The position numbers were made by a program, and so were the translations under genes. Positions 1 through 64,000 of a stretch of DNA of 64,000 nt are shown piece by piece. Positions within the stretch are counted from its first letter, which is position 1; every line of letters begins with the position of its first letter. The notes below the pieces were generated by a model that searched no databases, was not told the origin of the DNA, and saw only the letters and a list, made by a program, of their open reading frames with translations. Source of the stretch: a virus (taxonomy: Duplodnaviria; Heunggongvirae; Uroviricota; Caudoviricetes); IMG/VR virus record IMGVR_UViG_3300035544_000169; one strand, given 5' to 3'.

Positions 1-116
1 TGGCACGCAAAGACGACCCCCGGGAAGAAAGAACATTTAATGTTATAGACATGGGAGGTTTCCTCCCCCTTCCTCCCGTGTTTATATAGATTTAAAAATG
101 AAAAGGGTGATTTATT

Positions 117-1859
117 TTGGCTAAAAACTACGGAATTGAATACAGTCCGAACATTTTTTACAAGCTGGATGAGGCTCCTCCAAACCAGTATAAAAAAAGG
201 ATAATCAAATCCGAAAATTATGTAAGCTCAAAAGATAATGAAGAAAAAGTTGAAGAGCTTAATGTAAAAATCGACTTTCTAATTGACAAAACAGAAAAAG
301 AACTTGCAAAAGAAGATGGTTTTGAAGATTACAAGCCAAAAGCTGTAAAAAAATATTATTGCCAGCAAATCTTAAGCGATGAGGACAATAGCTATGTCAC
401 AGAGTTTGAAGGAAGACAGTCTGACATAACTGGCAATATGGCTATTGATTATTACAAAAGACTCTTAAGCTTAAAAAGAGAGAACGAAAATGACCTTGAT
501 GCTATTTTAGACTTGATGAAATTTGAGGCTAAGGGTCTTAAAAATTATATAAAAGATTTAGCTTATGAGTTTGACCTAGAGGAAGATTATTTAGACATAA
601 TCTACAGACAGGATGTAATAGATGACTCAAAGAAAAAGATTGAGATTTTAAATGATATATTTTTAGAGTTGGAAAGAAAAAGAGAGAATTTGAAAGAAGA
701 ATTTAAAAAAGAAAGTAGAAGAGGTAATGCTGATAAAGCCCGCTCAATTCAGTTTGAAATGGATAGAGTTAGAAAAGAAATTTCAAGAACTAAAAACAGC
801 TTAGGTTATACAGCAAGCCATTCTTACAGCATCTACAAAAAATTAGAAAAAACAGATAGTTTTGTTCAAAAAATAGGATATATGGTTGTAGCTTCACCTT
901 ATGACAACTTTGATGGTACTGTCTGCTGTATGTTAAAGGCACTTTTAAAGCAGGCAGGATTAGATGACGATATAGAGGATATCGATGATAGGCTGGAGAG
1001 ATTAAACATCAAAGAGTTAAAGGATGCGGTTGATACGATAAGGGCGCTTCTTGCCCTATCTTATAATGATGCGTCTAAAATTCTGGCACAAATAGAAAAT
1101 GAGCTGATAGACATACTCACAGCTCCGCTAAAAGCTCTGCTTGGAAAGTCAATAAGTATGCTGAGGGATTTAGAAATATCAGCATTTAGAAATGTATATA
1201 AACTTTTCGACAGTGTAAGCGGTGATTTTGATAATCCAGATAATATATTAGACTGTATATATTTAGAAGAGCTGATGGATTTTACTTTTGACAAAATGGA
1301 TGAGGTATTTGAGGAAATAGAAGAATGCCTTTTAGATATCTACAGAGCCATCCATCAACAGATAGATATTTACGATGAGGATTCTGTAAAGCTTTTTGAG
1401 AAGGCAAAAACACAGGCTGTTTACGACCTTTTAACCAAGTTCTCTAAGGTATTGAATACATTAGATAAATTCTCGCTAAGCCAGGGGATAGAACAGTGGA
1501 TAGAAGGATTCCTGGTTGATAGTGGTTTTGGAACCTACTACGACAATGAATCAGGTACTTATAAAAATGTAAATGTTGGAGGTTGTATAAGTCCTTTTGA
1601 TTATGACGGCTCTTACAACAACTTCATACCAGAGTACCCTTCAGATATACCAAGAATAGAATTCGCAAATAACCAAGAATATAAAAAATGGATTAAAGAT
1701 GATAAAGCTGTTAGCTTCTCATGTGAGTTGAATACAGATGCAAAAAATGAAGAGAACAAAAATCTATTAGAGAAACTCAAAAAAGATATAGATATTGCCG
1801 ATAAAGATGTACCGATATTGGCAGCAAATTATATAGAAAATAAGGACCTAAACTATTAA
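117..1859 (+). CDS. Hypothetical acidic, largely helical/coiled-coil protein at the start of the head module
   Basis: 580-aa ORF with TTG start and SD-like AGGGTGA at 104-110; no recognisable motif. Confidence 0.8.
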   Translation: MAKNYGIEYSPNIFYKLDEAPPNQYKKRIIKSENYVSSKDNEEKVEELNVKIDFLIDKTEKELAKEDGFEDYKPKAVKKYYCQQILSDEDNSYVTEFEGRQSDITGNMAIDYYKRLLSLKRENENDLDAILDLMKFEAKGLKNYIKDLAYEFDLEEDYLDIIYRQDVIDDSKKKIEILNDIFLELERKRENLKEEFKKESRRGNADKARSIQFEMDRVRKEISRTKNSLGYTASHSYSIYKKLEKTDSFVQKIGYMVVASPYDNFDGTVCCMLKALLKQAGLDDDIEDIDDRLERLNIKELKDAVDTIRALLALSYNDASKILAQIENELIDILTAPLKALLGKSISMLRDLEISAFRNVYKLFDSVSGDFDNPDNILDCIYLEELMDFTFDKMDEVFEEIEECLLDIYRAIHQQIDIYDEDSVKLFEKAKTQAVYDLLTKFSKVLNTLDKFSLSQGIEQWIEGFLVDSGFGTYYDNESGTYKNVNVGGCISPFDYDGSYNNFIPEYPSDIPRIEFANNQEYKKWIKDDKAVSFSCELNTDAKNEENKNLLEKLKKDIDIADKDVPILAANYIENKDLNY

Positions 1860-1871
1860 GGGGGAATAGGT

Positions 1872-3377
1872 TTGGATTATAACGAGGCTAAAAAAGACAG
1901 GGAAACTTTACTGTCCTTACTTAGAGAGTATGGTGGCCAGAGACCTCTCGCAAGAGAGCTTGACTGCGACCATAAAGCAATTAAGTACTGGATGGATAAG
2001 TATGGTATTACAGTTGAGGATTATGAACAGTATGAAGATGAGTTGGAGTTTTCTGGTAAAGAGAAATATGTAGATTTTACTGAAGAAGAACTAGATGGCG
2101 ACTACTATCTAAATGATGAAAACAAATATCCTTATGAGAAGATAGATGACATTTACATTTTTAGAGCTCCTTTCGGAGAGTTTGATGTAAGCAAGGATAT
2201 CTTGGATAGAGTCTTGGAAGATTACTGCAATATAGGGCTTACCAAAAAGGAAACCGCAAGAGATGTAGGACTTTCAATTAAGGAAGTTCATGTAATCTTA
2301 AAAGGCTACGGAGTAATCCACGACAGCATTCCTTTTAGAAAAGAAGTTCAAAGAGAGCTAACTCCACAGGAGATGGCAGACTTAAGTCTTGAGCAAAAGG
2401 AAGCGTTATACTACAGAGAGATAGAGCAAAAACAGTACAAAAAAGCTATCAGAGAAAACAAGAAATACAAAGAAAAAGATTATCTTCTAAAAAAACAGGC
2501 CGATAGAATTTTAGAAAACTTAGAACAAGTAGAGTACAGGCCTCCAGAAATTGTTCACTTAAATGAAGAAAAGAAGCTGAACAAAAACACTTTAGTAGTT
2601 AATATCTCTGACTGGCACAAAGGTAAAACTGTTTTAAGTGCCAAGATTTTAGGAAACAATGAGTTAAACAAAGTTATATACCAGCAGAGAATAGATAAAT
2701 TCATAGAAAAAGTTTTAATGATGCTAGAGAGACATAAACCGGAAAAGGTATTAATTTTAAACTACGGTGATGGCCCAGACTCTCCTAATGCAGATGTTTA
2801 CCCGGGCCAGAGAGAACATCAGGACGTATTGTACGAAGAGCAGGTAATGGGTTATGTTCAGGATGTTGTTGATTTTATCCTAACAATCCACCAGCACCAT
2901 CAGCATGTAGAGTATGCTGGAGTGCCAGGAAACCACTCAAAAGGCAATATCAACTGGGATGTTTTAGCTAATATGTTCATTAAGGAATTACTTAAAGATT
3001 ATGAAGATATCAAAGTAGATTCTGAAAACATAGAATACAAAGTACATGAGATTTACGACTATTATCTTGTACAGTTCCACGGCAACTTCCTGACAACAAA
3101 AGTGGACAGTCCTACAGCACAAAAACAAGCCTTAAGCATATTAGAGCTTGAAGGGCTTCCTAAAAAGAGAAGTTACTTATGTCAGGGACACTTACATCAC
3201 AGAGCAGCTGAAGGGCCTTCTTACAGAAGAATTCTTTTACCAAGCCTCGTTGGAGGAGATAGGCTTTCTGCTAACATGATGCAGACTGGAGCAAGACCGG
3301 GCCAGCAGATTTTCGTGGTAGAAGACGGAGAAGGGCTGACAGATGAACATAATGTATTTTTTGACAACATACAATAA
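1872..3377 (+). CDS. Calcineurin-like metallophosphoesterase with N-terminal HTH motifs
   Basis: All five MPP motifs present: SDWH, YGDGPD, PGNHS, FHG, GHLHH; HTH-like segments GGQRPLARELDCDHKAIKYW and LTKKETARDVGLSIKEV. Confidence 0.85.
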   Translation: MDYNEAKKDRETLLSLLREYGGQRPLARELDCDHKAIKYWMDKYGITVEDYEQYEDELEFSGKEKYVDFTEEELDGDYYLNDENKYPYEKIDDIYIFRAPFGEFDVSKDILDRVLEDYCNIGLTKKETARDVGLSIKEVHVILKGYGVIHDSIPFRKEVQRELTPQEMADLSLEQKEALYYREIEQKQYKKAIRENKKYKEKDYLLKKQADRILENLEQVEYRPPEIVHLNEEKKLNKNTLVVNISDWHKGKTVLSAKILGNNELNKVIYQQRIDKFIEKVLMMLERHKPEKVLILNYGDGPDSPNADVYPGQREHQDVLYEEQVMGYVQDVVDFILTIHQHHQHVEYAGVPGNHSKGNINWDVLANMFIKELLKDYEDIKVDSENIEYKVHEIYDYYLVQFHGNFLTTKVDSPTAQKQALSILELEGLPKKRSYLCQGHLHHRAAEGPSYRRILLPSLVGGDRLSANMMQTGARPGQQIFVVEDGEGLTDEHNVFFDNIQ

Positions 3378-3409
3378 ATATCTTTTACGAGGCAGGTGGT
3401 GAAATAAAT

Positions 3410-5356
3410 GTGAGAAGAAAAAAAATAAAAAAATCATTTTTTGATAAAGTTAAAGAATTTGTCAAACATCCGGTAAAATACTTTAAGCAAGCAGCTGATG
3501 ATGAAAACCCATTTGCCCGAGCTATAAAAAAGATAGGCTATGCGATGTTTGACGGAGATGCAAGAGCTGATGAGTTTAGTGGCCCTGACTTTGACTTAGA
3601 AGAAATAAACAGGGCTTACAACACAGATTCTTATGTAAGACAGGCTATTGATAAGCACATAGAATTGATGTTTAAAGCAGGTTTTCACTTTGTCGGTAAG
3701 GATGAAAATGTTAAAGATTATATCAATAAAAGATTTTCAATTTTATCTGACATGATGGGACTTCCTATGAACCAGTTCTGGAAGGATATAGCTGATTCAT
3801 TAGTAAAACATCACAATGTTTTTATTGTTAAAAAGAGGATGGACCCTTCGAAAATGCCGAAGGTTAATGGGTTAACATACAAAGGGCTCGGCAAGAAAAA
3901 ACCTGTTGGAGCATACTTTATACTTCCTGCAGAAACAATGAAGATAAAAGTAGATATAAATGGAACAATAAAAAAATACCAGCAGGATAATGGAGAAGAG
4001 CAGGTTGAGTTTAATCCGATGGATGTAATTCACATCCCGTATAAGAAGCCGGCAGGAAAGTTTTTCGGGGTACCGTTTTTAGTACCTGTTATAGATGATG
4101 TAAAACTTTTAAGGCAGGTAGAGGATAATGTTGCTCGACTTTTATACCGATTTTTGTATCCTTTATTTATTTACAAAGTAGGTCTTGATAAGGCAGGCTA
4201 TGAATCAACAGATGAAGAGATACAAAAGATGCAGCAGGAAATACGAAATATGCCGATTGATGGTGGGCTTGTTCTACCAGAAAGGCATAATGTTGAACTT
4301 CTAAACACAAACGGAAGCATTCCGGCAGAAAAGTACCTTGAATACTACGAAAAGCGGGTATTTACAGGGCTTGGAGTAAGCCAGACCCTAATGGGAAGGG
4401 CAGACACTTCAAACCGCTCAACAGCCGAAAATCAGTCTTCAGAGATGAGAGATAGAGTTCGTGCTTTCCAGACAGTAATAGAGGACTATGTAAATCACTT
4501 TATTATTAGGGAATTACTTTTAGAAGGTGGATATGACCCGCTTTTAAATCCTGACCATGATGTAGATTTTGAGTTTGAAGAAATAGATGCAGACTTAAAA
4601 ATCAAAACTCAAAACCATGCGGTATACATGTTTGAGCACAACGCCTGGACTCATGAAGAAATGAGAAAAGCTCTTGGCAAAGAACCTGTTGCTGATGAAT
4701 CTAGACTGCAGTCTAACATGTTTAACGATGTAGAAAATCAGGCAGATACAGATAATAAAAATCAGCCACAAAATCAGCACTCAAATGCTGAATCTGAAAA
4801 TAAGGTAGACATTTATTATCCATACGAGAGTAGAATAAAGCGACTATATATCGACTTTAAAGAAAAGTTTATTGAAGCCGAGGAGCTTGATGCCCTTGAG
4901 TCAATAACAGAACAGTTTTTCCAGAAGTCGCTATTTTATGTGAGAAACAGTGTCAGAAAATCTTTCAGCTCTGGTTTTGAAGAGTATTCAGACTTTGACT
5001 TTGAAGAAAGTAAAAACCTGCAAGAACTTGTAGAAGCTGTCGAAGTTAAACTAAACTCCTTAAAGAATGAGTTCATAGAGAAGCTAAGAAATTTAGATGA
5101 GGGAGATAAGAAAATATTCCTTAAATCTTTCGAAAGTGAATTCAGCAAAGGCTTTAATATCCAAAACAATGAAGCCTACAACACAGGAGCTATAGAAGCC
5201 TTTAAAGGAAGTAATGAAAAATTAGATATAAGCTTCAAAAAAGGCGAAAACATAGAATTAGATGTAGATGAAAATATGCTAAATACGGTACCACAATATA
5301 GAATTGAAAATATAAAACCCCTCAAAGAAAGGGGGGAAGCTAGTGAAGAGGCTTGA
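3410..5356 (+). CDS. Portal protein with C-terminal extension
   Basis: Portal-like segments EINRAYNTDSYVRQAIDK, DVIHIPYKKPAGKFFGVPFLVPV, GVSQTLMGRADTSNRSTAE; lies directly before protease and capsid genes; GTG start. Confidence 0.85.
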   Translation: MRRKKIKKSFFDKVKEFVKHPVKYFKQAADDENPFARAIKKIGYAMFDGDARADEFSGPDFDLEEINRAYNTDSYVRQAIDKHIELMFKAGFHFVGKDENVKDYINKRFSILSDMMGLPMNQFWKDIADSLVKHHNVFIVKKRMDPSKMPKVNGLTYKGLGKKKPVGAYFILPAETMKIKVDINGTIKKYQQDNGEEQVEFNPMDVIHIPYKKPAGKFFGVPFLVPVIDDVKLLRQVEDNVARLLYRFLYPLFIYKVGLDKAGYESTDEEIQKMQQEIRNMPIDGGLVLPERHNVELLNTNGSIPAEKYLEYYEKRVFTGLGVSQTLMGRADTSNRSTAENQSSEMRDRVRAFQTVIEDYVNHFIIRELLLEGGYDPLLNPDHDVDFEFEEIDADLKIKTQNHAVYMFEHNAWTHEEMRKALGKEPVADESRLQSNMFNDVENQADTDNKNQPQNQHSNAESENKVDIYYPYESRIKRLYIDFKEKFIEAEELDALESITEQFFQKSLFYVRNSVRKSFSSGFEEYSDFDFEESKNLQELVEAVEVKLNSLKNEFIEKLRNLDEGDKKIFLKSFESEFSKGFNIQNNEAYNTGAIEAFKGSNEKLDISFKKGENIELDVDENMLNTVPQYRIENIKPLKERGEASEEA

Positions 5357-6584
5357 ATTTAAGGAAAACTTCAAGATAAACGAGTCAAAAGATTTAAAAA
5401 ATCCAAAAGTCAAAGAGTCTTTTTTAAACGACAAAGAGGATAAGCTTACAGTAAAAATCGAAGCAATACATGCAATAACTACAGGAAATTACAATACTTA
5501 TCCTGCAAAGGAGCTTAGAGGAGATGTAACCAAGAGAACTGGTGCATTTTCCTGGACACACCCTTACAATAAGCCAGTATTAACACATCACAACTCATAC
5601 AATGGAGAGCCAATTGGTAGAGTAATAGAAGCTAAATATCAAGAAAGTTCACAGGCTGGACCACCTGTTATAGTCTTAACTGTTGAGATAACAGATAAAG
5701 ACGCTATAGAAAAGGTCAAAGATGGAAGATATGTTACTGTATCCATTGGTGGCAGTGCAGAACATGCATACTGCAGTATATGTGGTAATGACTGGTTGGA
5801 AGAAGGAAGATGTGAACACTGGCCAGGTTATGAATATGATGGAAAGACAGCAACACTTGAAATGGCTGATTTAACTTTTGTTGAAGTTTCATTTGTTAAT
5901 GTGCCGGCAGACAGCTACGCAAAAATAATAGATGTCGATGAATCACAGGGTGCAAAAACAACAGAAGAATTTTATATAACAACAAATGGGAAAGCTGTTG
6001 AAGAAAATATGCAAGGAGGTAAAGAAATGGATTTAAAAGAATTACAGTCTAAATATGACAAACTAAATGAGTCATATAAAACTAAAGAAGAAAGAGTAAC
6101 TCTTTTAGAAAAACAGGTTGAAAACATCGAAAGTGAAAGAGATGCAGCCTTAGAAGAAAGCAAAACTTTATCGGAGAAAAATAGTAATCTTGAGATTAAG
6201 CTTACAAATCTAGAAAATGAACTTGACGACCTTACTGCTGAAAATGCTGAGTTGAAAGACAAACAGCATAAGATTTTAGCTGAGAAAGTTGTTCAGAAAA
6301 AAATCGGTATGAATAAGCTAAAAGAAGAAGAGCTTGAAGATGCTATTAAGGAGCATGTAGGCAGAAAAGAAGAGTCTTTAAAAGATACTCTAAAAGACTT
6401 AGAAAAAGAAGCTGAAATGCTTGCTGAAGAGTCTGAAGGAGAAACAGAAATTACAGAACCCGGCGAGCCAACTGACAAAGAAGGCCTACACAATGCTGAG
6501 GGTGAAGAGAATGTAGAGACTGTTGAAGAAGACGAAGATTTAGACGATAAGTTCGATATTAACGAAGAGCTAAAAAACTTATAA
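5343..6584 (+). CDS. Prohead maturation protease fused to acidic coiled-coil scaffold
   Basis: PVLTHH (His), PIGRV, TVSIGG (Ser), FVEVSFVNVPAD of HK97-type prohead proteases; CSIC..CEH insert; coiled-coil C-terminal half. Confidence 0.85.
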   Translation: MKRLEFKENFKINESKDLKNPKVKESFLNDKEDKLTVKIEAIHAITTGNYNTYPAKELRGDVTKRTGAFSWTHPYNKPVLTHHNSYNGEPIGRVIEAKYQESSQAGPPVIVLTVEITDKDAIEKVKDGRYVTVSIGGSAEHAYCSICGNDWLEEGRCEHWPGYEYDGKTATLEMADLTFVEVSFVNVPADSYAKIIDVDESQGAKTTEEFYITTNGKAVEENMQGGKEMDLKELQSKYDKLNESYKTKEERVTLLEKQVENIESERDAALEESKTLSEKNSNLEIKLTNLENELDDLTAENAELKDKQHKILAEKVVQKKIGMNKLKEEELEDAIKEHVGRKEESLKDTLKDLEKEAEMLAEESEGETEITEPGEPTDKEGLHNAEGEENVETVEEDEDLDDKFDINEELKNL

Positions 6585-6628
6585 TAATTTAAAAAAATAC
6601 TAAAAGAAAGCAAGGAGGAAATTTAATA

Positions 6629-7981
6629 ATGGCATTATATAACATGAATCCTGAACCTTCCATTATTGAAAGTAACGCAGACGAGTATAACAGAACTCAG
6701 ACTAATTTAATCAAGGATGAGGGGGATGCTCCTTCTGGAAGAAAGGCAGTTGACCCAAGACTAGAAAAGAAATTCAAGTTCCACTTCGGTGGGCAGAACG
6801 GCTGGGTAGTTATTCCTAAAGGTCGTATCGTAGCGATTGACCCTGACTTTGAAAGAAAGTCATTTGACGATGAAATGTACTACAACGTGGCTACATTAGC
6901 TAACGGTGGTAAAAAAGTAACAGAAGCTAATCCTGATGGAGAAGACTATGTAAGAGCAGCCAATAAACCTGCAGGTGTGTCCACAGTTAACGTATATGAG
7001 GATATCGATGACAGCTTTAGAGGTAATGTTCCAGTTTACTACACAAGAAGCAATATTAACTTACCATACTTTGCTCTTAAAGCAGATGCTGAAAAGACAG
7101 AGTGGGGTAGTGTTTACGGTCCATTGAAGCCAGGAGATAAAGTTATGGCTGATGAGAATGGCCGTTTTGTTAAATGGAAAGAAGGTAAATTAAAAACTGA
7201 AGTAAAAACTTCTGACGCTTCAGGTATTGTTGACTTAGATGTTGCAATTTTCCCTGGAGAAGCTGCAGAAGATTTTGCAGTTGTTACAACAGCTGACGGT
7301 ACAGCAGTTACAGTTACAGCAGTAGACCACAAAGCTGGTCAAGTTACTGTTGACGCTACTGATACTGAAGTTGAAGTAACTTACCGCTCCGTATTATCCA
7401 ACGCTGAGCAGATTGTTGGACAGGTACAGAACCTAAACGCTCATGTAAATGACGGTATGGTTAACTATGCTGGCTGGTTAAACTGGGTTATGCCAGAAGG
7501 TAAATATGTAGATGCTTCCGGATATCGTCCAGAAGATTTATCTGCTGACGGCCATCCTTATGACCCTCAGTACTTTGAAGGTTTCGACGACAAGACTATG
7601 GCTCCTACAGGAATCCCTGGTCTAACAGATGGTTATAACATCACAGTTCCTTATGCTGACAAGCCTCTAGGAACAATCCCTGAAAACATGGCAGAGGGCG
7701 AAAGCTTTAACTTCCGTGTGCTACCTACTGAAACTCCTATTTTAAGAGAAACAGTAGTAGTTAAATTCGACGGTGTAGATGTTACTGCAGATGTAGTTGA
7801 GCACATTGATGCTGATGCTGGTTTAATTATGATTAAACTTGATGCAGCTAACGCTACAGCAGCTGGAGAAACTGTTGAAGTAACAGTTGACTTCTCTGCT
7901 AAACAGCAGCTTGCAGGTCTACCAAGTCAGTATGATTTCTCTGGAGTATATGGAGACGCAGACATTTTACTACAGCTTTAA
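6629..7981 (+). CDS. Head decoration/cement-like protein with inserted small beta-sandwich domains
   Basis: Between protease and major capsid gene; strong SD AAGGAGG; VIPKGRIVA and LKPGDKVMADENGRFVKW beta-tulip-like motifs. Confidence 0.65.
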   Translation: MALYNMNPEPSIIESNADEYNRTQTNLIKDEGDAPSGRKAVDPRLEKKFKFHFGGQNGWVVIPKGRIVAIDPDFERKSFDDEMYYNVATLANGGKKVTEANPDGEDYVRAANKPAGVSTVNVYEDIDDSFRGNVPVYYTRSNINLPYFALKADAEKTEWGSVYGPLKPGDKVMADENGRFVKWKEGKLKTEVKTSDASGIVDLDVAIFPGEAAEDFAVVTTADGTAVTVTAVDHKAGQVTVDATDTEVEVTYRSVLSNAEQIVGQVQNLNAHVNDGMVNYAGWLNWVMPEGKYVDASGYRPEDLSADGHPYDPQYFEGFDDKTMAPTGIPGLTDGYNITVPYADKPLGTIPENMAEGESFNFRVLPTETPILRETVVVKFDGVDVTADVVEHIDADAGLIMIKLDAANATAAGETVEVTVDFSAKQQLAGLPSQYDFSGVYGDADILLQL

Positions 7982-7996
7982 TAAATAAAAAATATT

Positions 7997-8020
7997 GAGC
8001 CTTCTGAAAAACGGAGGCTC
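7997..8020 (+). promoter_or_regulatory. Intergenic stem-loop just upstream of the major capsid SD, no clear U tract
   Basis: GAGCCTTC-tgaaaaac-GGAGGCTC, 8-bp stem with one G-U pair. Confidence 0.5.
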
Positions 8021-8050
8021 TTACAAAAATTTTAAGGAGGAACAAAAATA

Positions 8051-9175
8051 ATGGGAAAAACAAATAATTTCCGTGAATTCTGCGCTAAGGCAGATTCCAA
8101 AAAAGCGAAAAAAGCCATTGAATTTGTAAAAAAATATACACCTTTAATGAGTGAAGGTGACATGAGTAATTTTGACTTAGGCGAAAGCCCAAAGGGTGTT
8201 AAAGAAGCACTATCTACTTCTGATGCTGCTGTTTTAATGACAAAAGTAATGGAAGGAACAATGGAAAAGGCTGCAGAGCCACTCTATATCGGTTCTAAGT
8301 TCTTCAAAAAGATTAACCTTGATAGTGGAAACAGAATCGTATTTCCTGCAATCGGAGCTTTAAGAGCTCACGAAATGGGTGAAGGTGAATCCTACAGACA
8401 GGAATCTTTAGACATCATGCTCAAAGAGCGTGCTACTGAGGTTACTGTTACAAAGAAAGGTGTAATGGTAGGAATCACCGAAGAAATGATTGACGATTCT
8501 CAGTGGGAAGTTATCGGACTTCACGTTGAGGCAGCTGGACGTGCACTAGCCAGACTTAAAGAAGAGTTAATCTTTAAGGCTATGACCAAGCACGGATGGA
8601 CAACTTTCGACAACGATAGAAGAGAAAAGTATCCTGAAGCTGGAACTACTGGTTTAGATGAGTATGGTAATCTAAACAATACATTAAGCACAGAGGATAT
8701 GTTCGATATCGTTCTTGCTCTAATGAACAACGAGTATATGCCAACTGATATTTTAGTACATCCGCTGACATGGGGTGTTTTTGCTAAGAATGGTCTTATC
8801 GATTTATTCAGTAAGCCTGCTTTAGGTGGAGACGCTAGTATTGGTACTATCGATAGAGATGCAACTAAGGGTAGATTACCTTTCAGTTTAAATATTACTG
8901 CTTCACCATTTATTCCTTTCAACCAGGTGGACAAAACTTTCGATATGTACGCAATCGACAGAAACAATGTTGGTGTAATCGTACAGCGTGAAGATATGAC
9001 AACTGACCAGTTTACTGACCCATATAAAGATATCTATAACTTAAAGTTCAAAGAGCGTTATGGATTAGGAATTCTGGACGAGGGTAAAGCTATTAGTGTA
9101 GCTAAGAATATTGCTCTTGATACAACTTACGAAAAGCCACAGCTTGTTCGTACTTTAGATGTAACTCAGAACTAG
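8051..9175 (+). CDS. Major capsid protein, HK97 fold
   Basis: KKGVMVGITEEMIDDSQWEVIGLHVEAAGRALARLKEELIF backbone-helix region; PTDILVHPLTW; strong SD AAGGAGG; followed by a terminator. Confidence 0.92.
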   Translation: MGKTNNFREFCAKADSKKAKKAIEFVKKYTPLMSEGDMSNFDLGESPKGVKEALSTSDAAVLMTKVMEGTMEKAAEPLYIGSKFFKKINLDSGNRIVFPAIGALRAHEMGEGESYRQESLDIMLKERATEVTVTKKGVMVGITEEMIDDSQWEVIGLHVEAAGRALARLKEELIFKAMTKHGWTTFDNDRREKYPEAGTTGLDEYGNLNNTLSTEDMFDIVLALMNNEYMPTDILVHPLTWGVFAKNGLIDLFSKPALGGDASIGTIDRDATKGRLPFSLNITASPFIPFNQVDKTFDMYAIDRNNVGVIVQREDMTTDQFTDPYKDIYNLKFKERYGLGILDEGKAISVAKNIALDTTYEKPQLVRTLDVTQN

Positions 9176-9191
9176 AAATAAATAACAACTA

Positions 9192-9226
9192 AATAGGGGC
9201 TTTTAACTTAAGCCCCTATTATTTTA
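9192..9226 (+). terminator. Intrinsic terminator after the major capsid gene
   Basis: AATAGGGGCTT-ttaactt-AAGCCCCTATT perfect 11-bp stem followed by ATTTTAT. Confidence 0.8.
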
Positions 9227-9248
9227 TCAAATTTACGGGGGGTAAAAA

Positions 9249-9662
9249 ATGTATAAAGTAACTTTAAATAAAGGAACATCTTATTTTGACCCAAAGACAA
9301 ATACAAGCTTAAAGCTCAGCAAAAAGACAAGAACTTTTAGCGATGAAGAGCTTGAAAGACTTGATATGGAAAATATTGAGTTTGCTATAAATGTAAATGT
9401 ACTTAAAAAAACTGAAGTAGATGCAGAAGAAGTAGTGCAGGAAGAAACAAATGAAGTTAAACAGGAAGTAACTGAAGAACCTGTGAAGGAAGAAACAGAA
9501 GAAGTTTTGCAGGAAGAAGAGTTGGCTTTAGAAGAGTTTACTGACGATGGTGACCCTAGATGTCAGGAGATTACAGGCTCTGGAAGCCAGTGCAAAAACG
9601 CTGCTAAATACCCTGAAGAGGACCCAAAATACTGCGGAACACATAAAAAAGACGAAGAGTAG
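9249..9662 (+). CDS. Small protein with acidic linker and C-terminal C3H zinc-finger-like motif (DUF5763-like)
   Basis: RCQEITGSGSQCKNAAKYPEEDPKYCGTH matches CxxxTxxGxxC..YCxxH; E-rich linker. Confidence 0.7.
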   Translation: MYKVTLNKGTSYFDPKTNTSLKLSKKTRTFSDEELERLDMENIEFAINVNVLKKTEVDAEEVVQEETNEVKQEVTEEPVKEETEEVLQEEELALEEFTDDGDPRCQEITGSGSQCKNAAKYPEEDPKYCGTHKKDEE

Positions 9663-9670
9663 GTGGTTAA

Positions 9671-11386
9671 ATGCCAAATCTAGCCTATTCGACACTATTT
9701 GTAGAGAGTATTGAACCAGAAAACAAAGCTCAAAATGTTGATGTAGGCACTGATATAAAGATAATTTTCTCTGACGATGTCGATAGGGCAACTTTAAACC
9801 AAAGGACTGTAATATTCTCAAGCTCTTTAGATTATCTTAAGGTAAATCTTGATTATGATAGCGAAAAGAGAATGCTTACAGTAAGTCCGGATAATAGATT
9901 AATTTCTGGCGAAGAGTACACTTTAAAGCTTGATTCTGAGATACAAAATATTTCAGGTGAGAGTTTAGAAAAAGATAAGTTCTTTGAATTTAAAACAAAC
10001 GACCTGGATATTTTAAAATCTCCAGAAATTATAAAGCCCTTAAATCAGTCCATAATAAATAATACCGATGTAGTCTGGGAAAAAACAGACCTTGCTGAAG
10101 CTTATGGAGTAGAGATTGCCGAAGACCCTAACTTCAAAAGACTTGTCTATTCAAATAATTTTATTAATGACTACCAGATAGTTATTGATTCAGACAAAGA
10201 TAAAGTTGGCATAACTCCTAAGAATCTTGAATTCGATAAAGAGTATTTCCTAAGAGTTAGAGCGCTTGATGTAATCTATGATACGGCAAATATAGAGACT
10301 GAAATAGAAAAAGGTGATATCTACTATTACGAGGATACAAAAAGAAAAGTTGTAATAGATGATAAGTACACACCTGTAGAAACAATCAATTCGGTCACAG
10401 CATTTGATGAGCTAAACAATGCTTATAATCTAAAGCCTGAAAATTTCGAAATAGGCCCACAGATGGAAAGCATCCTGATAGATGCAGGCAATATAAAGCT
10501 AGAGTCAGTTCTGGTTGATATGGATTATGGAATTAAAAAAGACAACAGCAGCTGGTCTGAGACAGTTTCATTCTATTACGAGAAAAAAATAGAGGAAGAT
10601 TTTAAAAATTCCATACTAAGCTCTCTCGAAGGTATGTCAGTTGGAGACGTAGAGATAGTATCACCTAAAAGCCTTGTAAATGTAAAGACCGACATAAGTG
10701 AAATAAAATTTAAGGTTTATGGTGCAGAAAGTATTGAAGATATTTCAGTTGAGCTTGATGGTCTTGCTATAAATGACATTCCATATATAGAAGGACATGG
10801 AGAAGTTTCAGGCACTTTAAGCCTCTTAAGCAGAGAAGATAATTATCTAAGTTTGAGTTATTCAGTGCCAGAACTTTTTGAGAATAATGAATACACACTA
10901 AAAGTAAATGCTTTAGGTAATGAACAAACATTTAAATTGATATCTAAAATAAGCCCTGCACTTACAACCATAAAGATTATAAAAAACAGTAATGTCGGGT
11001 CCTTTTTAAAAGATATAAATGATGAAATTGTACTCTACAGCATTTATGATAACTCAGTGCTTGCTATTGATATAGCAGAATCAAGTGGGAACGAAATAGA
11101 TATTGATAAACCCTCTTTTGAGGCAGTTAAATATACGACATTAAAGTCCGAGCTTGACCTCTTGTATGCTTTGTATCTCCAAAAAACAAGTACAAAGTCA
11201 ACAACACTTGGAGACTTTTCAGTTGATGCCTTTAAGTTTGAGGAGATAAGTCCAATACTTGATGAATTAAGAGAGCAGATAGACTACTGGGAAGGTGTCT
11301 TAAGAGGAAATGAAAGCAGTTTTGCCAGTCCTCTAAGTGTAACAAAATCAGAAGGCACATATTCTCTAAGCGATAGAACTTTCTAG
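9671..11386 (+). CDS. Neck/head-tail connector protein with N-terminal Ig-like (Big_5) and FN3-like domains
   Basis: VESIEPENKAQNVDVGTDIKIIFSDDVD (Big_5 pattern); C-terminal adaptor-like KSTTLGDFSV; position after major capsid gene. Confidence 0.6.
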   Translation: MPNLAYSTLFVESIEPENKAQNVDVGTDIKIIFSDDVDRATLNQRTVIFSSSLDYLKVNLDYDSEKRMLTVSPDNRLISGEEYTLKLDSEIQNISGESLEKDKFFEFKTNDLDILKSPEIIKPLNQSIINNTDVVWEKTDLAEAYGVEIAEDPNFKRLVYSNNFINDYQIVIDSDKDKVGITPKNLEFDKEYFLRVRALDVIYDTANIETEIEKGDIYYYEDTKRKVVIDDKYTPVETINSVTAFDELNNAYNLKPENFEIGPQMESILIDAGNIKLESVLVDMDYGIKKDNSSWSETVSFYYEKKIEEDFKNSILSSLEGMSVGDVEIVSPKSLVNVKTDISEIKFKVYGAESIEDISVELDGLAINDIPYIEGHGEVSGTLSLLSREDNYLSLSYSVPELFENNEYTLKVNALGNEQTFKLISKISPALTTIKIIKNSNVGSFLKDINDEIVLYSIYDNSVLAIDIAESSGNEIDIDKPSFEAVKYTTLKSELDLLYALYLQKTSTKSTTLGDFSVDAFKFEEISPILDELREQIDYWEGVLRGNESSFASPLSVTKSEGTYSLSDRTF

Positions 11387-11398
11387 GTGGTGGTTAAT

Positions 11399-11899
11399 TT
11401 GAGCTTTACAAAAAATGAATTTGACAGATTTTCAGAAAAGCACGGAACTCTAAGACTTGTAGGGCATACTAAAAGAAAAAACCACTGCACCTGCTTTGAT
11501 GGAGAAAATGCAGACCCTAAATGTCATAAATGTTTTGGTACCGGCTGGAAGTATGACTGGTTTTTGACAAAGGCAAGAAGAAGCCAGGGCTCAACAGGTA
11601 TATCAGCATCAAATGACAAGATAGATTTTAGGCTTCCGTTTGATATAAGCACTTTAAATTTTAAATATTATTTTAAAACAGAATGTGACGTAAGTTCTTA
11701 TGACTTCATTATAGAGTTCATGAACAGTGAAGGTAGAGATAAGTATCCATTATATTTTATCAAAAATGACAAACTTAATGAGGGTGATGGAGGAACAGCT
11801 GCATTCAAGTCATTTATAGCCAATAAAGTCCTTATAGAACAGGACGTAATGCAAAAAGCCCTAAGAAATATAACTTCAAAAGATTTAGGGAAGGTGTAA
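11399..11899 (+). CDS. Head completion/closure protein with Cys cluster
   Basis: HCTC..PKCHKCFGTGW motif typical of myophage neck proteins; ORF track starts at 11387 but TTG at 11399 has SD AGGTGGTG. Confidence 0.6.
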   Translation: MSFTKNEFDRFSEKHGTLRLVGHTKRKNHCTCFDGENADPKCHKCFGTGWKYDWFLTKARRSQGSTGISASNDKIDFRLPFDISTLNFKYYFKTECDVSSYDFIIEFMNSEGRDKYPLYFIKNDKLNEGDGGTAAFKSFIANKVLIEQDVMQKALRNITSKDLGKV

Positions 11900-11902
11900 T
11901 AA

Positions 11903-13417
11903 ATGGCTAAAAATTACAGAAACTACTACAGTCGCTCGGTTGTTTTGATTGGAGAGTCTCAAAAAGGAGAGATTCTTGAGCCTGTATTTATAGAATCAAT
12001 AGAGGATGCATACGATATTTTTGGTGGTGGAGAGCTTGTAGAATCTGCCAGAGAGATTATAAATGCCGGCACTGAGTATATCTACTTAATCAGAATAGAC
12101 CCCGAAAACGAATACGAAAGATACTACGATTTAATAAATGCATACTTTGTTTTAGAGAGCATGGGAGATGTAGATGTCATCCTGCCTCTTGGAATATCGC
12201 TTACTGATAAGATAGTTGAATATCCAAACATCTTTAATTACAAAGAGGAATTTTCCTACAACGGAGACCTGATGTTTGAAACAGAGAGAATAATGGAGTC
12301 AATCAACTACGTCAAAGTAAAAGGAGAAAAAACAAAGTTTTACTCTTTAAGAGATAGCGGAGTAAATGGTAACTTTGATGCTGTTATTTTAAGCAGAGAG
12401 GACTTTGATTTAGATAGAGGAGACACCATAACTATAGATTACAACTGTATAAAGAATCTAGAGATTGAGTTTGAAATTTTGAAGTTTTTAAACGGAAGAA
12501 TAGAAAATAGTATAACCCTTAATAAAAACATCAATGTTGATATTAAAAACAGTGTTCTAACAGAAAAGAAGGCCAAAGAGTTCTTCTACGGTGATGAGGA
12601 GGCTGTTTATGTAGCAAGATGTAAGAATGAAGCCTTTAATGTCTACACTCAAAAAGATGGAGAAGGTCTTGTTTATGCTGAATTTGACTACCAAAAATAT
12701 ATCTCAGATAACACAGAGTATAAATATTTTGTAGAGAAGCTGGCTCAAATTGCAGAGCTTACAAATTCGGTTGGGGTTATTAAAAAATCAAGCAAAGATT
12801 ACCTAGCTATGTCAGAAAATATACTTGATATTAAAGCAATGCTAAACGAAAAAAGAAACTACGGCAAAAATGTAGTTGCAGTAGCATCTGATTGTTTATA
12901 CCGTATCAACTCAAGCAGCTATAAAACAGGTTACGAGAAAGCTTTTACAGGCATTCTTGGAAGCTTCCCAAGCAGCATAAGTCCTACAAACAAAAACTCA
13001 GAGATTGTTGTTGAAGTAAAGGATGAGTTTAGCAACTTAGAAATTAAAAAGCTGACAGAGGATGGTTATACTTTCGCCTACAACTCAATCAGGAATGGTA
13101 TTGTCCCTTACAAAGCTGTTACATTATCGGAGACTACAGAATTTAAGTCGCTAAAAAATGTGAGAGTGGTTAAAGAAGTGAAAAAAAGACTGAAGGAAAT
13201 AACTGATGTCTTCATCGGCAGGGGCAACATTAATATACAGTCAAAGCTTTACTCAAAATCAGTAGAGCTTCTGGATAACCTTGTGATAGAGGGAAAGATT
13301 GATGATTACAGCTTCAAGATAGTAAATGCAACAACAAGCTATATCAAAACAGAAGTTGAGTTAAAGCTTATCAATGAAGTAAAAACTCTCAAAGCAGGAA
13401 TCGTATCCGGGAGTTAA
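11903..13417 (+). CDS. Tail-sheath-like paralog (short)
   Basis: N-terminal VVLIGESQKGEILEPVFI..AYDIFGGGELV and C-terminal SPTNK..LTEDGYT..FKSLKNVRVVKEV parallel the termini of the sheath at 14029. Confidence 0.75.
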   Translation: MAKNYRNYYSRSVVLIGESQKGEILEPVFIESIEDAYDIFGGGELVESAREIINAGTEYIYLIRIDPENEYERYYDLINAYFVLESMGDVDVILPLGISLTDKIVEYPNIFNYKEEFSYNGDLMFETERIMESINYVKVKGEKTKFYSLRDSGVNGNFDAVILSREDFDLDRGDTITIDYNCIKNLEIEFEILKFLNGRIENSITLNKNINVDIKNSVLTEKKAKEFFYGDEEAVYVARCKNEAFNVYTQKDGEGLVYAEFDYQKYISDNTEYKYFVEKLAQIAELTNSVGVIKKSSKDYLAMSENILDIKAMLNEKRNYGKNVVAVASDCLYRINSSSYKTGYEKAFTGILGSFPSSISPTNKNSEIVVEVKDEFSNLEIKKLTEDGYTFAYNSIRNGIVPYKAVTLSETTEFKSLKNVRVVKEVKKRLKEITDVFIGRGNINIQSKLYSKSVELLDNLVIEGKIDDYSFKIVNATTSYIKTEVELKLINEVKTLKAGIVSGS

Positions 13418-13430
13418 AGGTGGTGAGTAA

Positions 13431-14003
13431 GTGACTACAGAGATTAAAGAAGGAACAACAGTCAAGCATTTTTTAAGTCTAATAAACAGCATAGGAAAGA
13501 AAATAAATCAGGATTTTACTTTTTATCCCGAGACATCAATCTACCTAATCGAAGATATAAGCTTTCCCTGTATAACCTACAGGATAAAAGAAAGAAAGCC
13601 ATATCAGGGCCATAAGCCCAGAAGAAAAGACAGCTACCCTGATAAAAATGACAAAGACAATACAATGCTTAAATACTCTCAGATGTTTGCAGGAACAATA
13701 GAATTTGCTATTTGGGGCAAAGACTATAAGACTGTCGATGATAAAAGAGAGTGGTTTGAGAAGTTTATGCTCAGATATACAGATAAGTTTAGGGAAGAGG
13801 GGATGCTTGAAGTTATATTTCAAGAACAGCTTGAGGATAAGATAGTAGAGGTTAAAGACAATAATTTTATAAAACAACCACTTCATTACTATTTTAGAAA
13901 TGAGAGGGTTTTAGAATTACCAGTTGAAAATATCAGCTCTATTGATACAGCAGTAAACGATAGTGTTGATAATTATCAATATATAAAAGACAGAATAAAG
14001 TAA
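13431..14003 (+). CDS. Tail completion/terminator-like protein
   Basis: FPCITYRI..GTIEFAIWGKDYKTVDDKREWFEKFM pattern; immediately upstream of sheath. Confidence 0.55.
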   Translation: MTTEIKEGTTVKHFLSLINSIGKKINQDFTFYPETSIYLIEDISFPCITYRIKERKPYQGHKPRRKDSYPDKNDKDNTMLKYSQMFAGTIEFAIWGKDYKTVDDKREWFEKFMLRYTDKFREEGMLEVIFQEQLEDKIVEVKDNNFIKQPLHYYFRNERVLELPVENISSIDTAVNDSVDNYQYIKDRIK

Positions 14004-14028
14004 TTAAAATTCAGTAAGGAGGAATAAA

Positions 14029-16677
14029 ATGCCTGGAACCGGAATTTATCCCGATTTTTACAATAACCTACCTGGTAGTGTTATGGAATTAAGAGACGGG
14101 ATTAAAAACATGCAAAACAACAGTCTTAGTGGCAAGAACGTGTACTTAATTGGTACAGCAATCGATGGACCTGTTTTAGAGCCAATCAGTCCAGAATCCT
14201 TTAACGATGGTGAAAAAACATTCGGTCGCTATTATGACAAGGCAACAAAAACTTATAATGGTGCTAGTTTGATGAAAGGTTATGAAAGAGCTTTAAGAGC
14301 GGGTGCTACAAACGTAACTCTCTTAAGAGTATCTGGAAGTCATGCATCAGCTTCTATCAAAATGAACGAGGAGCTTAAGACAAAAACTTATCAGGCTAGA
14401 GAATATGCGGGTAAGTATGCAGGGAATGTTGAGCAGACATTTGATTTAGAGCTTGTTGTAAAAGAGGGCTTTGATGATGTTTATGCTAACGATGTTTCAG
14501 TATATGCAGATGGAGCAATGCTTAATTCATACAAGTACACTGTAAACAGCAATGCTGGTACAGTAACACTTCATGAAGATGCAGCAAACTCTGGTGCAGT
14601 TATTGATATTTATTACAAAGAAGTAGATGTAAATATCTATAATGTAACAGCTGCCACTCCAGAAGATATGACTGGAGAGGGTGTTCAGTTTAAGCTTGAC
14701 AATGAAAACTTAATCGAAGGAAGCGATATTTTAACCTGGAGCGACACTGGTGTCTTAGAAGAGCCAGCTTACAGCATTGACTATCAGGCTGGTATTGTAA
14801 CATTTGAAAGAGCTATCGAAGAAACAGAAACTATCGAATTCGAGTATGACTGGAAGGATTTAACAGAAGAAGAAGCTCAGGCTTCATTTGATGCAGAAGG
14901 AAGCGGCTTCTTTGTTGACCTAGAACATACAGCTGACGCTTCTAAAGCTATGGTTGTTACAGTCGGAGGAATTGAGGTAGACCCAGTACATTACAACGTA
15001 AACTACACAAGCTATGACACATCCAGAGTCTTTATTGATGCTGGTGTAGGAGAGCTTAATGAAGATGTTTATGTTAAGTACTACTACTCTAAAGAAGAGT
15101 TAATTCAGCCAGAAATAGAAGCAGAAAGTGTTTACGGAGGTAACCTATACAACAAGGTTAAATTCGAGATGCAGGATGTTTTATATGAGGATGAATTAGG
15201 AAACAAAACTGAGTCAGTTGAGGCTGGTGAAGAGTTGAATGTTATCTCTTCTACAAAAGCAAGACTTAACAATGAATACATTGTTCCAAATGACGCTTTT
15301 GGAATAACTATCACAAGAACTGATGCTTCAGAAAGCACCTTAACAGTAGCCAACGGCGATATCAGTGTTAACTGGGCAAATGGTATTATCACAATTTTAG
15401 ACAATGCCTTAGCTTTTAGACCTGATGATATTTCAGCAACAGCTGATGCTTACGAATATTACAATGTAAGTTCAAAGGTATTAAAGCTTTATAAGCCTGA
15501 AGAAAAGAGAATCGAAACAGAGGATTTAGTTATTGAATTCCCTGTTGGAGATGTAATTAACACTCTAGGTGAACTGGTTGCAGCTGTAAACGCTCATCCT
15601 TCAAACAATGTTGTAAGATTAAGCATTCCTGAAGAGTATGTAGCTATTTCAGCAATGAACCTAAAAACACCTGATGTCAAAATCAATGCAGAAGGTAATA
15701 CAGCTAGAACAGCAACTTACTTAAGCAAAGGTAAAGACGGCATCAACATCACAAAAGAAGAAATCTACGAGCTTTTAGGAGGCTCTGAAGAGAGACCTGG
15801 AGCTTACGATATCCTCTTAGAAGATGAAGAAGCTGACATTGTTGTTCCATTGGGCGTTTATGCAGATGATATGCTTGCCAGCGAGTTTAAGAAATTCGAC
15901 CAGCAGCTTGCAAACTTCTGTGCCAAGGCGTTCTTTAGAAACAATGAAATCCGAGGTATTATCGGAACTAAGCCTTTAAGCAAGCCAAGCAGAATTAATG
16001 TAATCAACAGAGTTAAAGAACTGCAGTTGTTTGATACAAACTACTTCCTGACAGATGATAACGGGAACGAAATCAGAGACAGAGAAGGAAATAAAGTTGA
16101 TGTAGGTAAATTTATCTCAGTTGTGGCTCATGACTTCTTGGTTGCTGACAGAAACTTAGCTGTAGCATCACCAGAAAACGGAGCAGCACTATATGCTGGA
16201 TTAGCTTCACAACTTGCAGAGACAAACTCTCCTACAAACGAGAAGGTTCCTGGAGCACGCTCAGCATACAAACTGTCAAATACACAGGCTAACCTCTTAG
16301 CAGGAAACAAACTTGTAGTATTTATGGTTAAAGGCGGAGTACCAAAAGTAGCTTCTGCTTTGACATGTGCACAGCCAAATTCAGGATGGACAAGATACTT
16401 GACAGTTGACATTGTCTTTAATGCAATCAACTTATTAAGAGATATCTATGACCCATATATCGGACAGGGTAACACAATCGAGAAGAGAAACTCTCTTGAT
16501 TCCGATATTTATAATGCCCTGAAAAAGAAAAATACTATTGCAGACTTTGATTATACTTTAATTCAGAGTCCTTCAGATAAAGTAATGGGAAGAATGGTTG
16601 TCGAGCTGGATATAGTACCTATTGGAGAATTACAGAAGATTCATACAGTTGTTTCCATCAATGCTCAGCTTGACTAA
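14029..16677 (+). CDS. Contractile tail sheath protein with inserted beta-sandwich repeats
   Basis: VYLIGTAIDGPVLEP, GATNVTLLRV, C-terminal NSPTNEKV..WTRYLTVDIVFNAINLLRDIYDPYIG..ELDIVPIGELQKI sheath motifs. Confidence 0.92.
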   Translation: MPGTGIYPDFYNNLPGSVMELRDGIKNMQNNSLSGKNVYLIGTAIDGPVLEPISPESFNDGEKTFGRYYDKATKTYNGASLMKGYERALRAGATNVTLLRVSGSHASASIKMNEELKTKTYQAREYAGKYAGNVEQTFDLELVVKEGFDDVYANDVSVYADGAMLNSYKYTVNSNAGTVTLHEDAANSGAVIDIYYKEVDVNIYNVTAATPEDMTGEGVQFKLDNENLIEGSDILTWSDTGVLEEPAYSIDYQAGIVTFERAIEETETIEFEYDWKDLTEEEAQASFDAEGSGFFVDLEHTADASKAMVVTVGGIEVDPVHYNVNYTSYDTSRVFIDAGVGELNEDVYVKYYYSKEELIQPEIEAESVYGGNLYNKVKFEMQDVLYEDELGNKTESVEAGEELNVISSTKARLNNEYIVPNDAFGITITRTDASESTLTVANGDISVNWANGIITILDNALAFRPDDISATADAYEYYNVSSKVLKLYKPEEKRIETEDLVIEFPVGDVINTLGELVAAVNAHPSNNVVRLSIPEEYVAISAMNLKTPDVKINAEGNTARTATYLSKGKDGINITKEEIYELLGGSEERPGAYDILLEDEEADIVVPLGVYADDMLASEFKKFDQQLANFCAKAFFRNNEIRGIIGTKPLSKPSRINVINRVKELQLFDTNYFLTDDNGNEIRDREGNKVDVGKFISVVAHDFLVADRNLAVASPENGAALYAGLASQLAETNSPTNEKVPGARSAYKLSNTQANLLAGNKLVVFMVKGGVPKVASALTCAQPNSGWTRYLTVDIVFNAINLLRDIYDPYIGQGNTIEKRNSLDSDIYNALKKKNTIADFDYTLIQSPSDKVMGRMVVELDIVPIGELQKIHTVVSINAQLD

Positions 16678-16698
16678 GTAATATTTTAAACACAAATA

Positions 16699-16721
16699 AG
16701 GGAGGGGCAGCCCCCCTCTCT
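16699..16721 (+). promoter_or_regulatory. GC-rich intergenic stem-loop between sheath and tube genes, no + strand U tract
   Basis: AGGGAGGGG-cagcc-CCCCTCTCT followed by AAAAAG and SD AAGGAGG. Confidence 0.5.
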
Positions 16722-16743
16722 AAAAAGTAGAAGGAGGAAAATT

Positions 16744-17424
16744 ATGCCTAGCTATCAGAGTTTTTCAGGTTCAGATATAACAGCGACCTTTGGCGGTCGT
16801 GTAATTGGTGAACTTTTAAGTATCAATTGGAGTGTCACTAGAGAAAAAGCTCCAAACTATACAATGGGCTTTAAAAACCCAAGAGGATTTGCTCGTGGAC
16901 GCAGAGGTATTGCAGGTTCTTTGGTGTTTGGTGTTTTTGATAGAAACGCACTGCTTGCTGAAATGAGAAAGGGTGGACGTAGTTCACTTATAGATGGAGA
17001 AGCTGCAAGATACTACTCCTATAAAGCATCTTCTGAAACAGGAGAAAGATTCGTAGAACTTCCTGGTGGAAGAGACCTTTATCAGCCAGAATCATTTAAC
17101 GATATGATGAGCAGAACAGCAAACAACCAGGGCTTACTAGAAGCTACTGAGTTTACAAATGATGTAGAGTATGCAGACCAGCTAATGCCCTTCGACATAA
17201 CAGTAAACTTCGTTAATGAGACGGGAGCAAGAGCTAAACTTACTCTTACAGATGTAGAAATTTTAAATCAGGGTATGGGTGTTAGTGTTGATGATTTAGC
17301 AACAAGTCAAAACTATACATTCGTCTGCCGTGACATTCAGGAACTAACTCCTGTTGATAGAATTGGAAATCGTCAGGACAGACCAAGCACATACAATCCA
17401 GACCCATTTACAACAGTAGGATAG
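16744..17424 (+). CDS. Tail tube protein
   Basis: FSGSDITATF..INWSVTREKAPNYTMG..RGRRGIAGSLVF..PFDITVNF..LTDVEILNQGMGVSVDD; follows sheath; strong SD; terminator after. Confidence 0.85.
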   Translation: MPSYQSFSGSDITATFGGRVIGELLSINWSVTREKAPNYTMGFKNPRGFARGRRGIAGSLVFGVFDRNALLAEMRKGGRSSLIDGEAARYYSYKASSETGERFVELPGGRDLYQPESFNDMMSRTANNQGLLEATEFTNDVEYADQLMPFDITVNFVNETGARAKLTLTDVEILNQGMGVSVDDLATSQNYTFVCRDIQELTPVDRIGNRQDRPSTYNPDPFTTVG

Positions 17425-17444
17425 AAAAATAATTGACAAAACTT

Positions 17445-17479
17445 AAGGGTGTGAGGCGAGAGTTTCATGCCCTTTTTTT
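17445..17479 (+). terminator. Intrinsic terminator after the tube gene
   Basis: AAGGGTGTGA-ggcgagagtt-TCATGCCCTT stem followed by a T run. Confidence 0.75.
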
Positions 17480-17497
17480 AAGAAAAGAGGTGTTTGA

Positions 17498-18607
17498 ATG
17501 CCTACTTATCAAAGTGGATATGCAGGTACTGATATAGTCTGTGTTTTTAAATTTCCTGACTTTGTAAAAAAAGAACCCTTAGTTTTTGGAGAACTTGCAA
17601 CAATAAGCTTTAGTACCTACAGGGATAAATTTCCTGTAAGAGCACTGGGCCATGTTAATGCAAAGGGCTATACAAAAGCTGGCAGAACAGTAGCCGGGTC
17701 TTTAATCTTTACGATGTTTGAAAAGTCAATAATAAATCAAATTGTAGAAGAAATATATTCAAAAAAGTTTAATATTATACCTGATGAACTGCCTGCATTT
17801 TCAATAGATATAACAATGGCTAATGAGTACGGCAACAAAACCCATATAGCATTATTTGGTGTTGAGATTGTAGAGGGAAATCAGGTCATGACAGTTGATA
17901 ATCTGCAGACAAATGAGCAGTATTCTTTCGTTGCTCAAGATATTGTTTTGGTAGACTCCGAAAAAAAGCCTGGAGTTTTATCCTATTATAACCCGGTAAC
18001 AGAAAGCAGAGAGGTCAATATCGATAAGGATATGACACTAAGAGAGTTGGAAAAAGAGTTCCACTACACATATCAGGTACCAGAAAATCAAAAAATTGAA
18101 GAAACAAAAGTAGCATCAAAAGTTAATGAGAACACTCCGTATGATGAAATTAGAGCAAGCAATGAAAAGAGAATAGAAGAGTTTATAGGAAATGAAGGTT
18201 TGGCAACAGTACTTGCTGCTATTAACTATGCAGAGGGTGACATAAACCATCAAAACCCTGAAAAAAGGGCCTCAGTTCCTTACGGAACAACAGGCTTTAA
18301 ATCTAACGGATATAAATTTGTCCATCAGTCAAACAATGACTTTTTTAATAATGTGGTCGACAACCTAGACTTAAAAGATAATACAAATGCCTGGTTTGCC
18401 GCAAGCTCTGCAACTACTGTAACTGACTGGTGGGAAGGTTGGCTTGAAAACAACAACAGAAGCTTGAGTACCAACTTTAATGATTTGAGCGAGTCAGAAC
18501 AGAAAGATTTTCTTTATTATCTTGGAAGCAATTACGCTCCTGGAGATGCTCACCATCTTAATGAGAACTGGTATCCAAACGTTACTAAATATATTTATGG
18601 GAGCTGA
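17498..18607 (+). CDS. Tube-fold paralog (tube initiator-like) fused to C-terminal lysozyme-like domain
   Basis: N-terminus aligns with tube (YAGTDIVCVF..RTVAGSLIF..PAFSIDI); C-terminus has LAAINYAEG and YAPGDAHHLNENWYPNV. Confidence 0.7.
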   Translation: MPTYQSGYAGTDIVCVFKFPDFVKKEPLVFGELATISFSTYRDKFPVRALGHVNAKGYTKAGRTVAGSLIFTMFEKSIINQIVEEIYSKKFNIIPDELPAFSIDITMANEYGNKTHIALFGVEIVEGNQVMTVDNLQTNEQYSFVAQDIVLVDSEKKPGVLSYYNPVTESREVNIDKDMTLRELEKEFHYTYQVPENQKIEETKVASKVNENTPYDEIRASNEKRIEEFIGNEGLATVLAAINYAEGDINHQNPEKRASVPYGTTGFKSNGYKFVHQSNNDFFNNVVDNLDLKDNTNAWFAASSATTVTDWWEGWLENNNRSLSTNFNDLSESEQKDFLYYLGSNYAPGDAHHLNENWYPNVTKYIYGS

Positions 18608-18612
18608 TAATA

Positions 18613-19353
18613 TTGCAACCACAACCAAGCGTTAATTACGAAAGATTTCCAAGTGAATACTTTTCTGGCAGTGATATCAGGGTATATTTTGAAGATATAC
18701 TAATCGATGAAATCACAGACTTACAGTTCGTGATGGAGGAAAGGGTTTTACCTATACACGGCTATAATTCTTTTACCTATGATGCTGTAGCAAGAGGTTC
18801 AAGAATAGTACAGGGCACATTTGCAATCAACTTCAAAGAAGCTGACTATTTAAGAAAGGCTATCAGAGAGGTTATAGAAGATAAAAGTGAGTTTGATATC
18901 TCTCAAAACTATATAGCAAAAGAGCAGGATGTAAATGAGGGCTATTTAGAAGACGAGCTTGAAGAAAGAGATAAGCTTTATGAATACCTTGAAAGAGGCT
19001 GGAGCACAAAATTCGACAGGATGGCCACAGAATATGAAGATAAAATCTGGGGCGGAGTCAACAAGAATATAAACTACAGCAGAGATAATAAAGCATTTTT
19101 TCAGTCAAAAGATAATTCAGATGAAACCTTTGACATTCTAATAACTTACGGTCCTTACAGCAAAGATAGACTCTATGCTAAAGAGGGTTTTGGCAATCAG
19201 AAAGAATTAAACTATTACCAAAATGTTAATAACGGCACAGTCCGTTCAATAAATAATATACAGATAACAGGCTTATCACAGGTCATTGATGGCAGTGGTA
19301 AACCAATCAAAGAAGTTTATAATTTTCTAGCACAAGATTTAGATAGAGCATAA
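18613..19353 (+). CDS. Third tube-fold paralog (baseplate tube initiator-like)
   Basis: YFSGSDIRVYF..LPIHGYNSFTYDAVARGSRIVQGTFAINF..FDILITYG..INNIQITGLSQVI; TTG start. Confidence 0.72.
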   Translation: MQPQPSVNYERFPSEYFSGSDIRVYFEDILIDEITDLQFVMEERVLPIHGYNSFTYDAVARGSRIVQGTFAINFKEADYLRKAIREVIEDKSEFDISQNYIAKEQDVNEGYLEDELEERDKLYEYLERGWSTKFDRMATEYEDKIWGGVNKNINYSRDNKAFFQSKDNSDETFDILITYGPYSKDRLYAKEGFGNQKELNYYQNVNNGTVRSINNIQITGLSQVIDGSGKPIKEVYNFLAQDLDRA

Positions 19354-19385
19354 AAATATTACATAACCTTAAGGGGGTTATATTA

Positions 19386-19757
19386 ATGGCAAAAGAACAA
19401 TTCAACAATCAGATGGAAAAAGGAACAGACAAGGTATTTGAGGGTGGGCCAACAAAAGACGCTGTAGAAAACTGGAAGAACCAATTCGGTGGAGATATTT
19501 ACATGACAGAATTCGATACAGAGACTTTTATCTGGAGACCAATCTCAAGACTTGAGTTTAAAAAGATTGTTAATGCAGAAGGTAATCAGGACGACTTCTA
19601 CAGAGAAGAAAGAGTAACAGAGCTATGTGTGTTATGGCCAGAAAACTACAGCCATGATGATATTATTGACGGTAAAGCTGGTGTTCCTGCTGTTTTAGCA
19701 GACCAGATTATGAATAAATCAGGCTTCTTACCAACAACAGGAGCTAAAAAGCTGTAA
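19386..19757 (+). CDS. Tail assembly chaperone
   Basis: WKNQFGGDIY..FIWRPISRLEFKKI..CVLWPE..AGVPAVLADQIMNKSGF; between tube genes and giant tape-like genes. Confidence 0.65.
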   Translation: MAKEQFNNQMEKGTDKVFEGGPTKDAVENWKNQFGGDIYMTEFDTETFIWRPISRLEFKKIVNAEGNQDDFYREERVTELCVLWPENYSHDDIIDGKAGVPAVLADQIMNKSGFLPTTGAKKL

Positions 19758-19771
19758 AGAGGGGATTTAAT

Positions 19772-20404
19772 ATGCTAAAAAAAATTAAGAGATTTTTAAA
19801 ATCTTTAATAAAAGATGACGGCATAAAACCTCAAAAAACTGAAAGTAGTTCTCTTCTTGAAAGTAAGACGAAAATAGTAGAGCTTAAAAGAGAGCATAAA
19901 GATATTTTTGTAATAAACATCAAAGGGCTTGAATTTGTTTTCAGGCCCCTTACAAAATTTGAATATTTTGAGTATATTTTAAATAATCCAGGTGTTAAAG
20001 AAGTTTGTCTTGCAGAGAAAATATCGGAAATCTGTGTATTATATCCAAGGGATTACGATTTCAAAAATCCGGACTATGCAGGGATTCCTGATGTGCTATT
20101 TAAGGAAATAAAAGAGGTATCTGGTTTTACAAATAACGACCTTTTAAAAGCAAAAGCAAATGAGTATCGTTCCGTGATAGCAAATGATTTTGACAAACAA
20201 ATGGAAAACATTATAATAACAGCCTTTCCTCATGTAACTTTAGAAGAGATTAGGGGCTGGGACATGTATAAACTTTTAGATTATTTTACTAGGGCTGAAT
20301 GGATTATCCAGAATTTAATGCCTATGCACCAGCTTCCACATCAGCAAAGCGATGAGGTTCAAGAGCCGCAAAACAGAGGCTCCTCATTTTTCGGACAAAG
20401 ATAG
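19772..20404 (+). CDS. Tail assembly chaperone paralog with C-terminal extension
   Basis: FVFRPLTKFEY..CVLYPRD..AGIPDVLFKEIKEVSGF aligns with the preceding ORF. Confidence 0.65.
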   Translation: MLKKIKRFLKSLIKDDGIKPQKTESSSLLESKTKIVELKREHKDIFVINIKGLEFVFRPLTKFEYFEYILNNPGVKEVCLAEKISEICVLYPRDYDFKNPDYAGIPDVLFKEIKEVSGFTNNDLLKAKANEYRSVIANDFDKQMENIIITAFPHVTLEEIRGWDMYKLLDYFTRAEWIIQNLMPMHQLPHQQSDEVQEPQNRGSSFFGQR

Positions 20405-20415
20405 AGGTGAAATAG

Positions 20416-23400
20416 ATGGCTGCAAACAGATACATAGAGAGGTATAAAAAAGGCCTCCAGCAAAGAGAAGAAAAAAGACAGTCTAAAATGGCCTGGTCTA
20501 AAACAAATAAATTTCTAACAGGTGCAGCCGCAATTACAGCAGGTGCATTTGCAGCCCACACACTTCACCCCAAAGGTATAATAGGAGCTTTAGAGAGTGT
20601 AGCAAAGCCCACAAATGCTGCCTTTGGAGCCTTCAAAAGCACAATGGATAGATATGTGTCAGGTTCCGGGCACGGAGTTTTAAAGGGTGTTGATACAGCT
20701 ATAAACGCTGTTGATGTATTTAATAATCCAAAGGGTGCAGTAGACCATTTTAGAAGTACATATAAAAGTATTGCAAAAAGAACAGACGACTTACATATAG
20801 ATATTTTAAGAAAACAGAAAACAAATGTTATTGACGGAATTAAAAAGGCATTAAAAAGAGATGCTATCAGCACTCAGGCAAATAAGAATTTAAATAAATT
20901 TATCGAAGATAATGAAGGCGACTTAGCCAAAATAGCCTCTGATTTTCAGAAAAAAAACCAGTACAGACTTTCAAAGCTAAGTTCTGGCGATAAAAAAGAA
21001 GTTAACTATGCACTTGCAAAATTAGACTCATTTAATGAAGCTAATAAAGAAATTAGAGATAGTGCACAAAAAATGATATTTGACAGTATATCAGGGGCTT
21101 CAGAGGCCAGACCAAAGAATGTAGATAATATTCAGGCAGATGCCTTAAAGAAAATGATGGATGAGATTGTAGAAAACCAGCAGTCCCAGAGTTCATTTAT
21201 AAAGAAAAAGTTTAATAATATTTTTGGATACAAAAACGCAACGGTGGATGACCTTTTAAATTATGGTGACGACTTTTTAGATGATGAGAGCAGAAAGTTT
21301 TTAAACACTTTAAAGATAAACCACGGTGCTGACTTTAAAAAGTTTGTAGTAGATGACAGCCTATACATGTACAAAGGTAAGGTTGTTGATTCCAGAAACT
21401 TCAAAAAGCTTGGCAGAAATATTCGCTCAGGATTTTCTGGTGGTATTTTAGGTCACTTAACTTACCAGAGAGACTTAATGGCCATGAATGATTTCTCTAA
21501 GAGAGCTGGAACACTGATTCGTTCAGGCTACAATGTACCAACACTTGAAGGCTATGGAGTTTTAGGAAAAGACGGAGTTTTAAAAGAGTCATTAATTTCT
21601 GTTGGAGATAACATATACAGACTAAATGATATGTCAAAACCTCTGGCTGAAGGCTTCCACCTAGCTTCAGGAAGGTACGGCTCTACTAAGAGATTAGTGT
21701 CAAGTATGTCTGGAGTTAACGCTCCTGACTGGAGTAATGAAAGGGCATACAATTGGCTTTTAGATGTAGGGGGCAAGAGACAGCCGGGGCTTTTAACAAA
21801 GTTTAAATCTATTTTTACAAAATCTAAAGACCCACTATATTTCAAAAATGAAATGAACAGGCTCTTTACAGTAACAGAAGATATGGCTCAAAAAATACAG
21901 TCCGGCACAGCATTATCTGTTCTACCGGAAATAGATTACAGAATGATGAAAGACCTAGAACAGTATATGAGACATCAATCATCAGGCTTTGGTCATGAGA
22001 TGTTAGAAAAGGTCCTTCGTGATTTAGATGGTACAGAAATCAGCTCAAAACTAAAGGGATTAAAATTTGATACAGAAGATGACCTTGTTGAATCATATAT
22101 TAAAGTTACAAAAGAGCATCTAGGTAAACAAGGCGCTAAGATGCCAGATGATACATCTCTTAGGGCAAGGGCTTATAATATTCTTAATACATCAACTCAG
22201 AGAAAAAATAAAAGAATATTTGCCGGAAACAAACTGAACGAAGGTAAAGACAGGCTCTTAAGAGATATCTCAGAGAAGGTAACTAATCTAAGGGGTAGTG
22301 ACAGAACCCTAGAGATTGCAGAATCAATGTATAAAAATAAGGAGATATCAGGGGCCCAATTTGTTGAAATAAATAAATCAGTTGCAAGCTTTAAAATAAG
22401 CGGTTCTATGGACGGCTCATCATTTGATGGAGCTGAAATCACTAAGATTCTAGCAGGCAAGAAAGACCCTTATGTAAGGCTTGCTATTGAAGATTCACTA
22501 AAAGAAACACACCCTGCTTTTGGCTTCGGAAGGGTTAAGGAATTCCAAGAAAACTTCCACGGAGATGTACTTCCGGTAAAGAAGTTCAACCCTAAGATTT
22601 TAAACGACTGGAAGTCAGTTATAACCGGCGGACGAAATGACATGTCCAAAGTTAATAAGGGAACTCTTTTAACTTACGGTATGATGCACAGACTAAATGA
22701 TATGGTAAGGCATTTTGATTTTATGCCTCTTGCTATGTCAGATGACAGTATGGGCTCACCTTTATCAACATTTGGCAACATTATGGCTAAAAGAGTTATG
22801 CCGATTTACGCTGGTGTTACAGCTTTAAAATATACAAGCGATTACTGGTCTGAAATATCAGGTAGTGGATACACACTAGAACAGCACAAAGAAAGAACAA
22901 AGGCAAATGCAACCTTAAGACTATCAAAGTTTAAAGATGCAACAGGCCTTACAAGTGCTTTCAAATTTTTTGATAGGGTAACTCCGGGAAATGAAGGTAT
23001 AAAGGCAAGTGTTAATAAGCTTCCTTTCATGGGACCTTTAGCTCCTTTAACAATAGGTATGGAAGCCCTAAATTCTGTCGGAACATTCAGCGGCAGAACT
23101 GAAAAAGAGTGGGTAGATTACTTCAATACAGGAGAGGACCCGGTCAGAAAGGGTAGGTACTGGATATTAGGTTCAACTCCATGGATGGGTGAAAGTATAG
23201 ACCACTACGAACCAAATAGCTATAGACAGGCTATGAGTCAGTGGGAATATACAGATACGGTTTACGGCTCAAGAGAAAATTACTGGGCTCACAGCTGGAT
23301 GCCTACTCCAACAGAACCTCTTGCACCAGTTAAACGCTTCGTGACGGACAGGTACTGGTTTGAAAAGATGCACTTAAAAGACAGACCATACCCTCTAACA

Positions 23401-26241
23401 GGAGAAATGTTTGACCCTAATACACCGTGGGGCACACTCTTAAATCCAACAATAGGCAGGATATTAAAACCACAAATTAAACTGTCTGCAGGTGCAACAG
23501 ATGAAGACTTAGAAAGAATAGAGAAAAATAATGCTTATGCCAAAGATGTAATAGCCAGATTTTCAGGTGGAGATTTGCAGCTTTCAACCTATATACCTAA
23601 ATATACAATGTCAACAAATGTTGGCGTTGCCACAGGTGGAGGAAGAATAGGTTCGGGTAATGTCATGGTAAATGGTGTTGCAGGCAATAAGGCAAATTCA
23701 AATGCAGTTGGTGTTCAAGGTGGTGGTCCGGGAGGTTCAGGAGCTGCTATTAGGCTTACTGAAAACCCTGAAAGCAGTGGTCTTGTAGTAAACGGCCAGA
23801 ACTACTCACTAAAAGATTTAAAGAATATAAACCAATCAATTATAGATAAATCAGGTAAGATAAGCAGGATAAACAAAAAGAACATTTTAAATACAGGATT
23901 TACAATGTCATATTACGAGCCGAGAGAAGAGGGCGAACTTGCTTTAGATGTGCAAAGCCCAACTGATATCGGCTACAGTATGGAAAGAACATTAGACATC
24001 TTCAAGGATATCACAGGTGCAAGAGGATTCTTAGCTTCTATGGTAACTGGAGGAGACGATTACGGTGAAGGTCAGGCTGTTTTAGCGACAGCATCTGATG
24101 CTTACGCTGCATCATCAAGGTTCTGGGATACAGGGCTTGGTGGCCGTGGTGGAGAGCTTTCAGAGATTTTCAGAAGATTTATCAACAAAAGACCTGGATT
24201 ATATAAGGTAATAAACGACATACCAAATACAATGCCCGGCTGGATGCCTGATAGGTTCCGCACTGGAGACCCTTATACAGAAGTAAACCGCGGCGAAATA
24301 AGGCTCCCAGGAGAAGCTTACGAGTCAATGAATAAGCTCCACCCAGATGAGTATGGAAGGTATGGAGCAGTTGATAGAGCAGCCATCTTAGCTGATATAG
24401 CACCATATTCACAGGAATATAAGCTTTGGTCTAAAATAGCTTCAGAACAGAATCTCTCACAGGAGGCCAAAGAGTTCTTAGCTCAGGCTAAGGAACAAAA
24501 AGAAGAGGCAAACAAAAAATATCATATGACACCATATAAGTTTTTGGGTCAGGATATAGAGAGAGAATCAGCTATTGTAGAGAAGTTTTTAGACTCCAGC
24601 CGCTTCACAGTTAAAGGTTCAGACAGAATATACCGCCTTGCAGGTGTTAACACCAACTTCAATGCAGAGACCGAAGAGGGCAAAAACACCCTAAACATAT
24701 TAGAACAGACAATGATGCCTGGAAGCGAAATAACACTTCTAGCATCAAAAGACAGCAACCCCAACGCCTCAACTCCAGCCGTTGTCTACAGTCAGGACTC
24801 AAATGTAAATAGAAGGCTTTTAGACAGCGGAGTTCAGGCCAAAGAAGAAGATGGGGCTATTGATACTTATGTAAACTTAGGCGTAGGAGGAAGGGCTTTA
24901 GGAAGGATATGGGAAGGAGTAGCACACGCCCCAATCCCTATAGTCCATAATAAATTCTTCAATGTACGCTCACCTATGGAACACTACAAAGACTATCAAG
25001 TTTACGGCAAAGAATGGCAGTCATGGAACGAGCCAGTTGACGACCTTTTAGTACCGTCATTCCAGAGTGCCTGGGCCAGAAATCCTTTCTGGGCTACATT
25101 ATCTGGTGCTACAGCAGGAGCTATAACAGGACTTCTGCTTGGAGGTCCCGGAGTTAGAAAGGCAATGAGTGGCTTCGGTGCGGTAGCTGCAGGTGTCGGT
25201 TCTATTGCTCGCTCACAGTACGAGTTGGAGACGGGTAAGGCGTGGATACCGGAAAGAAGAGAAGAAGAAAGAAAGATATGGGAATACTACGACCTCTTAA
25301 AGTTTGTTAAAAATAAGAGGCTATATAATAAATATGTAGACGTAGCTAAAAAAGAAGAAAATGTTGATGTTGAAAAGATAATAAGTGAAATGGAAGAGAT
25401 TGACGAAAGGCTAAAAAAGAAAGAAGAAATGCTTGAAGGCTTTTCAAAACACTTACTAAGATACGGCATCAGTAAAGAAGACACTGTCCAAAAACGAATA
25501 AACTCAGAGGGTAGGGTCGAATACAATTTAGTCACAGAAAAAGAGTTTATAGAATCAAAAAGAAAAGAAATACTTCAAGAATTAAGGGATACAAAAGCAG
25601 AAGAAGTACTTGTTGGCTTAGGCCCTTATGCAAGAATGGCGGTTAAATACAGACAGGAATACCGCTCTACACTATTTGGACTTGATGGAAGTTCAACTTT
25701 CCAGCAGATGTTTTCTGCTTTTCCAAGTAAGGATAGGGAATATTTACAGCATTTCTCTAAGGTTACAGACGAAAAGGAAAGAGAAGAAATACTAAAAATT
25801 GTTCCTGACAACCAGAAGAGAGCTTACAAAATTCTATGGGGTATGGAAACAGAAAAAGAATCTCTAATAGATATGTTCGGAGAGTATGCACTGCCAGATG
25901 AAAATTGGTTTGGCTGGAGGGAAGGGGCAGACCTTGAAGATTCAATGATAAAACTCATTGAAAATAATGGTTATGACCCTAAAGATTTCGGACTCTGGAA
26001 GGATTACACTGTAGAGGAAGAGCTAACACCAGCTCCAGTTGAGTATGGTAGGCGTTTCGACAGAAAGTCATCCGGATTTATCAGAACAAGATTAGAAGAA
26101 GTATTAACAGATTATGATATCAGAGATGTGGATATTAAAATAACTCCAAGAGAAGATAACAGTATAAATATAAATTTCGATATGGTACAGGATGTAACAG
26201 GAAAAATACAGCTTGAAATACAGAGAGCACTGGGGGGCTAG
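20416..26241 (+). CDS. Giant tape-measure-like/ejection protein with hydrophobic segments and degenerate SNase domain
   Basis: 1941 aa directly after chaperones; hydrophobic FLTGAAAITAGAFAA and FWATLSGATAGAITGLLLGG; SNase-like stretch at about 24565-24840. Confidence 0.7.
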   Translation: MAANRYIERYKKGLQQREEKRQSKMAWSKTNKFLTGAAAITAGAFAAHTLHPKGIIGALESVAKPTNAAFGAFKSTMDRYVSGSGHGVLKGVDTAINAVDVFNNPKGAVDHFRSTYKSIAKRTDDLHIDILRKQKTNVIDGIKKALKRDAISTQANKNLNKFIEDNEGDLAKIASDFQKKNQYRLSKLSSGDKKEVNYALAKLDSFNEANKEIRDSAQKMIFDSISGASEARPKNVDNIQADALKKMMDEIVENQQSQSSFIKKKFNNIFGYKNATVDDLLNYGDDFLDDESRKFLNTLKINHGADFKKFVVDDSLYMYKGKVVDSRNFKKLGRNIRSGFSGGILGHLTYQRDLMAMNDFSKRAGTLIRSGYNVPTLEGYGVLGKDGVLKESLISVGDNIYRLNDMSKPLAEGFHLASGRYGSTKRLVSSMSGVNAPDWSNERAYNWLLDVGGKRQPGLLTKFKSIFTKSKDPLYFKNEMNRLFTVTEDMAQKIQSGTALSVLPEIDYRMMKDLEQYMRHQSSGFGHEMLEKVLRDLDGTEISSKLKGLKFDTEDDLVESYIKVTKEHLGKQGAKMPDDTSLRARAYNILNTSTQRKNKRIFAGNKLNEGKDRLLRDISEKVTNLRGSDRTLEIAESMYKNKEISGAQFVEINKSVASFKISGSMDGSSFDGAEITKILAGKKDPYVRLAIEDSLKETHPAFGFGRVKEFQENFHGDVLPVKKFNPKILNDWKSVITGGRNDMSKVNKGTLLTYGMMHRLNDMVRHFDFMPLAMSDDSMGSPLSTFGNIMAKRVMPIYAGVTALKYTSDYWSEISGSGYTLEQHKERTKANATLRLSKFKDATGLTSAFKFFDRVTPGNEGIKASVNKLPFMGPLAPLTIGMEALNSVGTFSGRTEKEWVDYFNTGEDPVRKGRYWILGSTPWMGESIDHYEPNSYRQAMSQWEYTDTVYGSRENYWAHSWMPTPTEPLAPVKRFVTDRYWFEKMHLKDRPYPLTGEMFDPNTPWGTLLNPTIGRILKPQIKLSAGATDEDLERIEKNNAYAKDVIARFSGGDLQLSTYIPKYTMSTNVGVATGGGRIGSGNVMVNGVAGNKANSNAVGVQGGGPGGSGAAIRLTENPESSGLVVNGQNYSLKDLKNINQSIIDKSGKISRINKKNILNTGFTMSYYEPREEGELALDVQSPTDIGYSMERTLDIFKDITGARGFLASMVTGGDDYGEGQAVLATASDAYAASSRFWDTGLGGRGGELSEIFRRFINKRPGLYKVINDIPNTMPGWMPDRFRTGDPYTEVNRGEIRLPGEAYESMNKLHPDEYGRYGAVDRAAILADIAPYSQEYKLWSKIASEQNLSQEAKEFLAQAKEQKEEANKKYHMTPYKFLGQDIERESAIVEKFLDSSRFTVKGSDRIYRLAGVNTNFNAETEEGKNTLNILEQTMMPGSEITLLASKDSNPNASTPAVVYSQDSNVNRRLLDSGVQAKEEDGAIDTYVNLGVGGRALGRIWEGVAHAPIPIVHNKFFNVRSPMEHYKDYQVYGKEWQSWNEPVDDLLVPSFQSAWARNPFWATLSGATAGAITGLLLGGPGVRKAMSGFGAVAAGVGSIARSQYELETGKAWIPERREEERKIWEYYDLLKFVKNKRLYNKYVDVAKKEENVDVEKIISEMEEIDERLKKKEEMLEGFSKHLLRYGISKEDTVQKRINSEGRVEYNLVTEKEFIESKRKEILQELRDTKAEEVLVGLGPYARMAVKYRQEYRSTLFGLDGSSTFQQMFSAFPSKDREYLQHFSKVTDEKEREEILKIVPDNQKRAYKILWGMETEKESLIDMFGEYALPDENWFGWREGADLEDSMIKLIENNGYDPKDFGLWKDYTVEEELTPAPVEYGRRFDRKSSGFIRTRLEEVLTDYDIRDVDIKITPREDNSININFDMVQDVTGKIQLEIQRALGG

Positions 26242-26244
26242 TAA

Positions 26245-29200
26245 ATGTACGATTTTGATAACATGCCGGCAGTCTCGTCGGATTACAAAGAAGAAATGTA
26301 TAATAAATACGGTTTAAAGGTTACAAATAGGGTCTCTGACCCTCAGCCTTCCTTTCTCTTTCAAGTAAGCAGTCAAAGAAAGGCTAAGGCAAAGCTTGAT
26401 AAAGCTGCCAATAAAGCCGTTCAGTATTCGCACAACTTTGAAGAGATAAATGCAATATATAATGACCTTGGTAAAATAAAAAATGCCATGACAGAAAATG
26501 GTGTTAAAAGAGGAACACTTGATATTTTCAAGGATGTAAATGCAGTAACTTACGGCAGAAACCCACATAGAGCTATTAGGAACTGGCAGAAGGCTATCAA
26601 CACGAACTCAAAAATAATTGGTTTCGATATAGAGAGTTTAGGAGATATGAATGAAGGTAATATTTTTACACCGACAGAAATCTCCTTCTACTCTGCCACA
26701 ATGAACGGTGATGAGCTTTCTAAAAGAGCCTTAGAGCGTTCATTTATTGTAGCACCAAATAGAGCTTCTGTTGATAATATCAACGAGCTATTTGATAAAG
26801 TACAGGCTTTTTACGAAAACGGCAGAACTCCAATGCTCAGCGACTCCGAAAGAAGGACTCTCGGAGATTTAATCAAATACTCAAACGGTGCAGAGTTTGT
26901 ACAGAAAAATTCTATGACAGAACTAGGAAAAGCTTCTAATATGTACAAACAGTTTGTTACTGATGGAGGTCAGCTTAAAAGATTAAGCTCTGCAAGTTCA
27001 GGTAAAAAGATGCTGGCCCTAGCAAGAGAGGGTTTGGGCAACTTACAAAAATATGGTAAAGATGCAAGTAGTGTAGCTCAAAACTTAAGCTACTATCTTG
27101 CCGAACAGAATGCAAATTCAAATGCCTTCTTTATGGGTCACAATATAGAAAATTTTGATAATATAGGCCTGACAAAATTCATGCAGGCTAACGGCTTTGA
27201 TAACGGATTTAAACCAAAACAGTATATAGATACACTGGATTTAGCAAACGCCTTTTATTCCACACCGCTTGACCTGCAGAAATTAAGCAGTGTAGATACA
27301 GGGCAGTTAACAAGACTTAACTCAGGTCATTTAAAAATGGAGAACCTGACCAAAGTTATGGGTTTTGGAAACTATACTCACTCAGCAGCTGATGATACAA
27401 GAAAAGCTTTTAACGTAGTCTCAAACTTATTTTTCAGCCAAGAGGGCCTCGACCACATAAATAAAAACATCTTATCTAGTGGTGGAGATTTTTCAAAGAA
27501 CTTTAATATAAGCTCCCTAAAACCCGGAGACGAGCTGTTTTCTACAGCAGGGGCAATGGATACAGGTAAAGGTCCATTGAGTTTTGTTACGGCATTCAAT
27601 GACGGCAAAGAAGTAGTAGATGGAAGCAAATTTTACATAAGTTCACACACAAAATACAGATTTGTAGGAAGTTTTAGGAATAAAGACTCGGTCGGAGTTA
27701 AGCTGCAGAATGCTATGACAGGGGAAAATGTCTATGTCAATAAGTCAAACGAGAAGGAATTAAGACAGTTTATCTATTCCAAATTTGACAATGCTGCAAA
27801 GTATTCAAATACCGATATGCAGAGAATGTATATGAATACCAGAAACGATATCGCTCGTTCTAAGTTCAGACAGATGACAAACAATATCAGCTTTAAAAAC
27901 TACAAAAACTTACAGGCAACATTAAAGGCCTATAACTTAGAAAAAGCACAGGGAAGAAGTCTTTTAAATAACGAACTTGATGAAATATTCTCATATACAG
28001 ATAAAAGCGGCTCTAAAATTATAAGGGGCAACTGGAAAGAAAACTACAGAAGAATGAGGGGCAGACTTACAAGTGATGCTCCTATACTAGACAAGCTTGT
28101 TAAGGAAGTAGAAGCACTGCATGGTGGAGATAAAGAAAACCCAAACTACTGGCCGGTGCAAAAAAGACACGCAGCAGTTGTAAATGCCTATCAGGAAATG
28201 CAAAAAGATTTTGGAAAAAATAAAGATATTATAAACCTTAAAAGCAACAAGGCTTACGGAATAGACCTTCTGGGGCCAGATGGTAGAAACACAAGAATCT
28301 CACTTGCGAGAAAATCAAATGCAAGACGTGACTTAAGAAGACTATTTAACTATACAGAGTCAACAGCAGGAAGAAACTTCAAAACAGCTGACGGATTTTT
28401 TATTGAAGTTTTAGACAGCGTAAAAGACCATGCAAGTCAGTACCAGAAGAATATGGCCAACAAAGATTATGAGGGCTTTATGTACAGGCTTGACGAAATT
28501 ATAAGACCTATGGCTAAAAGTCAGGACAATGCCTTCACCCAGATAAATGCACTTTCAGACCTACTGGTTGATTATAGAGATAAAATACCGGGACTTAAAA
28601 AAAGCGTGATGGAAGTTGAGGGACTTGGAGCAAGAAATGCTTTCACAACCCAAAAGATGATGGATAATGTGGATACATATTTAAGAAAAGGTTTAGACTA
28701 TGCTAGTGGAATAACCATCAATCACGGCTTTGCTAAGGGTCTTTCAGGTGGAGCTAACAACAGTGTTTTAACTACTGTAAGGGCTTTAGATGAAGCTTTG
28801 CAGAAAAACTATATGGCACTGGGAGTTAAAAAAGAATTCGTTTCAAATATACCTACAATGGAAAGCTCGCTAAATAGCACCATACGCAAATTTGGGACAG
28901 CGTTCTCAAGCAAAGGAGATATCGACTTAGGCTTTGAGCTCTTCAACACAGGTACGGTAGAAAAGCCGCAGGTATCAATGGCTATTTTCAAGCAGGGCTC
29001 AGATGATGTGCTCACACTTGATGCATTAAAAGCAAATAAAAATGCTGCTATAATAGATATACCTCTGGTTAATGCAGACCAGTATATTCATTACGGAAAC
29101 CAGAAAAAAATATCACCACTTGCACTCCTTTATAGGGATAAATTCAGTGCAGGAGCCGATATAAAAACAGGAACCTCTTTCAGCTACATGATGCATGAGC

Positions 29201-32200
29201 TTAACGGAGAGGCCAACAGTATGATTAAGGCAGCTCAGGAAGGCGACTTTAGAAGAATAGAAATGATAGCAAACGGTAAGATACAAAAATCTTTAGGCTA
29301 TCTCTCGGGCTCAAACAAGTATGTAAGAGACGCAGAGAAGATGTATTCTTCAACAGCAGAAGCCGACTTTCTTAAAAAAGGATATGTGCTATTTAGAGGT
29401 GTCTTTGAAAATCAAGGCGAACAGGTAGGGCTTGATGGTGAAACATTGTACCCATCTAAAAAGTTTAACATGTTTGCTGATGGCTCAGTTCAAAAAATGA
29501 TTAAAAATAAATTAGGAATTGATGCATCCTTAGAATCGACAAGAGGTGCACACGCAGTAAATCAGTTCTTTTTAAGCTCAATCGAAAACAGAAATTTTGT
29601 TAACTTCGGGATGTACAACTCTCCCGGTCGTGACAACATGATACAGATGAGAAATAAAAGAACACTTTCTAAAAAGGCTATAGAGTCAATACAGGACAAT
29701 ATAAATAAAGCTAAGGGTTATTCAGGACTCTCTATGGACCCCTTACTTATCACACAGTCCGAACAGTTTTTAAGAGATACTGATAATGCTTTTGCTAAAT
29801 ATCCAGGCGTTAATGTCAGCATAGCAAATGTTGATGAGCTTGAGGGAATAGAGAAGCTAAAAAATGCCTTTGATAAAAGCGACAAATACACTATGGAAGG
29901 TGTTTTTGGTAAATCTCCAGCTAACTTCCCTTCTTTCTGGGAAAACCAGGCTATTGTATCTCAAAGTTTTGCAGACTCGCTACATTCAGTAAACTCATAT
30001 ACAAAAGACTACAAGCTGTCTGATTTAGATGAAGGCTTTATTAATAAAGTTAAACGTTCACTTAAAGATGGCGGCTCAGGTTACAGAATGGGTTACATGG
30101 AGCAGATGGGTCCTGACGAGATATTTAAAAGGGTATCCAGAAAAGATGGGGTTGAACACTTCATTACAGGATTCAACATCAATGACGGCAAGATAAGCTT
30201 CAAGTTCGAAGAGAACTTCAGCACAAGGGCTGGGGTAACCAAACTATTTTTGGCTTCAGAGAAGGTTACTGTCAGAAATATTGTGCCTGATGAAATTATG
30301 AAGGCAGCATTCGGCGAAGGCGTTCATGTTGCAGGTAATATAAACCACGCAGGACATCAGGGTTATGGAGAAGTAGCAGAGGGCTTAATCAAAGAGTCGA
30401 TAAATAAAATAAACCATTCAAATATAGATAGACAAATCAAACAGGAAGCTATACAGGAAGTTCAGGATATTGTAGATAGAACCTTTGGTCTGGCAACAAC
30501 AATCAAAGAAGAGGGCAAAACAGGTAGCGGTAAGTTTAGACTTGTAATCAACAACAACAAAGCCGGATTCAAGCACCTGATGGTAGCCGAAGGAGGAATA
30601 GACCAGGCAAATCTAGGTCTTAAAAATATTGACCCAAGAGTTGCCAACGTAGTTAGAAACAAAGGTGCCTTAAGTATCAAAGATTTAAGAACTAACTTAA
30701 ACAACATAAAATCCTTCAACCTAGGATTAAAAGATAATATCTTAAACCTAGAGGCAGTCTTAGCTCAAAACAGTGAAGACATAAACTTCATGTCAGTCGG
30801 AGGCTACGGCAAAAAAGGCGTAAAAGTAGGTCCAAGACATATCGGAGTCATGATGGACAAGGGTTACACAGAATACGCCAGATGGCTAAAAGACTCAGTT
30901 TTAGAAGAAGCAAAACAGGCAAACAGGATTTCATCACTACCTGGAACAAGAGGCTTAAATGGAGCACTTGAAGGCCAATCAAGAGCTATGGAACTGCTTG
31001 CAAGAGCAGCTCGAGGTGAAGGTGCAGTACCAGATGGTTCCAGAATAAATGAATACACAGAAGTTCTAGAAGAGTTAAGCGAGTTAAGAGAAGGTGGAAC
31101 TCAGGGGCAGGAAAAAGGCCTTTTCTCTAAATCGGATTTAACAAAGACAGTTTTTGACCCCGAATACAGAAGAAGAGGGAAAAACGGCCTTTATATTTCA
31201 CTGCCAGAAGAACTTGAGATAGAGTTTGGAAACGAAAAAACAGGAAGAACAAGGGTTAAATTAAACGAAATATTCCTTTCAGATACGGCAATTGAGATGT
31301 CCAAGAAAAAAAATGGAGAAGCCCTTTACTCTTTAGGAGAAATAGGTAGGGCAGAATCAGACATCTTTAATGCGATGAGGGAATATAATACAGCAGTCCA
31401 AAACTCCTCGCAACTTGCTGGAGACCTTTCAGCAAGGGAGGCTAAAGAAAAAGCTTTAAGAAGTATGAAAACAGGTATCAAAAATTACTATAACGCAATC
31501 TTCCATCAGTCTACAAGCTCTCACGGGCAAAAATATAACAGGGCATTATCGGCAAGGTTTAAAGGCTCGGGAAGGCTTAACCTGCAGATTATGTCTCCAG
31601 CTCTAGAAATTGCAGATGAGGTTAATAGAGCAAGCGGCACTACAGAAGAGAAAATATCAAAGGTAGCAAGAAAATTTGATATAGATGAAAAAGTAATAAA
31701 AAAAGCATATGCAGGGGTAAAGGGTGCTGGCTACAAAGGCCTTGACAAATCTAATGCTATTTATATCAGTCGAGATAGAGCAAAAGACATGCTTAAAGGT
31801 TTGGAAAAAACAGACAAAAAACAGTTTGACAATATAATGTCAGGACTTGAAGAAGGTAAAGGAATGCCTGGAATGATGTTCCGCTCACCTGTAATCCATA
31901 CAGAGTCAGCAATACCTGTTGAATACAGAATAGATGATGAGCTTGATTATGATACTGTTAGAATATCATCAACAATGGCAGCTGCTCAATTTGGTGATTC
32001 TGATGGTGACAGGGTATCTTTTGTAATGGCCTATAATAAACAAGGTGTCAGAACAAATGCCAAAAAAATGGAAGAAGAAGTAGCCAGAGTTGCTGATGAA
32101 ATGAGAAACACTTCATACAACTCAAAAGGGCCATGGGTTAAAAGGAATATGGTAGCCCTAGAAAAAGATGTAACTTTAGGTAAGAAGAATTATGTAGATT

Positions 32201-33309
32201 CAGTATTTGAAACAATAGAATCAAATTCAGACTTTAAGGGCAAACTTGATGTCTGGGATACAAGGCAAATGACAAAATCAGAGCTTGAAAATTATGCAAC
32301 AAGGCTTTCTAAAGCTAAACTTACAAATGCAACTTATACAGGTATGATTAATAACCTGACAGATGAAATCAAAAGACTTGGTAAGGGTTATGCAACATCC
32401 GACAAAGAGCTTGTTAATTTTGCTTCTGGGCTTGGATTAATCACTCAGGAAGCTGTATCGGGTAAACACTCAATGACTAAAAAGTCCGGCTCATCAGTAT
32501 CAACAGACCAGATTATAAAATGGGTTAGAGAAGGTAAGTTCAGCAACTTTGAAGGCATGATGGACCTATCACCAGAAGAGATACAGGCGATGAACGATGT
32601 CCACTTTAGAATGAGAAAAGATGCAAATAATCCGCTTGAAAATGTGGCAAACAAGATATTTTTAAGTGAGAAAGTTGCAAGAGAAGTTAACGTTGCAGAT
32701 TATTCCATGATAAAAGATACAATGGTAGATAGTTTAGAAAAAGAAATGGCAAGTGTTTATACAACTGGCCCGGGCAGAAATATCTACAAGGGCAATCAAA
32801 ACTTATCAAAAAATGCTGGTCATATAGCTGAAAACGGAATCAACTATACAGGCAATGCAGCTTCGGAATTTTTAAAGGTAGCAAATACCAAAACTGCAGC
32901 AATTATGTCATCAGAAGTAGCACAGCATAAGGCTTTCGGTCCTATGGCGGCCGCAGGATTAGCTATAGGTGGAGCTATAATGGGTGCTGGAGCTGCAATG
33001 AGCACACAGCCTCTACCTATGGACTACATGAATAATCCGGCAATGAATGCCGTTTCTGGTGCAGGCTCAAGACAGCCCATGATGGATATGAACAGCATCC
33101 AGAATATAGTAAATAATCAGGGTATGGATATCATAATTAATGGAAACACAACAATAGATAAAGATGTAAACGAATTGGCAGGAGTTGTATCACAAAGCGT
33201 AGGTTCTGCAATGAATATACCGGTTAACATAAATGTCAACGCCAGTGATAATCGAGGTTCAATAAACCAAAGCTGGATAGAAGATAGAATTCTTGCTGCA
33301 CTTGAATAG
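26245..33309 (+). CDS. Single-chain two-barrel RNA polymerase (beta and beta' homology) with N-terminal DEDDh 3'-5' exonuclease; probably virion-packaged
   Basis: Exonuclease motifs GFDIES, GHNIENFD, HSAADD; beta motifs in order (NFGMYNSPGRDNMIQ, PGVNVSIA, ENQAIVSQSFA, GVTKLFLASEKVTVRNIVP, GVKVGPRHI); beta' motifs in order (HGQKYNRALSARFKGSGR, FRSPVIH, FGDSDGD, TQEAVSGKH). Confidence 0.88.
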   Translation: MYDFDNMPAVSSDYKEEMYNKYGLKVTNRVSDPQPSFLFQVSSQRKAKAKLDKAANKAVQYSHNFEEINAIYNDLGKIKNAMTENGVKRGTLDIFKDVNAVTYGRNPHRAIRNWQKAINTNSKIIGFDIESLGDMNEGNIFTPTEISFYSATMNGDELSKRALERSFIVAPNRASVDNINELFDKVQAFYENGRTPMLSDSERRTLGDLIKYSNGAEFVQKNSMTELGKASNMYKQFVTDGGQLKRLSSASSGKKMLALAREGLGNLQKYGKDASSVAQNLSYYLAEQNANSNAFFMGHNIENFDNIGLTKFMQANGFDNGFKPKQYIDTLDLANAFYSTPLDLQKLSSVDTGQLTRLNSGHLKMENLTKVMGFGNYTHSAADDTRKAFNVVSNLFFSQEGLDHINKNILSSGGDFSKNFNISSLKPGDELFSTAGAMDTGKGPLSFVTAFNDGKEVVDGSKFYISSHTKYRFVGSFRNKDSVGVKLQNAMTGENVYVNKSNEKELRQFIYSKFDNAAKYSNTDMQRMYMNTRNDIARSKFRQMTNNISFKNYKNLQATLKAYNLEKAQGRSLLNNELDEIFSYTDKSGSKIIRGNWKENYRRMRGRLTSDAPILDKLVKEVEALHGGDKENPNYWPVQKRHAAVVNAYQEMQKDFGKNKDIINLKSNKAYGIDLLGPDGRNTRISLARKSNARRDLRRLFNYTESTAGRNFKTADGFFIEVLDSVKDHASQYQKNMANKDYEGFMYRLDEIIRPMAKSQDNAFTQINALSDLLVDYRDKIPGLKKSVMEVEGLGARNAFTTQKMMDNVDTYLRKGLDYASGITINHGFAKGLSGGANNSVLTTVRALDEALQKNYMALGVKKEFVSNIPTMESSLNSTIRKFGTAFSSKGDIDLGFELFNTGTVEKPQVSMAIFKQGSDDVLTLDALKANKNAAIIDIPLVNADQYIHYGNQKKISPLALLYRDKFSAGADIKTGTSFSYMMHELNGEANSMIKAAQEGDFRRIEMIANGKIQKSLGYLSGSNKYVRDAEKMYSSTAEADFLKKGYVLFRGVFENQGEQVGLDGETLYPSKKFNMFADGSVQKMIKNKLGIDASLESTRGAHAVNQFFLSSIENRNFVNFGMYNSPGRDNMIQMRNKRTLSKKAIESIQDNINKAKGYSGLSMDPLLITQSEQFLRDTDNAFAKYPGVNVSIANVDELEGIEKLKNAFDKSDKYTMEGVFGKSPANFPSFWENQAIVSQSFADSLHSVNSYTKDYKLSDLDEGFINKVKRSLKDGGSGYRMGYMEQMGPDEIFKRVSRKDGVEHFITGFNINDGKISFKFEENFSTRAGVTKLFLASEKVTVRNIVPDEIMKAAFGEGVHVAGNINHAGHQGYGEVAEGLIKESINKINHSNIDRQIKQEAIQEVQDIVDRTFGLATTIKEEGKTGSGKFRLVINNNKAGFKHLMVAEGGIDQANLGLKNIDPRVANVVRNKGALSIKDLRTNLNNIKSFNLGLKDNILNLEAVLAQNSEDINFMSVGGYGKKGVKVGPRHIGVMMDKGYTEYARWLKDSVLEEAKQANRISSLPGTRGLNGALEGQSRAMELLARAARGEGAVPDGSRINEYTEVLEELSELREGGTQGQEKGLFSKSDLTKTVFDPEYRRRGKNGLYISLPEELEIEFGNEKTGRTRVKLNEIFLSDTAIEMSKKKNGEALYSLGEIGRAESDIFNAMREYNTAVQNSSQLAGDLSAREAKEKALRSMKTGIKNYYNAIFHQSTSSHGQKYNRALSARFKGSGRLNLQIMSPALEIADEVNRASGTTEEKISKVARKFDIDEKVIKKAYAGVKGAGYKGLDKSNAIYISRDRAKDMLKGLEKTDKKQFDNIMSGLEEGKGMPGMMFRSPVIHTESAIPVEYRIDDELDYDTVRISSTMAAAQFGDSDGDRVSFVMAYNKQGVRTNAKKMEEEVARVADEMRNTSYNSKGPWVKRNMVALEKDVTLGKKNYVDSVFETIESNSDFKGKLDVWDTRQMTKSELENYATRLSKAKLTNATYTGMINNLTDEIKRLGKGYATSDKELVNFASGLGLITQEAVSGKHSMTKKSGSSVSTDQIIKWVREGKFSNFEGMMDLSPEEIQAMNDVHFRMRKDANNPLENVANKIFLSEKVAREVNVADYSMIKDTMVDSLEKEMASVYTTGPGRNIYKGNQNLSKNAGHIAENGINYTGNAASEFLKVANTKTAAIMSSEVAQHKAFGPMAAAGLAIGGAIMGAGAAMSTQPLPMDYMNNPAMNAVSGAGSRQPMMDMNSIQNIVNNQGMDIIINGNTTIDKDVNELAGVVSQSVGSAMNIPVNINVNASDNRGSINQSWIEDRILAALE

Positions 33310-33320
33310 GGGTGTTTTTT

Positions 33321-36300
33321 ATGGCAAAGTACAATTACGCAACAACTAAAAATATAATAATGAAAGAAAATCTTCAGTCAAAGCCTGTTAAAGCAAAAGT
33401 CGTAAGAGTTCAGGATGGTGACACTATATATGTTACCAGTTCAGACCCTATATTTAAGGGTACTGAAAAAGAATTTGATGGCACTTATTCAATAAGACTC
33501 TCGGGTGTTCAGGCTCCCGAGGGCACATCTTTCTGGGATATGGAAGATGATAAGTCTGGCTTAAGAGATTATGATGATTATAGGTACACAGGTTATGAAG
33601 AAAAAGATGAGTTTTCTGAAGAGTCCTTTCTTTTTATGAAAGACTTACTTTTGGGTAAGGAAGTAATACTTGATTTAAGGACTAAAGAAAACGGGAGCTT
33701 GATAACAGGAAGGTTTTCACGGCCGATAGCAATTATCTTTGCTAAAATGGGAGAAGAATATGTAAATGCCAACGTTTCTCTTTTAACAAACTCTCTCGGG
33801 ACACCTTATTATGTTGAAGCTATGAACTTAAGTGACAGCGAGAAAAAAGAGTGGTCTAACCTATCTATTATAGCAGATATGCTGAAGATGGAAGAAGAAA
33901 CAGAAAAGATTGAAGAGGACTTAGATGAGTTTGTAGGTTCTTTTGACCCTGAAACAAACATCAAAATAGGTGACAGCATTCTTCCGATACCTCCTGAAGC
34001 TATTGTGGTAAACGACATAAATGAAGTCAATCCAACATCAGTCATTCGTGGTGGAAGCACTTTAATGTCCTCAACAGGCCACAGGCAAAAACAGGTACAG
34101 ATGGAGTTTTATTTCGACAGCAACAAAAGAACAAAAGAACTTATAAAGGGAAGAACCTATGAAGGTGACCAGATTAACGGCTTTCCTAAATTAGCTGCCG
34201 GTAAAAGCGCAGTTATCATGCAGGATGGAGAGGAATTTAGACCAGTATATTACATAAACGGATTGAGGCCTTTAATGGCCCAATTTAAATTGACACCTTT
34301 TTTACCTATAGAAAATGAATACCTAAACAAAACTCATGATATCTCAGCTTTAACACTTCAAAACCTATCAATCAGTAATGTTGAGGGATTTCCGGGACTT
34401 GTTAAGGCTACATTAATAGCACTGGAGTTTAATCATGAAGCTTACATAAATATGGTTGGACCTTTTAAAGATGTCTTCGACTGGGGTTTATTTAGATTTT
34501 ACTACCAGAGACTTATAGATGGTACCGGAATAAAGCATAGGGGTACAAAACTACCCTTTTACCAGAGAGACGGAGAGGATTTTTCCTTCTTTACAGTAGA
34601 TAGCTGGTCCTTACAGAAAAGAGAAAACCTTGAAGCTTCACTGGAAGATGTCTTAAGAGAATACCAGATAGACCTTGAAGAAGGCAGTACAGAATACGAA
34701 AAGCTAGTCTTTGAATATGAGGTGTTTACAGAAGCTCTGGAACAGTATGAACTTTTTAATGAGCTAAAGGGAAGTTATAACCTTAATAATGAGGATTCAA
34801 AAAAAGAGCTTTACCTAGAATACATAAGAAAAATTGCTGACAAACAGGAAAGAAGAAATGACAGCTTCAACGATGGGCTCTATTATGAGCCTAATATCCA
34901 CAACGAGCTTGATTTCTTGGAAAATGGAAGACTTAGCCGCTACGATAATCTAATTGAAGACCTTGTTAAAATTGAAGGCTATGATGGTGACTATTTCGAT
35001 ATAGCTTTAAGAAGCGAGAAAAATAAAGAATTTTTAATCAACTACTTAAAGCAAAAAGAAGAAGATAATTTAATACCAACAGAACTCGATTTAGTTAAGT
35101 CAACTGAAAAAGAAATCGAGAGGATAAAAGAGGCTAATTCTTTTAATATTAAAATCTCAAGAGACAGCTTTTTATATATCAAAGACAGAGTAATAGCCGG
35201 TGGTAAAGACCTCTTAAAAGAAAGAGAAGAAGCTGTATCTATGACCGACAATCAGATGGATGATTACGAGTGGAACAAACATTATTACAGCGACCTTCAT
35301 TTAAACCAAATAAATGTATCGATGTCAAACGGCGTAAATACCGTAAAGTTAAATATGCACACAAAACCAACTCATCAGTATTTAGGCTCAAAAGATATAG
35401 TTATTTCAACTAGCTTTGTCACAGATAACGAACATACATTAGAGAGCATTAACTTTCTTGCATCTCATACTAGTGCTATGGAGCTTAGATACAAAAAAGT
35501 TTTAGATAATCCGGTAATGAAAGTCCAAAACAATATAGTTGATATGTTTGGATTAGATGGTGCTTATATTAAAAATATAGAGACAAATACTGTACCTTCT
35601 ATGCCGGGATTATTCCAAATTGAGATTTCATTTTTCGGCTATATTGGTGCGCCAGGAGACAAAGACTCTCTATCACTTCAGTACCGTTCGGAGCTTGGTG
35701 TCGACGGAAAAATGGGTCACGATAATTTAACAGACTATTTCAATATGAAAGAGAGACTTAAATACATCAACCTTTATCCGGACCTTGAGCTTCCTAGATA
35801 TTCAGAGCTTCCATTAAGGCACGAACTATTTGATGCTAATGATGACAGCTTTGTAGACCCTGATTTTTATGCTCTTGATGTGCCAAAAGTATTTTCAGAA
35901 GATGTAATCAGGGCTTTATATGATGAAGATGATGCAGTAATTATCGGTAGAGACACAGAGGGTAATGCTGTTAGAGCTTTAGTTGATGATAAAGGTAATA
36001 TAAATTTAATTGACTCTAATATTCAAAGCGAATACAAAAGAGATTCCAAGCCAACACTTGCAGATATAGCATACGAAAAAGGAGATGTAGGCTACAATGA
36101 GTTAAGCGAGTTTATGGATAATAGAAGTTTGGATAGAAGCAACATGTCTTTTGTATCAGACAAAGAGCTTAAAAGCTACCTTGCCTCTGAAGATAAAATG
36201 GTAAGTAATGTTAAACATAAAAAAATAAAGATTAGTGACTTCTGGGAGTCATATGTTATTAAATGGCTTGATAGCACTGTTCAGAAAGATATTAGTGAAA

Positions 36301-39300
36301 TAGAAAGAATAATTGCAGCAGGTTTTATTGTAGGAAACTGGGATAAGGACTACATAGATGATGACTACCTGGAGTTTCCAAAGAAAAGCCTTTACAGAAA
36401 CAGCAGTGGAGAATTGGTAGATGAACTATCTGAAGCTAGCTATTATGGTGTTTTAAATTTAAATGGAGATAATTTAAACCAAGATGTTAAGAAAAAAATA
36501 GCTTCTAATTACAGGGCCAGTATACTAAAGTATGAGCTTGAATCTGGAAAAATATATGACATATTAAAAGAAAAATCTCCACAAATAAACTTTGACAGAA
36601 TCGAAGGCACAGGTGTAAGCAATCTTTATGAGAACTATTCTAAAAGAGAAAGTGTTGACTATATGTTCAAGATGCTTTCATACTTTTTAGTTAAAGGCAT
36701 CTCACTAAATGATATATCTAATTACGAAGGAGGTTATCCTGAGTCTGCAAATAATGTCAAGGAAGCATATTTAGGATTTGAAAAATCAGCTAAAAATATT
36801 ATAGGCTCTAAGGGTATTTATATAAACCCTACAGAAATGATTGATATGCTACCTAACTTTGCGATGTTAATTAAAAAATCTCTAGAATCTATTAACGGAG
36901 ATAATTTTGTTTTAACATCTGAAGGAACATACATGCAGTCAAGAAGAGAAGATGTTAGGTTTGCAAGTTCGTTCAACGACATGCTTGAGTATGACAGAAA
37001 AGGAAGGTTAATCAGAGCTTTTCCATCCTATTACATGCTCCTGATTGATGAGGGTAGAGAGTTTATGTTCTGGAAAATGCAGGATTTATTCTACCACTAC
37101 AATGGTGTACAGAGTATAGATGTTGTCAGAGATAAGAAGAACATATCAGATACATGTATGATTACAATGTCAAACTCAAAGGGCAGATTATCAGATGCTT
37201 CTGGTGGTTACAGAAATAAATACTATCAGGAAAAAGGAGTAATGGAGACTTTATGGTCTTTAACACCTTTTGCTGAATTTGAGTGGGAAAAAGCTAAGAG
37301 AAACTCAGAGTTTGAAAGCGTACAGCTTGCAACAGGTGCCAGGCTTCATTTAAGAATGGGCTATGGTTCAACACCAGATAAGCTTCCAACTGTATTCAAC
37401 GGAACTATAACAGAGCTTCAGCTTGGTGATACTATAACCTTTGTAGCTCAAAATGACGGCATAGAGTTAAACAAACCAATACCAGCATCTCCCAACGAAA
37501 AGACTGATTTTGACATATTTGGACAGCTAGATGAACCAAGAACTATAATCAGCAAGATAGTAGGAGATAGAGGCAACTTATGGTCTAGGTTTATGAATAA
37601 CATTTCAGGTAACTTACTCTATAATGAGAGTGCTTACGGAATACAGCATTTTGGAGAGCCCAAAAGGCCTAAGTGGTGGGATGAGAGTCAGTATTTAACA
37701 AAAAGACATCCAATAACTGATATATATATAAATCAAAACTCAAGGTCTAGCGACAAGATGGAAAGAGCAGTCAGGGATGAAGAAAGAACTTATGAGGTTA
37801 CACAGAACATAAACTCATCTCTTTATGAAAACAAAGACTTCTCTATGTATCTCTATGGTAAGACAGTATGGGATGTTTTGGAAACATGTGCTCTTGTAGC
37901 ACCTAACTATATAGCAGCAGTCCACCCATTTGCTTTTAGAAATACAATCTTTTTTGGCCACCCAAACTTTGATTTGGCTTATGACTATGAAGCTGAAATG
38001 GATGAAAAGGGCAACTATATCAGGGAAGAATCTAAAGAGGAAGAAGTTGAGCTTTCGTTTACAGGTAACGGAACTAGAAAAACCTTTGAACTAAGAATGA
38101 ATATAATTGAAGGAAGTCTTGAAGTTAGGGATGGAGACAAAAAAATAACAGATAATATCGACAAGATTGACCATAGATTAGGTCGTGTTATTTTCAGTAC
38201 CCCTCCAAAAGACGATGTAAAAAATGTAATTTTTACCTTCAAAACCTTGGTTCGAGGAAAGATAGAGCCGTTAAATGTTAGAGAAAAGTTAAAATCTTAC
38301 AGGCAGAACCATTTCTATTCAAGCTATTATGACATAATAGCAAATAATATTAGAGCTACAGAAAAGAATATGTACACAGCAGTTAAGCCTGTCCTTTCAA
38401 AAGACGGAATCTATAAAGAGCTTGATGAGATGTTTGTAGACACAGATATTTTTCCTGATAGACAGAGGTTAAAAAAGATAGATACTTCAATACCAACCCC
38501 TGATTTTGTCAAGAAATTTACAAACACCTTTCAGGTTACACCAGAAAACGCTGAGATAAATGCAAGAAGGTATGGGGCTGGAGCCTTAAAACAGGCAGTA
38601 GAGAATATGTACGACGGAGAGATAGTAGTTACAGGAGACCCTTCTGTTAAACCATATGATTATGGATACCTAGCAGATGTAAGAGATAGAATTTCAGGAA
38701 CCTTTGAAGTCTCATCAGTTGTCCACAGCTTAAATGATACAACTGGTTTTGTAACATCAATCAATCCATCACCGGTAGTTTCTGTAAATGAGGGCCTTCA
38801 ATACGACAAGGATTTTTGGAAGTGGACAAACTCCAAGTTCTCAAGTCTTTATGCTAACAGTGTTGTAGCAAGGCTTTCGACATACACAGCTTTAGCAAGC
38901 CTGAAAAGCGTTCTAGAATCACTAAAGATAACAAGTGCAGCTGGCTCACTTCTCCCGGCAACAAATGCCGGTATGGCAGCTACTAAATACCTTGACGTAA
39001 CAACAGACGCTTTAAAGCATTCAAATCTTGGTTACCTTCCATTTCTTTTAGGAAAAAATGTTTTAGAAAGAATAAAGGACCTCGGAACAAAAACAGATAA
39101 GTTTGTTATTTGGGTTTCAAGATTTTTAGATAATGCAAATAAAATGAGCGACATATCCAAGCTTGGTGGAAAAGGGCTTAAGAACGTAGACTCTTTGAGG
39201 AAGATGATGATTTCAGGTAAGTTTTCCAGCAGGGCACAAAAGATAAGTGACGGATTAAATGATTTCAGAAACGGTTATGTAAGAATGGGAGAATACCTAA

Positions 39301-40487
39301 AAACTGCATCTAGAAATGCTGACGATTTTCCCGGATTTATGAATGATATGAGAAAGTACAGCAAGCTCAGAAAATCCGGAATGAAGGTCGGAGATATACT
39401 TGACGATGTCAGGGTTTTTAGAAGGCTAACAACTTACGGACTTTCAAATGCCAAAGATGTAGCTAAGATACTGTCAGGCCCAATGTTCTTTCTCGTGACT
39501 GAGGTTGTGGAATTTGTAATAGTAAGCCACATCATGAAGTTTCTAAAAAATATGAGGGCTAATAGAGAAGTTCTTACAATAATGCCACTCAAAAGAGATG
39601 GCAAAGAATTTACGGCAGGACTTGAAGGACACAAGGGCTGTATCATAGGTGACGACCCAAGCAAGATGGATAAGTTCTGGGACAGCAGTATAATAAACTT
39701 CTTCATCGGAAAGTCAGAAGAGTCAATCAGTAAAGATGAGATGAGGCAGTACATGATTGACAATAGTGAGAGAATCACAAACTCTGCAAGCCTTTATGGT
39801 TCCAAACAAAATAGTGAAATGACAAGAAAAGTTATGGGAGTAACAAATATAGATGATGTTAAGGGAATCTATAAAGACTCGTACAACTTAAATTTCACTA
39901 AAGAAATTGAAGAAGAGGCCAAAGAAGAAGCTAAGAAAAGAGAAGTAGAAGATGCCGTTCATGTAGATAAGAAAAATAAAGACGAGGGAAAGAAAAAGAC
40001 TCAGGAGCTTAAGTCAATATACGATATCAAAGAAGATAGCAGAATTGGATGGTCCATGAAAGCTTCTCTTTTTGTAAAAGACAATCCTGATATTCTAGCA
40101 GATTACAAGGGGCACAAAGTTCACCCTAAAATAATAACACTTTTTGAATCTGTAAAAAGGTCTTTAGGCTCTACTAATGTAATAGCTCTAGTAGATGGAA
40201 AATCTTTCGGCTCCTATAATGAGGATAAAATCCTCTATGATAATGGACTTGCAATCAGATTTGAGCCAAGAACCGGAGAGATGGATATCAATGATACAGT
40301 AAAGATAATTAAGGAAGCAGCAGTTAACGGATTCGGAACAGTAAAGGTATTTAAAGACAACTCTGTTCAGGTTGATTTATTTCCTTTATTTGATAGTAAA
40401 AAGCTAAAAAGCAACACTTATAACAAAGCATTTGGAAGTGCCAAAAACACTGTCAACAATACTATTGACGACTGTTACGGAAGTTGA
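33321..40487 (+). CDS. Giant baseplate hub polyprotein: SNase, tube/Dit-like domains, gp27/gpD-like hub, amphipathic region, degenerate M15 peptidase fold
   Basis: VVRVQDGDT..IRLSGVQAPE; SIDVVRDKKNISDTCMITMSN..ARLHLRMGYG..VFNGTITE..TFVAQNDGIEL; YDGEIVVTGDPSVKPYD..SVVHSL; ATG at 33321 with SD AGGGGTG preferred over GTG at 33312. Confidence 0.78.
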   Translation: MAKYNYATTKNIIMKENLQSKPVKAKVVRVQDGDTIYVTSSDPIFKGTEKEFDGTYSIRLSGVQAPEGTSFWDMEDDKSGLRDYDDYRYTGYEEKDEFSEESFLFMKDLLLGKEVILDLRTKENGSLITGRFSRPIAIIFAKMGEEYVNANVSLLTNSLGTPYYVEAMNLSDSEKKEWSNLSIIADMLKMEEETEKIEEDLDEFVGSFDPETNIKIGDSILPIPPEAIVVNDINEVNPTSVIRGGSTLMSSTGHRQKQVQMEFYFDSNKRTKELIKGRTYEGDQINGFPKLAAGKSAVIMQDGEEFRPVYYINGLRPLMAQFKLTPFLPIENEYLNKTHDISALTLQNLSISNVEGFPGLVKATLIALEFNHEAYINMVGPFKDVFDWGLFRFYYQRLIDGTGIKHRGTKLPFYQRDGEDFSFFTVDSWSLQKRENLEASLEDVLREYQIDLEEGSTEYEKLVFEYEVFTEALEQYELFNELKGSYNLNNEDSKKELYLEYIRKIADKQERRNDSFNDGLYYEPNIHNELDFLENGRLSRYDNLIEDLVKIEGYDGDYFDIALRSEKNKEFLINYLKQKEEDNLIPTELDLVKSTEKEIERIKEANSFNIKISRDSFLYIKDRVIAGGKDLLKEREEAVSMTDNQMDDYEWNKHYYSDLHLNQINVSMSNGVNTVKLNMHTKPTHQYLGSKDIVISTSFVTDNEHTLESINFLASHTSAMELRYKKVLDNPVMKVQNNIVDMFGLDGAYIKNIETNTVPSMPGLFQIEISFFGYIGAPGDKDSLSLQYRSELGVDGKMGHDNLTDYFNMKERLKYINLYPDLELPRYSELPLRHELFDANDDSFVDPDFYALDVPKVFSEDVIRALYDEDDAVIIGRDTEGNAVRALVDDKGNINLIDSNIQSEYKRDSKPTLADIAYEKGDVGYNELSEFMDNRSLDRSNMSFVSDKELKSYLASEDKMVSNVKHKKIKISDFWESYVIKWLDSTVQKDISEIERIIAAGFIVGNWDKDYIDDDYLEFPKKSLYRNSSGELVDELSEASYYGVLNLNGDNLNQDVKKKIASNYRASILKYELESGKIYDILKEKSPQINFDRIEGTGVSNLYENYSKRESVDYMFKMLSYFLVKGISLNDISNYEGGYPESANNVKEAYLGFEKSAKNIIGSKGIYINPTEMIDMLPNFAMLIKKSLESINGDNFVLTSEGTYMQSRREDVRFASSFNDMLEYDRKGRLIRAFPSYYMLLIDEGREFMFWKMQDLFYHYNGVQSIDVVRDKKNISDTCMITMSNSKGRLSDASGGYRNKYYQEKGVMETLWSLTPFAEFEWEKAKRNSEFESVQLATGARLHLRMGYGSTPDKLPTVFNGTITELQLGDTITFVAQNDGIELNKPIPASPNEKTDFDIFGQLDEPRTIISKIVGDRGNLWSRFMNNISGNLLYNESAYGIQHFGEPKRPKWWDESQYLTKRHPITDIYINQNSRSSDKMERAVRDEERTYEVTQNINSSLYENKDFSMYLYGKTVWDVLETCALVAPNYIAAVHPFAFRNTIFFGHPNFDLAYDYEAEMDEKGNYIREESKEEEVELSFTGNGTRKTFELRMNIIEGSLEVRDGDKKITDNIDKIDHRLGRVIFSTPPKDDVKNVIFTFKTLVRGKIEPLNVREKLKSYRQNHFYSSYYDIIANNIRATEKNMYTAVKPVLSKDGIYKELDEMFVDTDIFPDRQRLKKIDTSIPTPDFVKKFTNTFQVTPENAEINARRYGAGALKQAVENMYDGEIVVTGDPSVKPYDYGYLADVRDRISGTFEVSSVVHSLNDTTGFVTSINPSPVVSVNEGLQYDKDFWKWTNSKFSSLYANSVVARLSTYTALASLKSVLESLKITSAAGSLLPATNAGMAATKYLDVTTDALKHSNLGYLPFLLGKNVLERIKDLGTKTDKFVIWVSRFLDNANKMSDISKLGGKGLKNVDSLRKMMISGKFSSRAQKISDGLNDFRNGYVRMGEYLKTASRNADDFPGFMNDMRKYSKLRKSGMKVGDILDDVRVFRRLTTYGLSNAKDVAKILSGPMFFLVTEVVEFVIVSHIMKFLKNMRANREVLTIMPLKRDGKEFTAGLEGHKGCIIGDDPSKMDKFWDSSIINFFIGKSEESISKDEMRQYMIDNSERITNSASLYGSKQNSEMTRKVMGVTNIDDVKGIYKDSYNLNFTKEIEEEAKEEAKKREVEDAVHVDKKNKDEGKKKTQELKSIYDIKEDSRIGWSMKASLFVKDNPDILADYKGHKVHPKIITLFESVKRSLGSTNVIALVDGKSFGSYNEDKILYDNGLAIRFEPRTGEMDINDTVKIIKEAAVNGFGTVKVFKDNSVQVDLFPLFDSKKLKSNTYNKAFGSAKNTVNNTIDDCYGS

Positions 40488-40512
40488 AAAATGGACCAAT
40501 ATGTGATATAAT
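40484..40512 (+). promoter_or_regulatory. Near-consensus sigmaA/sigma70 promoter with extended -10
   Basis: TTGAAA (40484-89), 17-nt spacer, TG at 40504-05, TATAAT (40507-12); in the largest intergenic gap of the baseplate region. Confidence 0.65.
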
Positions 40513-40563
40513 AACATTAGAGGTAGAAAAAGAAATTAATTGAAAAAAGTGGAGGGGCAGCAA

Positions 40564-40965
40564 ATGAATGAGAGAATAAAAAAAGCGATAAATGATAATA
40601 TAGTTAAGCCACTTCTTGATGAAAAAATGTACACTATTAGTGGTACTGTCGTAAGAACATATTACGACGAGGAAACATCAGATGTAGAGGCCAGAAATTA
40701 CAACGCTGCAGATGTTGAGGTGGTGCTGCCTTCCACTGGTTTTAAACATATATTTCATAGAGTTCCTATCATAATAAGTGGGACTATGGGAGGTGTGAAA
40801 GGCGCAAGGATTAAAAAAGGAGATAAAGTTTCGATGTCATTTGAGGGTGGAGATGCTAAAAATCCAAGAATTAAAGGTAGGGTCTACGAAGACCCCAAAG
40901 AGATAAATGAAAGCCTAAAATCAGATGCAGGAAACTACACCCCCGAATACACATCTAGAATTTAA
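40564..40965 (+). CDS. Baseplate spike OB-fold domain (gp5/gpV N-terminal-like)
   Basis: ISGTVV..ADVEV..RVPI..IKKGDKVSMSFEGGDAKNPRIKG; ATG at 40564 has SD GGAGGGG (track start 40540). Confidence 0.65.
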   Translation: MNERIKKAINDNIVKPLLDEKMYTISGTVVRTYYDEETSDVEARNYNAADVEVVLPSTGFKHIFHRVPIIISGTMGGVKGARIKKGDKVSMSFEGGDAKNPRIKGRVYEDPKEINESLKSDAGNYTPEYTSRI

Positions 40966-40980
40966 TCCCTGCAACAAGTC

Positions 40981-41562
40981 ATGGCAGAAAAAAGAAGCTG
41001 GAGAATAAGAAAAGAAAGATTAAGAGACCCTTTCAATCCTGAAGAAGAGCTTAAAAAAAGAGCTCTTCCTAGCGATAATGATATAGTTATTAAACACCCC
41101 GACAATGAAAGCAATATCAGAATTAAAGATAATGGTATAATTCAGATGTTTGCAAACGGCAAGACTGGAGTCAGGCTTGACCCAAAATATAACTCAATCA
41201 ATATCTTTGCTGATAAAACAAATATGTTCAGCTCAAGCATTCATTTTTTAACAGATAACAACGGACTAAAGTGGAACTTTACACCCTTTAACAGGGCTTT
41301 AAGCGACCCCTTAAGAGAGATTGTGACAACAACACCTATGGGTACAGAAGCTTTAATTGACAGCCTAACATCATCAGGTGCTTATGTTGCCAAGGATGGC
41401 CCGGTAAGCCCAGGAACAGTTAAGTCTCTAAATAACTTTGAGTTTAAGGGAATAAGAGCTTACAACGGAGAGGAAAAGCTGAATATGCTTAGAACTATAA
41501 AAAACGCTATGAGCGGGATAGCTCAGGATTTAGACATGGAAAATATAAAGGATTTGGTATAG
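40981..41562 (+). CDS. Spike beta-strand-repeat-like protein
   Basis: DIVIKHPDNESNIRIKDNGIIQMFANGKTGVRLD resembles gpV/gp5 beta-helix repeats; no SD upstream; same frame as previous ORF. Confidence 0.55.
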   Translation: MAEKRSWRIRKERLRDPFNPEEELKKRALPSDNDIVIKHPDNESNIRIKDNGIIQMFANGKTGVRLDPKYNSINIFADKTNMFSSSIHFLTDNNGLKWNFTPFNRALSDPLREIVTTTPMGTEALIDSLTSSGAYVAKDGPVSPGTVKSLNNFEFKGIRAYNGEEKLNMLRTIKNAMSGIAQDLDMENIKDLV

Positions 41563-41943
41563 ATGGATTCTATCAGAGATTTCAAAGGGGCAAGTTCTGG
41601 CGATATTATAATAGATGAAGGCAAACTGCTTTTAGCAGATTTTAAACAAACGGTAAAGCAAGGTATAGAAAAAAGATTGAAGACAGATAATCCAGACTGG
41701 TACAGGCATTTTAATATAGGAAGTGACCTTGAAGATTTAAGAGGTATGGATAATACAAGACAGACTGGAGAATCCGGTCGGGCTAATATAGTAAGAGCGC
41801 TGACACATGATGGTTTTATTGAAGAAAAAGACTTGAATGTTAGGGCGGTACCTACAGGAGGAACCGAAATTACATATTATATTGCAGTAAGACTCGGTTA
41901 CAACGAACAGATAACAATGGAGTTTCCAATAGATATAGCTTAA
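41563..41943 (+). CDS. Baseplate wedge/sheath initiator (gp25/DUF2634-like)
   Basis: GDIIIDEGKLLL..QGIEKRLKT..DWYRHFNIGSDLEDLRG..IVRALT; upstream of baseplate J. Confidence 0.7.
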   Translation: MDSIRDFKGASSGDIIIDEGKLLLADFKQTVKQGIEKRLKTDNPDWYRHFNIGSDLEDLRGMDNTRQTGESGRANIVRALTHDGFIEEKDLNVRAVPTGGTEITYYIAVRLGYNEQITMEFPIDIA

Positions 41944-41955
41944 GGCGGTGATAAA

Positions 41956-42777
41956 ATGCTTTATGATGAGGCGATTTTAAAAGATTATAATACGATGGTG
42001 GAAGATGCCATAGATAGACTTAAAGATAAAACTGAGCTTACTGACTTTTCTGCAGGCTCTCTGGCACGGTCTCTAATAGAGGTTTTTTACGATGACTTAG
42101 ATGACCTTTACAGGGATTTATCTCAGGTTGCTAAAAAGTATTTCATCTCAGATACTGAGGGGATTTACTTAGATGAGCTGGCATTACTTTTTGGTATCGA
42201 AAGAGAGCAGGGAGAAGATGACGGGAATTTTAGATACAGGATTAAAAGCTGGACAGAAACAAGAGCAGCAGCAAATGAGATAGCAGTCCGCTTAGCCTGC
42301 CTATCAGTAGACTCAGTGATAGATATCAAAATAAAAAAGTATGTAAGAGGCACAGGAACTTTCGATGCTTATGTTATTACAGAAGACCCTGAAACACCAA
42401 GCGAAGTAATATCAGAGGTTCAGGAAAAGATAGATAGCGTTCAATCAGCAGGGGTTAAAGGCCTTGCACTTAGCCCAAAACTTAAGTACATAGATTTCAC
42501 TCTTCAGTATACATTCTTTTCTAATGTTAACGCTGAGGATAAAACAAGAATAGTTTACAGTGCAGAAGAGGAGATAAGAGAATATCTAGCAAATTTAGAG
42601 CTTGGTTCTGAGCTTGTACTGAATAGACTTATAGATATTTTAATGAGTGTTGACCGTAACAAAATTAAAAATGTTGAAATATTAAAAATGTTTGTAGATG
42701 GTAGAGAGACAATAATAGGCAATAAAAATACATATTGGGACGAAAGAATAGTTCCAGGAGATATAAAAATAAACTAA
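41956..42777 (+). CDS. Baseplate J-like wedge protein
   Basis: TDFSAGSLARSLIE..EGIYLDELALLFGIERE..FRYRI..RGTGTFDAYV. Confidence 0.82.
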   Translation: MLYDEAILKDYNTMVEDAIDRLKDKTELTDFSAGSLARSLIEVFYDDLDDLYRDLSQVAKKYFISDTEGIYLDELALLFGIEREQGEDDGNFRYRIKSWTETRAAANEIAVRLACLSVDSVIDIKIKKYVRGTGTFDAYVITEDPETPSEVISEVQEKIDSVQSAGVKGLALSPKLKYIDFTLQYTFFSNVNAEDKTRIVYSAEEEIREYLANLELGSELVLNRLIDILMSVDRNKIKNVEILKMFVDGRETIIGNKNTYWDERIVPGDIKIN

Positions 42778-42808
42778 AATCCCTTGATTACCTAAAGGAG
42801 GGTTCTAA

Positions 42809-45800
42809 TTGGACAGAGAAATTAAGATAGAAGACAACGAAAAATATTTCAAATCCGGTATCGGGGATTTAGAAGACCTAAAAGTTTTAGATGACTACAG
42901 CAGAAAACATGAAGAGGACTTCGAGGTAGACTTAACCTTATCAGGCAAAACATTAGAAAATGACACCTTTTACCCAAAGCTTGATGTTGACTACGAGGTA
43001 AAAGCTTCCGGTACAAGAAAAGTTGAAAGAACAACAGACCCAGCTGATTACAATTTTGATGTTTTATACGAGCCCAACTTTAAGGCTTATTATAGATTAA
43101 AATCTTTTGACCCTATTTTTGATACAGAAATTGACAATGTAGATAAAAGAACTTCAATTAAAAAATCAGAAGGCAACAAAAACGTGTTAACTCTCGACGG
43201 CACAAACTCAACCTTAAACAGGAGGGCTATGACCTTCTCTCATCAGGAGAAGATGGTTACTGTAGAAACTTCAGCCTTTTATGTCCACAGATTTACAGGC
43301 TTTAGCACCTGGCAGAAATTATACAACAGCTCTATTAATTCAGGAGAAAGCTCAATACCTTCTCTTGGTTATCCTAGATATAACTATTACCAGAGAGAAG
43401 GAAGAGCATCTGTAAACGGAGCGAATTCAAGGTTTGCTATCTTAAAAGCCAACCACAGCGAATTTAACTACAGTAATTTTAGAATTAAAGCAGAGTTAAC
43501 CTTTGAAGAATTAGGGTATGGACTTGTTGGTTTTGCTTTTAATGTTCAGGATGCTAATAACTTTTATTTTGCCGGACATAATGGAGTCGATAATAAAATT
43601 ACACTTTTTAAAGTCTCTGGAGGGGCAAAAGAGGTATTAGCAAAATCACCATACGCTAGGCGAATTAAGGATGCTGGTCGGTTTGGTCCTGATTTTAATA
43701 TCCTAACCCTTGAAGTAAGGAAAATAGAAGGTCAAATACAGGTTTTTGCAAACGGCAGAAAGGTTATTTCATATAATGATGCCAACCCGCTCACCGCTAA
43801 TGGTTTTGGTCTGGCAACATACAGGGTTACAAACGCAAGATTTGAAAACATATCTTTTGATAGGTATATAGTTTTAGAGAATACAGCCCAAGATGACTTC
43901 TTAAAATATGGAGAGGCTAGTAAAGTTTTATCTACACAGACTTTTAATGAAATCTTTAAGGCTGATATGGATAACAGGTTATCTATCTCTAATGTTAATA
44001 ATTCATGGTATATCTGGTATCAGGCAAATAAAATACTTAAGCCACAGCGAAAAGATTCTTATCTTTCTAATAATTGGTTTAAGCCAGACTCAAGTTATAA
44101 ACACAGAAAAGGATACTATATAAACAATAATATCAGTGCCGGCAACGAGTGGATTTCTGCCTGGTCAAGGGATAAGGTTGATAGACTTGAAATTTCTTTT
44201 ACTGAATATGGTGACCATTATGAAAAGGACAGAAAATACCATTCGGACCAGGACAGATGGAGATTTAAAGTAGATTACTCTATTTACTATCAAAACGAAG
44301 GTGAGTCAACCTGGAACTACTACACCAGAAAAAAAAGCACTGAAGATACCAGTAATTATTCTAGCAAAAACAGAAATATAACTATCAACTTATCCGGCAC
44401 AAAAAGAAGACGAATAAGAGTTGTCTACCATAACTTTACTGTAAGTTATTGGGGCAAAACTTATAACAGAAACAATGGCAGTTATCTAAAGATAAGAAGA
44501 TGGGTTGATAGACAGGATAGATTCTGGCAGTCTCCAAGCTATACCCAAAAAAGAATTTATGGTTTTACAGAAATTAGCAACTCAAATTATATTGATGGTA
44601 ACAACTCACTTAATTATTCTGGCAAAAACTACACAAACGTGTTGCCAACAATAAGCTTGTCTGGTTATCCGACACTTGAGGATTACACATTATGCAGAGT
44701 CGAGATACAGGACATAACACCAGTTAGTGTACTTGAAGAGTACGAAAACTATGAAAAGCCACTTAATTTCTCGTGGTCGAGTTCTGGAACTTTAAGTTCA
44801 ACAGCAATTACCGACAGCGTAATTTTAAGTACAGACTTTGAGATAGTAAAAAACCTTACTGGGACACTTGATGAAATCCAGAGAGTTGAGATTCCCAAGA
44901 TAAGAGAGGAAGACCCAAGATTTCCTGGTGCTGATTTATGGTCTGGAATAGAAGAGGTAACAATAGATGATGATGGAATAGTTTCAACTATTGGTGATTC
45001 AAAGATAGAAATTAAGCTCATAAATAAATTAGCTGACCCTAAAGATACAAATATAGAGTTTGAGCTAACAAGAACAGACACTACAAATTATCACGAAATA
45101 AACGGAGCATTAAGCAATGACAATATATTAATTTTCCCAAATGCAGCTGCTATTACAACTACAATTTTTGACGAACCATGGCCTGCTACAGAAGACGAGA
45201 TAGAAGATGCTACAATTAACTTAAAGGCATATGTTAACGGCTATTATGTTCAGGATGAAACAGGAAAATATGACTACAGTGCTTCCATAAACCAGACAGG
45301 CACAGGCAGTTCACGCCAGATAATAGTTAACTCAAACAGAGGTAATAATGTTTCAGCTAAAATTCTTTTTCCAAGAGATATAGATTTTGGCACAGTAGAA
45401 TACAATATAGACTTAAAATCAGCTGTTTATGATTTTATTACTGTTACTGCAAATGGAGACAGCATTGAGGACACAACAGTTGTTATTGGAGAAAATAAGT
45501 ATGGATACATAGTTAAAGAGACTGTCGAAGCTCAACTTGATGATATAGTAAGTTCTTTTACAAGCAGCTCGACAAACTCCAGCAACTTATTTACTGAAGA
45601 TACAATAAATATCAGTTCGGATATCCTTGAAGATGGGTATTACTTAAAAGGGTGGAGTGATACTATAACAAAGCTCGGTTCAGTTTCCCTTTCAGAACCT
45701 ATCTGGTCTTTGAAAATACCAGAAGATGATATGTCACTAGCCTCTGTTTTCTCAGTTCCGGAAGGAGATATAGGAAGTTACTCTCTGCTTGCTGAATGTC

Positions 45801-47437
45801 GAGAACAGATGTTAAACCCTGATGTGGTGATATTGAAGGAAAATGAACAGTTTAAAGCTATGGTAAAGATGACAAGTGTTATGAGTTGGAAGCCATATAT
45901 TCACAACGGATATTTCTACATAACTGATGCTAACAATGACCTGATGCCGAAAGAATACTATCTATACTCTATGGTTAAAGATGAAGAAATAATTGAGGTG
46001 GTAAACGGCTACGAGTACGAGCTTCAGGATTTCCCTAAACAGCTATCACCAGTAATAGCAAAAGATAAAGAAGGAAAAGAGCTAACAGGTGTTATGTTTT
46101 TCGATGAAAACTATAATCCTAGCCTGACAAGTAAAGAGTCTCATGATGTTAAAGTTGAGCATACTCCAGTTAAGTTAAGTGTGATAAACACATCAGAAAT
46201 CAAAGTAGATGTTGTTAAAAAAGAAGGTAATATAATCTACCTAAGCAGTTCAAAGGTGAGTCCAGGAGACGTTGTTAATGTTGAATATTATTATTCAGGT
46301 TCAAATAAAAAGACTGATACACTAACCGTTTCTTCAGAGCTTACAATAGAGCTCAGTGAGGCTTTTGTTGCAGGTATATTTACAGACTATACAAACATCA
46401 AAGAGGACACACTTGTGGTCTCAGACCATGAAGGAAACCCTATCACTGTCAAAGATGTTAACAAAAACTATATAGAAATAGACCTTACAGCTGATTATGC
46501 TGACCAAAAAGTAAATATAGAATACATGATAAACGATTCATTTTTAGTAAACACCTTTGGTGATGTTCCCACAATCAAATTCAGTAACAACTATTTAGAT
46601 GGTGTAGATATATCTTATGAGAGTTCAATTTCTACTTCATACTTTGAAGAGGTTGAGATAAACTTAAACCCACACATTAATGATTATAACGAAGGCTTTT
46701 TATTTATCTCAAACAAAAAACCTCAGATAGGAACTATGGAAATCTCAGTTTTTCCAGAGACTATTTATTCAGATGGGCTGCAGAAAGTATACTTAAAGGT
46801 TTCGCTTTTTGATAATTACGGAAATCCGTTCTTTAACCCTGATATGACAAAAGGTGTAAGCCTTGGAAGTAATGGTGGAACCATAGAGTTTATAGATTAT
46901 GAAGGTAATTTACAGTCTGAAATTCCTGGAGAAGACCTATCAATACCGGATAAATTCGGTAACGTTTATGCAGTATATACTTATGCTGGTGGAGAAGGTC
47001 TTAGTGAGGATTTAATATATGGAAATTACGGAGACCTATCAGCGTCAAATACTGTAAGAATAAACCCCAAGAGAATAAAAAATGACCTTGATAATAGTGC
47101 CTACACAAATAACGAAACAAAAGATGAATTCAGAATCAATATCACTCCTGATAAGTACGTTATTTTAAAGGGAGAACAAATCAGAGTAAATGTAAAAATG
47201 TACGACAAGAATGAAAATCCGATTACTGATACTGCGATAAATATAGAAATAAAAGACACTTATACAGGTGGCACAGAATCTAAAAGTTTAACAACTGATA
47301 AAGATGGACTATGTTCATTTGAGTTCGTTAAGACCTTAAGCCACACAGTGCTTGATACTTACATGATTAAAGCAAGTGCAGATGTTGAGGGTTCAGTTAT
47401 CGAGGATACAACAAATATTACGGTTATGAGAGCATAA
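42809..47437 (+). CDS. Large baseplate-attached receptor-binding-like protein: ConA/LamG-like domain, basic aromatic segment, C-terminal Ig (Big_1-like) domains
   Basis: NFRIKAEL..GLVGFAFNVQDANNFY..IQVFANG..GFGLATY; C-terminal VYLKVSLFDNYGNP and VNVKMYDKNENPI..TTDKDG; TTG start. Confidence 0.65.
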   Translation: MDREIKIEDNEKYFKSGIGDLEDLKVLDDYSRKHEEDFEVDLTLSGKTLENDTFYPKLDVDYEVKASGTRKVERTTDPADYNFDVLYEPNFKAYYRLKSFDPIFDTEIDNVDKRTSIKKSEGNKNVLTLDGTNSTLNRRAMTFSHQEKMVTVETSAFYVHRFTGFSTWQKLYNSSINSGESSIPSLGYPRYNYYQREGRASVNGANSRFAILKANHSEFNYSNFRIKAELTFEELGYGLVGFAFNVQDANNFYFAGHNGVDNKITLFKVSGGAKEVLAKSPYARRIKDAGRFGPDFNILTLEVRKIEGQIQVFANGRKVISYNDANPLTANGFGLATYRVTNARFENISFDRYIVLENTAQDDFLKYGEASKVLSTQTFNEIFKADMDNRLSISNVNNSWYIWYQANKILKPQRKDSYLSNNWFKPDSSYKHRKGYYINNNISAGNEWISAWSRDKVDRLEISFTEYGDHYEKDRKYHSDQDRWRFKVDYSIYYQNEGESTWNYYTRKKSTEDTSNYSSKNRNITINLSGTKRRRIRVVYHNFTVSYWGKTYNRNNGSYLKIRRWVDRQDRFWQSPSYTQKRIYGFTEISNSNYIDGNNSLNYSGKNYTNVLPTISLSGYPTLEDYTLCRVEIQDITPVSVLEEYENYEKPLNFSWSSSGTLSSTAITDSVILSTDFEIVKNLTGTLDEIQRVEIPKIREEDPRFPGADLWSGIEEVTIDDDGIVSTIGDSKIEIKLINKLADPKDTNIEFELTRTDTTNYHEINGALSNDNILIFPNAAAITTTIFDEPWPATEDEIEDATINLKAYVNGYYVQDETGKYDYSASINQTGTGSSRQIIVNSNRGNNVSAKILFPRDIDFGTVEYNIDLKSAVYDFITVTANGDSIEDTTVVIGENKYGYIVKETVEAQLDDIVSSFTSSSTNSSNLFTEDTINISSDILEDGYYLKGWSDTITKLGSVSLSEPIWSLKIPEDDMSLASVFSVPEGDIGSYSLLAECREQMLNPDVVILKENEQFKAMVKMTSVMSWKPYIHNGYFYITDANNDLMPKEYYLYSMVKDEEIIEVVNGYEYELQDFPKQLSPVIAKDKEGKELTGVMFFDENYNPSLTSKESHDVKVEHTPVKLSVINTSEIKVDVVKKEGNIIYLSSSKVSPGDVVNVEYYYSGSNKKTDTLTVSSELTIELSEAFVAGIFTDYTNIKEDTLVVSDHEGNPITVKDVNKNYIEIDLTADYADQKVNIEYMINDSFLVNTFGDVPTIKFSNNYLDGVDISYESSISTSYFEEVEINLNPHINDYNEGFLFISNKKPQIGTMEISVFPETIYSDGLQKVYLKVSLFDNYGNPFFNPDMTKGVSLGSNGGTIEFIDYEGNLQSEIPGEDLSIPDKFGNVYAVYTYAGGEGLSEDLIYGNYGDLSASNTVRINPKRIKNDLDNSAYTNNETKDEFRINITPDKYVILKGEQIRVNVKMYDKNENPITDTAINIEIKDTYTGGTESKSLTTDKDGLCSFEFVKTLSHTVLDTYMIKASADVEGSVIEDTTNITVMRA

Positions 47438-47458
47438 AAAGAAAGGAAGGAGGGTTCT

Positions 47459-49294
47459 ATGCCAGATAAATTTAACGGAAGCAGCGAAGTGTTTTTAAAA
47501 GTTGGCAGGGAAGTTCCAGAACAGGATGTAAATATTGCATTCTACAAAACACCAGAAGTTACAGTAGAAAATAATATAGAAATAATCAATCAATCTGTGA
47601 GCATGAACGATAATATAAACAATAATTCTGACATGGTATGCTATGTTGATGAAGGTTATAAGCTCTTTTACAACATATACGGAGATAGTGATGATTTTGT
47701 TGATACTTTTTATTCAAAAGACTTTTCTCTAACAGATATAACTATAGATGGTGAGGCTGTGTTTTTTAGACATAAGCTGAGATATATTCATCTTGACACA
47801 GAGTTTGAACAGGTAGAAAAGAATATAGATATTATAGATGAAGAAAGAGACTCAATAGATGAAAGGTATTTTTACAAGCTAGACATCAAGGAGCTTCCGG
47901 GCCAGACAAACAACAAAAACAGATATGAAATTACTATTTATTTAAACTTTAAACCGGATGAGCAGTTTAAAATAATATATAATCCGGAAAATAAAAAGTT
48001 AAACAACTACGAAGAAATACTTAATCCCGTAGAAATATACCAGCGAGTTTCAGCAAACGACTTCTATGAAAATAGGTTAAACACCAATGATAAAGTCTAT
48101 GCTATAGAAAACAGAAGAAATGGATTTGCAATCATGGTTCCAATTAAGGCTATTATGCAGATAGTAAACGATGATGATTCAGTAAGGACAGAAGAGTACC
48201 TATCTTCTAATAACTTCATTTATGATACCAAAAAATTCTTCCTTTCTTTCAATGACTCTACAAGTAAGATTTATGCCAGTGTAAATAAAAACCTAAGAAA
48301 AAACGACTCATGGCATATAGATATTAACAGAGATTCTTTTGTTGATAATAAAATTGACAGGCTATATATCTATGAAATTCCAGAGTTTTTATACCAAGAT
48401 ATTTATTGGATTGACGGCTATCCCTGCATGAAATATTTCGAGGAAGAAGTTAGCGTAGTAGACGAACATACCGTTGAGCTTAAAAACGCACCTTTATTTA
48501 TAAAGACAGAAACTAACGAGGAAGGCATTAAAGTTCCTTCAAATATAAGCCTAAAAGATACAGCAGGTAATGAATATACAGTAAAAAATTGGGATATAGA
48601 AAACGGCCTGCTCTATGTTGATGAAAACATAATCTACAAAAAAATAATTGCTGACTATGTAGTAAGGCAGAATAAGTTTAAATATAGAGGATATTATGAT
48701 GAAAACGGGCAGTTTATTCAACTTGATATAAACCCTCGGTCAGGACATTTTTACAGCACAAAGGACATAAAAAACGGCGGAGCTGTAACTCATAATATTC
48801 CCTCATATAAACTTACAAGCAAAATGATTAGCATTTATTTAAAACCTGAGTATGTAATCGACGGAAATGAGATAATAACAAGGAATGGTGAAACATTATT
48901 CCACACTATAAATAACGATATTCACGTAAGCGAGAACCATCCGATGATAAATTCTGATATAGAAAATAATTACTACAATTATGAAGATGTAAAACTAATT
49001 TCTAGGATTTTTATAGTACCGATAACTAATCCAGAAAAGCTTGAAGTAACAGATACCAGAACTCGTGGTGGAGGGATTAAAGAAAAGCTAATTAAAGAAG
49101 TTAAAAAGATTGATAGAAACGCAGAATTCTACTGGGATATAGGAAAGTGGAACGGAAAGTCATACCCTTCAAACGGGGTTGTTGTTATAGAGCTTCCAGA
49201 AGAAGTTCTTGAAAGGTTTACACACAATGAAATAGTGGCAAGAGTAGAAAAACAGGTAGCTCTAGGAGTTCTTCCTGTAATAGAATACGTTTAA
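47459..49294 (+). CDS. Baseplate structural protein
   Basis: C-terminal DTRTRGGGI..YWDIG..YPSNGVVVIELP..VEKQVALGVLPVIEY wedge-like motif; strong SD. Confidence 0.55.
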   Translation: MPDKFNGSSEVFLKVGREVPEQDVNIAFYKTPEVTVENNIEIINQSVSMNDNINNNSDMVCYVDEGYKLFYNIYGDSDDFVDTFYSKDFSLTDITIDGEAVFFRHKLRYIHLDTEFEQVEKNIDIIDEERDSIDERYFYKLDIKELPGQTNNKNRYEITIYLNFKPDEQFKIIYNPENKKLNNYEEILNPVEIYQRVSANDFYENRLNTNDKVYAIENRRNGFAIMVPIKAIMQIVNDDDSVRTEEYLSSNNFIYDTKKFFLSFNDSTSKIYASVNKNLRKNDSWHIDINRDSFVDNKIDRLYIYEIPEFLYQDIYWIDGYPCMKYFEEEVSVVDEHTVELKNAPLFIKTETNEEGIKVPSNISLKDTAGNEYTVKNWDIENGLLYVDENIIYKKIIADYVVRQNKFKYRGYYDENGQFIQLDINPRSGHFYSTKDIKNGGAVTHNIPSYKLTSKMISIYLKPEYVIDGNEIITRNGETLFHTINNDIHVSENHPMINSDIENNYYNYEDVKLISRIFIVPITNPEKLEVTDTRTRGGGIKEKLIKEVKKIDRNAEFYWDIGKWNGKSYPSNGVVVIELPEEVLERFTHNEIVARVEKQVALGVLPVIEYV

Positions 49295-49311
49295 AGAATG
49301 GTGGTGAAGCA

Positions 49312-51912
49312 ATGGAAACCAGGACTTTAGAAAGCTTAAATCTTAATTTAGATTACAAAGATAAAAAGCTTTTTGTAGAAACTGTAAAAAATAAAACAAC
49401 TACAGAAAAAAACGAAGAAGAAATTATAGATGATTTTAAAAACAATGCCCTGAGAGCGGTATCTAAGCCGCTTTATCAGGGTGAAAAAACAAGTTCAGAG
49501 CTTTTTAACAGACAGTTTGAGGATGTACTGACTGACCTGATTAAACTTTTTACACTAGCAAACAAAACATCAGCTTCAATCAGTACAAATAATTACCTTT
49601 ATGATTCCTTTATTTCAAGCCTCAAGAATAACCTTAAAAAAATAGAAAACAAAATAGAGGCCTACAGTTACATAGCAAATAATGATGAAGGGTTTTCAGA
49701 AGTAAAGTTTGAAAACTTTAACGATAAAGAGTCTTTTGAGGAAATGAACGATGAGACCAAGATGCTTTTTACAAACCCAAAGGATGACAGAATCTATAGC
49801 TCTGATTTTATAGCAGATATAAATAAATACAGTGACAGCCTAACCCTATCTCCTATAGGAACTATCAGACCTGAAGCTCCCCTTGTTGAGATGGACAGTC
49901 AGGTAGGGAAGTATCTTAAAGTAGAAAACAACCTTTACCCTTTGGAAAACATTATAAAAAATGATAAACCTGAAGATGTATGGAGTGAGAGCATACTCAC
50001 AGATAGGCCATTTGAGGTAGAAATGGAGGAAGAGAAAGAAGGGGCGGTATTTAAATTTAGGATAATATTTGAAAAGCCGATGCCTATTAATAATATTTCA
50101 ATAGACCCTTTCAGCAAATACCCTTTAAAGATTATAAAGATAAACACATACGAAAATGCTGAAGATTATATGAAGGGTGAGGAATTTGCTTTTCCTATTT
50201 TATCTGATAGTTATGAGTCCTTTTTTGACCCTAAGTATATTGATGATGCTGAAACACTCGAGTTTCCTACCAGAAACATCCAGATTGTCGAGTTTGTTGT
50301 TAACCAAGAACACTACGAATACGAACAATTCAGCATTAAAGAGTCAGATAAAAACGATATTAATATAGCAGAGAAAATGTATTCAAGCCGGCACACAGTT
50401 TTAAACCTTGAAGAAAGCAGCAATGAATCTCTGCTTGAGCTTGACTACTCAAATAACAGTATCCTCTGGGATTACCTTAAGGATATGGTTGGAAACTTTT
50501 TTAAAGAGCTTGATGTAAACAACAAAAACAAGGTAATAGGAAATATCTTAAACTCAATCAACTCAATTATACCTGAATTAAGTTCTGAGAAATTCAATCC
50601 GCTATCAGAAAACACCGGAAAAGAAACAGAAAAGATTGTCAGCTTAAACAAATACTCATATCAGTATGGCTTTAAAAATATAGAGCCATCATACAAGGAA
50701 TATTTAGATAGGGCTGTATATGTATCAAAACCATATAATTTTATCAGCAATATAAAAGAGGTTGCAATAGAAGTTGATGAAACAAATCAAAAACTCTACC
50801 ATGAGGATAGTGAGGAGTTTTCAACCTCAACAGAGTATTACATAACAAATTTAAAGAACCCGTCTCCAAGAAAAGCTACCTGGTATCCTATTCTGCCAAC
50901 AAACTATGAATATAGAGATATAAACGGTAACCCCAAAATAAAAGGCGAAAGGCTTTTTGCTCTTGGTGGAGAGGATTTTAAGGCAAAAATAAGATTTCCA
51001 GCTAATCCTGATACCATTGAGGTTTTTAAAGATGGTGTAGAGATTGACTCAGATTATATTACCTATAGCGAAACTGATTCATCAAACTCACTATTAACAG
51101 ACAATATAATCACACTTGTAAATGAAATAAACTCAATCTACAACAGCAGTATCTATACTGTAAATTACACTGTCAAAGATGGCTTCGACCCCACTATACT
51201 AGACCTTGAAGAGTCGGCACCACCTGTTGACTTTATAGACAGTGACGGGAATGAGGGAGAACTTTTTAATATCAGTGACTACAGTGACAATAGAATAAGG
51301 TTAAAATATTATCCCTTCACTGACAAAGAAAAACTCTATTCAAGTCCTAAAGTAGATGTTAAGGAAAGCTCAACAGATAAAAACCCATTTTACGGCTCAT
51401 ATAATCCTAACTACCATAAGTGTTATAGGCCAATAGAGGTAAGTGGGTTTGGTAAGCTTGAGTATCTAGAGGGAAGCGAAATAAAAGAAGAAGAGATTAA
51501 CGTAGAGCAGGACCTTTCAGGCATTCCATACAGGTTCCCTTATTTTAAAGACACTAACGGTGACGGTGTTATTGAATCTTTTGAGTACAAAAAAGAAAGC
51601 AAGCCATACTTTTTTAATAAGACTGATTACAGAGGCAGAGAAGCACTACCTTTCAGTCAGGGAATACAGGTACCTTTAATAGAGTATTCAGCAGCTGACT
51701 ATCCAATCATAGATTACTTTCATGATGGAAAAAATATAATATTCAGCCACAGCTTAGAAGACGGAGATAAAAAATCAGAGATAAGAGTAAAATACAAATA
51801 CTTAACAGAATGTATTAGAGTAAAGGCTGTAATGTACAGAAATGTAAAGCATCAGAACGGTATAACACCTGTTATAAAAAATTATGCAATCAAAGTAAAA
51901 CCATTCAAATAG
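49312..51912 (+). CDS. Baseplate/fibre structural protein, paralog family member 1
   Basis: Shared N-terminal motif (SSELFNRQFEDVLTDL), coiled coil, beta-sandwich (FRIIFEKPMPINNISIDPF). Confidence 0.55.
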   Translation: METRTLESLNLNLDYKDKKLFVETVKNKTTTEKNEEEIIDDFKNNALRAVSKPLYQGEKTSSELFNRQFEDVLTDLIKLFTLANKTSASISTNNYLYDSFISSLKNNLKKIENKIEAYSYIANNDEGFSEVKFENFNDKESFEEMNDETKMLFTNPKDDRIYSSDFIADINKYSDSLTLSPIGTIRPEAPLVEMDSQVGKYLKVENNLYPLENIIKNDKPEDVWSESILTDRPFEVEMEEEKEGAVFKFRIIFEKPMPINNISIDPFSKYPLKIIKINTYENAEDYMKGEEFAFPILSDSYESFFDPKYIDDAETLEFPTRNIQIVEFVVNQEHYEYEQFSIKESDKNDINIAEKMYSSRHTVLNLEESSNESLLELDYSNNSILWDYLKDMVGNFFKELDVNNKNKVIGNILNSINSIIPELSSEKFNPLSENTGKETEKIVSLNKYSYQYGFKNIEPSYKEYLDRAVYVSKPYNFISNIKEVAIEVDETNQKLYHEDSEEFSTSTEYYITNLKNPSPRKATWYPILPTNYEYRDINGNPKIKGERLFALGGEDFKAKIRFPANPDTIEVFKDGVEIDSDYITYSETDSSNSLLTDNIITLVNEINSIYNSSIYTVNYTVKDGFDPTILDLEESAPPVDFIDSDGNEGELFNISDYSDNRIRLKYYPFTDKEKLYSSPKVDVKESSTDKNPFYGSYNPNYHKCYRPIEVSGFGKLEYLEGSEIKEEEINVEQDLSGIPYRFPYFKDTNGDGVIESFEYKKESKPYFFNKTDYRGREALPFSQGIQVPLIEYSAADYPIIDYFHDGKNIIFSHSLEDGDKKSEIRVKYKYLTECIRVKAVMYRNVKHQNGITPVIKNYAIKVKPFK

Positions 51913-51925
51913 AAAGGAGGCTTTT

Positions 51926-53848
51926 ATGCCAAACCCATACAGATTTAAACACAATGTTGAGACAATAAGAAAGCAGTTAAAAGATGGGGTTAATAAGATA
52001 CATGACAACTTAGAAGAAAATAAAGATATGGACTTCGGAGGAATTATAAGCTCGATAGTCTCTGGTATAAAAGAGGCAATAGATGGTATAGGAGAACCTT
52101 CTTTTCAAAAAAGGTATGCCAAAAGGATACCCAATGTAGAGGATTATAATAAAAACATCAGAGAAATTTGTAATGATATAGATTCTTCCTATAGAGAAAT
52201 TGAAAATTTAACAAATGATATCAAAAACAATTTCAACTATAATGCCATCTCAAATAATAAACTGGAAAAAGAAGTTTTTGAGCTAAAAAATCAGGTTGAC
52301 AAAATAAGCCTCTACAATAATGAGGTAGAGGTAAAAAATGACAGTGGAACCTTTGTCATAACAGAAGATTTTAAAACATCAAATAATATAGATAAAAGCC
52401 TAACAACAGCTGATATAGATAACCACAGCGGTGTTGTATCCTTAAACAAGGACCGCTCTATAAACCTGATAGATTCAGGTACAAAAGTTGAGATAGTTGG
52501 TGACTCTGAAGGTTTTGTGGGCAACTTGCACCAGGTTAAAACTGATGGTGTGAGAGATATAGAGTACAGCAGAAATGAAAGAGAAAAAAAGATTGTCTGG
52601 TATGGAGAAGAAAATCCTAGAATAAATAAGTATGACATCTTAGATGACAACCCAAATACATGGTTTGAGTATGAGCTTGTTAATGTTTCAAATGCGGCCA
52701 AAAAGAAGGCTAAGGGCTATGGTTTTAGCTACAAAGTATCGGATAATAAAGAGGTGTCATGGGCAAGAAACCCTAAAAATGGAAGGCTTAGCTTAACTTT
52801 AAAGATAACTTTAGATAAAGCTCAAAGAATAAACTGGATTGATGTTAACCCATATGTGCCAGAATTTAAGGGTGCAAAAGGGGCCATAATAAAAAGCATA
52901 AAAACATCAAAGAGAATAAACGAGACTCCAAAGAGCATCTACAGTAATGAGTTCATAAACTATAGGTTAAATGAAAATACAGAAACCTACGACAGGTTTT
53001 TAGATGAAGACCTAATTCCAGGCAATGATGATTTTACAGGCAGAGGTGTATTTACATTCTCTCCAAGGACTGCAAAACATATCTATATTACCTTTGAGCA
53101 GAACAGTCCATATAGCTGCATTATAGGTCACAACTATGTTTTAAGAATAACAAGAATAAAAATAAAAGAAGATGGTGGCTGGTTCCATAGCGATGATACA
53201 ACTTATGAAACAAGAAAGTATAGAATTCCAACAGAGCTCAATAAATACGATAAGAAACTAATTGAAGGAAACGACGATAACTGGCTTGAGGGCGCTTTTA
53301 AAAGCATATTTGGGGGTAGCGTTGAAAAAACAATAGTTTCCGACAAGACAGAAAACAGAGTCGAAGCTTTCGATGGAAAAAGATGGGCTATTGGAATTAG
53401 AGATATTAATGTAAACGCTTATGGTTATTCTGAGGAATCACAGGTTGTTTCCAGAAATTATATAATTCCAGGCAGAATAAAAAGGGTTTTAATCAGTGCA
53501 AATGAACATCTGCCTAAAGTTTTTTACTCCGGCCAAAATAACGAGACATCTATTAAAAATAAAAATAACTGGATTAAATACTTTGTTAGTTTTGATGATG
53601 GTAAAGAGTGGCATGAAATAGGTAACGGCAAAGATGGAATAGCAAATGAAATATATCTTAATTCAAAAATACCTGATGAAATGCAGAATGAGAACGTAAA
53701 GTATATCAAAAGCGATTCCGATAACAACTTTAAATTTAAGGCTGTTTTTAAAAGGCCGACAACAATTGAAGATGCCGAGTTTTTTACTCCTATTTTAAAA
53801 AATTTCAAAGCAGACATGCTTATCGATTTAAGTGGAGATGATTATTAA
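51926..53848 (+). CDS. Baseplate/fibre structural protein, paralog family member 2
   Basis: NVEDYNKNIREICNDI, coiled coil, LKITLDKAQRINWIDVNPY. Confidence 0.55.
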   Translation: MPNPYRFKHNVETIRKQLKDGVNKIHDNLEENKDMDFGGIISSIVSGIKEAIDGIGEPSFQKRYAKRIPNVEDYNKNIREICNDIDSSYREIENLTNDIKNNFNYNAISNNKLEKEVFELKNQVDKISLYNNEVEVKNDSGTFVITEDFKTSNNIDKSLTTADIDNHSGVVSLNKDRSINLIDSGTKVEIVGDSEGFVGNLHQVKTDGVRDIEYSRNEREKKIVWYGEENPRINKYDILDDNPNTWFEYELVNVSNAAKKKAKGYGFSYKVSDNKEVSWARNPKNGRLSLTLKITLDKAQRINWIDVNPYVPEFKGAKGAIIKSIKTSKRINETPKSIYSNEFINYRLNENTETYDRFLDEDLIPGNDDFTGRGVFTFSPRTAKHIYITFEQNSPYSCIIGHNYVLRITRIKIKEDGGWFHSDDTTYETRKYRIPTELNKYDKKLIEGNDDNWLEGAFKSIFGGSVEKTIVSDKTENRVEAFDGKRWAIGIRDINVNAYGYSEESQVVSRNYIIPGRIKRVLISANEHLPKVFYSGQNNETSIKNKNNWIKYFVSFDDGKEWHEIGNGKDGIANEIYLNSKIPDEMQNENVKYIKSDSDNNFKFKAVFKRPTTIEDAEFFTPILKNFKADMLIDLSGDDY

Positions 53849-56286
53849 TGGACAACAAAAGCATACAAACAAGAAGAATACTTGAGGCTATTATGTCAAA
53901 TCAGCTTAAATCCGGTGTTAATCCAACAGAAGAGACCATTGAGTTTTTATTTGGGAAAATCATTAAGGGAAACGAGCTTGGGATGCCGATGACCGACTTT
54001 GAGCCTATAGAAAAAAGAGAGCGCTCAGATATAAAATCCTACAACAGCCTGCTAGATGATATACACTTTGATATAAGCTGTCTTTTTGAATCTTTTAATG
54101 AGCAGCACAAAGAAATTCTGAACAATTTTTCAATCAAAGAAGATGAGAGAATAAAGCTGATGGCCAAAATAAAAAGCCTTCAGAACAGGATTTCTAAGCT
54201 GACAACAGAAAGCAGTAAATCAAATGACTTTAACTATTCATTTGAGGAAAACTTTTCGAGCTTTAAAAACATTGACATGGAAAATTCTAACGCATTTATT
54301 GACCTGAATGAGAAAAGAGCGATGCTCCCTATTTCAAATAAGGATGTTGTCAAGGTTCCACTGTCAAACGCCAGAGTAAAAATAACAAACATAACTCCAA
54401 CTGAGAAGGCATATATAAATGAGGTAAGTCCTCTATCAAACCTTCTTGATGATTATTTAAATACCTTCTGGGCAACTAAAGTGATTTATCCTAAAGGTTT
54501 TGAGATAGATAACTCTGTCAGCCTAGAACTTGAGATTGAGCTTGCTGATTCATATAAGATATCTGAAATACAGCTAACACCGCAGTCATCAGGCTTGATG
54601 GAGATAGAGCTTCATTATCTCCTTGATGGAGGCTGGCACAAATTCGACTTCAAAGAAAAGACAATTTTAAATAAAAAAGAAGCATGGTTTTCCTTCCCTG
54701 AACCTATAAAAACAGAAAAAATAAAATTAATACTATCTAAAAGTTCTCCCGATATTGAACTGACAGAAAAGGAATACCTATTTGGGCTTAAAAATATATC
54801 AATTGATTATAGAGAGTATGAGCCTACAGCAAAAATAGAAACAAAAGAACTGACAATCAATGACAGAGAAGATAAGGACACACTGGAAGAACTTTCAATA
54901 ACCGCAGACGAGATAGTACCACAGGGTTCTGAGATAAGATACTACCTTAAGATAAAGGAGAATAACAACTTCTTTAATGACTCCGAGTTTGACAAAGCTG
55001 AGAGCTGGCATGCAGAAAACTACTATGATGAAGGTGGTGCTGACGGAGGTTCTTACTGTGGAGATTCAAGTTCTGAAGGAATGTATCAGGATGTAGAGCT
55101 TATTCCCGGAAGAGAATACACACTGTCTGGCTATTTAAAAAGAGAAATATCAATGGAACCAATCAATATCATAAGAGAGCATGATGGAGAGGTTATAGAG
55201 GTTCTATCTTTAGAGGACAACCAAGAATGGAACCACTTTGAGTATACATTTTTAAACGAGGTAGAGGGAACTCAGAGAATAAGAATAAAGGATTCTGACA
55301 CCCCTCAAACAGAAGTTCTAGCAGACAAATTCTTCCTGGTTGAGGGTAGTGAGGCAGGAAAGGTAGACTACAGCAACCCTTACATAATTAGTCCTGATAA
55401 TAGAGAAAACCCCAAAAACAAAACTTCTCTAAAGCTTAAAAATACGCTTAAGGGAGAGGCTAATTTCAGTACGGCAAATCTTTCACTTTATAAAAATAAG
55501 CACGGCAAGGATTTCAAAAGCTACAATCTTCCGTATATACCTCTCAAAAAAGAGGCTGAAGTTGTTGCGGGTGTTAACAGATGGTCTGTTTATAAATACG
55601 AAAAGGAAATAAATCTAGACTCTCAGGTCGGCTTATTCTTATGGAATAAAAGAAAGATGCCAACCTTTACTAAAAAGAATTATTTTTACTATCCAATGGG
55701 TCAAAGCTTTACCAAGACATACAAAGATAATGTAAGTCTTGATGCTACAGATAACAGCCATTATCTTTTTTCTACCTGGCTTTATTTAGATGAGCCTAAG
55801 TCAATAACAAAAGACGGCATTGATTACAGTGAATGTTACCAGAATGAAGCACTTTATGTTAACGGAATGAAGCTTGAAAGACAGGTAAACGGAAGCACAT
55901 ACCTTTATGATATTCAGCTTGATAGAGGCTGGAATAAGATTGATATTGTAATTTATCTTGGAGACAGCACAAAGGCCAGCTTTTTTGAGGACTTAATAGA
56001 TTTAAGTTCTTTTGAAAAATGGAGAGCAAAGAGAGAAGGTTTAAAGCAGGTTTCATTATCTTCCTTAATGTCCGGCTATGATTACGAAGATGACAGCGTA
56101 TTTGCTATAGAAGGAAACAGTATCATATTCAACAACTCAGAAGCTGGAATCAACAACAACTATTCAATTAATTATAAATACAATATAAACAGGGTAAAAT
56201 CTATAAAAATAATGGCAGAGATGGAAAGTGAGAACACATATATCACACCCAAAATAGACTCGATAAAAGTAAACGCAAAATATTAA
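53848..56286 (+). CDS. Baseplate/fibre structural protein, paralog family member 3, with CBM4/9-like insert
   Basis: SDIKSYNSLLDDIHFDI, LEIELADSYKISEIQLTP; insert NDSEFD..W..MYQDVELIPGREYTLSGYLK..EWNHFEYTF. Confidence 0.6.
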   Translation: MDNKSIQTRRILEAIMSNQLKSGVNPTEETIEFLFGKIIKGNELGMPMTDFEPIEKRERSDIKSYNSLLDDIHFDISCLFESFNEQHKEILNNFSIKEDERIKLMAKIKSLQNRISKLTTESSKSNDFNYSFEENFSSFKNIDMENSNAFIDLNEKRAMLPISNKDVVKVPLSNARVKITNITPTEKAYINEVSPLSNLLDDYLNTFWATKVIYPKGFEIDNSVSLELEIELADSYKISEIQLTPQSSGLMEIELHYLLDGGWHKFDFKEKTILNKKEAWFSFPEPIKTEKIKLILSKSSPDIELTEKEYLFGLKNISIDYREYEPTAKIETKELTINDREDKDTLEELSITADEIVPQGSEIRYYLKIKENNNFFNDSEFDKAESWHAENYYDEGGADGGSYCGDSSSEGMYQDVELIPGREYTLSGYLKREISMEPINIIREHDGEVIEVLSLEDNQEWNHFEYTFLNEVEGTQRIRIKDSDTPQTEVLADKFFLVEGSEAGKVDYSNPYIISPDNRENPKNKTSLKLKNTLKGEANFSTANLSLYKNKHGKDFKSYNLPYIPLKKEAEVVAGVNRWSVYKYEKEINLDSQVGLFLWNKRKMPTFTKKNYFYYPMGQSFTKTYKDNVSLDATDNSHYLFSTWLYLDEPKSITKDGIDYSECYQNEALYVNGMKLERQVNGSTYLYDIQLDRGWNKIDIVIYLGDSTKASFFEDLIDLSSFEKWRAKREGLKQVSLSSLMSGYDYEDDSVFAIEGNSIIFNNSEAGINNNYSINYKYNINRVKSIKIMAEMESENTYITPKIDSIKVNAKY

Positions 56287-56299
56287 GGAGGTATAAATA

Positions 56300-58663
56300 A
56301 TGGCCTCAAAAGAAATGGCTATTTTCCATAAAAGTCAATGGCTTGAAGGTACGCTTTACGGTGCTGAGGCAACAGATTCAAACACCATAAAAAACAAACT
56401 CAAGGTCTTAAATGATGATAGTCTTGAGCTTCCAGTACGCTCAGATTTTTCAGAAAGTATTATCCTTGAGGAATATTCAAGCTTTGACATTGAAGGAAAT
56501 AAAATAAATTTAAAGGTAAAAAAAGAAGACGCAGAAAAAGCACTAACTGAAGATAACTTTATGCTGGCTGAGAGCACATTCAAAAAGAACAATATAGCTC
56601 ACGAGCTTGATTATATCTCAGTTAAATTTGACTGGGAAGCACTAAAAACAAACCACAAAGAAAATGCCTATATAGAGTTTTTAGATAGCGCATCTTCAGT
56701 CTACAGGCTTATTTTAACAAACCAGTCGGAAATAAAGATGAGTATCACAGATGGAGTGTCAACCACGGAATTTACTGTAGAAGACTCTGCTGTAGGTTCA
56801 ATAGGTCAGATAACATCAATCATAACAAATAACCTTGCAGACTTCTTTGTTGATTTAAGACTTGATTATGACGAGACTGAAGCAGTATATTATTTAGAAA
56901 GTAGATTAAGATGTTCTGGTTATGAAAGTATCTGGTACAGGGCTAAGTTTGGTGCAAACAAAATATCAAAGATGAGACTGGTACAGCCGGCAAATAACGG
57001 TACTAACTCAATTGTTGATAAAGAGCTAAACATTAAAGAGATATATGCCGAAGGTTTTAACGAAACAACATCTTACGAGTCCAAGATTTTTGATGCAGGA
57101 GAAAACTCTGCAGTCTGGGATAGCCTGACATTAAGCGGTACTTTTCCTGAAGCTGCACTAATAGAGGACGGCTCCAACTCAATCACAATAGATGTTTTTG
57201 CTTCTGATAACACAGAGACAATTGAATCAGATATGTCAAGGAGCATAAACTTAGTTCCTACAGAAAAAGATTTTACAATCTCAAATGAGCTTGAAGAAGA
57301 ACTTCAGGAACTTAAAGGTAGGTATTTGAAACTCAAGATAAATATCTCAAACAGCAAAAACTACCAGAACTCAATCGATTATTTTAAGCTCGAATACTTA
57401 CTTCCTAGCGAGCAGAGTGGATACGTACAGAAAGAGGTAACAGAATCCAGTACAAGCCGTATTATAGGCCAAGCTGGAGGAGTTATAAGTTTAGACACAG
57501 AATACTTCCCTGTCAGCTTATACATTCCAGAAGGAGCTTTAACAGCCGATGAGACGATAACTATTAGAAGAGTTGCAAGCTCAGAAGAGAAATTTGCAGA
57601 TGATATTATAGGCTTCGAGTTTGGCCCTGAAGGACTGCAGTTTCTAAAACCTGCTATGCTTGAGGTTGACTATTCAAGCTTTAATTTCAACTCCTACCAG
57701 AGCGAGAGCGGGCTTAAACTGGCTTACCTTGATAACACAGAACCAGAAGAACTATCTACCGTGGTGGATGAATTAAGAAATAAGGCAATCTCATATATAG
57801 AACATTTCAGTACCTATGGAATTATGGCAACAGATAACCTATACTCACCAAGAACCAAGATGGCTGCTACCAAACTGCCAAGGTGGATGGATGTCAGGAA
57901 AAAAGAATCAAACTTTCAGCAAATTTTAAACCACGGTGTTTTTACAGAAGTGGAAGATGCAGGAAGTAAATACTACCAGCTGATAAAAAACTACTTTTTA
58001 GATACAGCTGACACATCAATGAAGTCTATAGCTTTTAAGACAAGGGCTAAAAACTTCAAAAACGGAGAAGATACTCCTTTAATAGCAAATACAGAGCAGT
58101 TTAAGGCAAAGTATAAGGGTAAATACATACCCATAACTTTCGATGAGAAAAAGTATTACAACTCCAAAGATGAACTCTGCTATTTTAATTTAAAGACTGA
58201 GGTAATATATTTCAGCGACAATTACGGTAGAGACTTAAAACTAATCGATTTATATAATGATATCACATACAGCTTGGAGGCGGACTTAAAAGAGCATAAG
58301 ATATGGAATGTCTTTGATGAGTTTGCCCTCCTTTTTGACCTTGAAAGAAATAAAAATGAAACAAATGAAGAATTAAAAGCTAGGATATTGGATTACGGCA
58401 TAAACCCCGGAGATTCAACCACAGAAGGATTAAGGAACCATATAGCAAGGGAACTTTCACTTAATAAAGATGAAGTTAATGTTAACTCACTCTCTGATGA
58501 TAGTTATTTAAATGAACTTAAAAAGGCTGACGGCTCTGCCTCAGAAAGGCTTTTATCAATTTCAAGTTATATAAACAACCACCTTAATGTTTACTGGGAC
58601 CAGTGGGTATGGGATGAGGGCTACTGGAATATAGAAAATCAAAAATACAGCTTTGTATTTTAA
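56300..58663 (+). CDS. Baseplate wedge-like protein containing a ZU5-like domain with HFS motif
   Basis: IGQAGGVISL..LYIPEGAL..FEFGPEGLQFLKPAMLEVDY..IEHFSTYG; C-terminal FDEFALLFDLERNKNETNEELKARI parallels the baseplate J repeat. Confidence 0.65.
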   Translation: MASKEMAIFHKSQWLEGTLYGAEATDSNTIKNKLKVLNDDSLELPVRSDFSESIILEEYSSFDIEGNKINLKVKKEDAEKALTEDNFMLAESTFKKNNIAHELDYISVKFDWEALKTNHKENAYIEFLDSASSVYRLILTNQSEIKMSITDGVSTTEFTVEDSAVGSIGQITSIITNNLADFFVDLRLDYDETEAVYYLESRLRCSGYESIWYRAKFGANKISKMRLVQPANNGTNSIVDKELNIKEIYAEGFNETTSYESKIFDAGENSAVWDSLTLSGTFPEAALIEDGSNSITIDVFASDNTETIESDMSRSINLVPTEKDFTISNELEEELQELKGRYLKLKINISNSKNYQNSIDYFKLEYLLPSEQSGYVQKEVTESSTSRIIGQAGGVISLDTEYFPVSLYIPEGALTADETITIRRVASSEEKFADDIIGFEFGPEGLQFLKPAMLEVDYSSFNFNSYQSESGLKLAYLDNTEPEELSTVVDELRNKAISYIEHFSTYGIMATDNLYSPRTKMAATKLPRWMDVRKKESNFQQILNHGVFTEVEDAGSKYYQLIKNYFLDTADTSMKSIAFKTRAKNFKNGEDTPLIANTEQFKAKYKGKYIPITFDEKKYYNSKDELCYFNLKTEVIYFSDNYGRDLKLIDLYNDITYSLEADLKEHKIWNVFDEFALLFDLERNKNETNEELKARILDYGINPGDSTTEGLRNHIARELSLNKDEVNVNSLSDDSYLNELKKADGSASERLLSISSYINNHLNVYWDQWVWDEGYWNIENQKYSFVF

Positions 58664-58682
58664 GAAGTAAGGAGTGGTTAAA

Positions 58683-58940
58683 ATGGAAAATTACAAGCCC
58701 TTAATGACCTTAAGAAACAACCGTAAAAATGGGCCAACAGAAACTTTTAAGTATAATATGCTCTTAAATGAGCTTAAGATAAACTTAGAATACCTAAAAA
58801 ATGGCAAGAATAAAAATACTGAAATTTTAGAGACAGATGTTTTAAATATAATTAAAGAAAATGCCGAGCTTATAAGAAGACTCAGTTATCTTAAAAAGAA
58901 GTTTGATTTTATAAAACAGTACAGATTTAAAGGAGAGTGA
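58683..58940 (+). CDS. Small protein consisting of the paralog-family N-terminal motif
   Basis: RNNRKNGPTETFKYNMLLNELKINL; ATG at 58683 with SD AGGAGTGG (track start 58674). Confidence 0.55.
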   Translation: MENYKPLMTLRNNRKNGPTETFKYNMLLNELKINLEYLKNGKNKNTEILETDVLNIIKENAELIRRLSYLKKKFDFIKQYRFKGE

Positions 58941-58944
58941 TAAA

Positions 58945-60369
58945 ATGGATTCTATATTTAAACCGAGGAATGTGAAGTTTAATAATGTTTTAGATTCAGA
59001 AGACTTCAATAAGATGAATAAAGAGCTCGGTACCGACCTTACGGGATTATTCCAAACATTTGCAACAGAAGATAATAAACTTGACCAGATAATAGAAACT
59101 CTCCAGGTTAACAATCAGCAGCTTGCAAATAGGATTTCTTTTCTAGAAAACCAGATTAATAATATGGATGTGGATAAAGAATACATAGATTTTTACCGCT
59201 CTGAAATATTATCCTACGGTGAAGAAATAGATACAGAGCCAATAGAAGAAACAAAAAGAGCTTATATCAATAACGACTATAATGTGGCAACGCTTAAGCC
59301 TGTTTTCCAAAACAGCAAAACCTTCCTCTACAATAAGATGGATGATGAGGTATTTTTACCTGAGGACTTAAGAGTTGGAGTTACGCCAAAAGAATACACA
59401 GATGCTATTGTTAAAGAAAACGACATCAAGTACGCTTTCGACCAGGACATCTCAACTCAGTGGAAGAGAAAGGTAGTTTATGATATCAACTCACCGATAT
59501 CAAGTGTAAATGCCTCAATAGAGATTACATTACCTAAAAGTATTATTAACAACATGTATTCGAACACAATTTTTATTAACCCTTATCCAGACTCTTCACT
59601 TGATATAGTATCAGTTGAATACACAAAAATTAACAGCGAGGGATATTTCAACTTTCAGGATGAGGATATTTTTAGAACAAAAGAAAACTCAAATAATGTA
59701 ATGCTTTCATTTGAGAAAAAGCCAATAGAAAAAATCAGGATAAATATCAGGCAGAGAAATGCTATTGATATAGACTCATCTTCAAAAATGTTCATGATGG
59801 GTATCCAAAATATTGCAGTCTATAATATTGATTACATAAAAGAAAGCAGTTTTTATGCTGTACTTGACCCGGGAACAGAAGTTAAGATGATTAAGGATAT
59901 CACACCTATACTTGAAAACACAGAGGACCCGGGAGCAGTTCAAATTGATGTCTTTGCAGAAAACTTAGAGACAAACACATTAGTACCAATCAATATAGGC
60001 ACAAATATCTCGACAAATTATAACCAGAAATTCTGGATTAAAGTAACGATAAATAAGACAGATGGAATAGCAACTCCCGTTTTAAAGGGTATGACAGTAG
60101 ACATTGATTTATTTGGACAGATTATAGGTATAGTAAAAAGTTCCTATGATAACAGCCCGATATTAAATGCCAATGTGGAATTATTTGTAGATGATGCAGA
60201 AAACAGAACAGCAGTCACAGAATCTTCCGGTGGATTTACAATGATTAACGTAAGGCCCGGCAATTACACGATGAAGGTTTCACATGCTGATTATATAGCA
60301 GCCTGGTATAACGTAGATGTTAATGCAAACAGAACAACAGAACTAGAACTCATAGTACAAGAAGTTTAA
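58945..60369 (+). CDS. Paralog family member with C-terminal carboxypeptidase-regulatory-like beta-sandwich
   Basis: DSEDFNKMNKELGTDL, coiled coil; C-terminal GQIIGIV..PILNANVEL..TESSGGFTMINVRPGNYTMKVSHADY. Confidence 0.6.
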   Translation: MDSIFKPRNVKFNNVLDSEDFNKMNKELGTDLTGLFQTFATEDNKLDQIIETLQVNNQQLANRISFLENQINNMDVDKEYIDFYRSEILSYGEEIDTEPIEETKRAYINNDYNVATLKPVFQNSKTFLYNKMDDEVFLPEDLRVGVTPKEYTDAIVKENDIKYAFDQDISTQWKRKVVYDINSPISSVNASIEITLPKSIINNMYSNTIFINPYPDSSLDIVSVEYTKINSEGYFNFQDEDIFRTKENSNNVMLSFEKKPIEKIRINIRQRNAIDIDSSSKMFMMGIQNIAVYNIDYIKESSFYAVLDPGTEVKMIKDITPILENTEDPGAVQIDVFAENLETNTLVPINIGTNISTNYNQKFWIKVTINKTDGIATPVLKGMTVDIDLFGQIIGIVKSSYDNSPILNANVELFVDDAENRTAVTESSGGFTMINVRPGNYTMKVSHADYIAAWYNVDVNANRTTELELIVQEV

Positions 60370-60382
60370 GGAGGTGGAGTAA

Positions 60383-63300
60383 ATGGGCCAGATATTTTTA
60401 GACCCAAAGCCCGGTAAAATACACGGGTTTATCAAAGTAAAGACAGCTGAAGACCCAGTAGATAATGTAACTATTGTAGTTACTGGAAACTCCACCATCA
60501 CTGGAACTACAGGAGAGTTCATAGTTGAAGCTGAGGTTGGGCTGCAGAAAGTAATGATTTACCATCCAGACTATGAAACAAAAACTATAGAAGTTAATGT
60601 TCAAAAAAATAGTGTTAAAGAAATAGGAACGATTTATCTCCTGCCAAGACCGGGAACATTAATCGGTAGCACAGTCCCTCAAGGAGCTACAATAAGCCTT
60701 TATGGAAACTTCGATAATTACACCTTCACTTCAGATGAAGACGGAGATTTCAAGGCTACAGGGGTAGCTTCTGATACATACTTAGTAGAAGTAAGTGCAG
60801 ATGGACACTATACAAAATCAAGAAAGAATATAATAATAACCAACGGCGGGGTAACAGATATGGGTATCATAGCCCTTGACCCCGAAGTTGGAGATGTAAC
60901 AGGTAGAGTAACAAGAGAAGACGGTGTAGGGATAGCAAACGCTCAGGTAGAATCCGGAATGAGCATTGTTACAGGTCCTGATGGATATTTTACACTGCCC
61001 GGACTAACAGCCGGCACACACAGTATTACAATTAACGCCAGCGGTTTTGAGACAGAGACAATAACGAATGTAGAAGTGATAGCAAATACTTCAGTAGATA
61101 TAGGTTCTACGGCCTTAAAAGCTTTGGAGTCAGGCCTTGGAGACTTGGAGGTTGAAGCTTTTAACCTCGCAGGAGAATCAATTCCGGCAACGATTACTCT
61201 CGTCGAGAGAGAAGAAACTATAAATGCAGATGAGCTGAGCAGTTTTAAAGCCTTATGGGAAGGAATACCTAAAGGGCCTTACACAGTAAAAGCCGAAGCT
61301 GATGGTTATTACACCTATTTTAAAGATGCTGTTGTAGTAAGTGACAGAAAAACAGTTATCAACTTTAATCTTTTAAATAAGTCATTAGTTGTTGACGGCT
61401 TAACAGATAAAATAAATAACCTTGAATCCAGGTCTGCTTACTGGGATAAGGAAATAGGATATCCGGTAGAAGAAAGCTACACTTTAACCGAGGATTTAAC
61501 ACCTATGGATTATTTAATCCAGTATTCTGGCCCGGAGGACATTTATGTGGGGTCATCTTTAGAAGACCCAAATGCCTTTTTTGATTTTGTTGACGAGAAT
61601 TACGGAGAGCTTTTTGATGCAGATGGTAATGCAGTTGAGGTTATAGATTTAGTTGACGAGAACGGGCTTCAATTACCTCATCAAGATGTAGAAGGAAATG
61701 ACATTAAATGGTACGGGAAAGAACCAGGAGAGGAAATACACCTAGTTTTATCCGCAACACCAAATCTTCCTGATGGATTAACAGATATAGTAGTCCGCTA
61801 TGCAGTAAAGAAGACAATGAAAGAGCTTGCAGTTGACGCTTTAATCAAAAGAGGTGTAACAGCCAAGGAAGTTGATGTAAGCGTAGTTGATACCATAAGC
61901 CAACTTAAAGGAGAAGGCTTTAAATGGAACGAGCCTATACCTGAAGATTCTACAATTCTAGGTCTTGAAACAAGGGTTAGCGGCAACGAGGGGTCCATTT
62001 CAACCAACCAGACTTCTATTTCTCAAAACGAGACTGATATCGGCCTCCATGCTGAAAGACTTACTACAAACGAGGGTAATATCTCAGCTAATGAAGCCGC
62101 AATAACAGTCAACGCTGAAAACATTACGTCGGCAGTAAATAGACTTGACACAAACGAAGGCAACATAGAATTAAACCAGACAGAAATCAGCCAGAATGCT
62201 GACTCTATTAAATCAACAGTAAGACACATTAACATAGATGAAGGTAGTTATCTTAGATTTAGAGGTGTTGAAAGCTGGATTGACTTTAACACTTTAGCCT
62301 CGGTACATGGCAACAATGTTCTTTCGATAAAATTAAGGGTTAACTTTACAGACTTTGAGGGACATCAGGCTCTTTTTGTAGGTGGAGATAATGTCAGCGG
62401 TCTTGAGGTATCACTTTATAATAACAATCTTGACTTCACGGTTGTAGAAAATGAAGTTAAAAAGAGTACAGATTATGGACTGGAAAACTTAAGCAAAGAT
62501 AGATGGTATGAGATAGAGGCTATAGCTGATGGACCAGCAGGCAAGCTTTTCCTTAAAATTGATGGAGAAGTGGTTAAAAGCAAAATAACAGATAGCTTTA
62601 ATTTATCTTACTTATCAGATGGATTTGCTTTTGGTACTACAAAGCTAAAATCACCAGCTTCAGGTATTATCTCAGCAGAGTATTCCAACTTTTTTAACGG
62701 CTACCTTGATGAGATTCAGCTCTGGAACAGCTACCAGACAACAGGCTTGATGGATGATATTGAAGGGAATGAAGTCGGCCTTTTAAGCGGATATAAGATA
62801 GATGAAGGCTCGGGCTTAATAGTAAACGACATCAAAGAAGTTCAAAACGGGATTATCAAAAAATGTGAATGGTACGGAATAGAGTCCACCACAAGTCAGG
62901 TAAGGCAGTTAAGCAACGAGTTTACAGTTAAGGTAAGAGAGCATGCAAACGGCAAAGAAGTAATATCAGGCTTTGGACTAGCTAGTGAAGATGGAGAATC
63001 TGAATTCTCAGTCATGGCCGACAGGTTCTTTGTTTTTGGAGATACAGAAGACGGAGCTGAGGTTGGAAGACCAATCTTTGCTGTTGACTCAACTACTGGA
63101 AATATTTATATAGAGGCTAATTTAATTGCTAACGGTTCTGTTACTGGTGATAAGCTAGCTGCAGCTTCGATTATAACAAGCGCAGCTCAGATAGAAGAAG
63201 CAATGATTAACACAGCCCATATTGATTATCTTGATATAGAGAAACTTGATGTTAGGGGTAGATTAAGTGCAGACCACATAGTTATAGGAACAGATACTCA

Positions 63301-64000
63301 GTACGAAGAGGGGTATAACCCTAAAATAATAAACGATAAGTTAACAGATGATATGAATGATTTAAACAAAAGCTTTTCCTCTTTGGGAAACCAGCTGAGT
63401 CAATTTGTAGATGACTTAAAACTTACAAGAATAGAGGCCGAAACTTTAAGGGGTTCAAAAGAAAGAGTTAAATCAGAGTGGTCTTCCTTAAATACAGTAG
63501 CAAGTTCTATTATTTCCACATCAACATACAATATCACATCACTTGCTGATAAAAGGCTTGCAGCAGAAAATGCTATAAATGAATTAGAGCTTGAACTAAA
63601 CTCATGGATAGGCTTAGACTCTTACCCTGTTGATATAACTGTTAGCGATAAAGATAATATTGAAATAAAATTCGACAATGTAATGAGCACCAAAGCAGAG
63701 CTTTTAAATGAGATAACAAAGTTCAGACAGGATGCTGCTATAGCATGGTCACAGGCTGAGATAAACTCATTAGAGACTGAGATACAAAACCAGATTGATA
63801 GATTTTCAATGGACTCTGTTATCACAAAAGCAGAAGCCAACACTCTTCAGACAACATTGGAAAGCTTAAAGACAGAGAGTGTTGACTTGGTTCAGATAGC
63901 TGAAGAAAAGAATATAGTCACTATCAAAGAGTCTTACGAACAGGCTTTAATAGATTTAGAGGTTAAACTTTCAGAGTGGATAGGTCTTGATTCTGACCTT
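60383..64000 (+). CDS. Long tail fibre/adhesin, 3' truncated by window end (at least 1206 aa; absent from ORF track)
   Basis: ATG at 60383 after SD AAGGAGGTGG; hand translation is open to 64000; four carboxypeptidase-regulatory-like repeats, Asn-rich coiled coil, LamG (FNGYLDEIQLWN), gpJ/DUF1983-like segment (FTVKV..SGFGL..SEFSVMADRF), helical repeats. Confidence 0.85.
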   Translation, partial: MGQIFLDPKPGKIHGFIKVKTAEDPVDNVTIVVTGNSTITGTTGEFIVEAEVGLQKVMIYHPDYETKTIEVNVQKNSVKEIGTIYLLPRPGTLIGSTVPQGATISLYGNFDNYTFTSDEDGDFKATGVASDTYLVEVSADGHYTKSRKNIIITNGGVTDMGIIALDPEVGDVTGRVTREDGVGIANAQVESGMSIVTGPDGYFTLPGLTAGTHSITINASGFETETITNVEVIANTSVDIGSTALKALESGLGDLEVEAFNLAGESIPATITLVEREETINADELSSFKALWEGIPKGPYTVKAEADGYYTYFKDAVVVSDRKTVINFNLLNKSLVVDGLTDKINNLESRSAYWDKEIGYPVEESYTLTEDLTPMDYLIQYSGPEDIYVGSSLEDPNAFFDFVDENYGELFDADGNAVEVIDLVDENGLQLPHQDVEGNDIKWYGKEPGEEIHLVLSATPNLPDGLTDIVVRYAVKKTMKELAVDALIKRGVTAKEVDVSVVDTISQLKGEGFKWNEPIPEDSTILGLETRVSGNEGSISTNQTSISQNETDIGLHAERLTTNEGNISANEAAITVNAENITSAVNRLDTNEGNIELNQTEISQNADSIKSTVRHINIDEGSYLRFRGVESWIDFNTLASVHGNNVLSIKLRVNFTDFEGHQALFVGGDNVSGLEVSLYNNNLDFTVVENEVKKSTDYGLENLSKDRWYEIEAIADGPAGKLFLKIDGEVVKSKITDSFNLSYLSDGFAFGTTKLKSPASGIISAEYSNFFNGYLDEIQLWNSYQTTGLMDDIEGNEVGLLSGYKIDEGSGLIVNDIKEVQNGIIKKCEWYGIESTTSQVRQLSNEFTVKVREHANGKEVISGFGLASEDGESEFSVMADRFFVFGDTEDGAEVGRPIFAVDSTTGNIYIEANLIANGSVTGDKLAAASIITSAAQIEEAMINTAHIDYLDIEKLDVRGRLSADHIVIGTDTQYEEGYNPKIINDKLTDDMNDLNKSFSSLGNQLSQFVDDLKLTRIEAETLRGSKERVKSEWSSLNTVASSIISTSTYNITSLADKRLAAENAINELELELNSWIGLDSYPVDITVSDKDNIEIKFDNVMSTKAELLNEITKFRQDAAIAWSQAEINSLETEIQNQIDRFSMDSVITKAEANTLQTTLESLKTESVDLVQIAEEKNIVTIKESYEQALIDLEVKLSEWIGLDSDL
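61964..62215 (+). repeat. Three 28-aa (84-nt) degenerate coding repeats
   Basis: LETRVSGNEGSISTNQTSISQNETDIGL / HAERLTTNEGNISANEAAITVNAENITS / AVNRLDTNEGNIELNQTEISQNADSIKS. Confidence 0.8.
63400..64000 (+). repeat. Helical protein repeats of about 124-133 aa in the fibre, continuing past the window end
   Basis: DDLKLTRIEAETL..LNSWIGLDS and MDSVITKAEANTL..LSEWIGLDS. Confidence 0.7.

Follow-up and report, generated by a model that had tools for sequence, protein, structure and literature searches.

A single-chain RNA polymerase joined to an exonuclease in the tape-measure slot of a 0305phi8-36-like phage: a candidate injected transcription enzyme

Results

Three giant genes lie between tail chaperones and baseplate genes

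We analysed a window of 64,000 nucleotides from a large uncultured contractile-tailed phage, a 0305phi8-36-like myovirus whose setting is oil-field and shale microbes. Three back-to-back open reading frames (ORFs) on the plus strand, at 20416-26241, 26245-33309 and 33312-40487, encode proteins of 1941, 2354 and 2391 aa (giants 1, 2 and 3, respectively). A first-pass annotation, made from the sequence alone, had placed three consecutive giants in about 20 kb at the tape-measure position; its bounds proved exact, with tail chaperones upstream, the hub at the downstream end and baseplate genes beyond. The gene stretch is near-identical in the metagenomes of 17 studies.

The chaperones form a paralogous pair on the plus strand, recognized by a conserved block common to both: a 123 aa protein (19386-19757) and a 210 aa protein (19772-20404). 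The second, whose PHROG matches are all of unknown function, lies directly upstream of giant 1, as it does in 0305phi8-36, WH1 and ME3, and the pair corresponds to the two-gene chaperonin gp143/gp144 of 0305phi8-36 (PMC2147016). On the other side of the trio, a plus-strand ORF of 141 aa (40540-40965) is by position a candidate for the P2 gpV-like spike, the equivalent slot in 0305phi8-36 being occupied by gp148, a ‘P2 gpV-like protein’. A baseplate J-like gene (41956-42777) also lies downstream of the hub. A promoter scan of the window for sigma-70-like sites showed no enrichment over shuffled sequences.

Giants 1 and 2 are basic, with computed pI values of 8.41 and 8.98, while most neighbouring virion proteins fall between 4.3 and 5.8. 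The earlier description of the two as K/R-rich among acidic neighbours fits these pI values; in net charge, giants 1 and 2 exceed neutrality only slightly (+0.4 and +1.1 per 100 residues, respectively). Tape-measure-type proteins generally have a basic pI too, and the property is no specific mark of DNA contact. Searches with whole giants as single sequences (Pfam and PDB phmmer for all three, PHROG for giants 1 and 2) were uninformative, and the assignments below required profiles and structural models.

Giant 1 is a gp145-type protein with a degenerate SNase fold

Residues 731-1941 of giant 1 (pI 8.4) align with gp145 of 0305phi8-36 (BLASTP, E = 7e-90), and on this sequence evidence giant 1 is the orthologue of gp145. 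We found 28 homologues, each of about 2000 aa. According to the record notes, both gp145 and the next protein, gp146, were detected in 0305phi8-36 virions by mass spectrometry.

An AlphaFold2 (AF2) model of giant 1, of moderate quality (pLDDT 67), contains an SNase (OB) fold at residues 1379-1489 (24550-24882, plus strand). This segment matches staphylococcal nuclease (1sta_A, Z 9.8, rmsd 3.4, 108 residues aligned) and the SN domain of Tudor-SN (Z 10.3), and the family profile matches thermonuclease (5.7e-4). Across homologues the calcium-ligand and general-base positions are variable and mostly non-acidic, and the fold is best explained as a non-catalytic scaffold. Beyond the SNase fold, the model gave no convincing structural match.

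Giant 1 also has Gly/Ala-rich hydrophobic stretches at residues 32-51 and 1557-1598. The latter, a hydrophobic pair (25084-25209, plus strand), has Kyte-Doolittle means of 1.0-1.3 in a 19-residue window, is helical in the model and is kept in gp145 in the BLASTP alignment. Because of this hydrophobic hairpin, giant 1 is likely to be a channel-forming or tape-measure partner. These results bear out the earlier reading of a tape-like protein with hydrophobic helices and a degenerate SNase. We also considered a paralogous C-terminal anchor common to giants 1 and 2, and rejected it, as BLASTP and hhalign detected no similarity.

Giant 2 joins a DEDDh exonuclease to a two-barrel RNA polymerase

Giant 2 (2354 aa, pI 9.0, 26245-33309, plus strand) comprises an exonuclease, a single-chain RNA polymerase, a hydrophobic segment and a C-terminal module, according to profiles and an AF2 model. 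Its 14 homologous cluster representatives are all 2200-2600 aa long, and a local profile matched KLEB27-3 gp034 (2e-151) and WH1 gp095 (1e-107); both phages, like Edson, are culturable Bacillus phages in the family. The middle giants of WH1 and KLEB27-3 carry the label ‘structural protein’ in their records, a label only. Aligned together, the 15 homologues share just 20-36% identity.

The DEDDh (DnaQ-like) 3′-5′ exonuclease domain spans residues about 90-420 (26512-27504, plus strand). D128 and E130 (Exo I, DxE), D305 (Exo II) and H379/D384 (Exo III, HxxxxD) are invariant in the 15 sequences. The domain profile matched DEDDh exonucleases in the PDB (8e-8), as well as the PolC exonuclease, ExoI and RNase T; the Pfam RNase_T match was below threshold (E = 0.043). 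For the following region, residues 420-1060, a look-up in the ESM Atlas returned no usable match; it is possibly the equivalent of the N-terminal lobes of β.

The polymerase core consists of a β-like half at residues about 1113-1540 (29581-30864) and a β′-like half at residues about 1586-2120 (31000-32604), both on the plus strand. The β′-like half, which is also supported by Foldseek and Pfam, includes a long bridge-type helix and a clamp-like part. The catalytic DxDxD (D1918, D1920 and D1922; 31996-32010, plus strand) and, upstream of it, R1880-x-P1882 are invariant in the 15 homologues. In the β-like half, K1340 is present in 15/15 and K1333 in 14/15, while E1233, Q1235 and T1342 are invariant or nearly so. 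That catalytic residues are invariant at such low overall identity suggests selection on catalysis.

The polymerase family profile matched the β′ subunits of phiKZ (5.7e-6) and AR9 (0.005), and HMMER aligned the DxDxD of giant 2 to the NADFDGD of phiKZ gp55 and to the corresponding motif of AR9 β′. Pfam RNA_pol_Rpb1_2 was matched by 4 of the 15 family members (best E 8e-5). We obtained an AF2 model of the polymerase with a pLDDT of 79.3 and a pTM of 0.79. When this model was searched against the PDB with Foldseek, the best 50 of at least 400 matches (E ≤ 0.001) were all RNA polymerase large subunits, nearly all of them β′.

Structural alignment with VIA-align resolved the two halves. Model residues 54-481 (model numbering) matched β subunits at Z 12.8-16.1, including the phiKZ nvRNAP (7ogp_C, Z 16.1), AR9 (7s00_C, Z 15.6), bacterial β (Z 14.0) and Pol I A135 (Z 13.7). 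The β′-like half matched the largest subunit of Pol I (Z 10.1), archaeal A′ (Z 9.8) and Mtb β′ (Z 9.2), with double-psi β-barrel (DPBB) domains matching model residues 715-904 (model numbering) at Z 6-7.8 and an RNA polymerase clamp domain (3qqc) matching the clamp-like part at Z 6.5. Single-chain enzymes matched across both halves, namely QDE-1 (Z 9.9), P74-26 gp62 (Z 8.7) and P23-45 gp96 (Z 7.2). Both a β′-type barrel with DxDxD and a second, β-type barrel were found. At the level of sequence and predicted structure, these data confirm that giant 2 holds, in one chain, all of an RNA polymerase core of the cellular β/β′ type, together with intact DEDDh exonuclease motifs.

Downstream of the core lies a Gly/Ala-rich hydrophobic segment (residues 2228-2257; 32926-33015, plus strand; Kyte-Doolittle mean 1.63) that aligns with its equivalent in gp146. 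With it, each part of the first-pass description of giant 2 as a DnaQ exonuclease plus a two-barrel RNA polymerase plus a hydrophobic helix was recovered. The protein ends in a C-terminal module (residues 2260-2354; 33022-33306, plus strand) that every one of the 15 homologues retains. D2335 and W2344 are invariant in it, and 0305phi8-36 gp146 (7.6e-7) and MTATph1 CDS0031 (5.5e-8) share it. The start of the exonuclease likewise matches gp146 (2.2e-6). A complex prediction of the module with three copies of hub residues 205-480 scored 0.00; it used window sequences only, and the score speaks neither for nor against binding.

Giant 3 is a baseplate hub with an incomplete SNase-like domain

Giant 3 (2391 aa, pI 5.2, 33312-40487, plus strand) is a gp147-type baseplate hub by homology and by its position before the spike and wedge genes. 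Residues 642-1567 match PHROG 20474 (7e-173), and tblastn matched 0305phi8-36 gp147, a ‘baseplate hub protein’ (1e-34), as well as WH1 gp094, KLEB27-3 gp035 and the MTATph1 hub. According to Hardies et al., gp147 has a T4 gp27-like domain (PMC2147016). The real start of giant 3 may be an ATG at 33321, because the cluster representative is 2388 aa long.

An SNase-like domain occupies the N terminus (residues about 20-205; 33369-33926, plus strand). A profile of nine hub N-termini matched staphylococcal nuclease (3e-5), covering SNase residues 33-125; the Pfam SNase match of giant 3 itself was below threshold (E = 0.014), two homologues carry a precomputed PF00565 match, and a phmmer search of the PDB with residues 20-210 was blank. 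The catalytic set of SNase comprises the calcium ligands D21 and D40 together with R35, E43 and R87. At what we take to be the D40 position, giant 3 has Q and its two nearest relatives G, while more distant homologues have D. The equivalents of R35, E43 and R87 are retained. With the D40 position changed, the catalytic set is incomplete in this phage, and from its sequence the domain may be a weak nuclease or simply a structural OB fold. Some hub homologues bear a bona fide nuclease domain, Endonuclea_NS_2. A hydrophobic segment lies at residues 2048-2079 (39453-39548, plus strand; Kyte-Doolittle mean 1.97).

The combination of SNase and baseplate hub proposed in the first pass was thus recovered, with one calcium ligand missing. 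Its broader suggestion of nucleic-acid processing is unsupported for the SNase folds of giant 1, which is non-catalytic, and giant 3, which lacks the calcium ligand in this clade.

The content of the middle giant varies among relatives

Synteny searches in related phages and metagenomic contigs, proposed with the original annotation, showed that the three-gene layout recurs, being present in 0305phi8-36, WH1, KLEB27-3, MTATph1, ME3 and the metagenomic contigs L010, L012 and L013. The fusion of exonuclease and polymerase is found in the middle giants of WH1, KLEB27-3, L010, L012 and L013. The trio is adjacent in every sampled lineage with a middle giant; however, it is not obligatory, since lineage L011 has giant 1 and no middle giant.

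Two middle giants carry the exonuclease without the polymerase, that of MTATph1 (Moorella) with full DEDDh motifs and 0305phi8-36 gp146 with Exo I and Exo II. The exonuclease is therefore not a dedicated polymerase accessory. Annotated as a hypothetical tape measure, gp146 is the positional orthologue of giant 2. We looked for a polymerase in it and rejected the candidate (hhalign probability 0.1, no DxDxD). It is the one positional orthologue verified by mass spectrometry, and it has no polymerase.

Elsewhere in its genome, 0305phi8-36 encodes gp99, a non-virion YonO-like (YonO/RdRP-type) enzyme, to which giant 2 showed no relation beyond the metal motif. This enzyme was not found in WH1, KLEB27-3 or MTATph1. 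WH1 and KLEB27-3 each have one copy of the giant 2-type polymerase and neither a YonO-like nor a T7-like enzyme.

Discussion

Relation to known phage polymerases

An established precedent is gp96 of Thermus phage P23-45 (also present in P74-26, G20c and TSP4), a two-barrel virion polymerase fused to the tape-measure protein that transcribes pre-early genes (Chaban et al. 2024, PMC10770324). Our literature searches on tape-measure-linked virion polymerases returned this work alone, and WH1, KLEB27-3 and 0305phi8-36 are not among the phages given in its supplements (PMC10770324). Like gp96, giant 2 is a single-chain two-barrel polymerase with DxDxD in the tape-measure slot, followed by a hydrophobic segment, and in both cases relatives without the polymerase part exist. 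The folds match across both barrels (8h2n_A, Z 7.2; 8h2m_A, Z 6.9), although these values are below those for multisubunit subunits (Z 9-16) and QDE-1 (9.9). At the sequence level, the polymerase profile did not match gp96.

The differences are substantial. The gp96 phage is a siphovirus, whereas the phage here is contractile-tailed and carries a second giant, giant 1, beside giant 2. The polymerase of gp96 is N-terminal and no exonuclease is mentioned for it, while that of giant 2 sits mid-protein after a DEDDh exonuclease. The core of giant 2 is far closer to multisubunit β and β′ (Z 14-16 and 9-10, respectively) than to gp96, and it keeps the clamp-like part (3qqc, Z 6.5), in contrast to the flat, clampless enzyme described for gp96. 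Finally, activity and presence in the virion have been shown for gp96, whereas giant 2 is known from sequence and model.

Both halves of giant 2 find their best matches, in sequence as in structure, in the non-canonical multisubunit RNA polymerases of phiKZ and AR9 (7OGP and 7S00). However, those enzymes are split over four or five polypeptides, whereas the halves of giant 2 are fused in one chain within a tail protein, and the paired virion and non-virion sets of phiKZ and AR9 are missing here, as WH1 and KLEB27-3 have a single copy. In 0305phi8-36, too, the chaperones are followed by two giants and then the hub, and gp146 shares the exonuclease start and C-terminal module with giant 2 but has neither the polymerase core nor DxDxD. 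The virion polymerases of crAss-like and N4-like phages also lie within very large virion proteins and are presumed to leave the particle together with the DNA, a parallel that the P23-45 authors draw as well (PMC10770324). These are podovirus proteins outside the tape-measure slot, unlike giant 2. The crAss-like enzyme represents the other major two-barrel clade and was not among the top 50 structural matches to giant 2. The N4 polymerase has a T7-like fold and is not a two-barrel enzyme.

A proposed role in early transcription

Our best explanation is that the proteins of the three genes belong to the tail lumen and the hub of this 0305phi8-36-like phage with its contractile tail. Giant 2 lies between the paired chaperones and the hub, as expected of the tape-measure slot, and association of the giants with the virion is supported indirectly by this slot, by the detection of gp145 and gp146 in virions, by the shared C-terminal module and by the P23-45 precedent. 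By analogy, the phage probably injects giant 2 as a transcription enzyme of its own. Taken as a whole, this account (a tail-lumen and hub trio whose middle member is packaged, expelled and active in early transcription) is the best explanation we have, and we hold it with somewhat better than even confidence. Points against it are that gp146, the positional orthologue seen by mass spectrometry, carries no polymerase, that WH1 and KLEB27-3 have this polymerase as their sole copy, which may therefore act at another stage, and that giants 1 and 2 have just a small surplus of basic residues.

Under this account, the two upstream chaperones would assist the incorporation of giant 2 into the virion, and contraction of the sheath would drive the protein out before the DNA. 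Having refolded at the membrane or within it, giant 2 would transcribe the first genes of the phage independently of the host RNA polymerase, as P23-45 gp96 does. Virion delivery and early transcription by giant 2 are plausible on this analogy; packaging, ejection, activity and promoters, membrane insertion and contact among the three giants are steps that we infer. The lumen of a tail tube should be too narrow for a folded core of about 1000 residues, so delivery would need unfolded storage. We know of no phage in which such storage has been demonstrated.

A bolder form of the proposal, which we regard as possible though doubtful, is that the exonuclease-polymerase fusion in the tail is the ancestral and widespread early-transcription device of 0305phi8-36-like giant-tailed myoviruses as a whole, with both enzymes cooperating at the entering end of the genome. 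Its hosts would then include Bacillus, Halanaerobium-type anaerobes and perhaps Acinetobacter, and the exonuclease might, for example, expose a single-stranded template or trim transcripts. Such cooperation, if true, would be a coupling without known counterpart among RNA polymerases.

Alternative explanations

All three giants might instead act as one integrated injected machine, in which every nuclease-like domain is active, the hydrophobic helices form a conduit across the membrane and giant 2, by transcribing, helps to pull the genome in. In favour of this, a hydrophobic segment lies in the C-terminal part of each giant, giants 1 and 2 have a basic pI that their neighbours do not share, the trio stays adjacent in all sampled lineages having a middle giant, some hub homologues carry Endonuclea_NS_2, and the P23-45 authors propose that transcription is coupled to DNA translocation through a tape-measure pore (PMC10770324). 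We nevertheless consider this unlikely. The catalytic positions of the giant 1 SNase are lost and giant 3 has Q at a calcium-ligand position; MTATph1 and gp146 have the exonuclease but no polymerase; L011 has giant 1 and no middle giant; and the C-termini of giants 1 and 2 have no detectable similarity. In addition, Hardies et al. argued that a genome of such size could not enter fast enough if drawn in by a polymerase (PMC2147016).

Alternatively, no active enzyme is injected, and the polymerase is either an active non-virion enzyme whose tail-operon location is a matter of history or a tail component that also serves, when newly made, as a middle or late transcriptase. This is likewise unlikely in our judgement, given that the chain always carries the exonuclease on one side of the polymerase and, on the other, the hydrophobic segment and the C-terminal module shared with virion protein gp146, that very distant lineages have retained this architecture and that the P23-45 fusion is a virion enzyme. 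What speaks for it is the location of the gene within a late-type structural operon, the general expectation that the tube lumen could not hold a folded core, and the distribution of polymerases: WH1 and KLEB27-3 have a single polymerase and no YonO-like gene, while polymerase-less 0305phi8-36 has gp99, making a functional swap of the two enzymes conceivable.

A last possibility, that the regions resembling a polymerase and an exonuclease have lost their activity and serve only as structural bulk of a tape-measure protein, is very improbable. The blank single-sequence searches of Pfam, PHROG and the PDB indicate strong divergence, and giant 1 illustrates how an enzyme fold can persist as a non-catalytic scaffold. 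However, in giant 2 the metal ligands, both DPBB signature sets and the five DEDDh residues are invariant at 20-36% identity, something not expected of relics and not seen in the giant 1 SNase, and the near-identity of the gene stretch across the metagenomes of 17 studies also argues against decay.

Implications

Injected RNA polymerases allow a phage programme to start without the host enzyme and to evade defences that act on host transcription. The strategy is known in a few other phages (the N4-like, crAss-like and phiKZ-like/AR9 groups), with fusion to a tape measure known only in the Thermus P23-45 group, and it would be new for the 0305phi8-36-like group. What distinguishes the present case is the contractile-tailed lineage and a polymerase of the cellular β/β′ type in one chain, joined to a proofreading-type exonuclease. 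Passage of a folded core of this size through the tail tube poses a physical puzzle. The culturable Bacillus phages WH1, KLEB27-3 and Edson make the role of giant 2 directly testable, and polymerase-bearing and polymerase-less middle giants offer a natural comparison, the polymerase-less form coinciding with a YonO-like enzyme in 0305phi8-36.

Organization of the locus

All large open reading frames (ORFs) in the window, which has a GC content of about 36%, lie on the + strand. The three giants occupy 20416-26241 (giant 1, 1941 aa), 26245-33309 (giant 2, 2354 aa) and 33312-40487 (giant 3, 2391 aa), together filling exactly the stretch given in the first-pass annotation. Portal, major head, sheath and tube-type genes lie upstream; downstream come a small ORF at the spike position, a gene of the baseplate J-like type and genes for large fibre-type proteins. 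A pair of small paralogous + strand ORFs (19386-19757 and 19772-20404) precedes the giants and represents the counterparts of the two-gene tail chaperonin of Bacillus phage 0305phi8-36 (Hardies et al., PMC2147016). The computed isoelectric points of giants 1 and 2 are 8.4 and 9.0, compared with 4.3-5.8 for most neighbours; their net basic excess is small.

Further upstream (11903-13417, 14029-16677 and 16744-19353) lie two sheath-like genes and a row of three tube-like paralogues. The PHROG 9206 label of the tube-like paralogues, ‘major head protein’, is wrong; 0305phi8-36 has the same sheath/tube arrangement, and its genes bear the annotations tail tube and tube paralogue. The second chaperone gene contains a perfect sigma-70 consensus at 20190-20217 (TTGACA, 16 nt spacer, TATAAT; 12/12), ~200 nt upstream of the giant 1 start. 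Overall, a scan of the window found no enrichment of promoter-like sites relative to shuffles.

Giant 2 is a predicted exonuclease-polymerase fusion

As a single sequence, giant 2 drew a blank in Pfam, PHROG and PDB searches. Using an exhaustive HMMER search, we found 14 homologous cluster representatives, all 2200-2600 aa long, which formed the basis of a 15-sequence alignment. Residues D128, E130, D305, H379 and D384 are invariant in this alignment and make up the motifs Exo I, Exo II and Exo III that define DEDDh enzymes. Among solved structures, a profile of residues 90-420 matched DEDDh exonucleases best (8e-8); PolC exonuclease, exonuclease I and RNase T came next.

Two further motifs, R1880-x-P1882 and D1918-x-D1920-x-D1922, are also invariant across the 15 sequences, and the block preceding them contains conserved positions including E1233, Q1235, K1333, K1340 and T1342. 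A profile of residues 1060-2120 matched the beta' N-terminal subunit of the phiKZ non-virion polymerase (5.7e-6) and AR9 beta' (0.005), with the giant 2 DxDxD aligned to NADFDGD. Individually, 4 of the 15 family members reached the Pfam family RNA_pol_Rpb1_2, and none reached the RdRP/YonO family. A YonO-type identity for giant 2 was rejected, the only feature in common with gp99, the separate YonO-like polymerase of 0305phi8-36, being a 17-residue metal motif.

The 15-sequence alignment yielded a confident AF2 model of the polymerase region (pLDDT 79.3, pTM 0.79). Using Foldseek against the PDB, we found that the best 50 matches listed were all RNA polymerase large subunits, nearly all beta', and that at least 400 matches had E ≤ 0.001. 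According to a Foldseek-independent aligner (VIA-align), the model divides cleanly into a beta-like half (1113-1540) and a beta'-like half (1586-2120). The former matched beta subunits of phiKZ (Z 16.1), AR9 (15.6), bacteria (14.0) and Pol I (13.7), and the latter the largest subunits of Pol I (Z 10.1), archaeal A' (9.8), Pol II (9.7) and Mtb beta' (9.2), including a clamp-domain match (Z 6.5). QDE-1 (9.9), P74-26 gp62 (8.7) and P23-45 gp96 (7.2), which are single-chain enzymes, matched across both halves with lower scores. Taken together, the profile, Pfam, AF2/Foldseek and beta plus beta' structural matches lead us to predict that giant 2 is a fused, cellular-type two-barrel polymerase.

Near the C terminus, a hydrophobic, Gly/Ala-rich stretch (residues 2228-2257) is followed by a conserved module of ~95 residues, common to 0305phi8-36 gp146 (7.6e-7), the counterpart of giant 2, and CDS0031 of Moorella phage MTATph1 (5.5e-8). 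These findings bear out the exonuclease, two-barrel polymerase and hydrophobic helix originally read from the sequence of giant 2.

The polymerase is less constant than the exonuclease

By tblastn, the nearest cultured relatives are 0305phi8-36, the Bacillus phages WH1, KLEB27-3 and Edson, and MTATph1, with Acinetobacter phage ME3 found via the hub only. The order chaperones, giant, giant, hub occurs in all of them. The synteny search suggested in the first-pass annotation showed that the giant-giant-hub order recurs, and local profile searches identified exonuclease, polymerase and C-terminal module together in KLEB27-3 gp034 (2e-151) and WH1 gp095 (1e-107), each phage having a single copy of this polymerase. 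Exonuclease and polymerase also share the middle giant (the giant 2 position) in L010 (the P0017 contig), L012 and L013, metagenomic lineages that are all distant and each have an NR-x-P...AD-x-DGD-type motif; profile searches detected the C-terminal module in L010 and L013 and not in L012.

In 0305phi8-36 gp146, Exo I and Exo II are retained together with the C-terminal module, and the polymerase is missing. In MTATph1 (L003:12210-19566), a transposase gene divides the middle giant into CDS0027, an exonuclease with the full DEDDh set, and CDS0031, carrying the C-terminal module; a profile search found no polymerase core. The metagenomic contig L011 (5728-21832) encodes a giant 1 homologue (2034 aa) followed by ordinary-sized genes; both the middle giant and a giant hub are absent. 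As the exonuclease is kept in the polymerase-less gp146 and in MTATph1, it is a more constant part of the middle giant than the polymerase and not simply an accessory of the latter. Judged from its distribution, the polymerase looks ancestral and lost in some lines. Across whole records, a YonO/RdRP-type gene is present in 0305phi8-36 and absent from WH1, KLEB27-3 and MTATph1; in the few genomes checked (0305phi8-36, WH1 and KLEB27-3), YonO-type and giant-embedded polymerases have a complementary distribution.

The chaperone, giant, giant, hub order is also present in ME3 (vB_AbaM_ME3), which has a Gram-negative host. Its 1603-aa middle protein, ME3_36 (L014:9726-14537), contains D-H-D-Q-D, a motif of the DxDxD type, at residue 1217 and marginally matches the beta' barrel of the profile (i-E 0.009); no exonuclease was convincingly detected in it. 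In a BFVD fold search, the polymerase model matched two ME3 proteins (E ~1e-6) and, at E 1e-4 to 5e-4, segments of large uncharacterised proteins from the Microcystis phages MaMV-DC and Ma-LMM01; a PLD phosphodiesterase domain is annotated in one of these cyanophage proteins. Hidden cores of the polymerase type may be commoner among giant virion proteins.

Between 81 and 100% of sampled words from the polymerase stretch (29581-32604) were found in DNA runs from 17 studies, all of oil-field, shale-gas, gas-well or subsurface metagenomes.

Giants 1 and 3 carry SNase-like domains

Sequence comparison identifies giant 1 as the orthologue of 0305phi8-36 gp145 (7e-90), whose GenBank record is marked as mass-spectrometry-identified in virions. 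It has 28 homologues of ~2000 aa each, and its profile matched thermonuclease (5.7e-4). In a moderate AF2 model (pLDDT 67), residues 1379-1489 can be overlaid on staphylococcal nuclease with Z 9.8 and on the SN domains of Tudor-SN proteins, which are non-catalytic, with Z 10.3. As the fold matches and the SNase catalytic positions are not conserved, the term ‘degenerate SNase’ was rightly given to this protein. Residues 32-51 and 1557-1598 form hydrophobic stretches rich in Gly and Ala; the remainder contains conserved blocks with no recognisable fold in this model.

Giant 3 is the hyperplastic hub, as indicated by matches to PHROG 20474 (7e-173) and, by tblastn, to 0305phi8-36 gp147 (1e-34). 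A profile of nine hub N-termini matched staphylococcal nuclease (~3e-5), and two homologues carry a Pfam SNase match, in agreement with the SNase and baseplate hub previously assigned to this protein. Within the SNase-like domain, the positions that we take to be the arginine and glutamate of SNase are retained; at one presumed Ca-ligand position, giant 3 has Q, its two nearest relatives have G and more distant homologues have D. The SNase-like domain is expected to be inactive in giant 1 and at best weakly active in giant 3. Other hub homologues instead carry M23, NlpC/P60, glucosaminidase, SLT or Endonuclea_NS_2 domains; thus, the N- and C-terminal additions of giant hubs are interchangeable enzymatic modules. 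Module swapping was seen in hub homologues P0050-P0079 and in the contig of P0043. The longest giant 3 ORF starts with GTG at 33312, and an identical cluster representative in the collection is 2388 aa long, implying a start at ATG 33321.

A proposed virion-delivered polymerase

In Thermus phage P23-45, gp96 is established as a tape-measure-position polymerase that transcribes the first genes (PMC10770324). By analogy, a gp96-like role is the best-supported reading for giant 2, for which our direct results are domain identity, catalytic-residue conservation, synteny and orthology to virion proteins. The polymerase would be incorporated into the protein at the tape-measure position of the tail, would leave the virion together with the DNA or precede it, and would then transcribe the first phage genes. 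We infer that giant 2 is packaged and ejected, refolds, uses promoters and inserts into the membrane, and consider virion delivery with early transcription somewhat probable. The fuller proposal of the first-pass annotation, in which all three giants would form one integrated machine, seems to us improbable.

Our literature search found no description of the giant 2 exonuclease-polymerase family. For 0305phi8-36, Iyer et al. (PMC7824862) list only the YonO-like enzyme, and the family is absent from the lists in the P23-45 paper and its supplements (PMC10770324). In BFVD, a full-length structural match is labelled ‘minor tail protein’.

Follow-up and report, generated by a model that had tools for sequence, protein, structure and literature searches.

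What is a DnaQ-family 3'-5' exonuclease doing at the head of a phage RNA polymerase (RNAP)? The question is raised by a single open frame of 2,354 amino acids (aa) encoded in the window, a stretch of 64,000 nucleotides from a virus of the Caudoviricetes (IMG/VR record IMGVR_UViG_3300035544_000169). The gene starts 3 nt past an ORF of 1,941 aa and ends 2 nt ahead of a 2,391-aa ORF in the hub position. Its polypeptide is made up of a DEDDh exonuclease, a linker of about 650 aa, a single-chain beta-beta' RNAP core and a C-terminal helix with an end domain (Table 1), and both the identity of the exonuclease and its fusion to an RNAP in one chain can be stated with high confidence. No known fold was assigned to the leader (aa 1-114), and no known domain was detectable in the middle region (aa 424-1067), a profile of aa 424-1088 yielding spurious helical matches only when compared with the PDB.

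Table 1. Features of the exonuclease-RNAP gene; coordinates are those of the window.
Feature	Coordinates	Strand	Basis
Whole gene, exonuclease-RNAP-tail-anchor fusion (P0001)	26245..33309	+	Translation; full-length relatives 2,100-2,600 aa
N-terminal leader, aa 1-114	26245..26586	+	Conserved in close relatives only; AF2 pLDDT <50
DEDDh (DnaQ/RNase T-type) 3'-5' exonuclease domain, aa ~115-400	26587..27444	+	Profile vs PDB; VIA Z up to 9.0 (model residues 115-385); Foldseek
Exo I, IIGFDIESLG (D128, E130)	26614..26643	+	D and E in 50/50 sequences
Family-specific insert between Exo I and Exo II, ~90-120 aa, helices and hairpin	26758..27120	+	AF2 model; alignment
Exo II, FMGHNIENFD (N300, D305)	27130..27159	+	D in 50/50, N in 49/50
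D329 of (I/L)DT(L) motif, invariant	27229..27231	+	Aligns with YIDTL of PolC exonuclease domain
Exo III, HSAADD (H379, D384)	27379..27396	+	H and D in 50/50 sequences
Middle region, aa 424-1067	27514..29445	+	Family-conserved, 14% mean identity
Beta-like half of RNAP core, aa 1068-1556, with first double-psi barrel	29446..30912	+	VIA; alignment
KLFLASEKVT (K1333, K1340), first double-psi barrel	30241-30270	+	K1333, T1342 conserved
Beta'-like half of RNAP core, aa 1557-2068, with switch-2-like segment	30913..32448	+	Profile vs PDB, Foldseek, VIA
R1880-x-P1882	31882-31890	+	R and P invariant
D1918-S-D-G-D1922	31996-32010	+	Three D invariant
Gly/Ala-rich hydrophobic helix, aa 2231-2253, most hydrophobic segment of protein	32935..33003	+	Conserved in relatives
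Conserved C-terminal domain, aa 2254-2354, and stop codon	33004..33309	+	C-terminal HMM

The initial annotation had described an intact set of DEDDh catalytic residues within positions 26605-27420 (aa 121-392), and translation recovers D128, E130, D305, H379 and D384 just where it had placed them, all five being invariant in the 50 relatives aligned. The motifs follow the canonical order (D-x-E in Exo I, D in Exo II and H-x4-D in Exo III), the last of these patterns being the defining mark of the DEDDh subtype. In the 50-sequence N-terminal alignment, with a mean column identity of 18%, the sole invariant columns are these five residues and D329, while N300, E145 and G133 are conserved in at least 96% of the sequences. 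Since the catalytic residues are kept in nearly all 50 sequences despite so low an overall identity, this is the signature of a complete active site of the two-metal type under selection for catalysis, and the domain is predicted to be active. Conservation of the exonuclease domain equals that of the polymerase core (18 vs. 17% mean identity), and in every one of the 50 members Exo I and Exo II stand some 156-214 aa apart.

The assignment to the DnaQ family, likewise proposed at the outset, is borne out by profile and fold comparisons. Against the PDB, the best match of the 50-sequence profile is the PolC exonuclease domain of T. maritima (2p1j, E 2.3e-8), followed by a TREX1 homologue (9mrc, 5e-6), Exonuclease I (6.5e-6), DnaQ (8h18, 5e-4) and Cas2-DEDDh (8e-4), and the alignment to solved DEDDh exonucleases is in register at Exo I, Exo II, the xDTL aspartate and Exo III. 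The best of the PDB profile matches are all DNA 3' exonucleases (the PolC exonuclease, the TREX1 homologue, Exonuclease I, the PolB exonuclease and DnaQ), RNase T being reached at E 0.03 only. Homology to the PDB was detected only with profiles of 44-50 sequences; profiles of four sequences had no PDB match, and the query sequence alone had none by phmmer, no NCBIfam match and a Pfam RNase_T score under the cut-off (E 0.081, 13.9 bits vs. 24), and in PHROGs it matched a 'DNA polymerase exonuclease subunit' at E ~1e-3. Pfam RNase_T is matched by five of the 50 family members (best E 4.6e-6), and the weak tail of an exhaustive search for relatives merges into true RNase_T proteins.

In an unbiased VIA search of the AF2 exonuclease model against 48,161 chains, 49 of the 50 best rows were DEDD or RNase H-like exonuclease domains, which supports an RNase H-like alpha/beta fold for the modelled domain. 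The matches include Cap18 (7t2s; Z 9.0, rmsd 5.6, 155 aligned), the PolC exonuclease (2p1j; Z 8.8, rmsd 3.0, 123 aligned) and epsilon (1j53; Z 8.0), the RNA-acting DEDDh enzymes RNase T, REXO2, 3'hExo and ERI2 at Z 7-8, as well as the N-terminal exonuclease of DinG (9II8) and a Cas2-DEDDh fusion. The model was built from four sequences and is confident for aa 120-330 only, so that the Exo III helix rests on the alignment and not on the model; with Foldseek it gave no match at E <= 1e-3, and DEDDh enzymes (RNase T, the PolC exonuclease, Exonuclease I) headed the list.

That this exonuclease is fused N-terminally to an RNAP, as the initial annotation had it, is supported by profile matches to beta' and by an AF2 core resembling both beta (Z ~15) and beta' (Z ~10). 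The region aa 1068-2068 was modelled as a beta-beta' fusion with pLDDT 89.8 and pTM 0.88. The family profile matches the beta' subunits phiKZ gp55 (E 3.5e-7) and Thermus beta' (1e-5) in the PDB, aligning with the switch-2, NRxPTLH and NADFDGD region. By VIA, the beta-type chains of phiKZ (7ogp_C, Z 15.4), AR9 (7s00_C, Z 14.5), E. coli and plastids (Z ~15) are matched, beta chains scoring Z 13-15 with about 290-345 residues aligned at 3.3-3.9 A and beta' chains Z 9-10, and Foldseek returned at least 499 matches at E <= 1e-3, the 50 listed all being beta'-type RNAP subunit chains. In the first barrel the family consensus is GxKxxxxGEKxT, where T1342 never varies, K1333 is kept in at least 90% of the sequences and K1340 in most of them. 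Across 44 sequences R1880, P1882 and D1918/1920/1922 are invariant, the triad being kept also in five members with a variant fourth residue, and D-x-D-x-D is present in all giant relatives. Taking sequence and model together, the core is predicted to be a single-chain two-barrel RNA polymerase with all catalytic residues. A complex prediction of the exonuclease (aa 115-400) with the two-barrel core (aa 1227-1937) had a median score of 0.24, the mark being 0.32, and speaks neither for docking nor against it.

Within a contractile-tail module, the gene stands in the slot of a tape measure, immediately ahead of the hub-position gene. Upstream of it in the window are portal, capsid, sheath and tube-like genes, and the order in which the fusion gene stands between the sheath/tube-like genes and the hub-position ORF is common to phages Edson and KLEB27-3. 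Of 47 relatives, 44 have an equivalent of the hydrophobic helix at a distance of 105-147 aa from the C-terminus, and the domain beyond it, presumed to be the hub-docking end of a tape-measure-like protein, is matched by the C-terminal HMM in KLEB27-3 and Edson (~1e-63) and also in a separate protein of phage MTATph1 (CDS0031). Hydrophobic Gly/Ala segments also occur in the giant ORF upstream (20416-26241), which may itself be the ruler, so that the ruler assignment is ambiguous. Depositors have labeled the homologues 'virion structural protein' (phage WH1) and 'structural protein' (KLEB27-3). From the gene order and by analogy with the tape measures of other phages, whose C-terminus is at the tail tip, we infer a location in the virion with the N-terminus near the DNA.

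Both active sites are kept in all of the roughly 47 full-length relatives, including those of the cultured Bacillus phages Edson and KLEB27-3, and in the aligned giant representatives the exonuclease domain is at or near the N-terminus; two short relatives that were checked (P0009 and P0026) are contig-end fragments. The initial annotation had allowed that such an architecture might already be common and annotated, which is not borne out. Family members are without Pfam domains or names, GenBank relatives are called 'hypothetical' or 'structural protein', and literature searches found no paper on an exonuclease-RNAP pairing or on the phages KLEB27-3, WH1 and MTATph1. A tblastn search of the RNAP core against 50,697 phage records gave no match, though the family HMMs match Edson and KLEB27-3 strongly, and pattern scans revealed no relative in genome contigs and, in viral contigs, only a 33-kb IMG/VR fragment of the same phage. 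The 'tape measure' gp146 of Bacillus phage 0305phi8-36 was considered as a family member and rejected, since its genome is matched by neither of the family profiles. In Moorella phage MTATph1 the exonuclease domain is intact and the C-terminal anchor is retained, and no polymerase core was found anywhere in its genome with the family profiles; its exonuclease gene is interrupted by a transposase and may therefore be a dead remnant and not a working exonuclease-only form.

These features suggest a protein that is probably carried in the tail and ejected into the host before the DNA, in the manner of P23-45 gp96. Its C-terminal helix is pictured as inserting at the entry pore, with the polymerase beginning phage transcription independently of the host RNAP. 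With the C-terminus at the tail tip, as in tape measures, the N-terminal exonuclease would be head-proximal and the last part out, adjoining the leading genome end. At that site it may trim back the 3' strand as the genome terminus comes in, thereby providing single-stranded template or promoter DNA for a sigma-less polymerase; alternatively, resection might expose terminal-repeat DNA for annealing.

The initial annotation had put forward proofreading, processing of the DNA end, primer handling and the clearing of defence oligonucleotides as possible roles. Action on DNA 3' ends at genome entry is tentatively favored over RNA proofreading or counter-defence, at somewhat short of even confidence. 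Three observations lean weakly towards it: the best PDB profile matches are DNA enzymes, the gap of about 650 aa between the modules is unlike an integrated editing site, and MTATph1 has the exonuclease and the anchor with no polymerase core. On the other hand, a DEDDh enzyme that acts on DNA cannot be told by homology from one that acts on RNA, the RNA-acting members being equally good structural matches, and the constant presence of an RNAP in the same chain points to a transcription-tied job. Moreover, 3'-5' resection leaves a strand with its 5' end at the terminus, and transcription from such a template would run only towards the genome end. It is quite unlikely that the protein is a self-sufficient entry machine in which resection at the pore creates the start site for the attached RNAP, as two steps of one reaction.

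The foremost rival, itself rather doubtful, is that the exonuclease serves the polymerase on RNA, either as an external proofreader of misincorporated or backtracked 3' nucleotides or in transcript trimming or termination, which supposes a stripped-down RNAP devoid of a Gre/TFIIS-type factor. The unbroken linkage of exonuclease and RNAP, with both sites invariant, counts in favor of this role, as do the structural matches to RNase T, REXO2, 3'hExo and ERI2. A precedent is offered by coronavirus nsp14 ExoN, a DEDDh editor for an RNA polymerase. In addition, the single-chain two-barrel RNAP YonO is devoid of RNA-cleavage proofreading (PMC5467207), so that an external editor is conceivable. However, a virion RNAP acting on few early genes has little evident need for fidelity, yet the exonuclease site is invariant; the two modules are separated by some 650 aa of unrelated sequence, the closest sequence relatives are DNA exonucleases, and the core resembles multisubunit RNAPs, whose own active site edits.

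An injected nuclease for counter-defence or host takeover, with a polymerase that works independently of it, is unlikely. Its targets would be host or defence-derived nucleic acids that expose a free 3' end, among them small signalling oligonucleotides, DNA made by retrons or reverse transcriptases, guide strands, and host mRNA or DNA. Delivery ahead of any phage gene expression, as the tail position implies, would suit such a function; the best structural match, Cap18, is a CBASS-associated 3'-5' exonuclease (Cas2-DEDDh and the DinG N-terminal exonuclease match too), and MTATph1 has a locus with the exonuclease and no polymerase. Nevertheless, if the protein is tape-measure-like, each virion could deliver only a few copies, a small dose for bulk degradation, a direct link to defence systems is absent, and the strict fusion to an RNAP across about 47 lineages would be left unexplained.

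It is very improbable that the two-barrel enzyme works like archaeal PolD, as a DNA polymerase or something akin to a primase, with the DEDDh domain as its classical proofreader. PolD is indeed a two-barrel DNA polymerase with a separate proofreading nuclease (PMC7281927; PMC10770324), and DEDDh domains usually accompany DNA polymerases; however, in the unbiased structural search of the RNAP core the first 17 rows are all RNA polymerases and no PolD chain occurs among the 50 best, the profile aligns with the catalytic region of beta' described above, and the tail-module location suits an injected transcriptase (PMC10770324). Equally improbable is a catalytically idle domain that would bind the DNA end as a plug or have a part in the assembly or structure of the tail, for although inactive exonuclease-like proteins (Exuperantia, Maelstrom, ESRP1) are among the structural matches, the five catalytic residues together with N300, E145 and D329 are retained in 49-50 of the 50 sequences at 18% identity.

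The nearest known case is gp96 of Thermus phage P23-45 (Chaban et al., 2024, PMC10770324; PDB 8H2M/8H2N), a tape-measure-fused injected RNAP also found in P74-26, G20c and TSP4. Both are giant tail-slot proteins with a single-chain two-barrel RNAP bearing DxDGD and with hydrophobic or transmembrane segments, and in both injection for transcription of the first genes is presumed. In contrast, gp96 is a siphovirus protein of 5,002 aa with an N-terminal RNAP and a metallopeptidase, and no exonuclease has been reported for it (PMC10770324). In structure it matches the RNAP core (8h2n/8h2m, Z 6.5-6.8) below the multisubunit RNAPs (phiKZ/AR9 ~15) and QDE-1 (Z 8.7 by VIA), and it is absent from the 60 best profile matches of the core. 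Closest to the core by profile and fold are the non-virion RNAPs of phiKZ (7OGP) and AR9 (7S00/7S01), which also have beta- and beta'-type barrels and no alpha or omega scaffold. These enzymes are assembled from separate subunits, four or five in number, and do not belong to the tail, whereas here the halves are fused in one chain, with the exonuclease ahead and the tail anchor behind. A beta::beta' fusion of 2,169 aa is known from Corynebacterium (NCgl1702; PMC2919709).

The class of phage-borne single-chain RNAPs in very large proteins, whose delivery with the genome is known or supposed, includes phi14:2 gp66 of crAss-like phages, the N4 vRNAP and YonO/QDE-1 (PMC10770324; PMC5467207). The crAss-like and N4 enzymes differ in being capsid cargo, the latter having a T7-like and not a two-barrel fold, and YonO is non-virion; no exonuclease domain is reported for any of them in the literature searched. 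As for the exonuclease, its motifs and RNase H-like fold are those of the PolC exonuclease (2P1J), epsilon (1J53), Exonuclease I, TREX1/2, Cap18 (7T2S), DinG (9II8) and RNase T, whereas the conserved insert of about 90-120 aa and the attachment to an RNA polymerase in a presumed virion protein, instead of a DNA polymerase or helicase, set it apart. Partnerships in which a polymerase with insufficient editing of its own is joined by a dedicated 3'-5' nuclease include coronavirus nsp14 ExoN/nsp12, where the polymerase is of the right-hand type and ExoN is a separate protein. A further case is PolD DP2/DP1 (PMC7281927), which makes DNA and whose nuclease is a Mre11-like phosphodiesterase and not a DEDDh enzyme.

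Phage-injected RNAPs are a route by which some viruses escape reliance on host transcription. To our knowledge, few architectures of this kind have been described (N4, crAss-like phages, phiKZ/AR9 and P23-45), and the family analysed here represents a fourth two-barrel solution, in which contractile-tailed phages of the jumbo type encode a single-chain beta-beta' enzyme in their tape-measure slot. Its predicted polymerase is permanently coupled to a 3'-5' exonuclease of the DNA-polymerase style, both active sites being kept with equal strictness. Should the exonuclease edit RNA, a two-barrel RNAP would for the first time be seen to have an external proofreader; should it process the entering DNA end, it would constitute a new first step of infection, and if resection also supplied the start site, the mode of transcription initiation would be one described for no RNAP. 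As the full fusion is carried by the cultured Bacillus phages KLEB27-3, Edson and WH1, RNA editing and DNA-end processing are both directly testable.

P0001, a 2,354-aa ORF, carries on one chain, in a tail-gene slot, an intact DEDDh exonuclease site, an intact two-barrel RNA polymerase (RNAP) site and a conserved C-terminal hydrophobic anchor, a combination conserved throughout a deep family. In translation the frame is open over 2,354 codons and the Exo motifs IIGFDIESLG, FMGHNIENFD and HSAADD (D128, E130, D305, H379, and D384) lie at the exact positions reported in the initial annotation, which had proposed a DnaQ-family DEDDh exonuclease fused to the RNAP. The intact domain is confirmed by these motifs, invariant alignment columns, profile matches to solved DEDDh enzymes and a fold search.

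Searched exhaustively with a profile, 1.84 billion cluster representatives yielded 57 proteins (E <= 1e-3), about 47 of them 2,100–2,600 aa long. The exonuclease region is found at or close to the N-terminus of the aligned giants, and two short matches that were checked are fragments, since both run off the contig end. When 50 sequences of this region are aligned (mean column identity 18%), the sole invariant columns are D128, E130, D305, D329, H379, and D384, with N300, E145, and G133 near-invariant, a conservation pattern that indicates a working active site in the predicted enzyme. The Exo I–Exo II gap, at about 175 aa in virtually every member, is about double the usual distance because of a conserved, family-specific helical insert (see table) with near-invariant P171, L209, Y212, G263, and L267, which may serve in substrate binding or docking.

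From the single P0001 sequence the domain is barely recognisable: Pfam RNase_T is matched under the cut-off (E 0.081), two PHROG 'DNA polymerase exonuclease subunit' families are matched at about 1e-3, and searches of NCBIfam and the PDB return nothing. The 50-sequence profile matches the PolC exonuclease domain (2p1j, E 2.3e-8), a TREX1 homologue (9mrc, 5e-6), Exonuclease I (6.5e-6), an archaeal PolB exonuclease (3e-5), DnaQ (8h18, 5e-4), and Cas2-DEDDh (8e-4) in the PDB. Every motif of the family profile aligns in register with solved DEDDh exonucleases, and D329 lines up with the YIDTL aspartate. The AF2 model, made from only four input sequences, is poor overall (pLDDT 54) and confident over aa 120–330; Foldseek places RNase T, the PolC exonuclease, ExoI and a TREX1 homologue (Plex9.1) in the top ranks with weak scores. 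An unbiased VIA-align structure search covered 48,161 chains; 49 of the 50 matches listed are DEDD or RNase H-like exonuclease domains, the best being Cap18 (Z 9.0), the DinG N-terminal exonuclease (8.8), the PolC exonuclease (8.8) and epsilon (8.0). A language-model look-up likewise indicates phage DnaQ-like exonucleases.

The RNAP core was aligned over aa 1068–2068 in 44 sequences, where T1342, R1880, P1882, D1918, D1920, and D1922 are invariant and K1333 is near-invariant (consensus GxKxxxxGEKxT); the D-x-D-x-D triad is kept in all giant relatives, with a fourth residue other than Gly in five. The core profile covers beta' subunits from the switch-2 segment via NRxPTLH to NADFDGD (phiKZ gp55, E 3.5e-7; Thermus beta', 1e-5). 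With the AF2 core model (pLDDT 89.8, pTM 0.88) Foldseek gives at least 499 matches at E <= 1e-3, every one of the 50 listed being a beta'-type RNAP subunit. VIA-align places model residues 1–489 on beta subunits (Z 13–15) and residues about 520–1001 on beta'/Rpb1-type chains (Z 9–10). Its best unbiased matches are the beta-like chains of non-virion RNAPs (phiKZ, Z 15.4; AR9, 14.5), whereas single-chain enzymes score lower (QDE-1, 8.7; P74-26 gp62, 7.8; P23-45 gp96, 6.5–6.8). This ranking argues that the modeled core is a multisubunit-type beta-beta' fusion, closer kin to the phiKZ and AR9 RNAPs than to gp96 or QDE-1, and not a YonO/QDE-1-type enzyme.

The middle region (aa 424–1067) is conserved in the family and matches nothing known. 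The most hydrophobic segment of P0001 is a Gly/Ala-rich helix (aa 2231–2253) about 120 aa before the C-terminus; an equivalent helix occupies the same location in 44 of 47 relatives, and a conserved end domain comes after it.

The window (GC 34–39%) represents the structural module of a large phage with a contractile tail, with all large genes on the + strand and three tightly abutting giant ORFs after the portal, head, sheath and tube-like genes.

Coordinates of structural-module features and of the exonuclease insert
Feature	Coordinates	Strand	Remark
501-aa protein	1872-3377	+	adjoins portal gene
Portal	3410-5356	+	PHROG match
Major head protein	8051-9175	+	PHROG match
Tail sheath genes	11903-13417 and 14029-16677	+	PHROG match
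Tube-like gene	17498-18607	+	PHROG match
Giant ORF 1, 1,941 aa	20416-26241	+	upstream neighbour of P0001
Giant ORF 2 (P0001), 2,354 aa	26245-33309	+	middle of three giants
Helical insert, Exo I–Exo II, about 90–120 aa	26758-27120	+	conserved; present in 50/50 relatives
Giant ORF 3, 2,391 aa	33312-40487	+	hub position
1,542-aa ORF	42809-47437	+	Ig-like match at end

The tape measure of a related Bacillus phage, 0305phi8-36, was assigned to the gene just before the giant gp27-like hub gene (PMC2147016). Giant ORF 1, which has no Pfam match, contains Gly/Ala-rich hydrophobic segments at aa 33–50 (20512-20565) and aa 1558–1598 (25087-25209), and is a candidate for the true tape measure or for a second protein that is ejected. 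Giant ORF 3 matches no Pfam family at E <= 0.01 in a whole-ORF search, which leaves unsupported at that threshold the N-terminal thermonuclease initially suggested there (33387-33810). The 501-aa protein matches the phage SbcD/Mre11-type 'exonuclease' PHROG 284 (E 2e-34), with a weak HNH-like match at its N-terminus, and is a second nuclease within the structural module. The 1,542-aa ORF, probably part of a fibre or adhesin, has invasin/Big_1-type Ig-like matches at its end that fall short of the curated Pfam cut-off (E 6e-7 and 2e-5).

A homologue of the N-terminal domain is detectable in only four of 50,697 phage records: Bacillus phages Edson, vB_BceM_WH1 and vB_BauM_KLEB27-3, and Moorella phage MTATph1, the depositor labels being 'hypothetical', 'structural protein' or 'virion structural protein'. 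Family HMMs for the exonuclease, middle region, core and C-terminal end match KLEB27-3 gp034 (1e-86, 2.9e-140, 4.5e-211, and 1.5e-63) and Edson 0920 (5.9e-71, 2.1e-113, 1.3e-126, and 4.2e-62), confirming at profile level the complete P0001 architecture in both, in the same slot with giant neighbours on either side. Family profiles find neither the exonuclease nor the RNAP-core module in the 0305phi8-36 genome (EF583821.1), whose orf99 is YonO/RdRP-like (PF05183, E 1e-20); Edson and KLEB27-3 have no PF05183 match, so that in this small sample the YonO-like RNAP and the exonuclease-RNAP giant are mutually exclusive. In MTATph1 (OR602862.1, 6487-13843) CDS0027 (1,309 aa) starts with about 830 additional residues, followed by an intact DEDDh domain (aa 834–1089, E 3e-22), and has a transposase gene directly after it; the separate small ORF CDS0031 matches the family C-terminal anchor only (E 5e-19), and family HMMs find no RNAP core in the entire 176-kb genome. 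The locus is a natural IS-associated deletion form, and the family gene in it appears broken.

The kind of each component is already known, and there is a precedent for injecting a tail-fused RNAP. Thermus phage P23-45 has a virion two-barrel RNAP fused to the tape measure, proposed to sit at the tape-measure pore and transcribe pre-early genes during DNA entry; unlike P0001, no exonuclease is mentioned for it (PMC10770324). In a jumbo-phage survey the entries for 0305phi8-36 and Clostridium phage c-st are YonO-like enzymes only, and no exonuclease-RNAP fusion is described (PMC7824862); RNA-cleavage proofreading is reported to be absent from YonO (PMC5467207). Full-text searches on tail or virion two-barrel RNAPs with DEDD exonucleases gave nothing relevant. 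Not described in the searchable literature are the whole exonuclease-RNAP family, a DnaQ-type exonuclease fused to a two-barrel RNAP, and such a fusion in contractile-tailed Bacillus-type jumbo phages.

Processing of DNA 3' ends at entry is tentatively favoured as the role of the exonuclease on three individually weak arguments: the proteins closest to it in sequence are without exception DNA exonucleases, it is not built into the polymerase but lies about 650 aa away from it, and MTATph1, in a gene that may be broken, keeps it without the polymerase. RNA proofreading or 3' trimming gives the best account of the strict exonuclease-RNAP fusion and is possible, if doubtful. A counter-defence or host-takeover nuclease, suited to the 'first protein in' position and to the likeness to Cap18 and Cas2-DEDDh, is rather unlikely. 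A PolD-like DNA polymerase proofread by the DEDDh domain is very improbable, as RNAPs fill the top ranks of the core fold matches, and an inactive domain is equally hard to credit with invariant catalytic residues. Analogy with P23-45 and with the known tip-proximal position of tape-measure C-termini suggests that P0001 would travel in the tail and be ejected with its C-terminus leading; the end bearing the exonuclease would then come out last, beside the leading DNA end, where it may act on DNA 3' ends as the genome enters.

Follow-up and report, generated by a model that had tools for sequence, protein, structure and literature searches.

The giant protein P0001 (2,354 aa), encoded by a contractile-tailed phage (myophage) that is uncultured, contains within aa 1090-2110 a single-chain RNA polymerase (RNAP) core of the cellular type, a conclusion supported by homology, by the predicted fold and by the conservation of catalytic residues. 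Its gene lies at 26245..33309 on the plus strand of the window, the whole 64,000-nucleotide stretch of viral DNA analysed here, as delimited by the list of open reading frames and the translation, and the protein is laid out as an exonuclease, a helical linker, a two-barrel RNA polymerase and a C-terminal hydrophobic or anchor region. An earlier note, made from the sequence, had proposed a hidden single-polypeptide two-barrel RNAP at 29590-32480, which corresponds to aa 1116-2079 of P0001, inside this reading frame. All the peptides and residue numbers that it quoted occur in the protein, and its central proposal is supported by profile searches and by a confident AlphaFold model.

Tail-module setting

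The P0001 gene is the second of three tandem giants, with the tail chaperones on one side and the baseplate hub on the other, in a module that runs sheath, tube, small genes, three giants, sheath initiator and wedge. By BLASTP, the upstream giant (20416..26241, plus strand; 1,941 aa) is a homologue of gp145, a virion protein of phage 0305phi8-36 (E 3e-89), and of WH1 gp096 (E 8e-150). The downstream giant (33312..40487, plus strand; 2,391 aa) is a homologue of the baseplate hub protein gp147 (E 7e-40) and of WH1 gp094 (E 8e-54), and it matches PHROG 20474 (E 7e-173). Phage 0305phi8-36 has the same gene order, with a middle giant annotated as a 'hypothetical tape measure protein', and the three-giant synteny is retained in distant relatives. 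The gene occupies, as the earlier note had it, the chaperone-to-hub slot of a tape measure in a contractile-tail module. Globular enzyme domains take up at least 1,350 of P0001's 2,354 residues, and only aa ~430-900 may be tape-like, judging from weak matches.

The protein family

As a single sequence P0001 had zero matches in Pfam, PHROGs and the PDB (phmmer), and when 50,697 phage records were searched by tblastn, three Bacillus phages matched, in the exonuclease part alone. A three-sequence profile returned nothing but noise from the PDB, and an AlphaFold prediction made from three sequences reached a pLDDT of 38.7. A feature search of the ESM Atlas gave a weak lead (score 0.79) to a viral cluster carrying PF00623; the 33.5-kb fragment recorded as G001 contained no match to PF00562, and no RNA run was listed among the sequencing runs searched. 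A word-indexed search with the family alignment found only three further members, and it was an exhaustive profile search that was required for the 34-row family alignment, in which identity to P0001 is 16-65%.

The family comprises about 35 giant proteins of 2,100-3,200 aa, and its cultured representatives are the Bacillus phages WH1, Edson and KLEB27-3, from which we infer a host in the phylum Bacillota for the source phage. Relatives are labelled 'minor tail protein', 'structural protein' or 'hypothetical tape measure protein', the kind of mis-annotation that had been anticipated. The cultured relatives, WH1 and KLEB27-3 among them, label the family protein only 'structural protein', and the 'virion structural protein' of the WH1 record may be an annotation by similarity. 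Our literature search found no description of the P0001 family, of its cultured members or of an exonuclease-RNAP fusion, and WH1 and 0305phi8-36 are absent from the list of a survey of viral RNAPs (PMC10770324).

Domain organization of P0001

All features given below are on the plus strand. The N-terminal domain (aa ~100-420; 26542..27504) was identified as a DEDDh 3'-5' exonuclease by comparing the family profile with the PDB, where profile A5 matched a TREX-like exonuclease (9mrc_A, E 1.6e-10) as well as the PolC exonuclease, ExoI and DnaQ. Its Exo I, Exo II and Exo III motifs (DxE, D and HxxxxD, respectively) are present, and D128, E130, D305, H379 and D384 do not vary across 30 members of the family. 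The region that follows (aa ~430-900; 27532..28944) is poorly conserved and possibly helical, since profile A6 gave weak matches to designed helical bundles only. A possible beta N-terminal motif, IDIPLVNADQYIHYGNQKKISPL, with an invariant P940, lies at 29050..29130; it comes from the sole hhalign match of A6 to E. coli beta (residues 98-143, IPLMTDNGTFVINGTER; E 0.045), which is weak and collinear.

The polymerase core opens with a beta/Rpb2-like half carrying the lysine barrel DPBB-B (aa 1090-1554; 29512..30906), recognized from VIA matches and conservation and marked by R1129, Q1134, E1233, K1333, K1340, G1525 and R1531. Structure alignment suggests a clamp-like connector between the two barrels (aa ~1570-1760; 30952..31524): alignments to largest subunits begin at chain residues 10-20 and at model residue ~497, and the connector has a weak match to an archaeal RNAP clamp construct (3qqc_A, Z 6.0, 144 residues aligned). 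The beta'/Rpb1-like catalytic barrel DPBB-A (aa 1774-1954; 31564..32106), located by HMMER, hhalign and matches to DPBB domains, contains SGR, R1880-x-P1882 and D1918-x-D1920-G-D1922 (nt 31996-32010). It is followed by a long bridge-helix-like helix (aa 2011-2047; 32275..32385), recognized from model helix 922-958 and from conservation, which falls within model residues 497-1015, the part that aligns with largest subunits. A trigger-loop-like element (aa 2053-2077; 32401..32475), recognized from model helices 964-988 and likewise from conservation, is placed after the bridge helix, the same as in beta'.

Towards the C-terminus, a Gly/Ala-rich hydrophobic segment (aa 2230-2253; 32932..33003) is a candidate membrane helix, being the sole segment of P0001 above 1.4 in a Kyte-Doolittle scan. 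The conserved C-terminal domain (33004..33309) is common to P0001 and gp146 of 0305phi8-36 (BLASTP, P0001 2181-2346 against gp146 2361-2522, E 8e-6), a protein that was identified in virions by mass spectrometry according to the note in its record.

Sequence evidence for the polymerase core

Searched against the PDB with HMMER, the family profile matched RNAP beta'/gamma (E 8.8e-10) and the phiKZ nvRNAP (E 9.4e-9). The alignment to beta' extends over ~140 residues, covers the SGR, RxPTxH and DxDGD motifs and places R1880/P1882 and the Asp triad of the family on the NRAPTLH and NADFDGD of beta', thereby reproducing the pairing of three beta' motifs drawn in the earlier note. PF00623 was matched by 9 of 31 family members (best E 8.2e-5), and hhalign aligned the family with E. 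coli beta' at a probability of 91% (E 1.1e-6). The sole match there to E. coli beta, weak when taken alone (E 0.012), puts K1333/K1340 on K1065/K1073, pairing GTK..EK with GDK..GNKG; with single-sequence templates hhalign lacks the sensitivity to confirm motifs on the beta side other than the two-lysine region and one motif near the N-terminus.

Conserved positions in the beta-like part are G1122, R1129, N1131 and Q1134, then E1233 and Q1235, K1333, E1339, K1340 and T1342, and G1522, G1525 and R1531, the two lysines being kept in 29/31 (K1333) and 30/32 (K1340) sequences. In the beta'-like part they are S1775, R1880, P1882, D1918, D1920 and D1922, the last five in 34/34 sequences each, together with G1921 (31/34), and RxP and DxDGD lie 38 residues apart in almost every member. 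In the bridge helix and the trigger loop the conserved positions are G2033 (34/34), N2037 (33/34), K2074 (33/34) and H2075 (26/34). Nine of the ten motifs put forward in the earlier note fall on the best-conserved columns of the 34-sequence alignment, whereas the tenth, PGVNVSIA, is weakly kept (G1188, 22/31). Taken with the spacing and the profile alignments, the agreement is far greater than expected by chance.

These residues can be equated with those of known enzymes: R1880, P1882, D1918, D1920 and D1922 correspond to Rpb1 R446, P448, D481, D483 and D485, and K1333 and K1340 to Rpb2 K979 and K987 or E. coli beta K1065 and K1073. Eight residues are common to all two-barrel polymerases (PMC2919709), of which seven are invariant or nearly so in the P0001 family and the eighth is E or D in 30/32. 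This last is E1233, in the 'ED' motif (Rpb2 D837); it is followed by N1234 in P0001 and by D in just some of the family, which makes the exact set of Mg-B ligands uncertain. The residue equivalent to N458 of beta', the reader of the ribose 2'-OH, is not conserved in the family, so that the sugar specificity of the polymerase cannot be read from its sequence.

Predicted structure

The AlphaFold model of aa 1090-2110 has a pLDDT of 88.9 and a pTM of 0.87. In a Foldseek search of the PDB the best 50 matches listed were all RNAP largest-subunit chains, with at least 500 matches at E <= 0.001. Model residues 1-465 match the second-largest subunits of bacteria, eukaryotes, plastids, ASFV and AR9/phiKZ (Z 12.8-14.7, 280-350 aligned), among them the phiKZ nvRNAP chain 7ogp_C (VIA Z 14.7, 298 aligned, rmsd 4.0) and V. 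cholerae beta 552-1295 (VIA Z 14.3, 347 aligned). Model residues 497-1015 match the largest subunits, beta'/Rpb1 (Z 9.5-11.0). The comparison of a predicted structure with RNAPs, which the earlier note had called for, pairs the first half with beta/Rpb2 and the second with beta'/Rpb1. Matches to the model as a whole are weaker, with Z 8.7 for QDE-1, 8.0 for P74 gp62 and 6.4-6.9 for P23-45 gp96. Among the 50 VIA matches listed neither 6VR4 (phi14:2 gp66) nor PolD appears, an absence that is no proof of dissimilarity.

The predicted structure supports a pair of DPBB barrels that face each other, with a bridge-helix and a trigger-loop element after them. At model residues 685-865 it is matched by isolated DPBB domains (Z 7-8), and the long model helix 922-958 bears the conserved G2033 and N2037.

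Proposed role and alternatives

We consider it likely that P0001 is a multi-domain protein built into the virion and delivered to the host, whose two-barrel RNAP transcribes the first phage genes; the phage would probably bring its own transcription enzyme into the host. The polymerase activity, the template, the packaging in the virion and the timing are what we infer from homology, model and gene position. The region from aa ~900 to 2110 would act as a single-chain two-barrel DNA-dependent RNA polymerase, in which the beta-like half would give the lysine barrel (K1333, K1340) and the beta'-like half the metal-binding D1918-x-D1920-G-D1922 loop, R1880-x-P1882, the bridge helix and the trigger loop. 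Packaging is indirectly favoured by the position between chaperones and hub, by the three-giant synteny and by the homologues that both neighbours and the C-terminus have among the virion proteins of 0305phi8-36. At infection P0001 would leave through or with the tail, alongside both giant neighbours; a point against this route is the globular core of ~1,000 residues with a clamp-like connector seen in the model, which could not pass through a tail tube while folded. The C-terminal hydrophobic helix and the tape-like end would probably hold it at the entry site, and the enzyme would transcribe the first phage genes off the entering DNA, with no need of the host enzyme. The DEDDh exonuclease would be delivered with it and could trim RNA 3' ends, process DNA ends or attack host nucleic acid.

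An active two-barrel polymerase could also have a main job other than early mRNA, namely genome pulling by transcription, the making of primers or proofread DNA synthesis. DEDDh exonucleases usually proofread DNA polymerases, and archaeal PolD couples a two-barrel polymerase with an exonuclease. The DEDDh domain is invariant across the P0001 family, conservation does not extend to the Asn by which beta' reads the 2'-OH, and the C-terminal hydrophobic helix could tether a motor at the entry pore. However, the best structural matches are to RNAP beta/beta', bridge helix and trigger loop included, and these two elements are not shared by PolD with RNAPs (PMC10770324); the lack of a PolD chain among the 50 VIA matches listed points the same way, without being proof. 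We judge such a role unlikely, if the foremost of the alternatives, and give slightly less credit to a membrane-anchored entry machine that, held by its C-terminal helix at the tail tip and pore, would pull the ~200-kb genome in by polymerising on it, while the DEDDh domain edited the product or readied the DNA end. If the extreme version of such a machine, DNA synthesis, were true, P0001 would be the first PolD-like DNA polymerase with two barrels and a fused proofreader in a virus.

It is improbable, to a further degree, that P0001 serves mainly in tail structure or ejection, as a tape measure or a channel former for example, and that in it the polymerase core persists as an inactive relic scaffold. 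The tape-measure slot, the hydrophobic helix and the gp146-like conserved C-terminus would agree with such a protein, as would the fact that gp146, its counterpart in 0305phi8-36, is a virion protein without the polymerase module. Yet the Asp triad and the R/P pair are invariant in ~34 sequences with only 16-30% identity elsewhere, and the two lysines, the bridge-helix G/N and the trigger-loop K nearly so; that catalytic residues are kept amid low overall identity points to selection on catalysis and not on a scaffold. Least probable to us is an active RNAP that is made after infection, like YonO or P23-45 gp64, and stands among the tail genes incidentally, even though Firmicutes phages commonly encode non-virion RNAPs of the single-chain two-barrel kind (PMC2919709), for instance gp99 of 0305phi8-36. 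The three-giant synteny in the late tail operon is strict, distant relatives included, the C-terminus is common with the virion-verified gp146, and a late operon would be a poor location for an enzyme needed early.

Significance

Injected RNA polymerases allow a phage programme to start without the host enzyme. To our knowledge, they have been shown for few phage groups, namely the N4-like, crAss-like, phiKZ-like and P23-45-like phages. Packaged and delivered as we propose, the P0001 family would carry this strategy into large contractile-tailed phages of Gram-positive hosts, with an enzyme that is nearer to the beta/beta' of cells than are the single-chain phage polymerases compared (crAss-like, P23-45 and YonO-like), and with a fused exonuclease of a kind not described in the literature searched. 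The family also casts doubt on 'tape measure' as a name for the middle giant of the 0305phi8-36 lineage. The modelled core has only ~1,000 residues (~1,200 counting the weak upstream beta-like motif), a size relevant to the evolution of RNAPs and to structural studies, and Bacillus phages WH1, Edson and KLEB27-3 offer culturable test systems.

Comparison with known systems

The precedents named in the earlier note (YonO, crAss-like and P23-45 polymerases) hold for the single-chain two-barrel class, but the core of P0001 is closer to the multisubunit beta/beta' of cells and jumbo phages. Among the precedents, gp96 of Thermus phage P23-45 (PDB 8H2M/8H2N) is, like P0001, a single-chain two-barrel RNAP in a giant protein of the tape-measure slot; it is a virion RNAP fused to the tape measure and transcribes the pre-early genes (PMC10770324). 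Both proteins have a DxDGD loop, with no other similarity to known RNAPs detected by ordinary searches, and both are presumed to be delivered with the DNA for first transcription. However, gp96 belongs to a siphovirus and has its polymerase at the N-terminus, clamp-less and flat, followed by ~3,900 residues of tape, whereas P0001 belongs to a contractile tail and has its polymerase in the C-terminal half, behind an exonuclease and with a predicted clamp-like connector. The structural likeness of P0001 to gp96 is also low (Z 6.4-6.9) relative to that to beta/beta' (Z 9.5-14.7).

In the crAss-like Cellulophaga phage phi14:2, gp66 (PDB 6VR4) is likewise a giant virion protein (2,180 aa) with a single-chain two-barrel RNAP and adjoins giant structural genes. 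It differs in coming from a podovirus, in belonging to the QDE-1/YonO-like clade and in its DFDID motif, and its hhalign comparison with the P0001 family gave an E of 0.075 only. The YonO-like gp99 of 0305phi8-36 (RdRP, PF05183) is a single-chain two-barrel polymerase from a phage of the same lineage as that of P0001, but it is a free, non-structural enzyme of ~1,250 aa. Profile similarity between gp99 and the P0001 family was not found by hhalign (E 0.061, off the catalytic motif), and PF05183 is absent among the 25 families listed (of 34 found) for 31 family members. With the Z of 8.7 for QDE-1 against 14.7 for beta, these comparisons suggest that the P0001 family lies outside the YonO/QDE-1 (PF05183) clade. 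The two kinds of polymerase alternate in the two genomes checked: 0305phi8-36 has gp99 and a gp146 without RNAP, and WH1 has the RNAP-bearing giant and no PF05183 gene.

The best sequence and structure matches of both halves of P0001 are the non-virion RNAPs of phiKZ and AR9 (PDB 7OGP, 7S00/7S01) and E. coli beta/beta'. P0001 is collinear with the multisubunit enzymes in its two-lysine barrel, SGR, RxPxxH, DxDGD, bridge helix and trigger loop. Unlike them, it joins both halves in one chain with strongly reduced beta N-terminal lobes, and its core sits within a 2,354-aa tail-module protein that also carries an exonuclease.

Genomic context of P0001

The window is a single phage structural module with all genes on the plus strand, in which a portal (3410-5356) and a major head protein (8051-9175) are followed by two tail sheath paralogues (11903-13417 and 14029-16677), the second of 882 aa and also showing a weak glycoside-hydrolase PHROG match (E 2.6e-5). 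A sheath and sheath paralogue pair is also present in Bacillus phage 0305phi8-36. Small tail genes separate the second paralogue from three giant genes in tandem, of 1,941 aa (20416-26241), 2,354 aa (P0001, 26245-33309) and 2,391 aa (33312-40487). A sheath initiator (41563-41943) and a baseplate wedge (41956-42777) lie 3′ of these, with more structural genes after them. The third giant matches PHROG 20474 'endolysin' (E 7e-173), and its aa 2050-2078 form a hydrophobic segment; in a distant relative, giant 1 has a weak SNase match and giant 3 has SLT and faint NlpC/P60 matches. An earlier note, made from sequence, had claimed a hidden RNA polymerase (RNAP) at 29590-32480, which corresponds to aa 1116-2079 of P0001, and all its quoted peptides and residue numbers are found in the P0001 translation.

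Sequence conservation and homology to RNAP

Single-sequence searches with P0001 gave no Pfam, PHROG or PDB sequence match. A profile search run exhaustively over 1.84 billion representatives recovered 32 proteins, nearly all of 2,100-2,600 aa, and a word-indexed database added three family members. In every full-length member, RxP and DxD[G/S/T/D]D are spaced by 38 residues (39-42 in a few), and the pair sits ~400-590 residues before the C-terminus. Across the 34-row alignment of the polymerase region (16-65% identity to P0001), R1880, P1882, D1918, D1920, D1922 and G2033 show no variation, G1921, N2037 and K2074 are nearly invariant, and R1129, Q1134, E1233, K1333, K1340, T1342, G1522, G1525 and R1531 are kept by most members. 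The residues picked in the earlier note are thus conserved family positions, except for 'PGVNVSIA', its only weakly conserved motif. Because the catalytic residues are invariant, it is unlikely that the core is an inactive structural relic.

Against PDB, the family profile matched the RNAP beta'/gamma chain 8syi_D (E 8.8e-10), the phiKZ non-virion RNAP 7ogp_A (E 9.4e-9) and dozens more beta' chains. The alignment to beta' spans ~140 residues and pairs the family S-x-G...R-L-x-x-S-G-R, R-x-P-T-x-H and D-x-D-G-D with beta' motifs, the last with NADFDGD. PF00623 was matched by 9 of 31 members (best E 8.2e-5), and hhalign of the family with E. coli beta' gave a probability of 91% (E 1.1e-6). With E. 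coli beta, the sole hhalign match placed G-T-K1333...E-K1340 on GDK1065...GNK1073 (E 0.012), and further upstream the sole match of the aa 428-1103 profile placed IDIPLVNADQYIHYGNQKKI on beta 98-143 (IPLMTDNGTFVINGTER; E 0.045). Weak when taken alone, these two matches are collinear with all other evidence. The family was far less similar to phi14:2 gp66 (E 0.075) and to YonO-like gp99 from 0305phi8-36 (E 0.061, off-motif) than to beta'.

Predicted structure of the polymerase core

With three sequences AlphaFold gave no usable fold (pLDDT 38.7); with the 34-row alignment, aa 1090-2110 were modelled at pLDDT 88.9 and pTM 0.87. Foldseek against PDB returned at least 500 matches with E ≤ 0.001, and all 50 matches listed were RNAP largest-subunit chains, the best being AR9 nvRNAP 7s01_d (E 3.3e-7). 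When the model was compared with 48,161 representatives by VIA-align, its first half (model residues 1-424/465) resembled second-largest subunits: phiKZ nvRNAP 7ogp_C (Z 14.7, 298 aligned, rmsd 4.0), AR9 7s00_C and plastid PEP (both Z 14.0), X. oryzae beta 580-1283 (Z 12.8), and also Pol IV, Pol I and ASFV. The second half (model 497-1015) resembled largest subunits, namely vaccinia Rpo147 (Z 11.0, 355 aligned), Pol I and archaeal A' (both Z 10.3), Pol II (Z 10.2) and M. tuberculosis beta' (Z 9.5). Model 685-865 matched DPBB domains that were isolated or designed (Z 6.4-8.0), and 481-671 matched an archaeal clamp construct (Z 6.0). Whole-model matches were QDE-1 (Z 8.7), ZmRDR2 (Z 8.2), P74 gp62 (Z 8.0) and P23-45 gp96 (Z 6.9/6.4). 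Re-alignment of the Foldseek top 1,000 led to the same result (V. cholerae beta 552-1295, Z 14.3, 347 aligned).

The model predicts a core that fuses beta and beta', includes a bridge helix and a trigger loop, and has two barrels around D1918-D1922, as the earlier note had anticipated. The assignment of this core to the single-chain two-barrel class holds in fold and in profile and structure matches, but the YonO, crAss-like and P23-45 enzymes named there are not the nearest kin, the core being nearer to multisubunit enzymes than to any of these.

Other domains of P0001

A DEDDh exonuclease occupies aa ~100-420, with D128, E130, D305, H379 and D384 invariant in 30 members and profile matches to TREX-like exonucleases (E 1.6e-10), PolC exonuclease, ExoI and DnaQ. 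The sole strongly hydrophobic segment is aa 2230-2253, and the last ~170 residues resemble the C-terminus of 0305phi8-36 gp146 (E 8e-6).

Relatives and the link to the virion

Metagenomic relatives carry the same giant trio 3′ of the tail chaperones. Bacillus phage vB_BceM_WH1 has this arrangement too, with gp096, gp095 and gp094 as the trio, each annotated 'virion structural protein'. Its gp095 (14677-22224 of its record) matches both the RNAP profile (E 5e-66) and the exonuclease profile (E 6e-53) and so belongs fully to the family; the corresponding proteins of phages Edson and KLEB27-3 do as well. In BFVD, the family members that best match our model are either unnamed or carry the label 'Minor tail protein' (E 6e-24), in keeping with the mis-annotation predicted earlier. 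In 0305phi8-36 the trio is gp145, gp146 and gp147, the last being the baseplate hub; giants 1 and 3 of the window are homologous to gp145 (E 3e-89) and gp147 (E 7e-40). Its gp146 (32623-40236), annotated 'hypothetical tape measure protein' and identified in virions by mass spectrometry, lacks DxDxD and any RNAP match but retains the C-terminus and a domain resembling the exonuclease (E 1e-8). That DEDDh-like domain lies mid-protein (aa ~1200-1705), versus N-terminal in the RNAP-bearing family.

The contents of the two genomes are complementary: 0305phi8-36 has a polymerase-less giant and a free YonO-like RNAP, gp99 (43-3783; PF05183, E 1e-20), whereas WH1 has a polymerase-bearing giant and no PF05183 gene (PMC2147016; PMC7824862). 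This comparison, of two genomes and so too few for a rule, suggests that gp99 and the RNAP-bearing giant are alternative solutions to one need.

Possible role

The homology and fold of the core, the conservation of its active site and the position of its gene are established, and our best reading is that P0001 would be a virion-borne, injected RNAP that would start phage transcription. The analogy is with P23-45 gp96 (PMC10770324), crAss-like gp66 and N4 vRNAP; what we infer is that the enzyme is active, which template it prefers, where it is packaged and when it acts. Since a globular core that has a clamp-like connector cannot pass the tail tube folded, the tail lumen would contain it in an unfolded or metastable state, or it would be kept in another place. 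Two rival readings keep the polymerase active: its main role could be to internalise DNA, to make primers or even to synthesise DNA (in which case the exonuclease would proofread), or the enzyme could be absent from the particle.

Distribution and further candidates

DNA near-identical to 29590-32480 (80-100% of sampled words) occurs in 20 sequencing runs. These come from 17 metagenome studies of oil fields, shale gas, gas wells, the subsurface, groundwater and freshwater, and the phage is therefore recurrent in deep-subsurface communities. A candidate host of Halanaerobium type would agree with a GC content of 36%. In BFVD, two proteins of Acinetobacter jumbo phage vB_AbaM_ME3 (E 2e-7 and 5e-6, ~630-650 alignment columns) and one of Microcystis phage MaMV-DC (E 2e-4, 896 alignment columns), all uncharacterised, match the two-barrel model, and these may be further unannotated single-chain RNAPs.

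Comparison with known polymerases

A search of papers and surveys did not find the P0001 family. A single-chain two-barrel RNAP inside a giant virion or tape-measure protein is of a kind already known; this family differs in that it occurs in a contractile-tail setting, is fused to a DEDDh exonuclease and lies close to beta/beta'.
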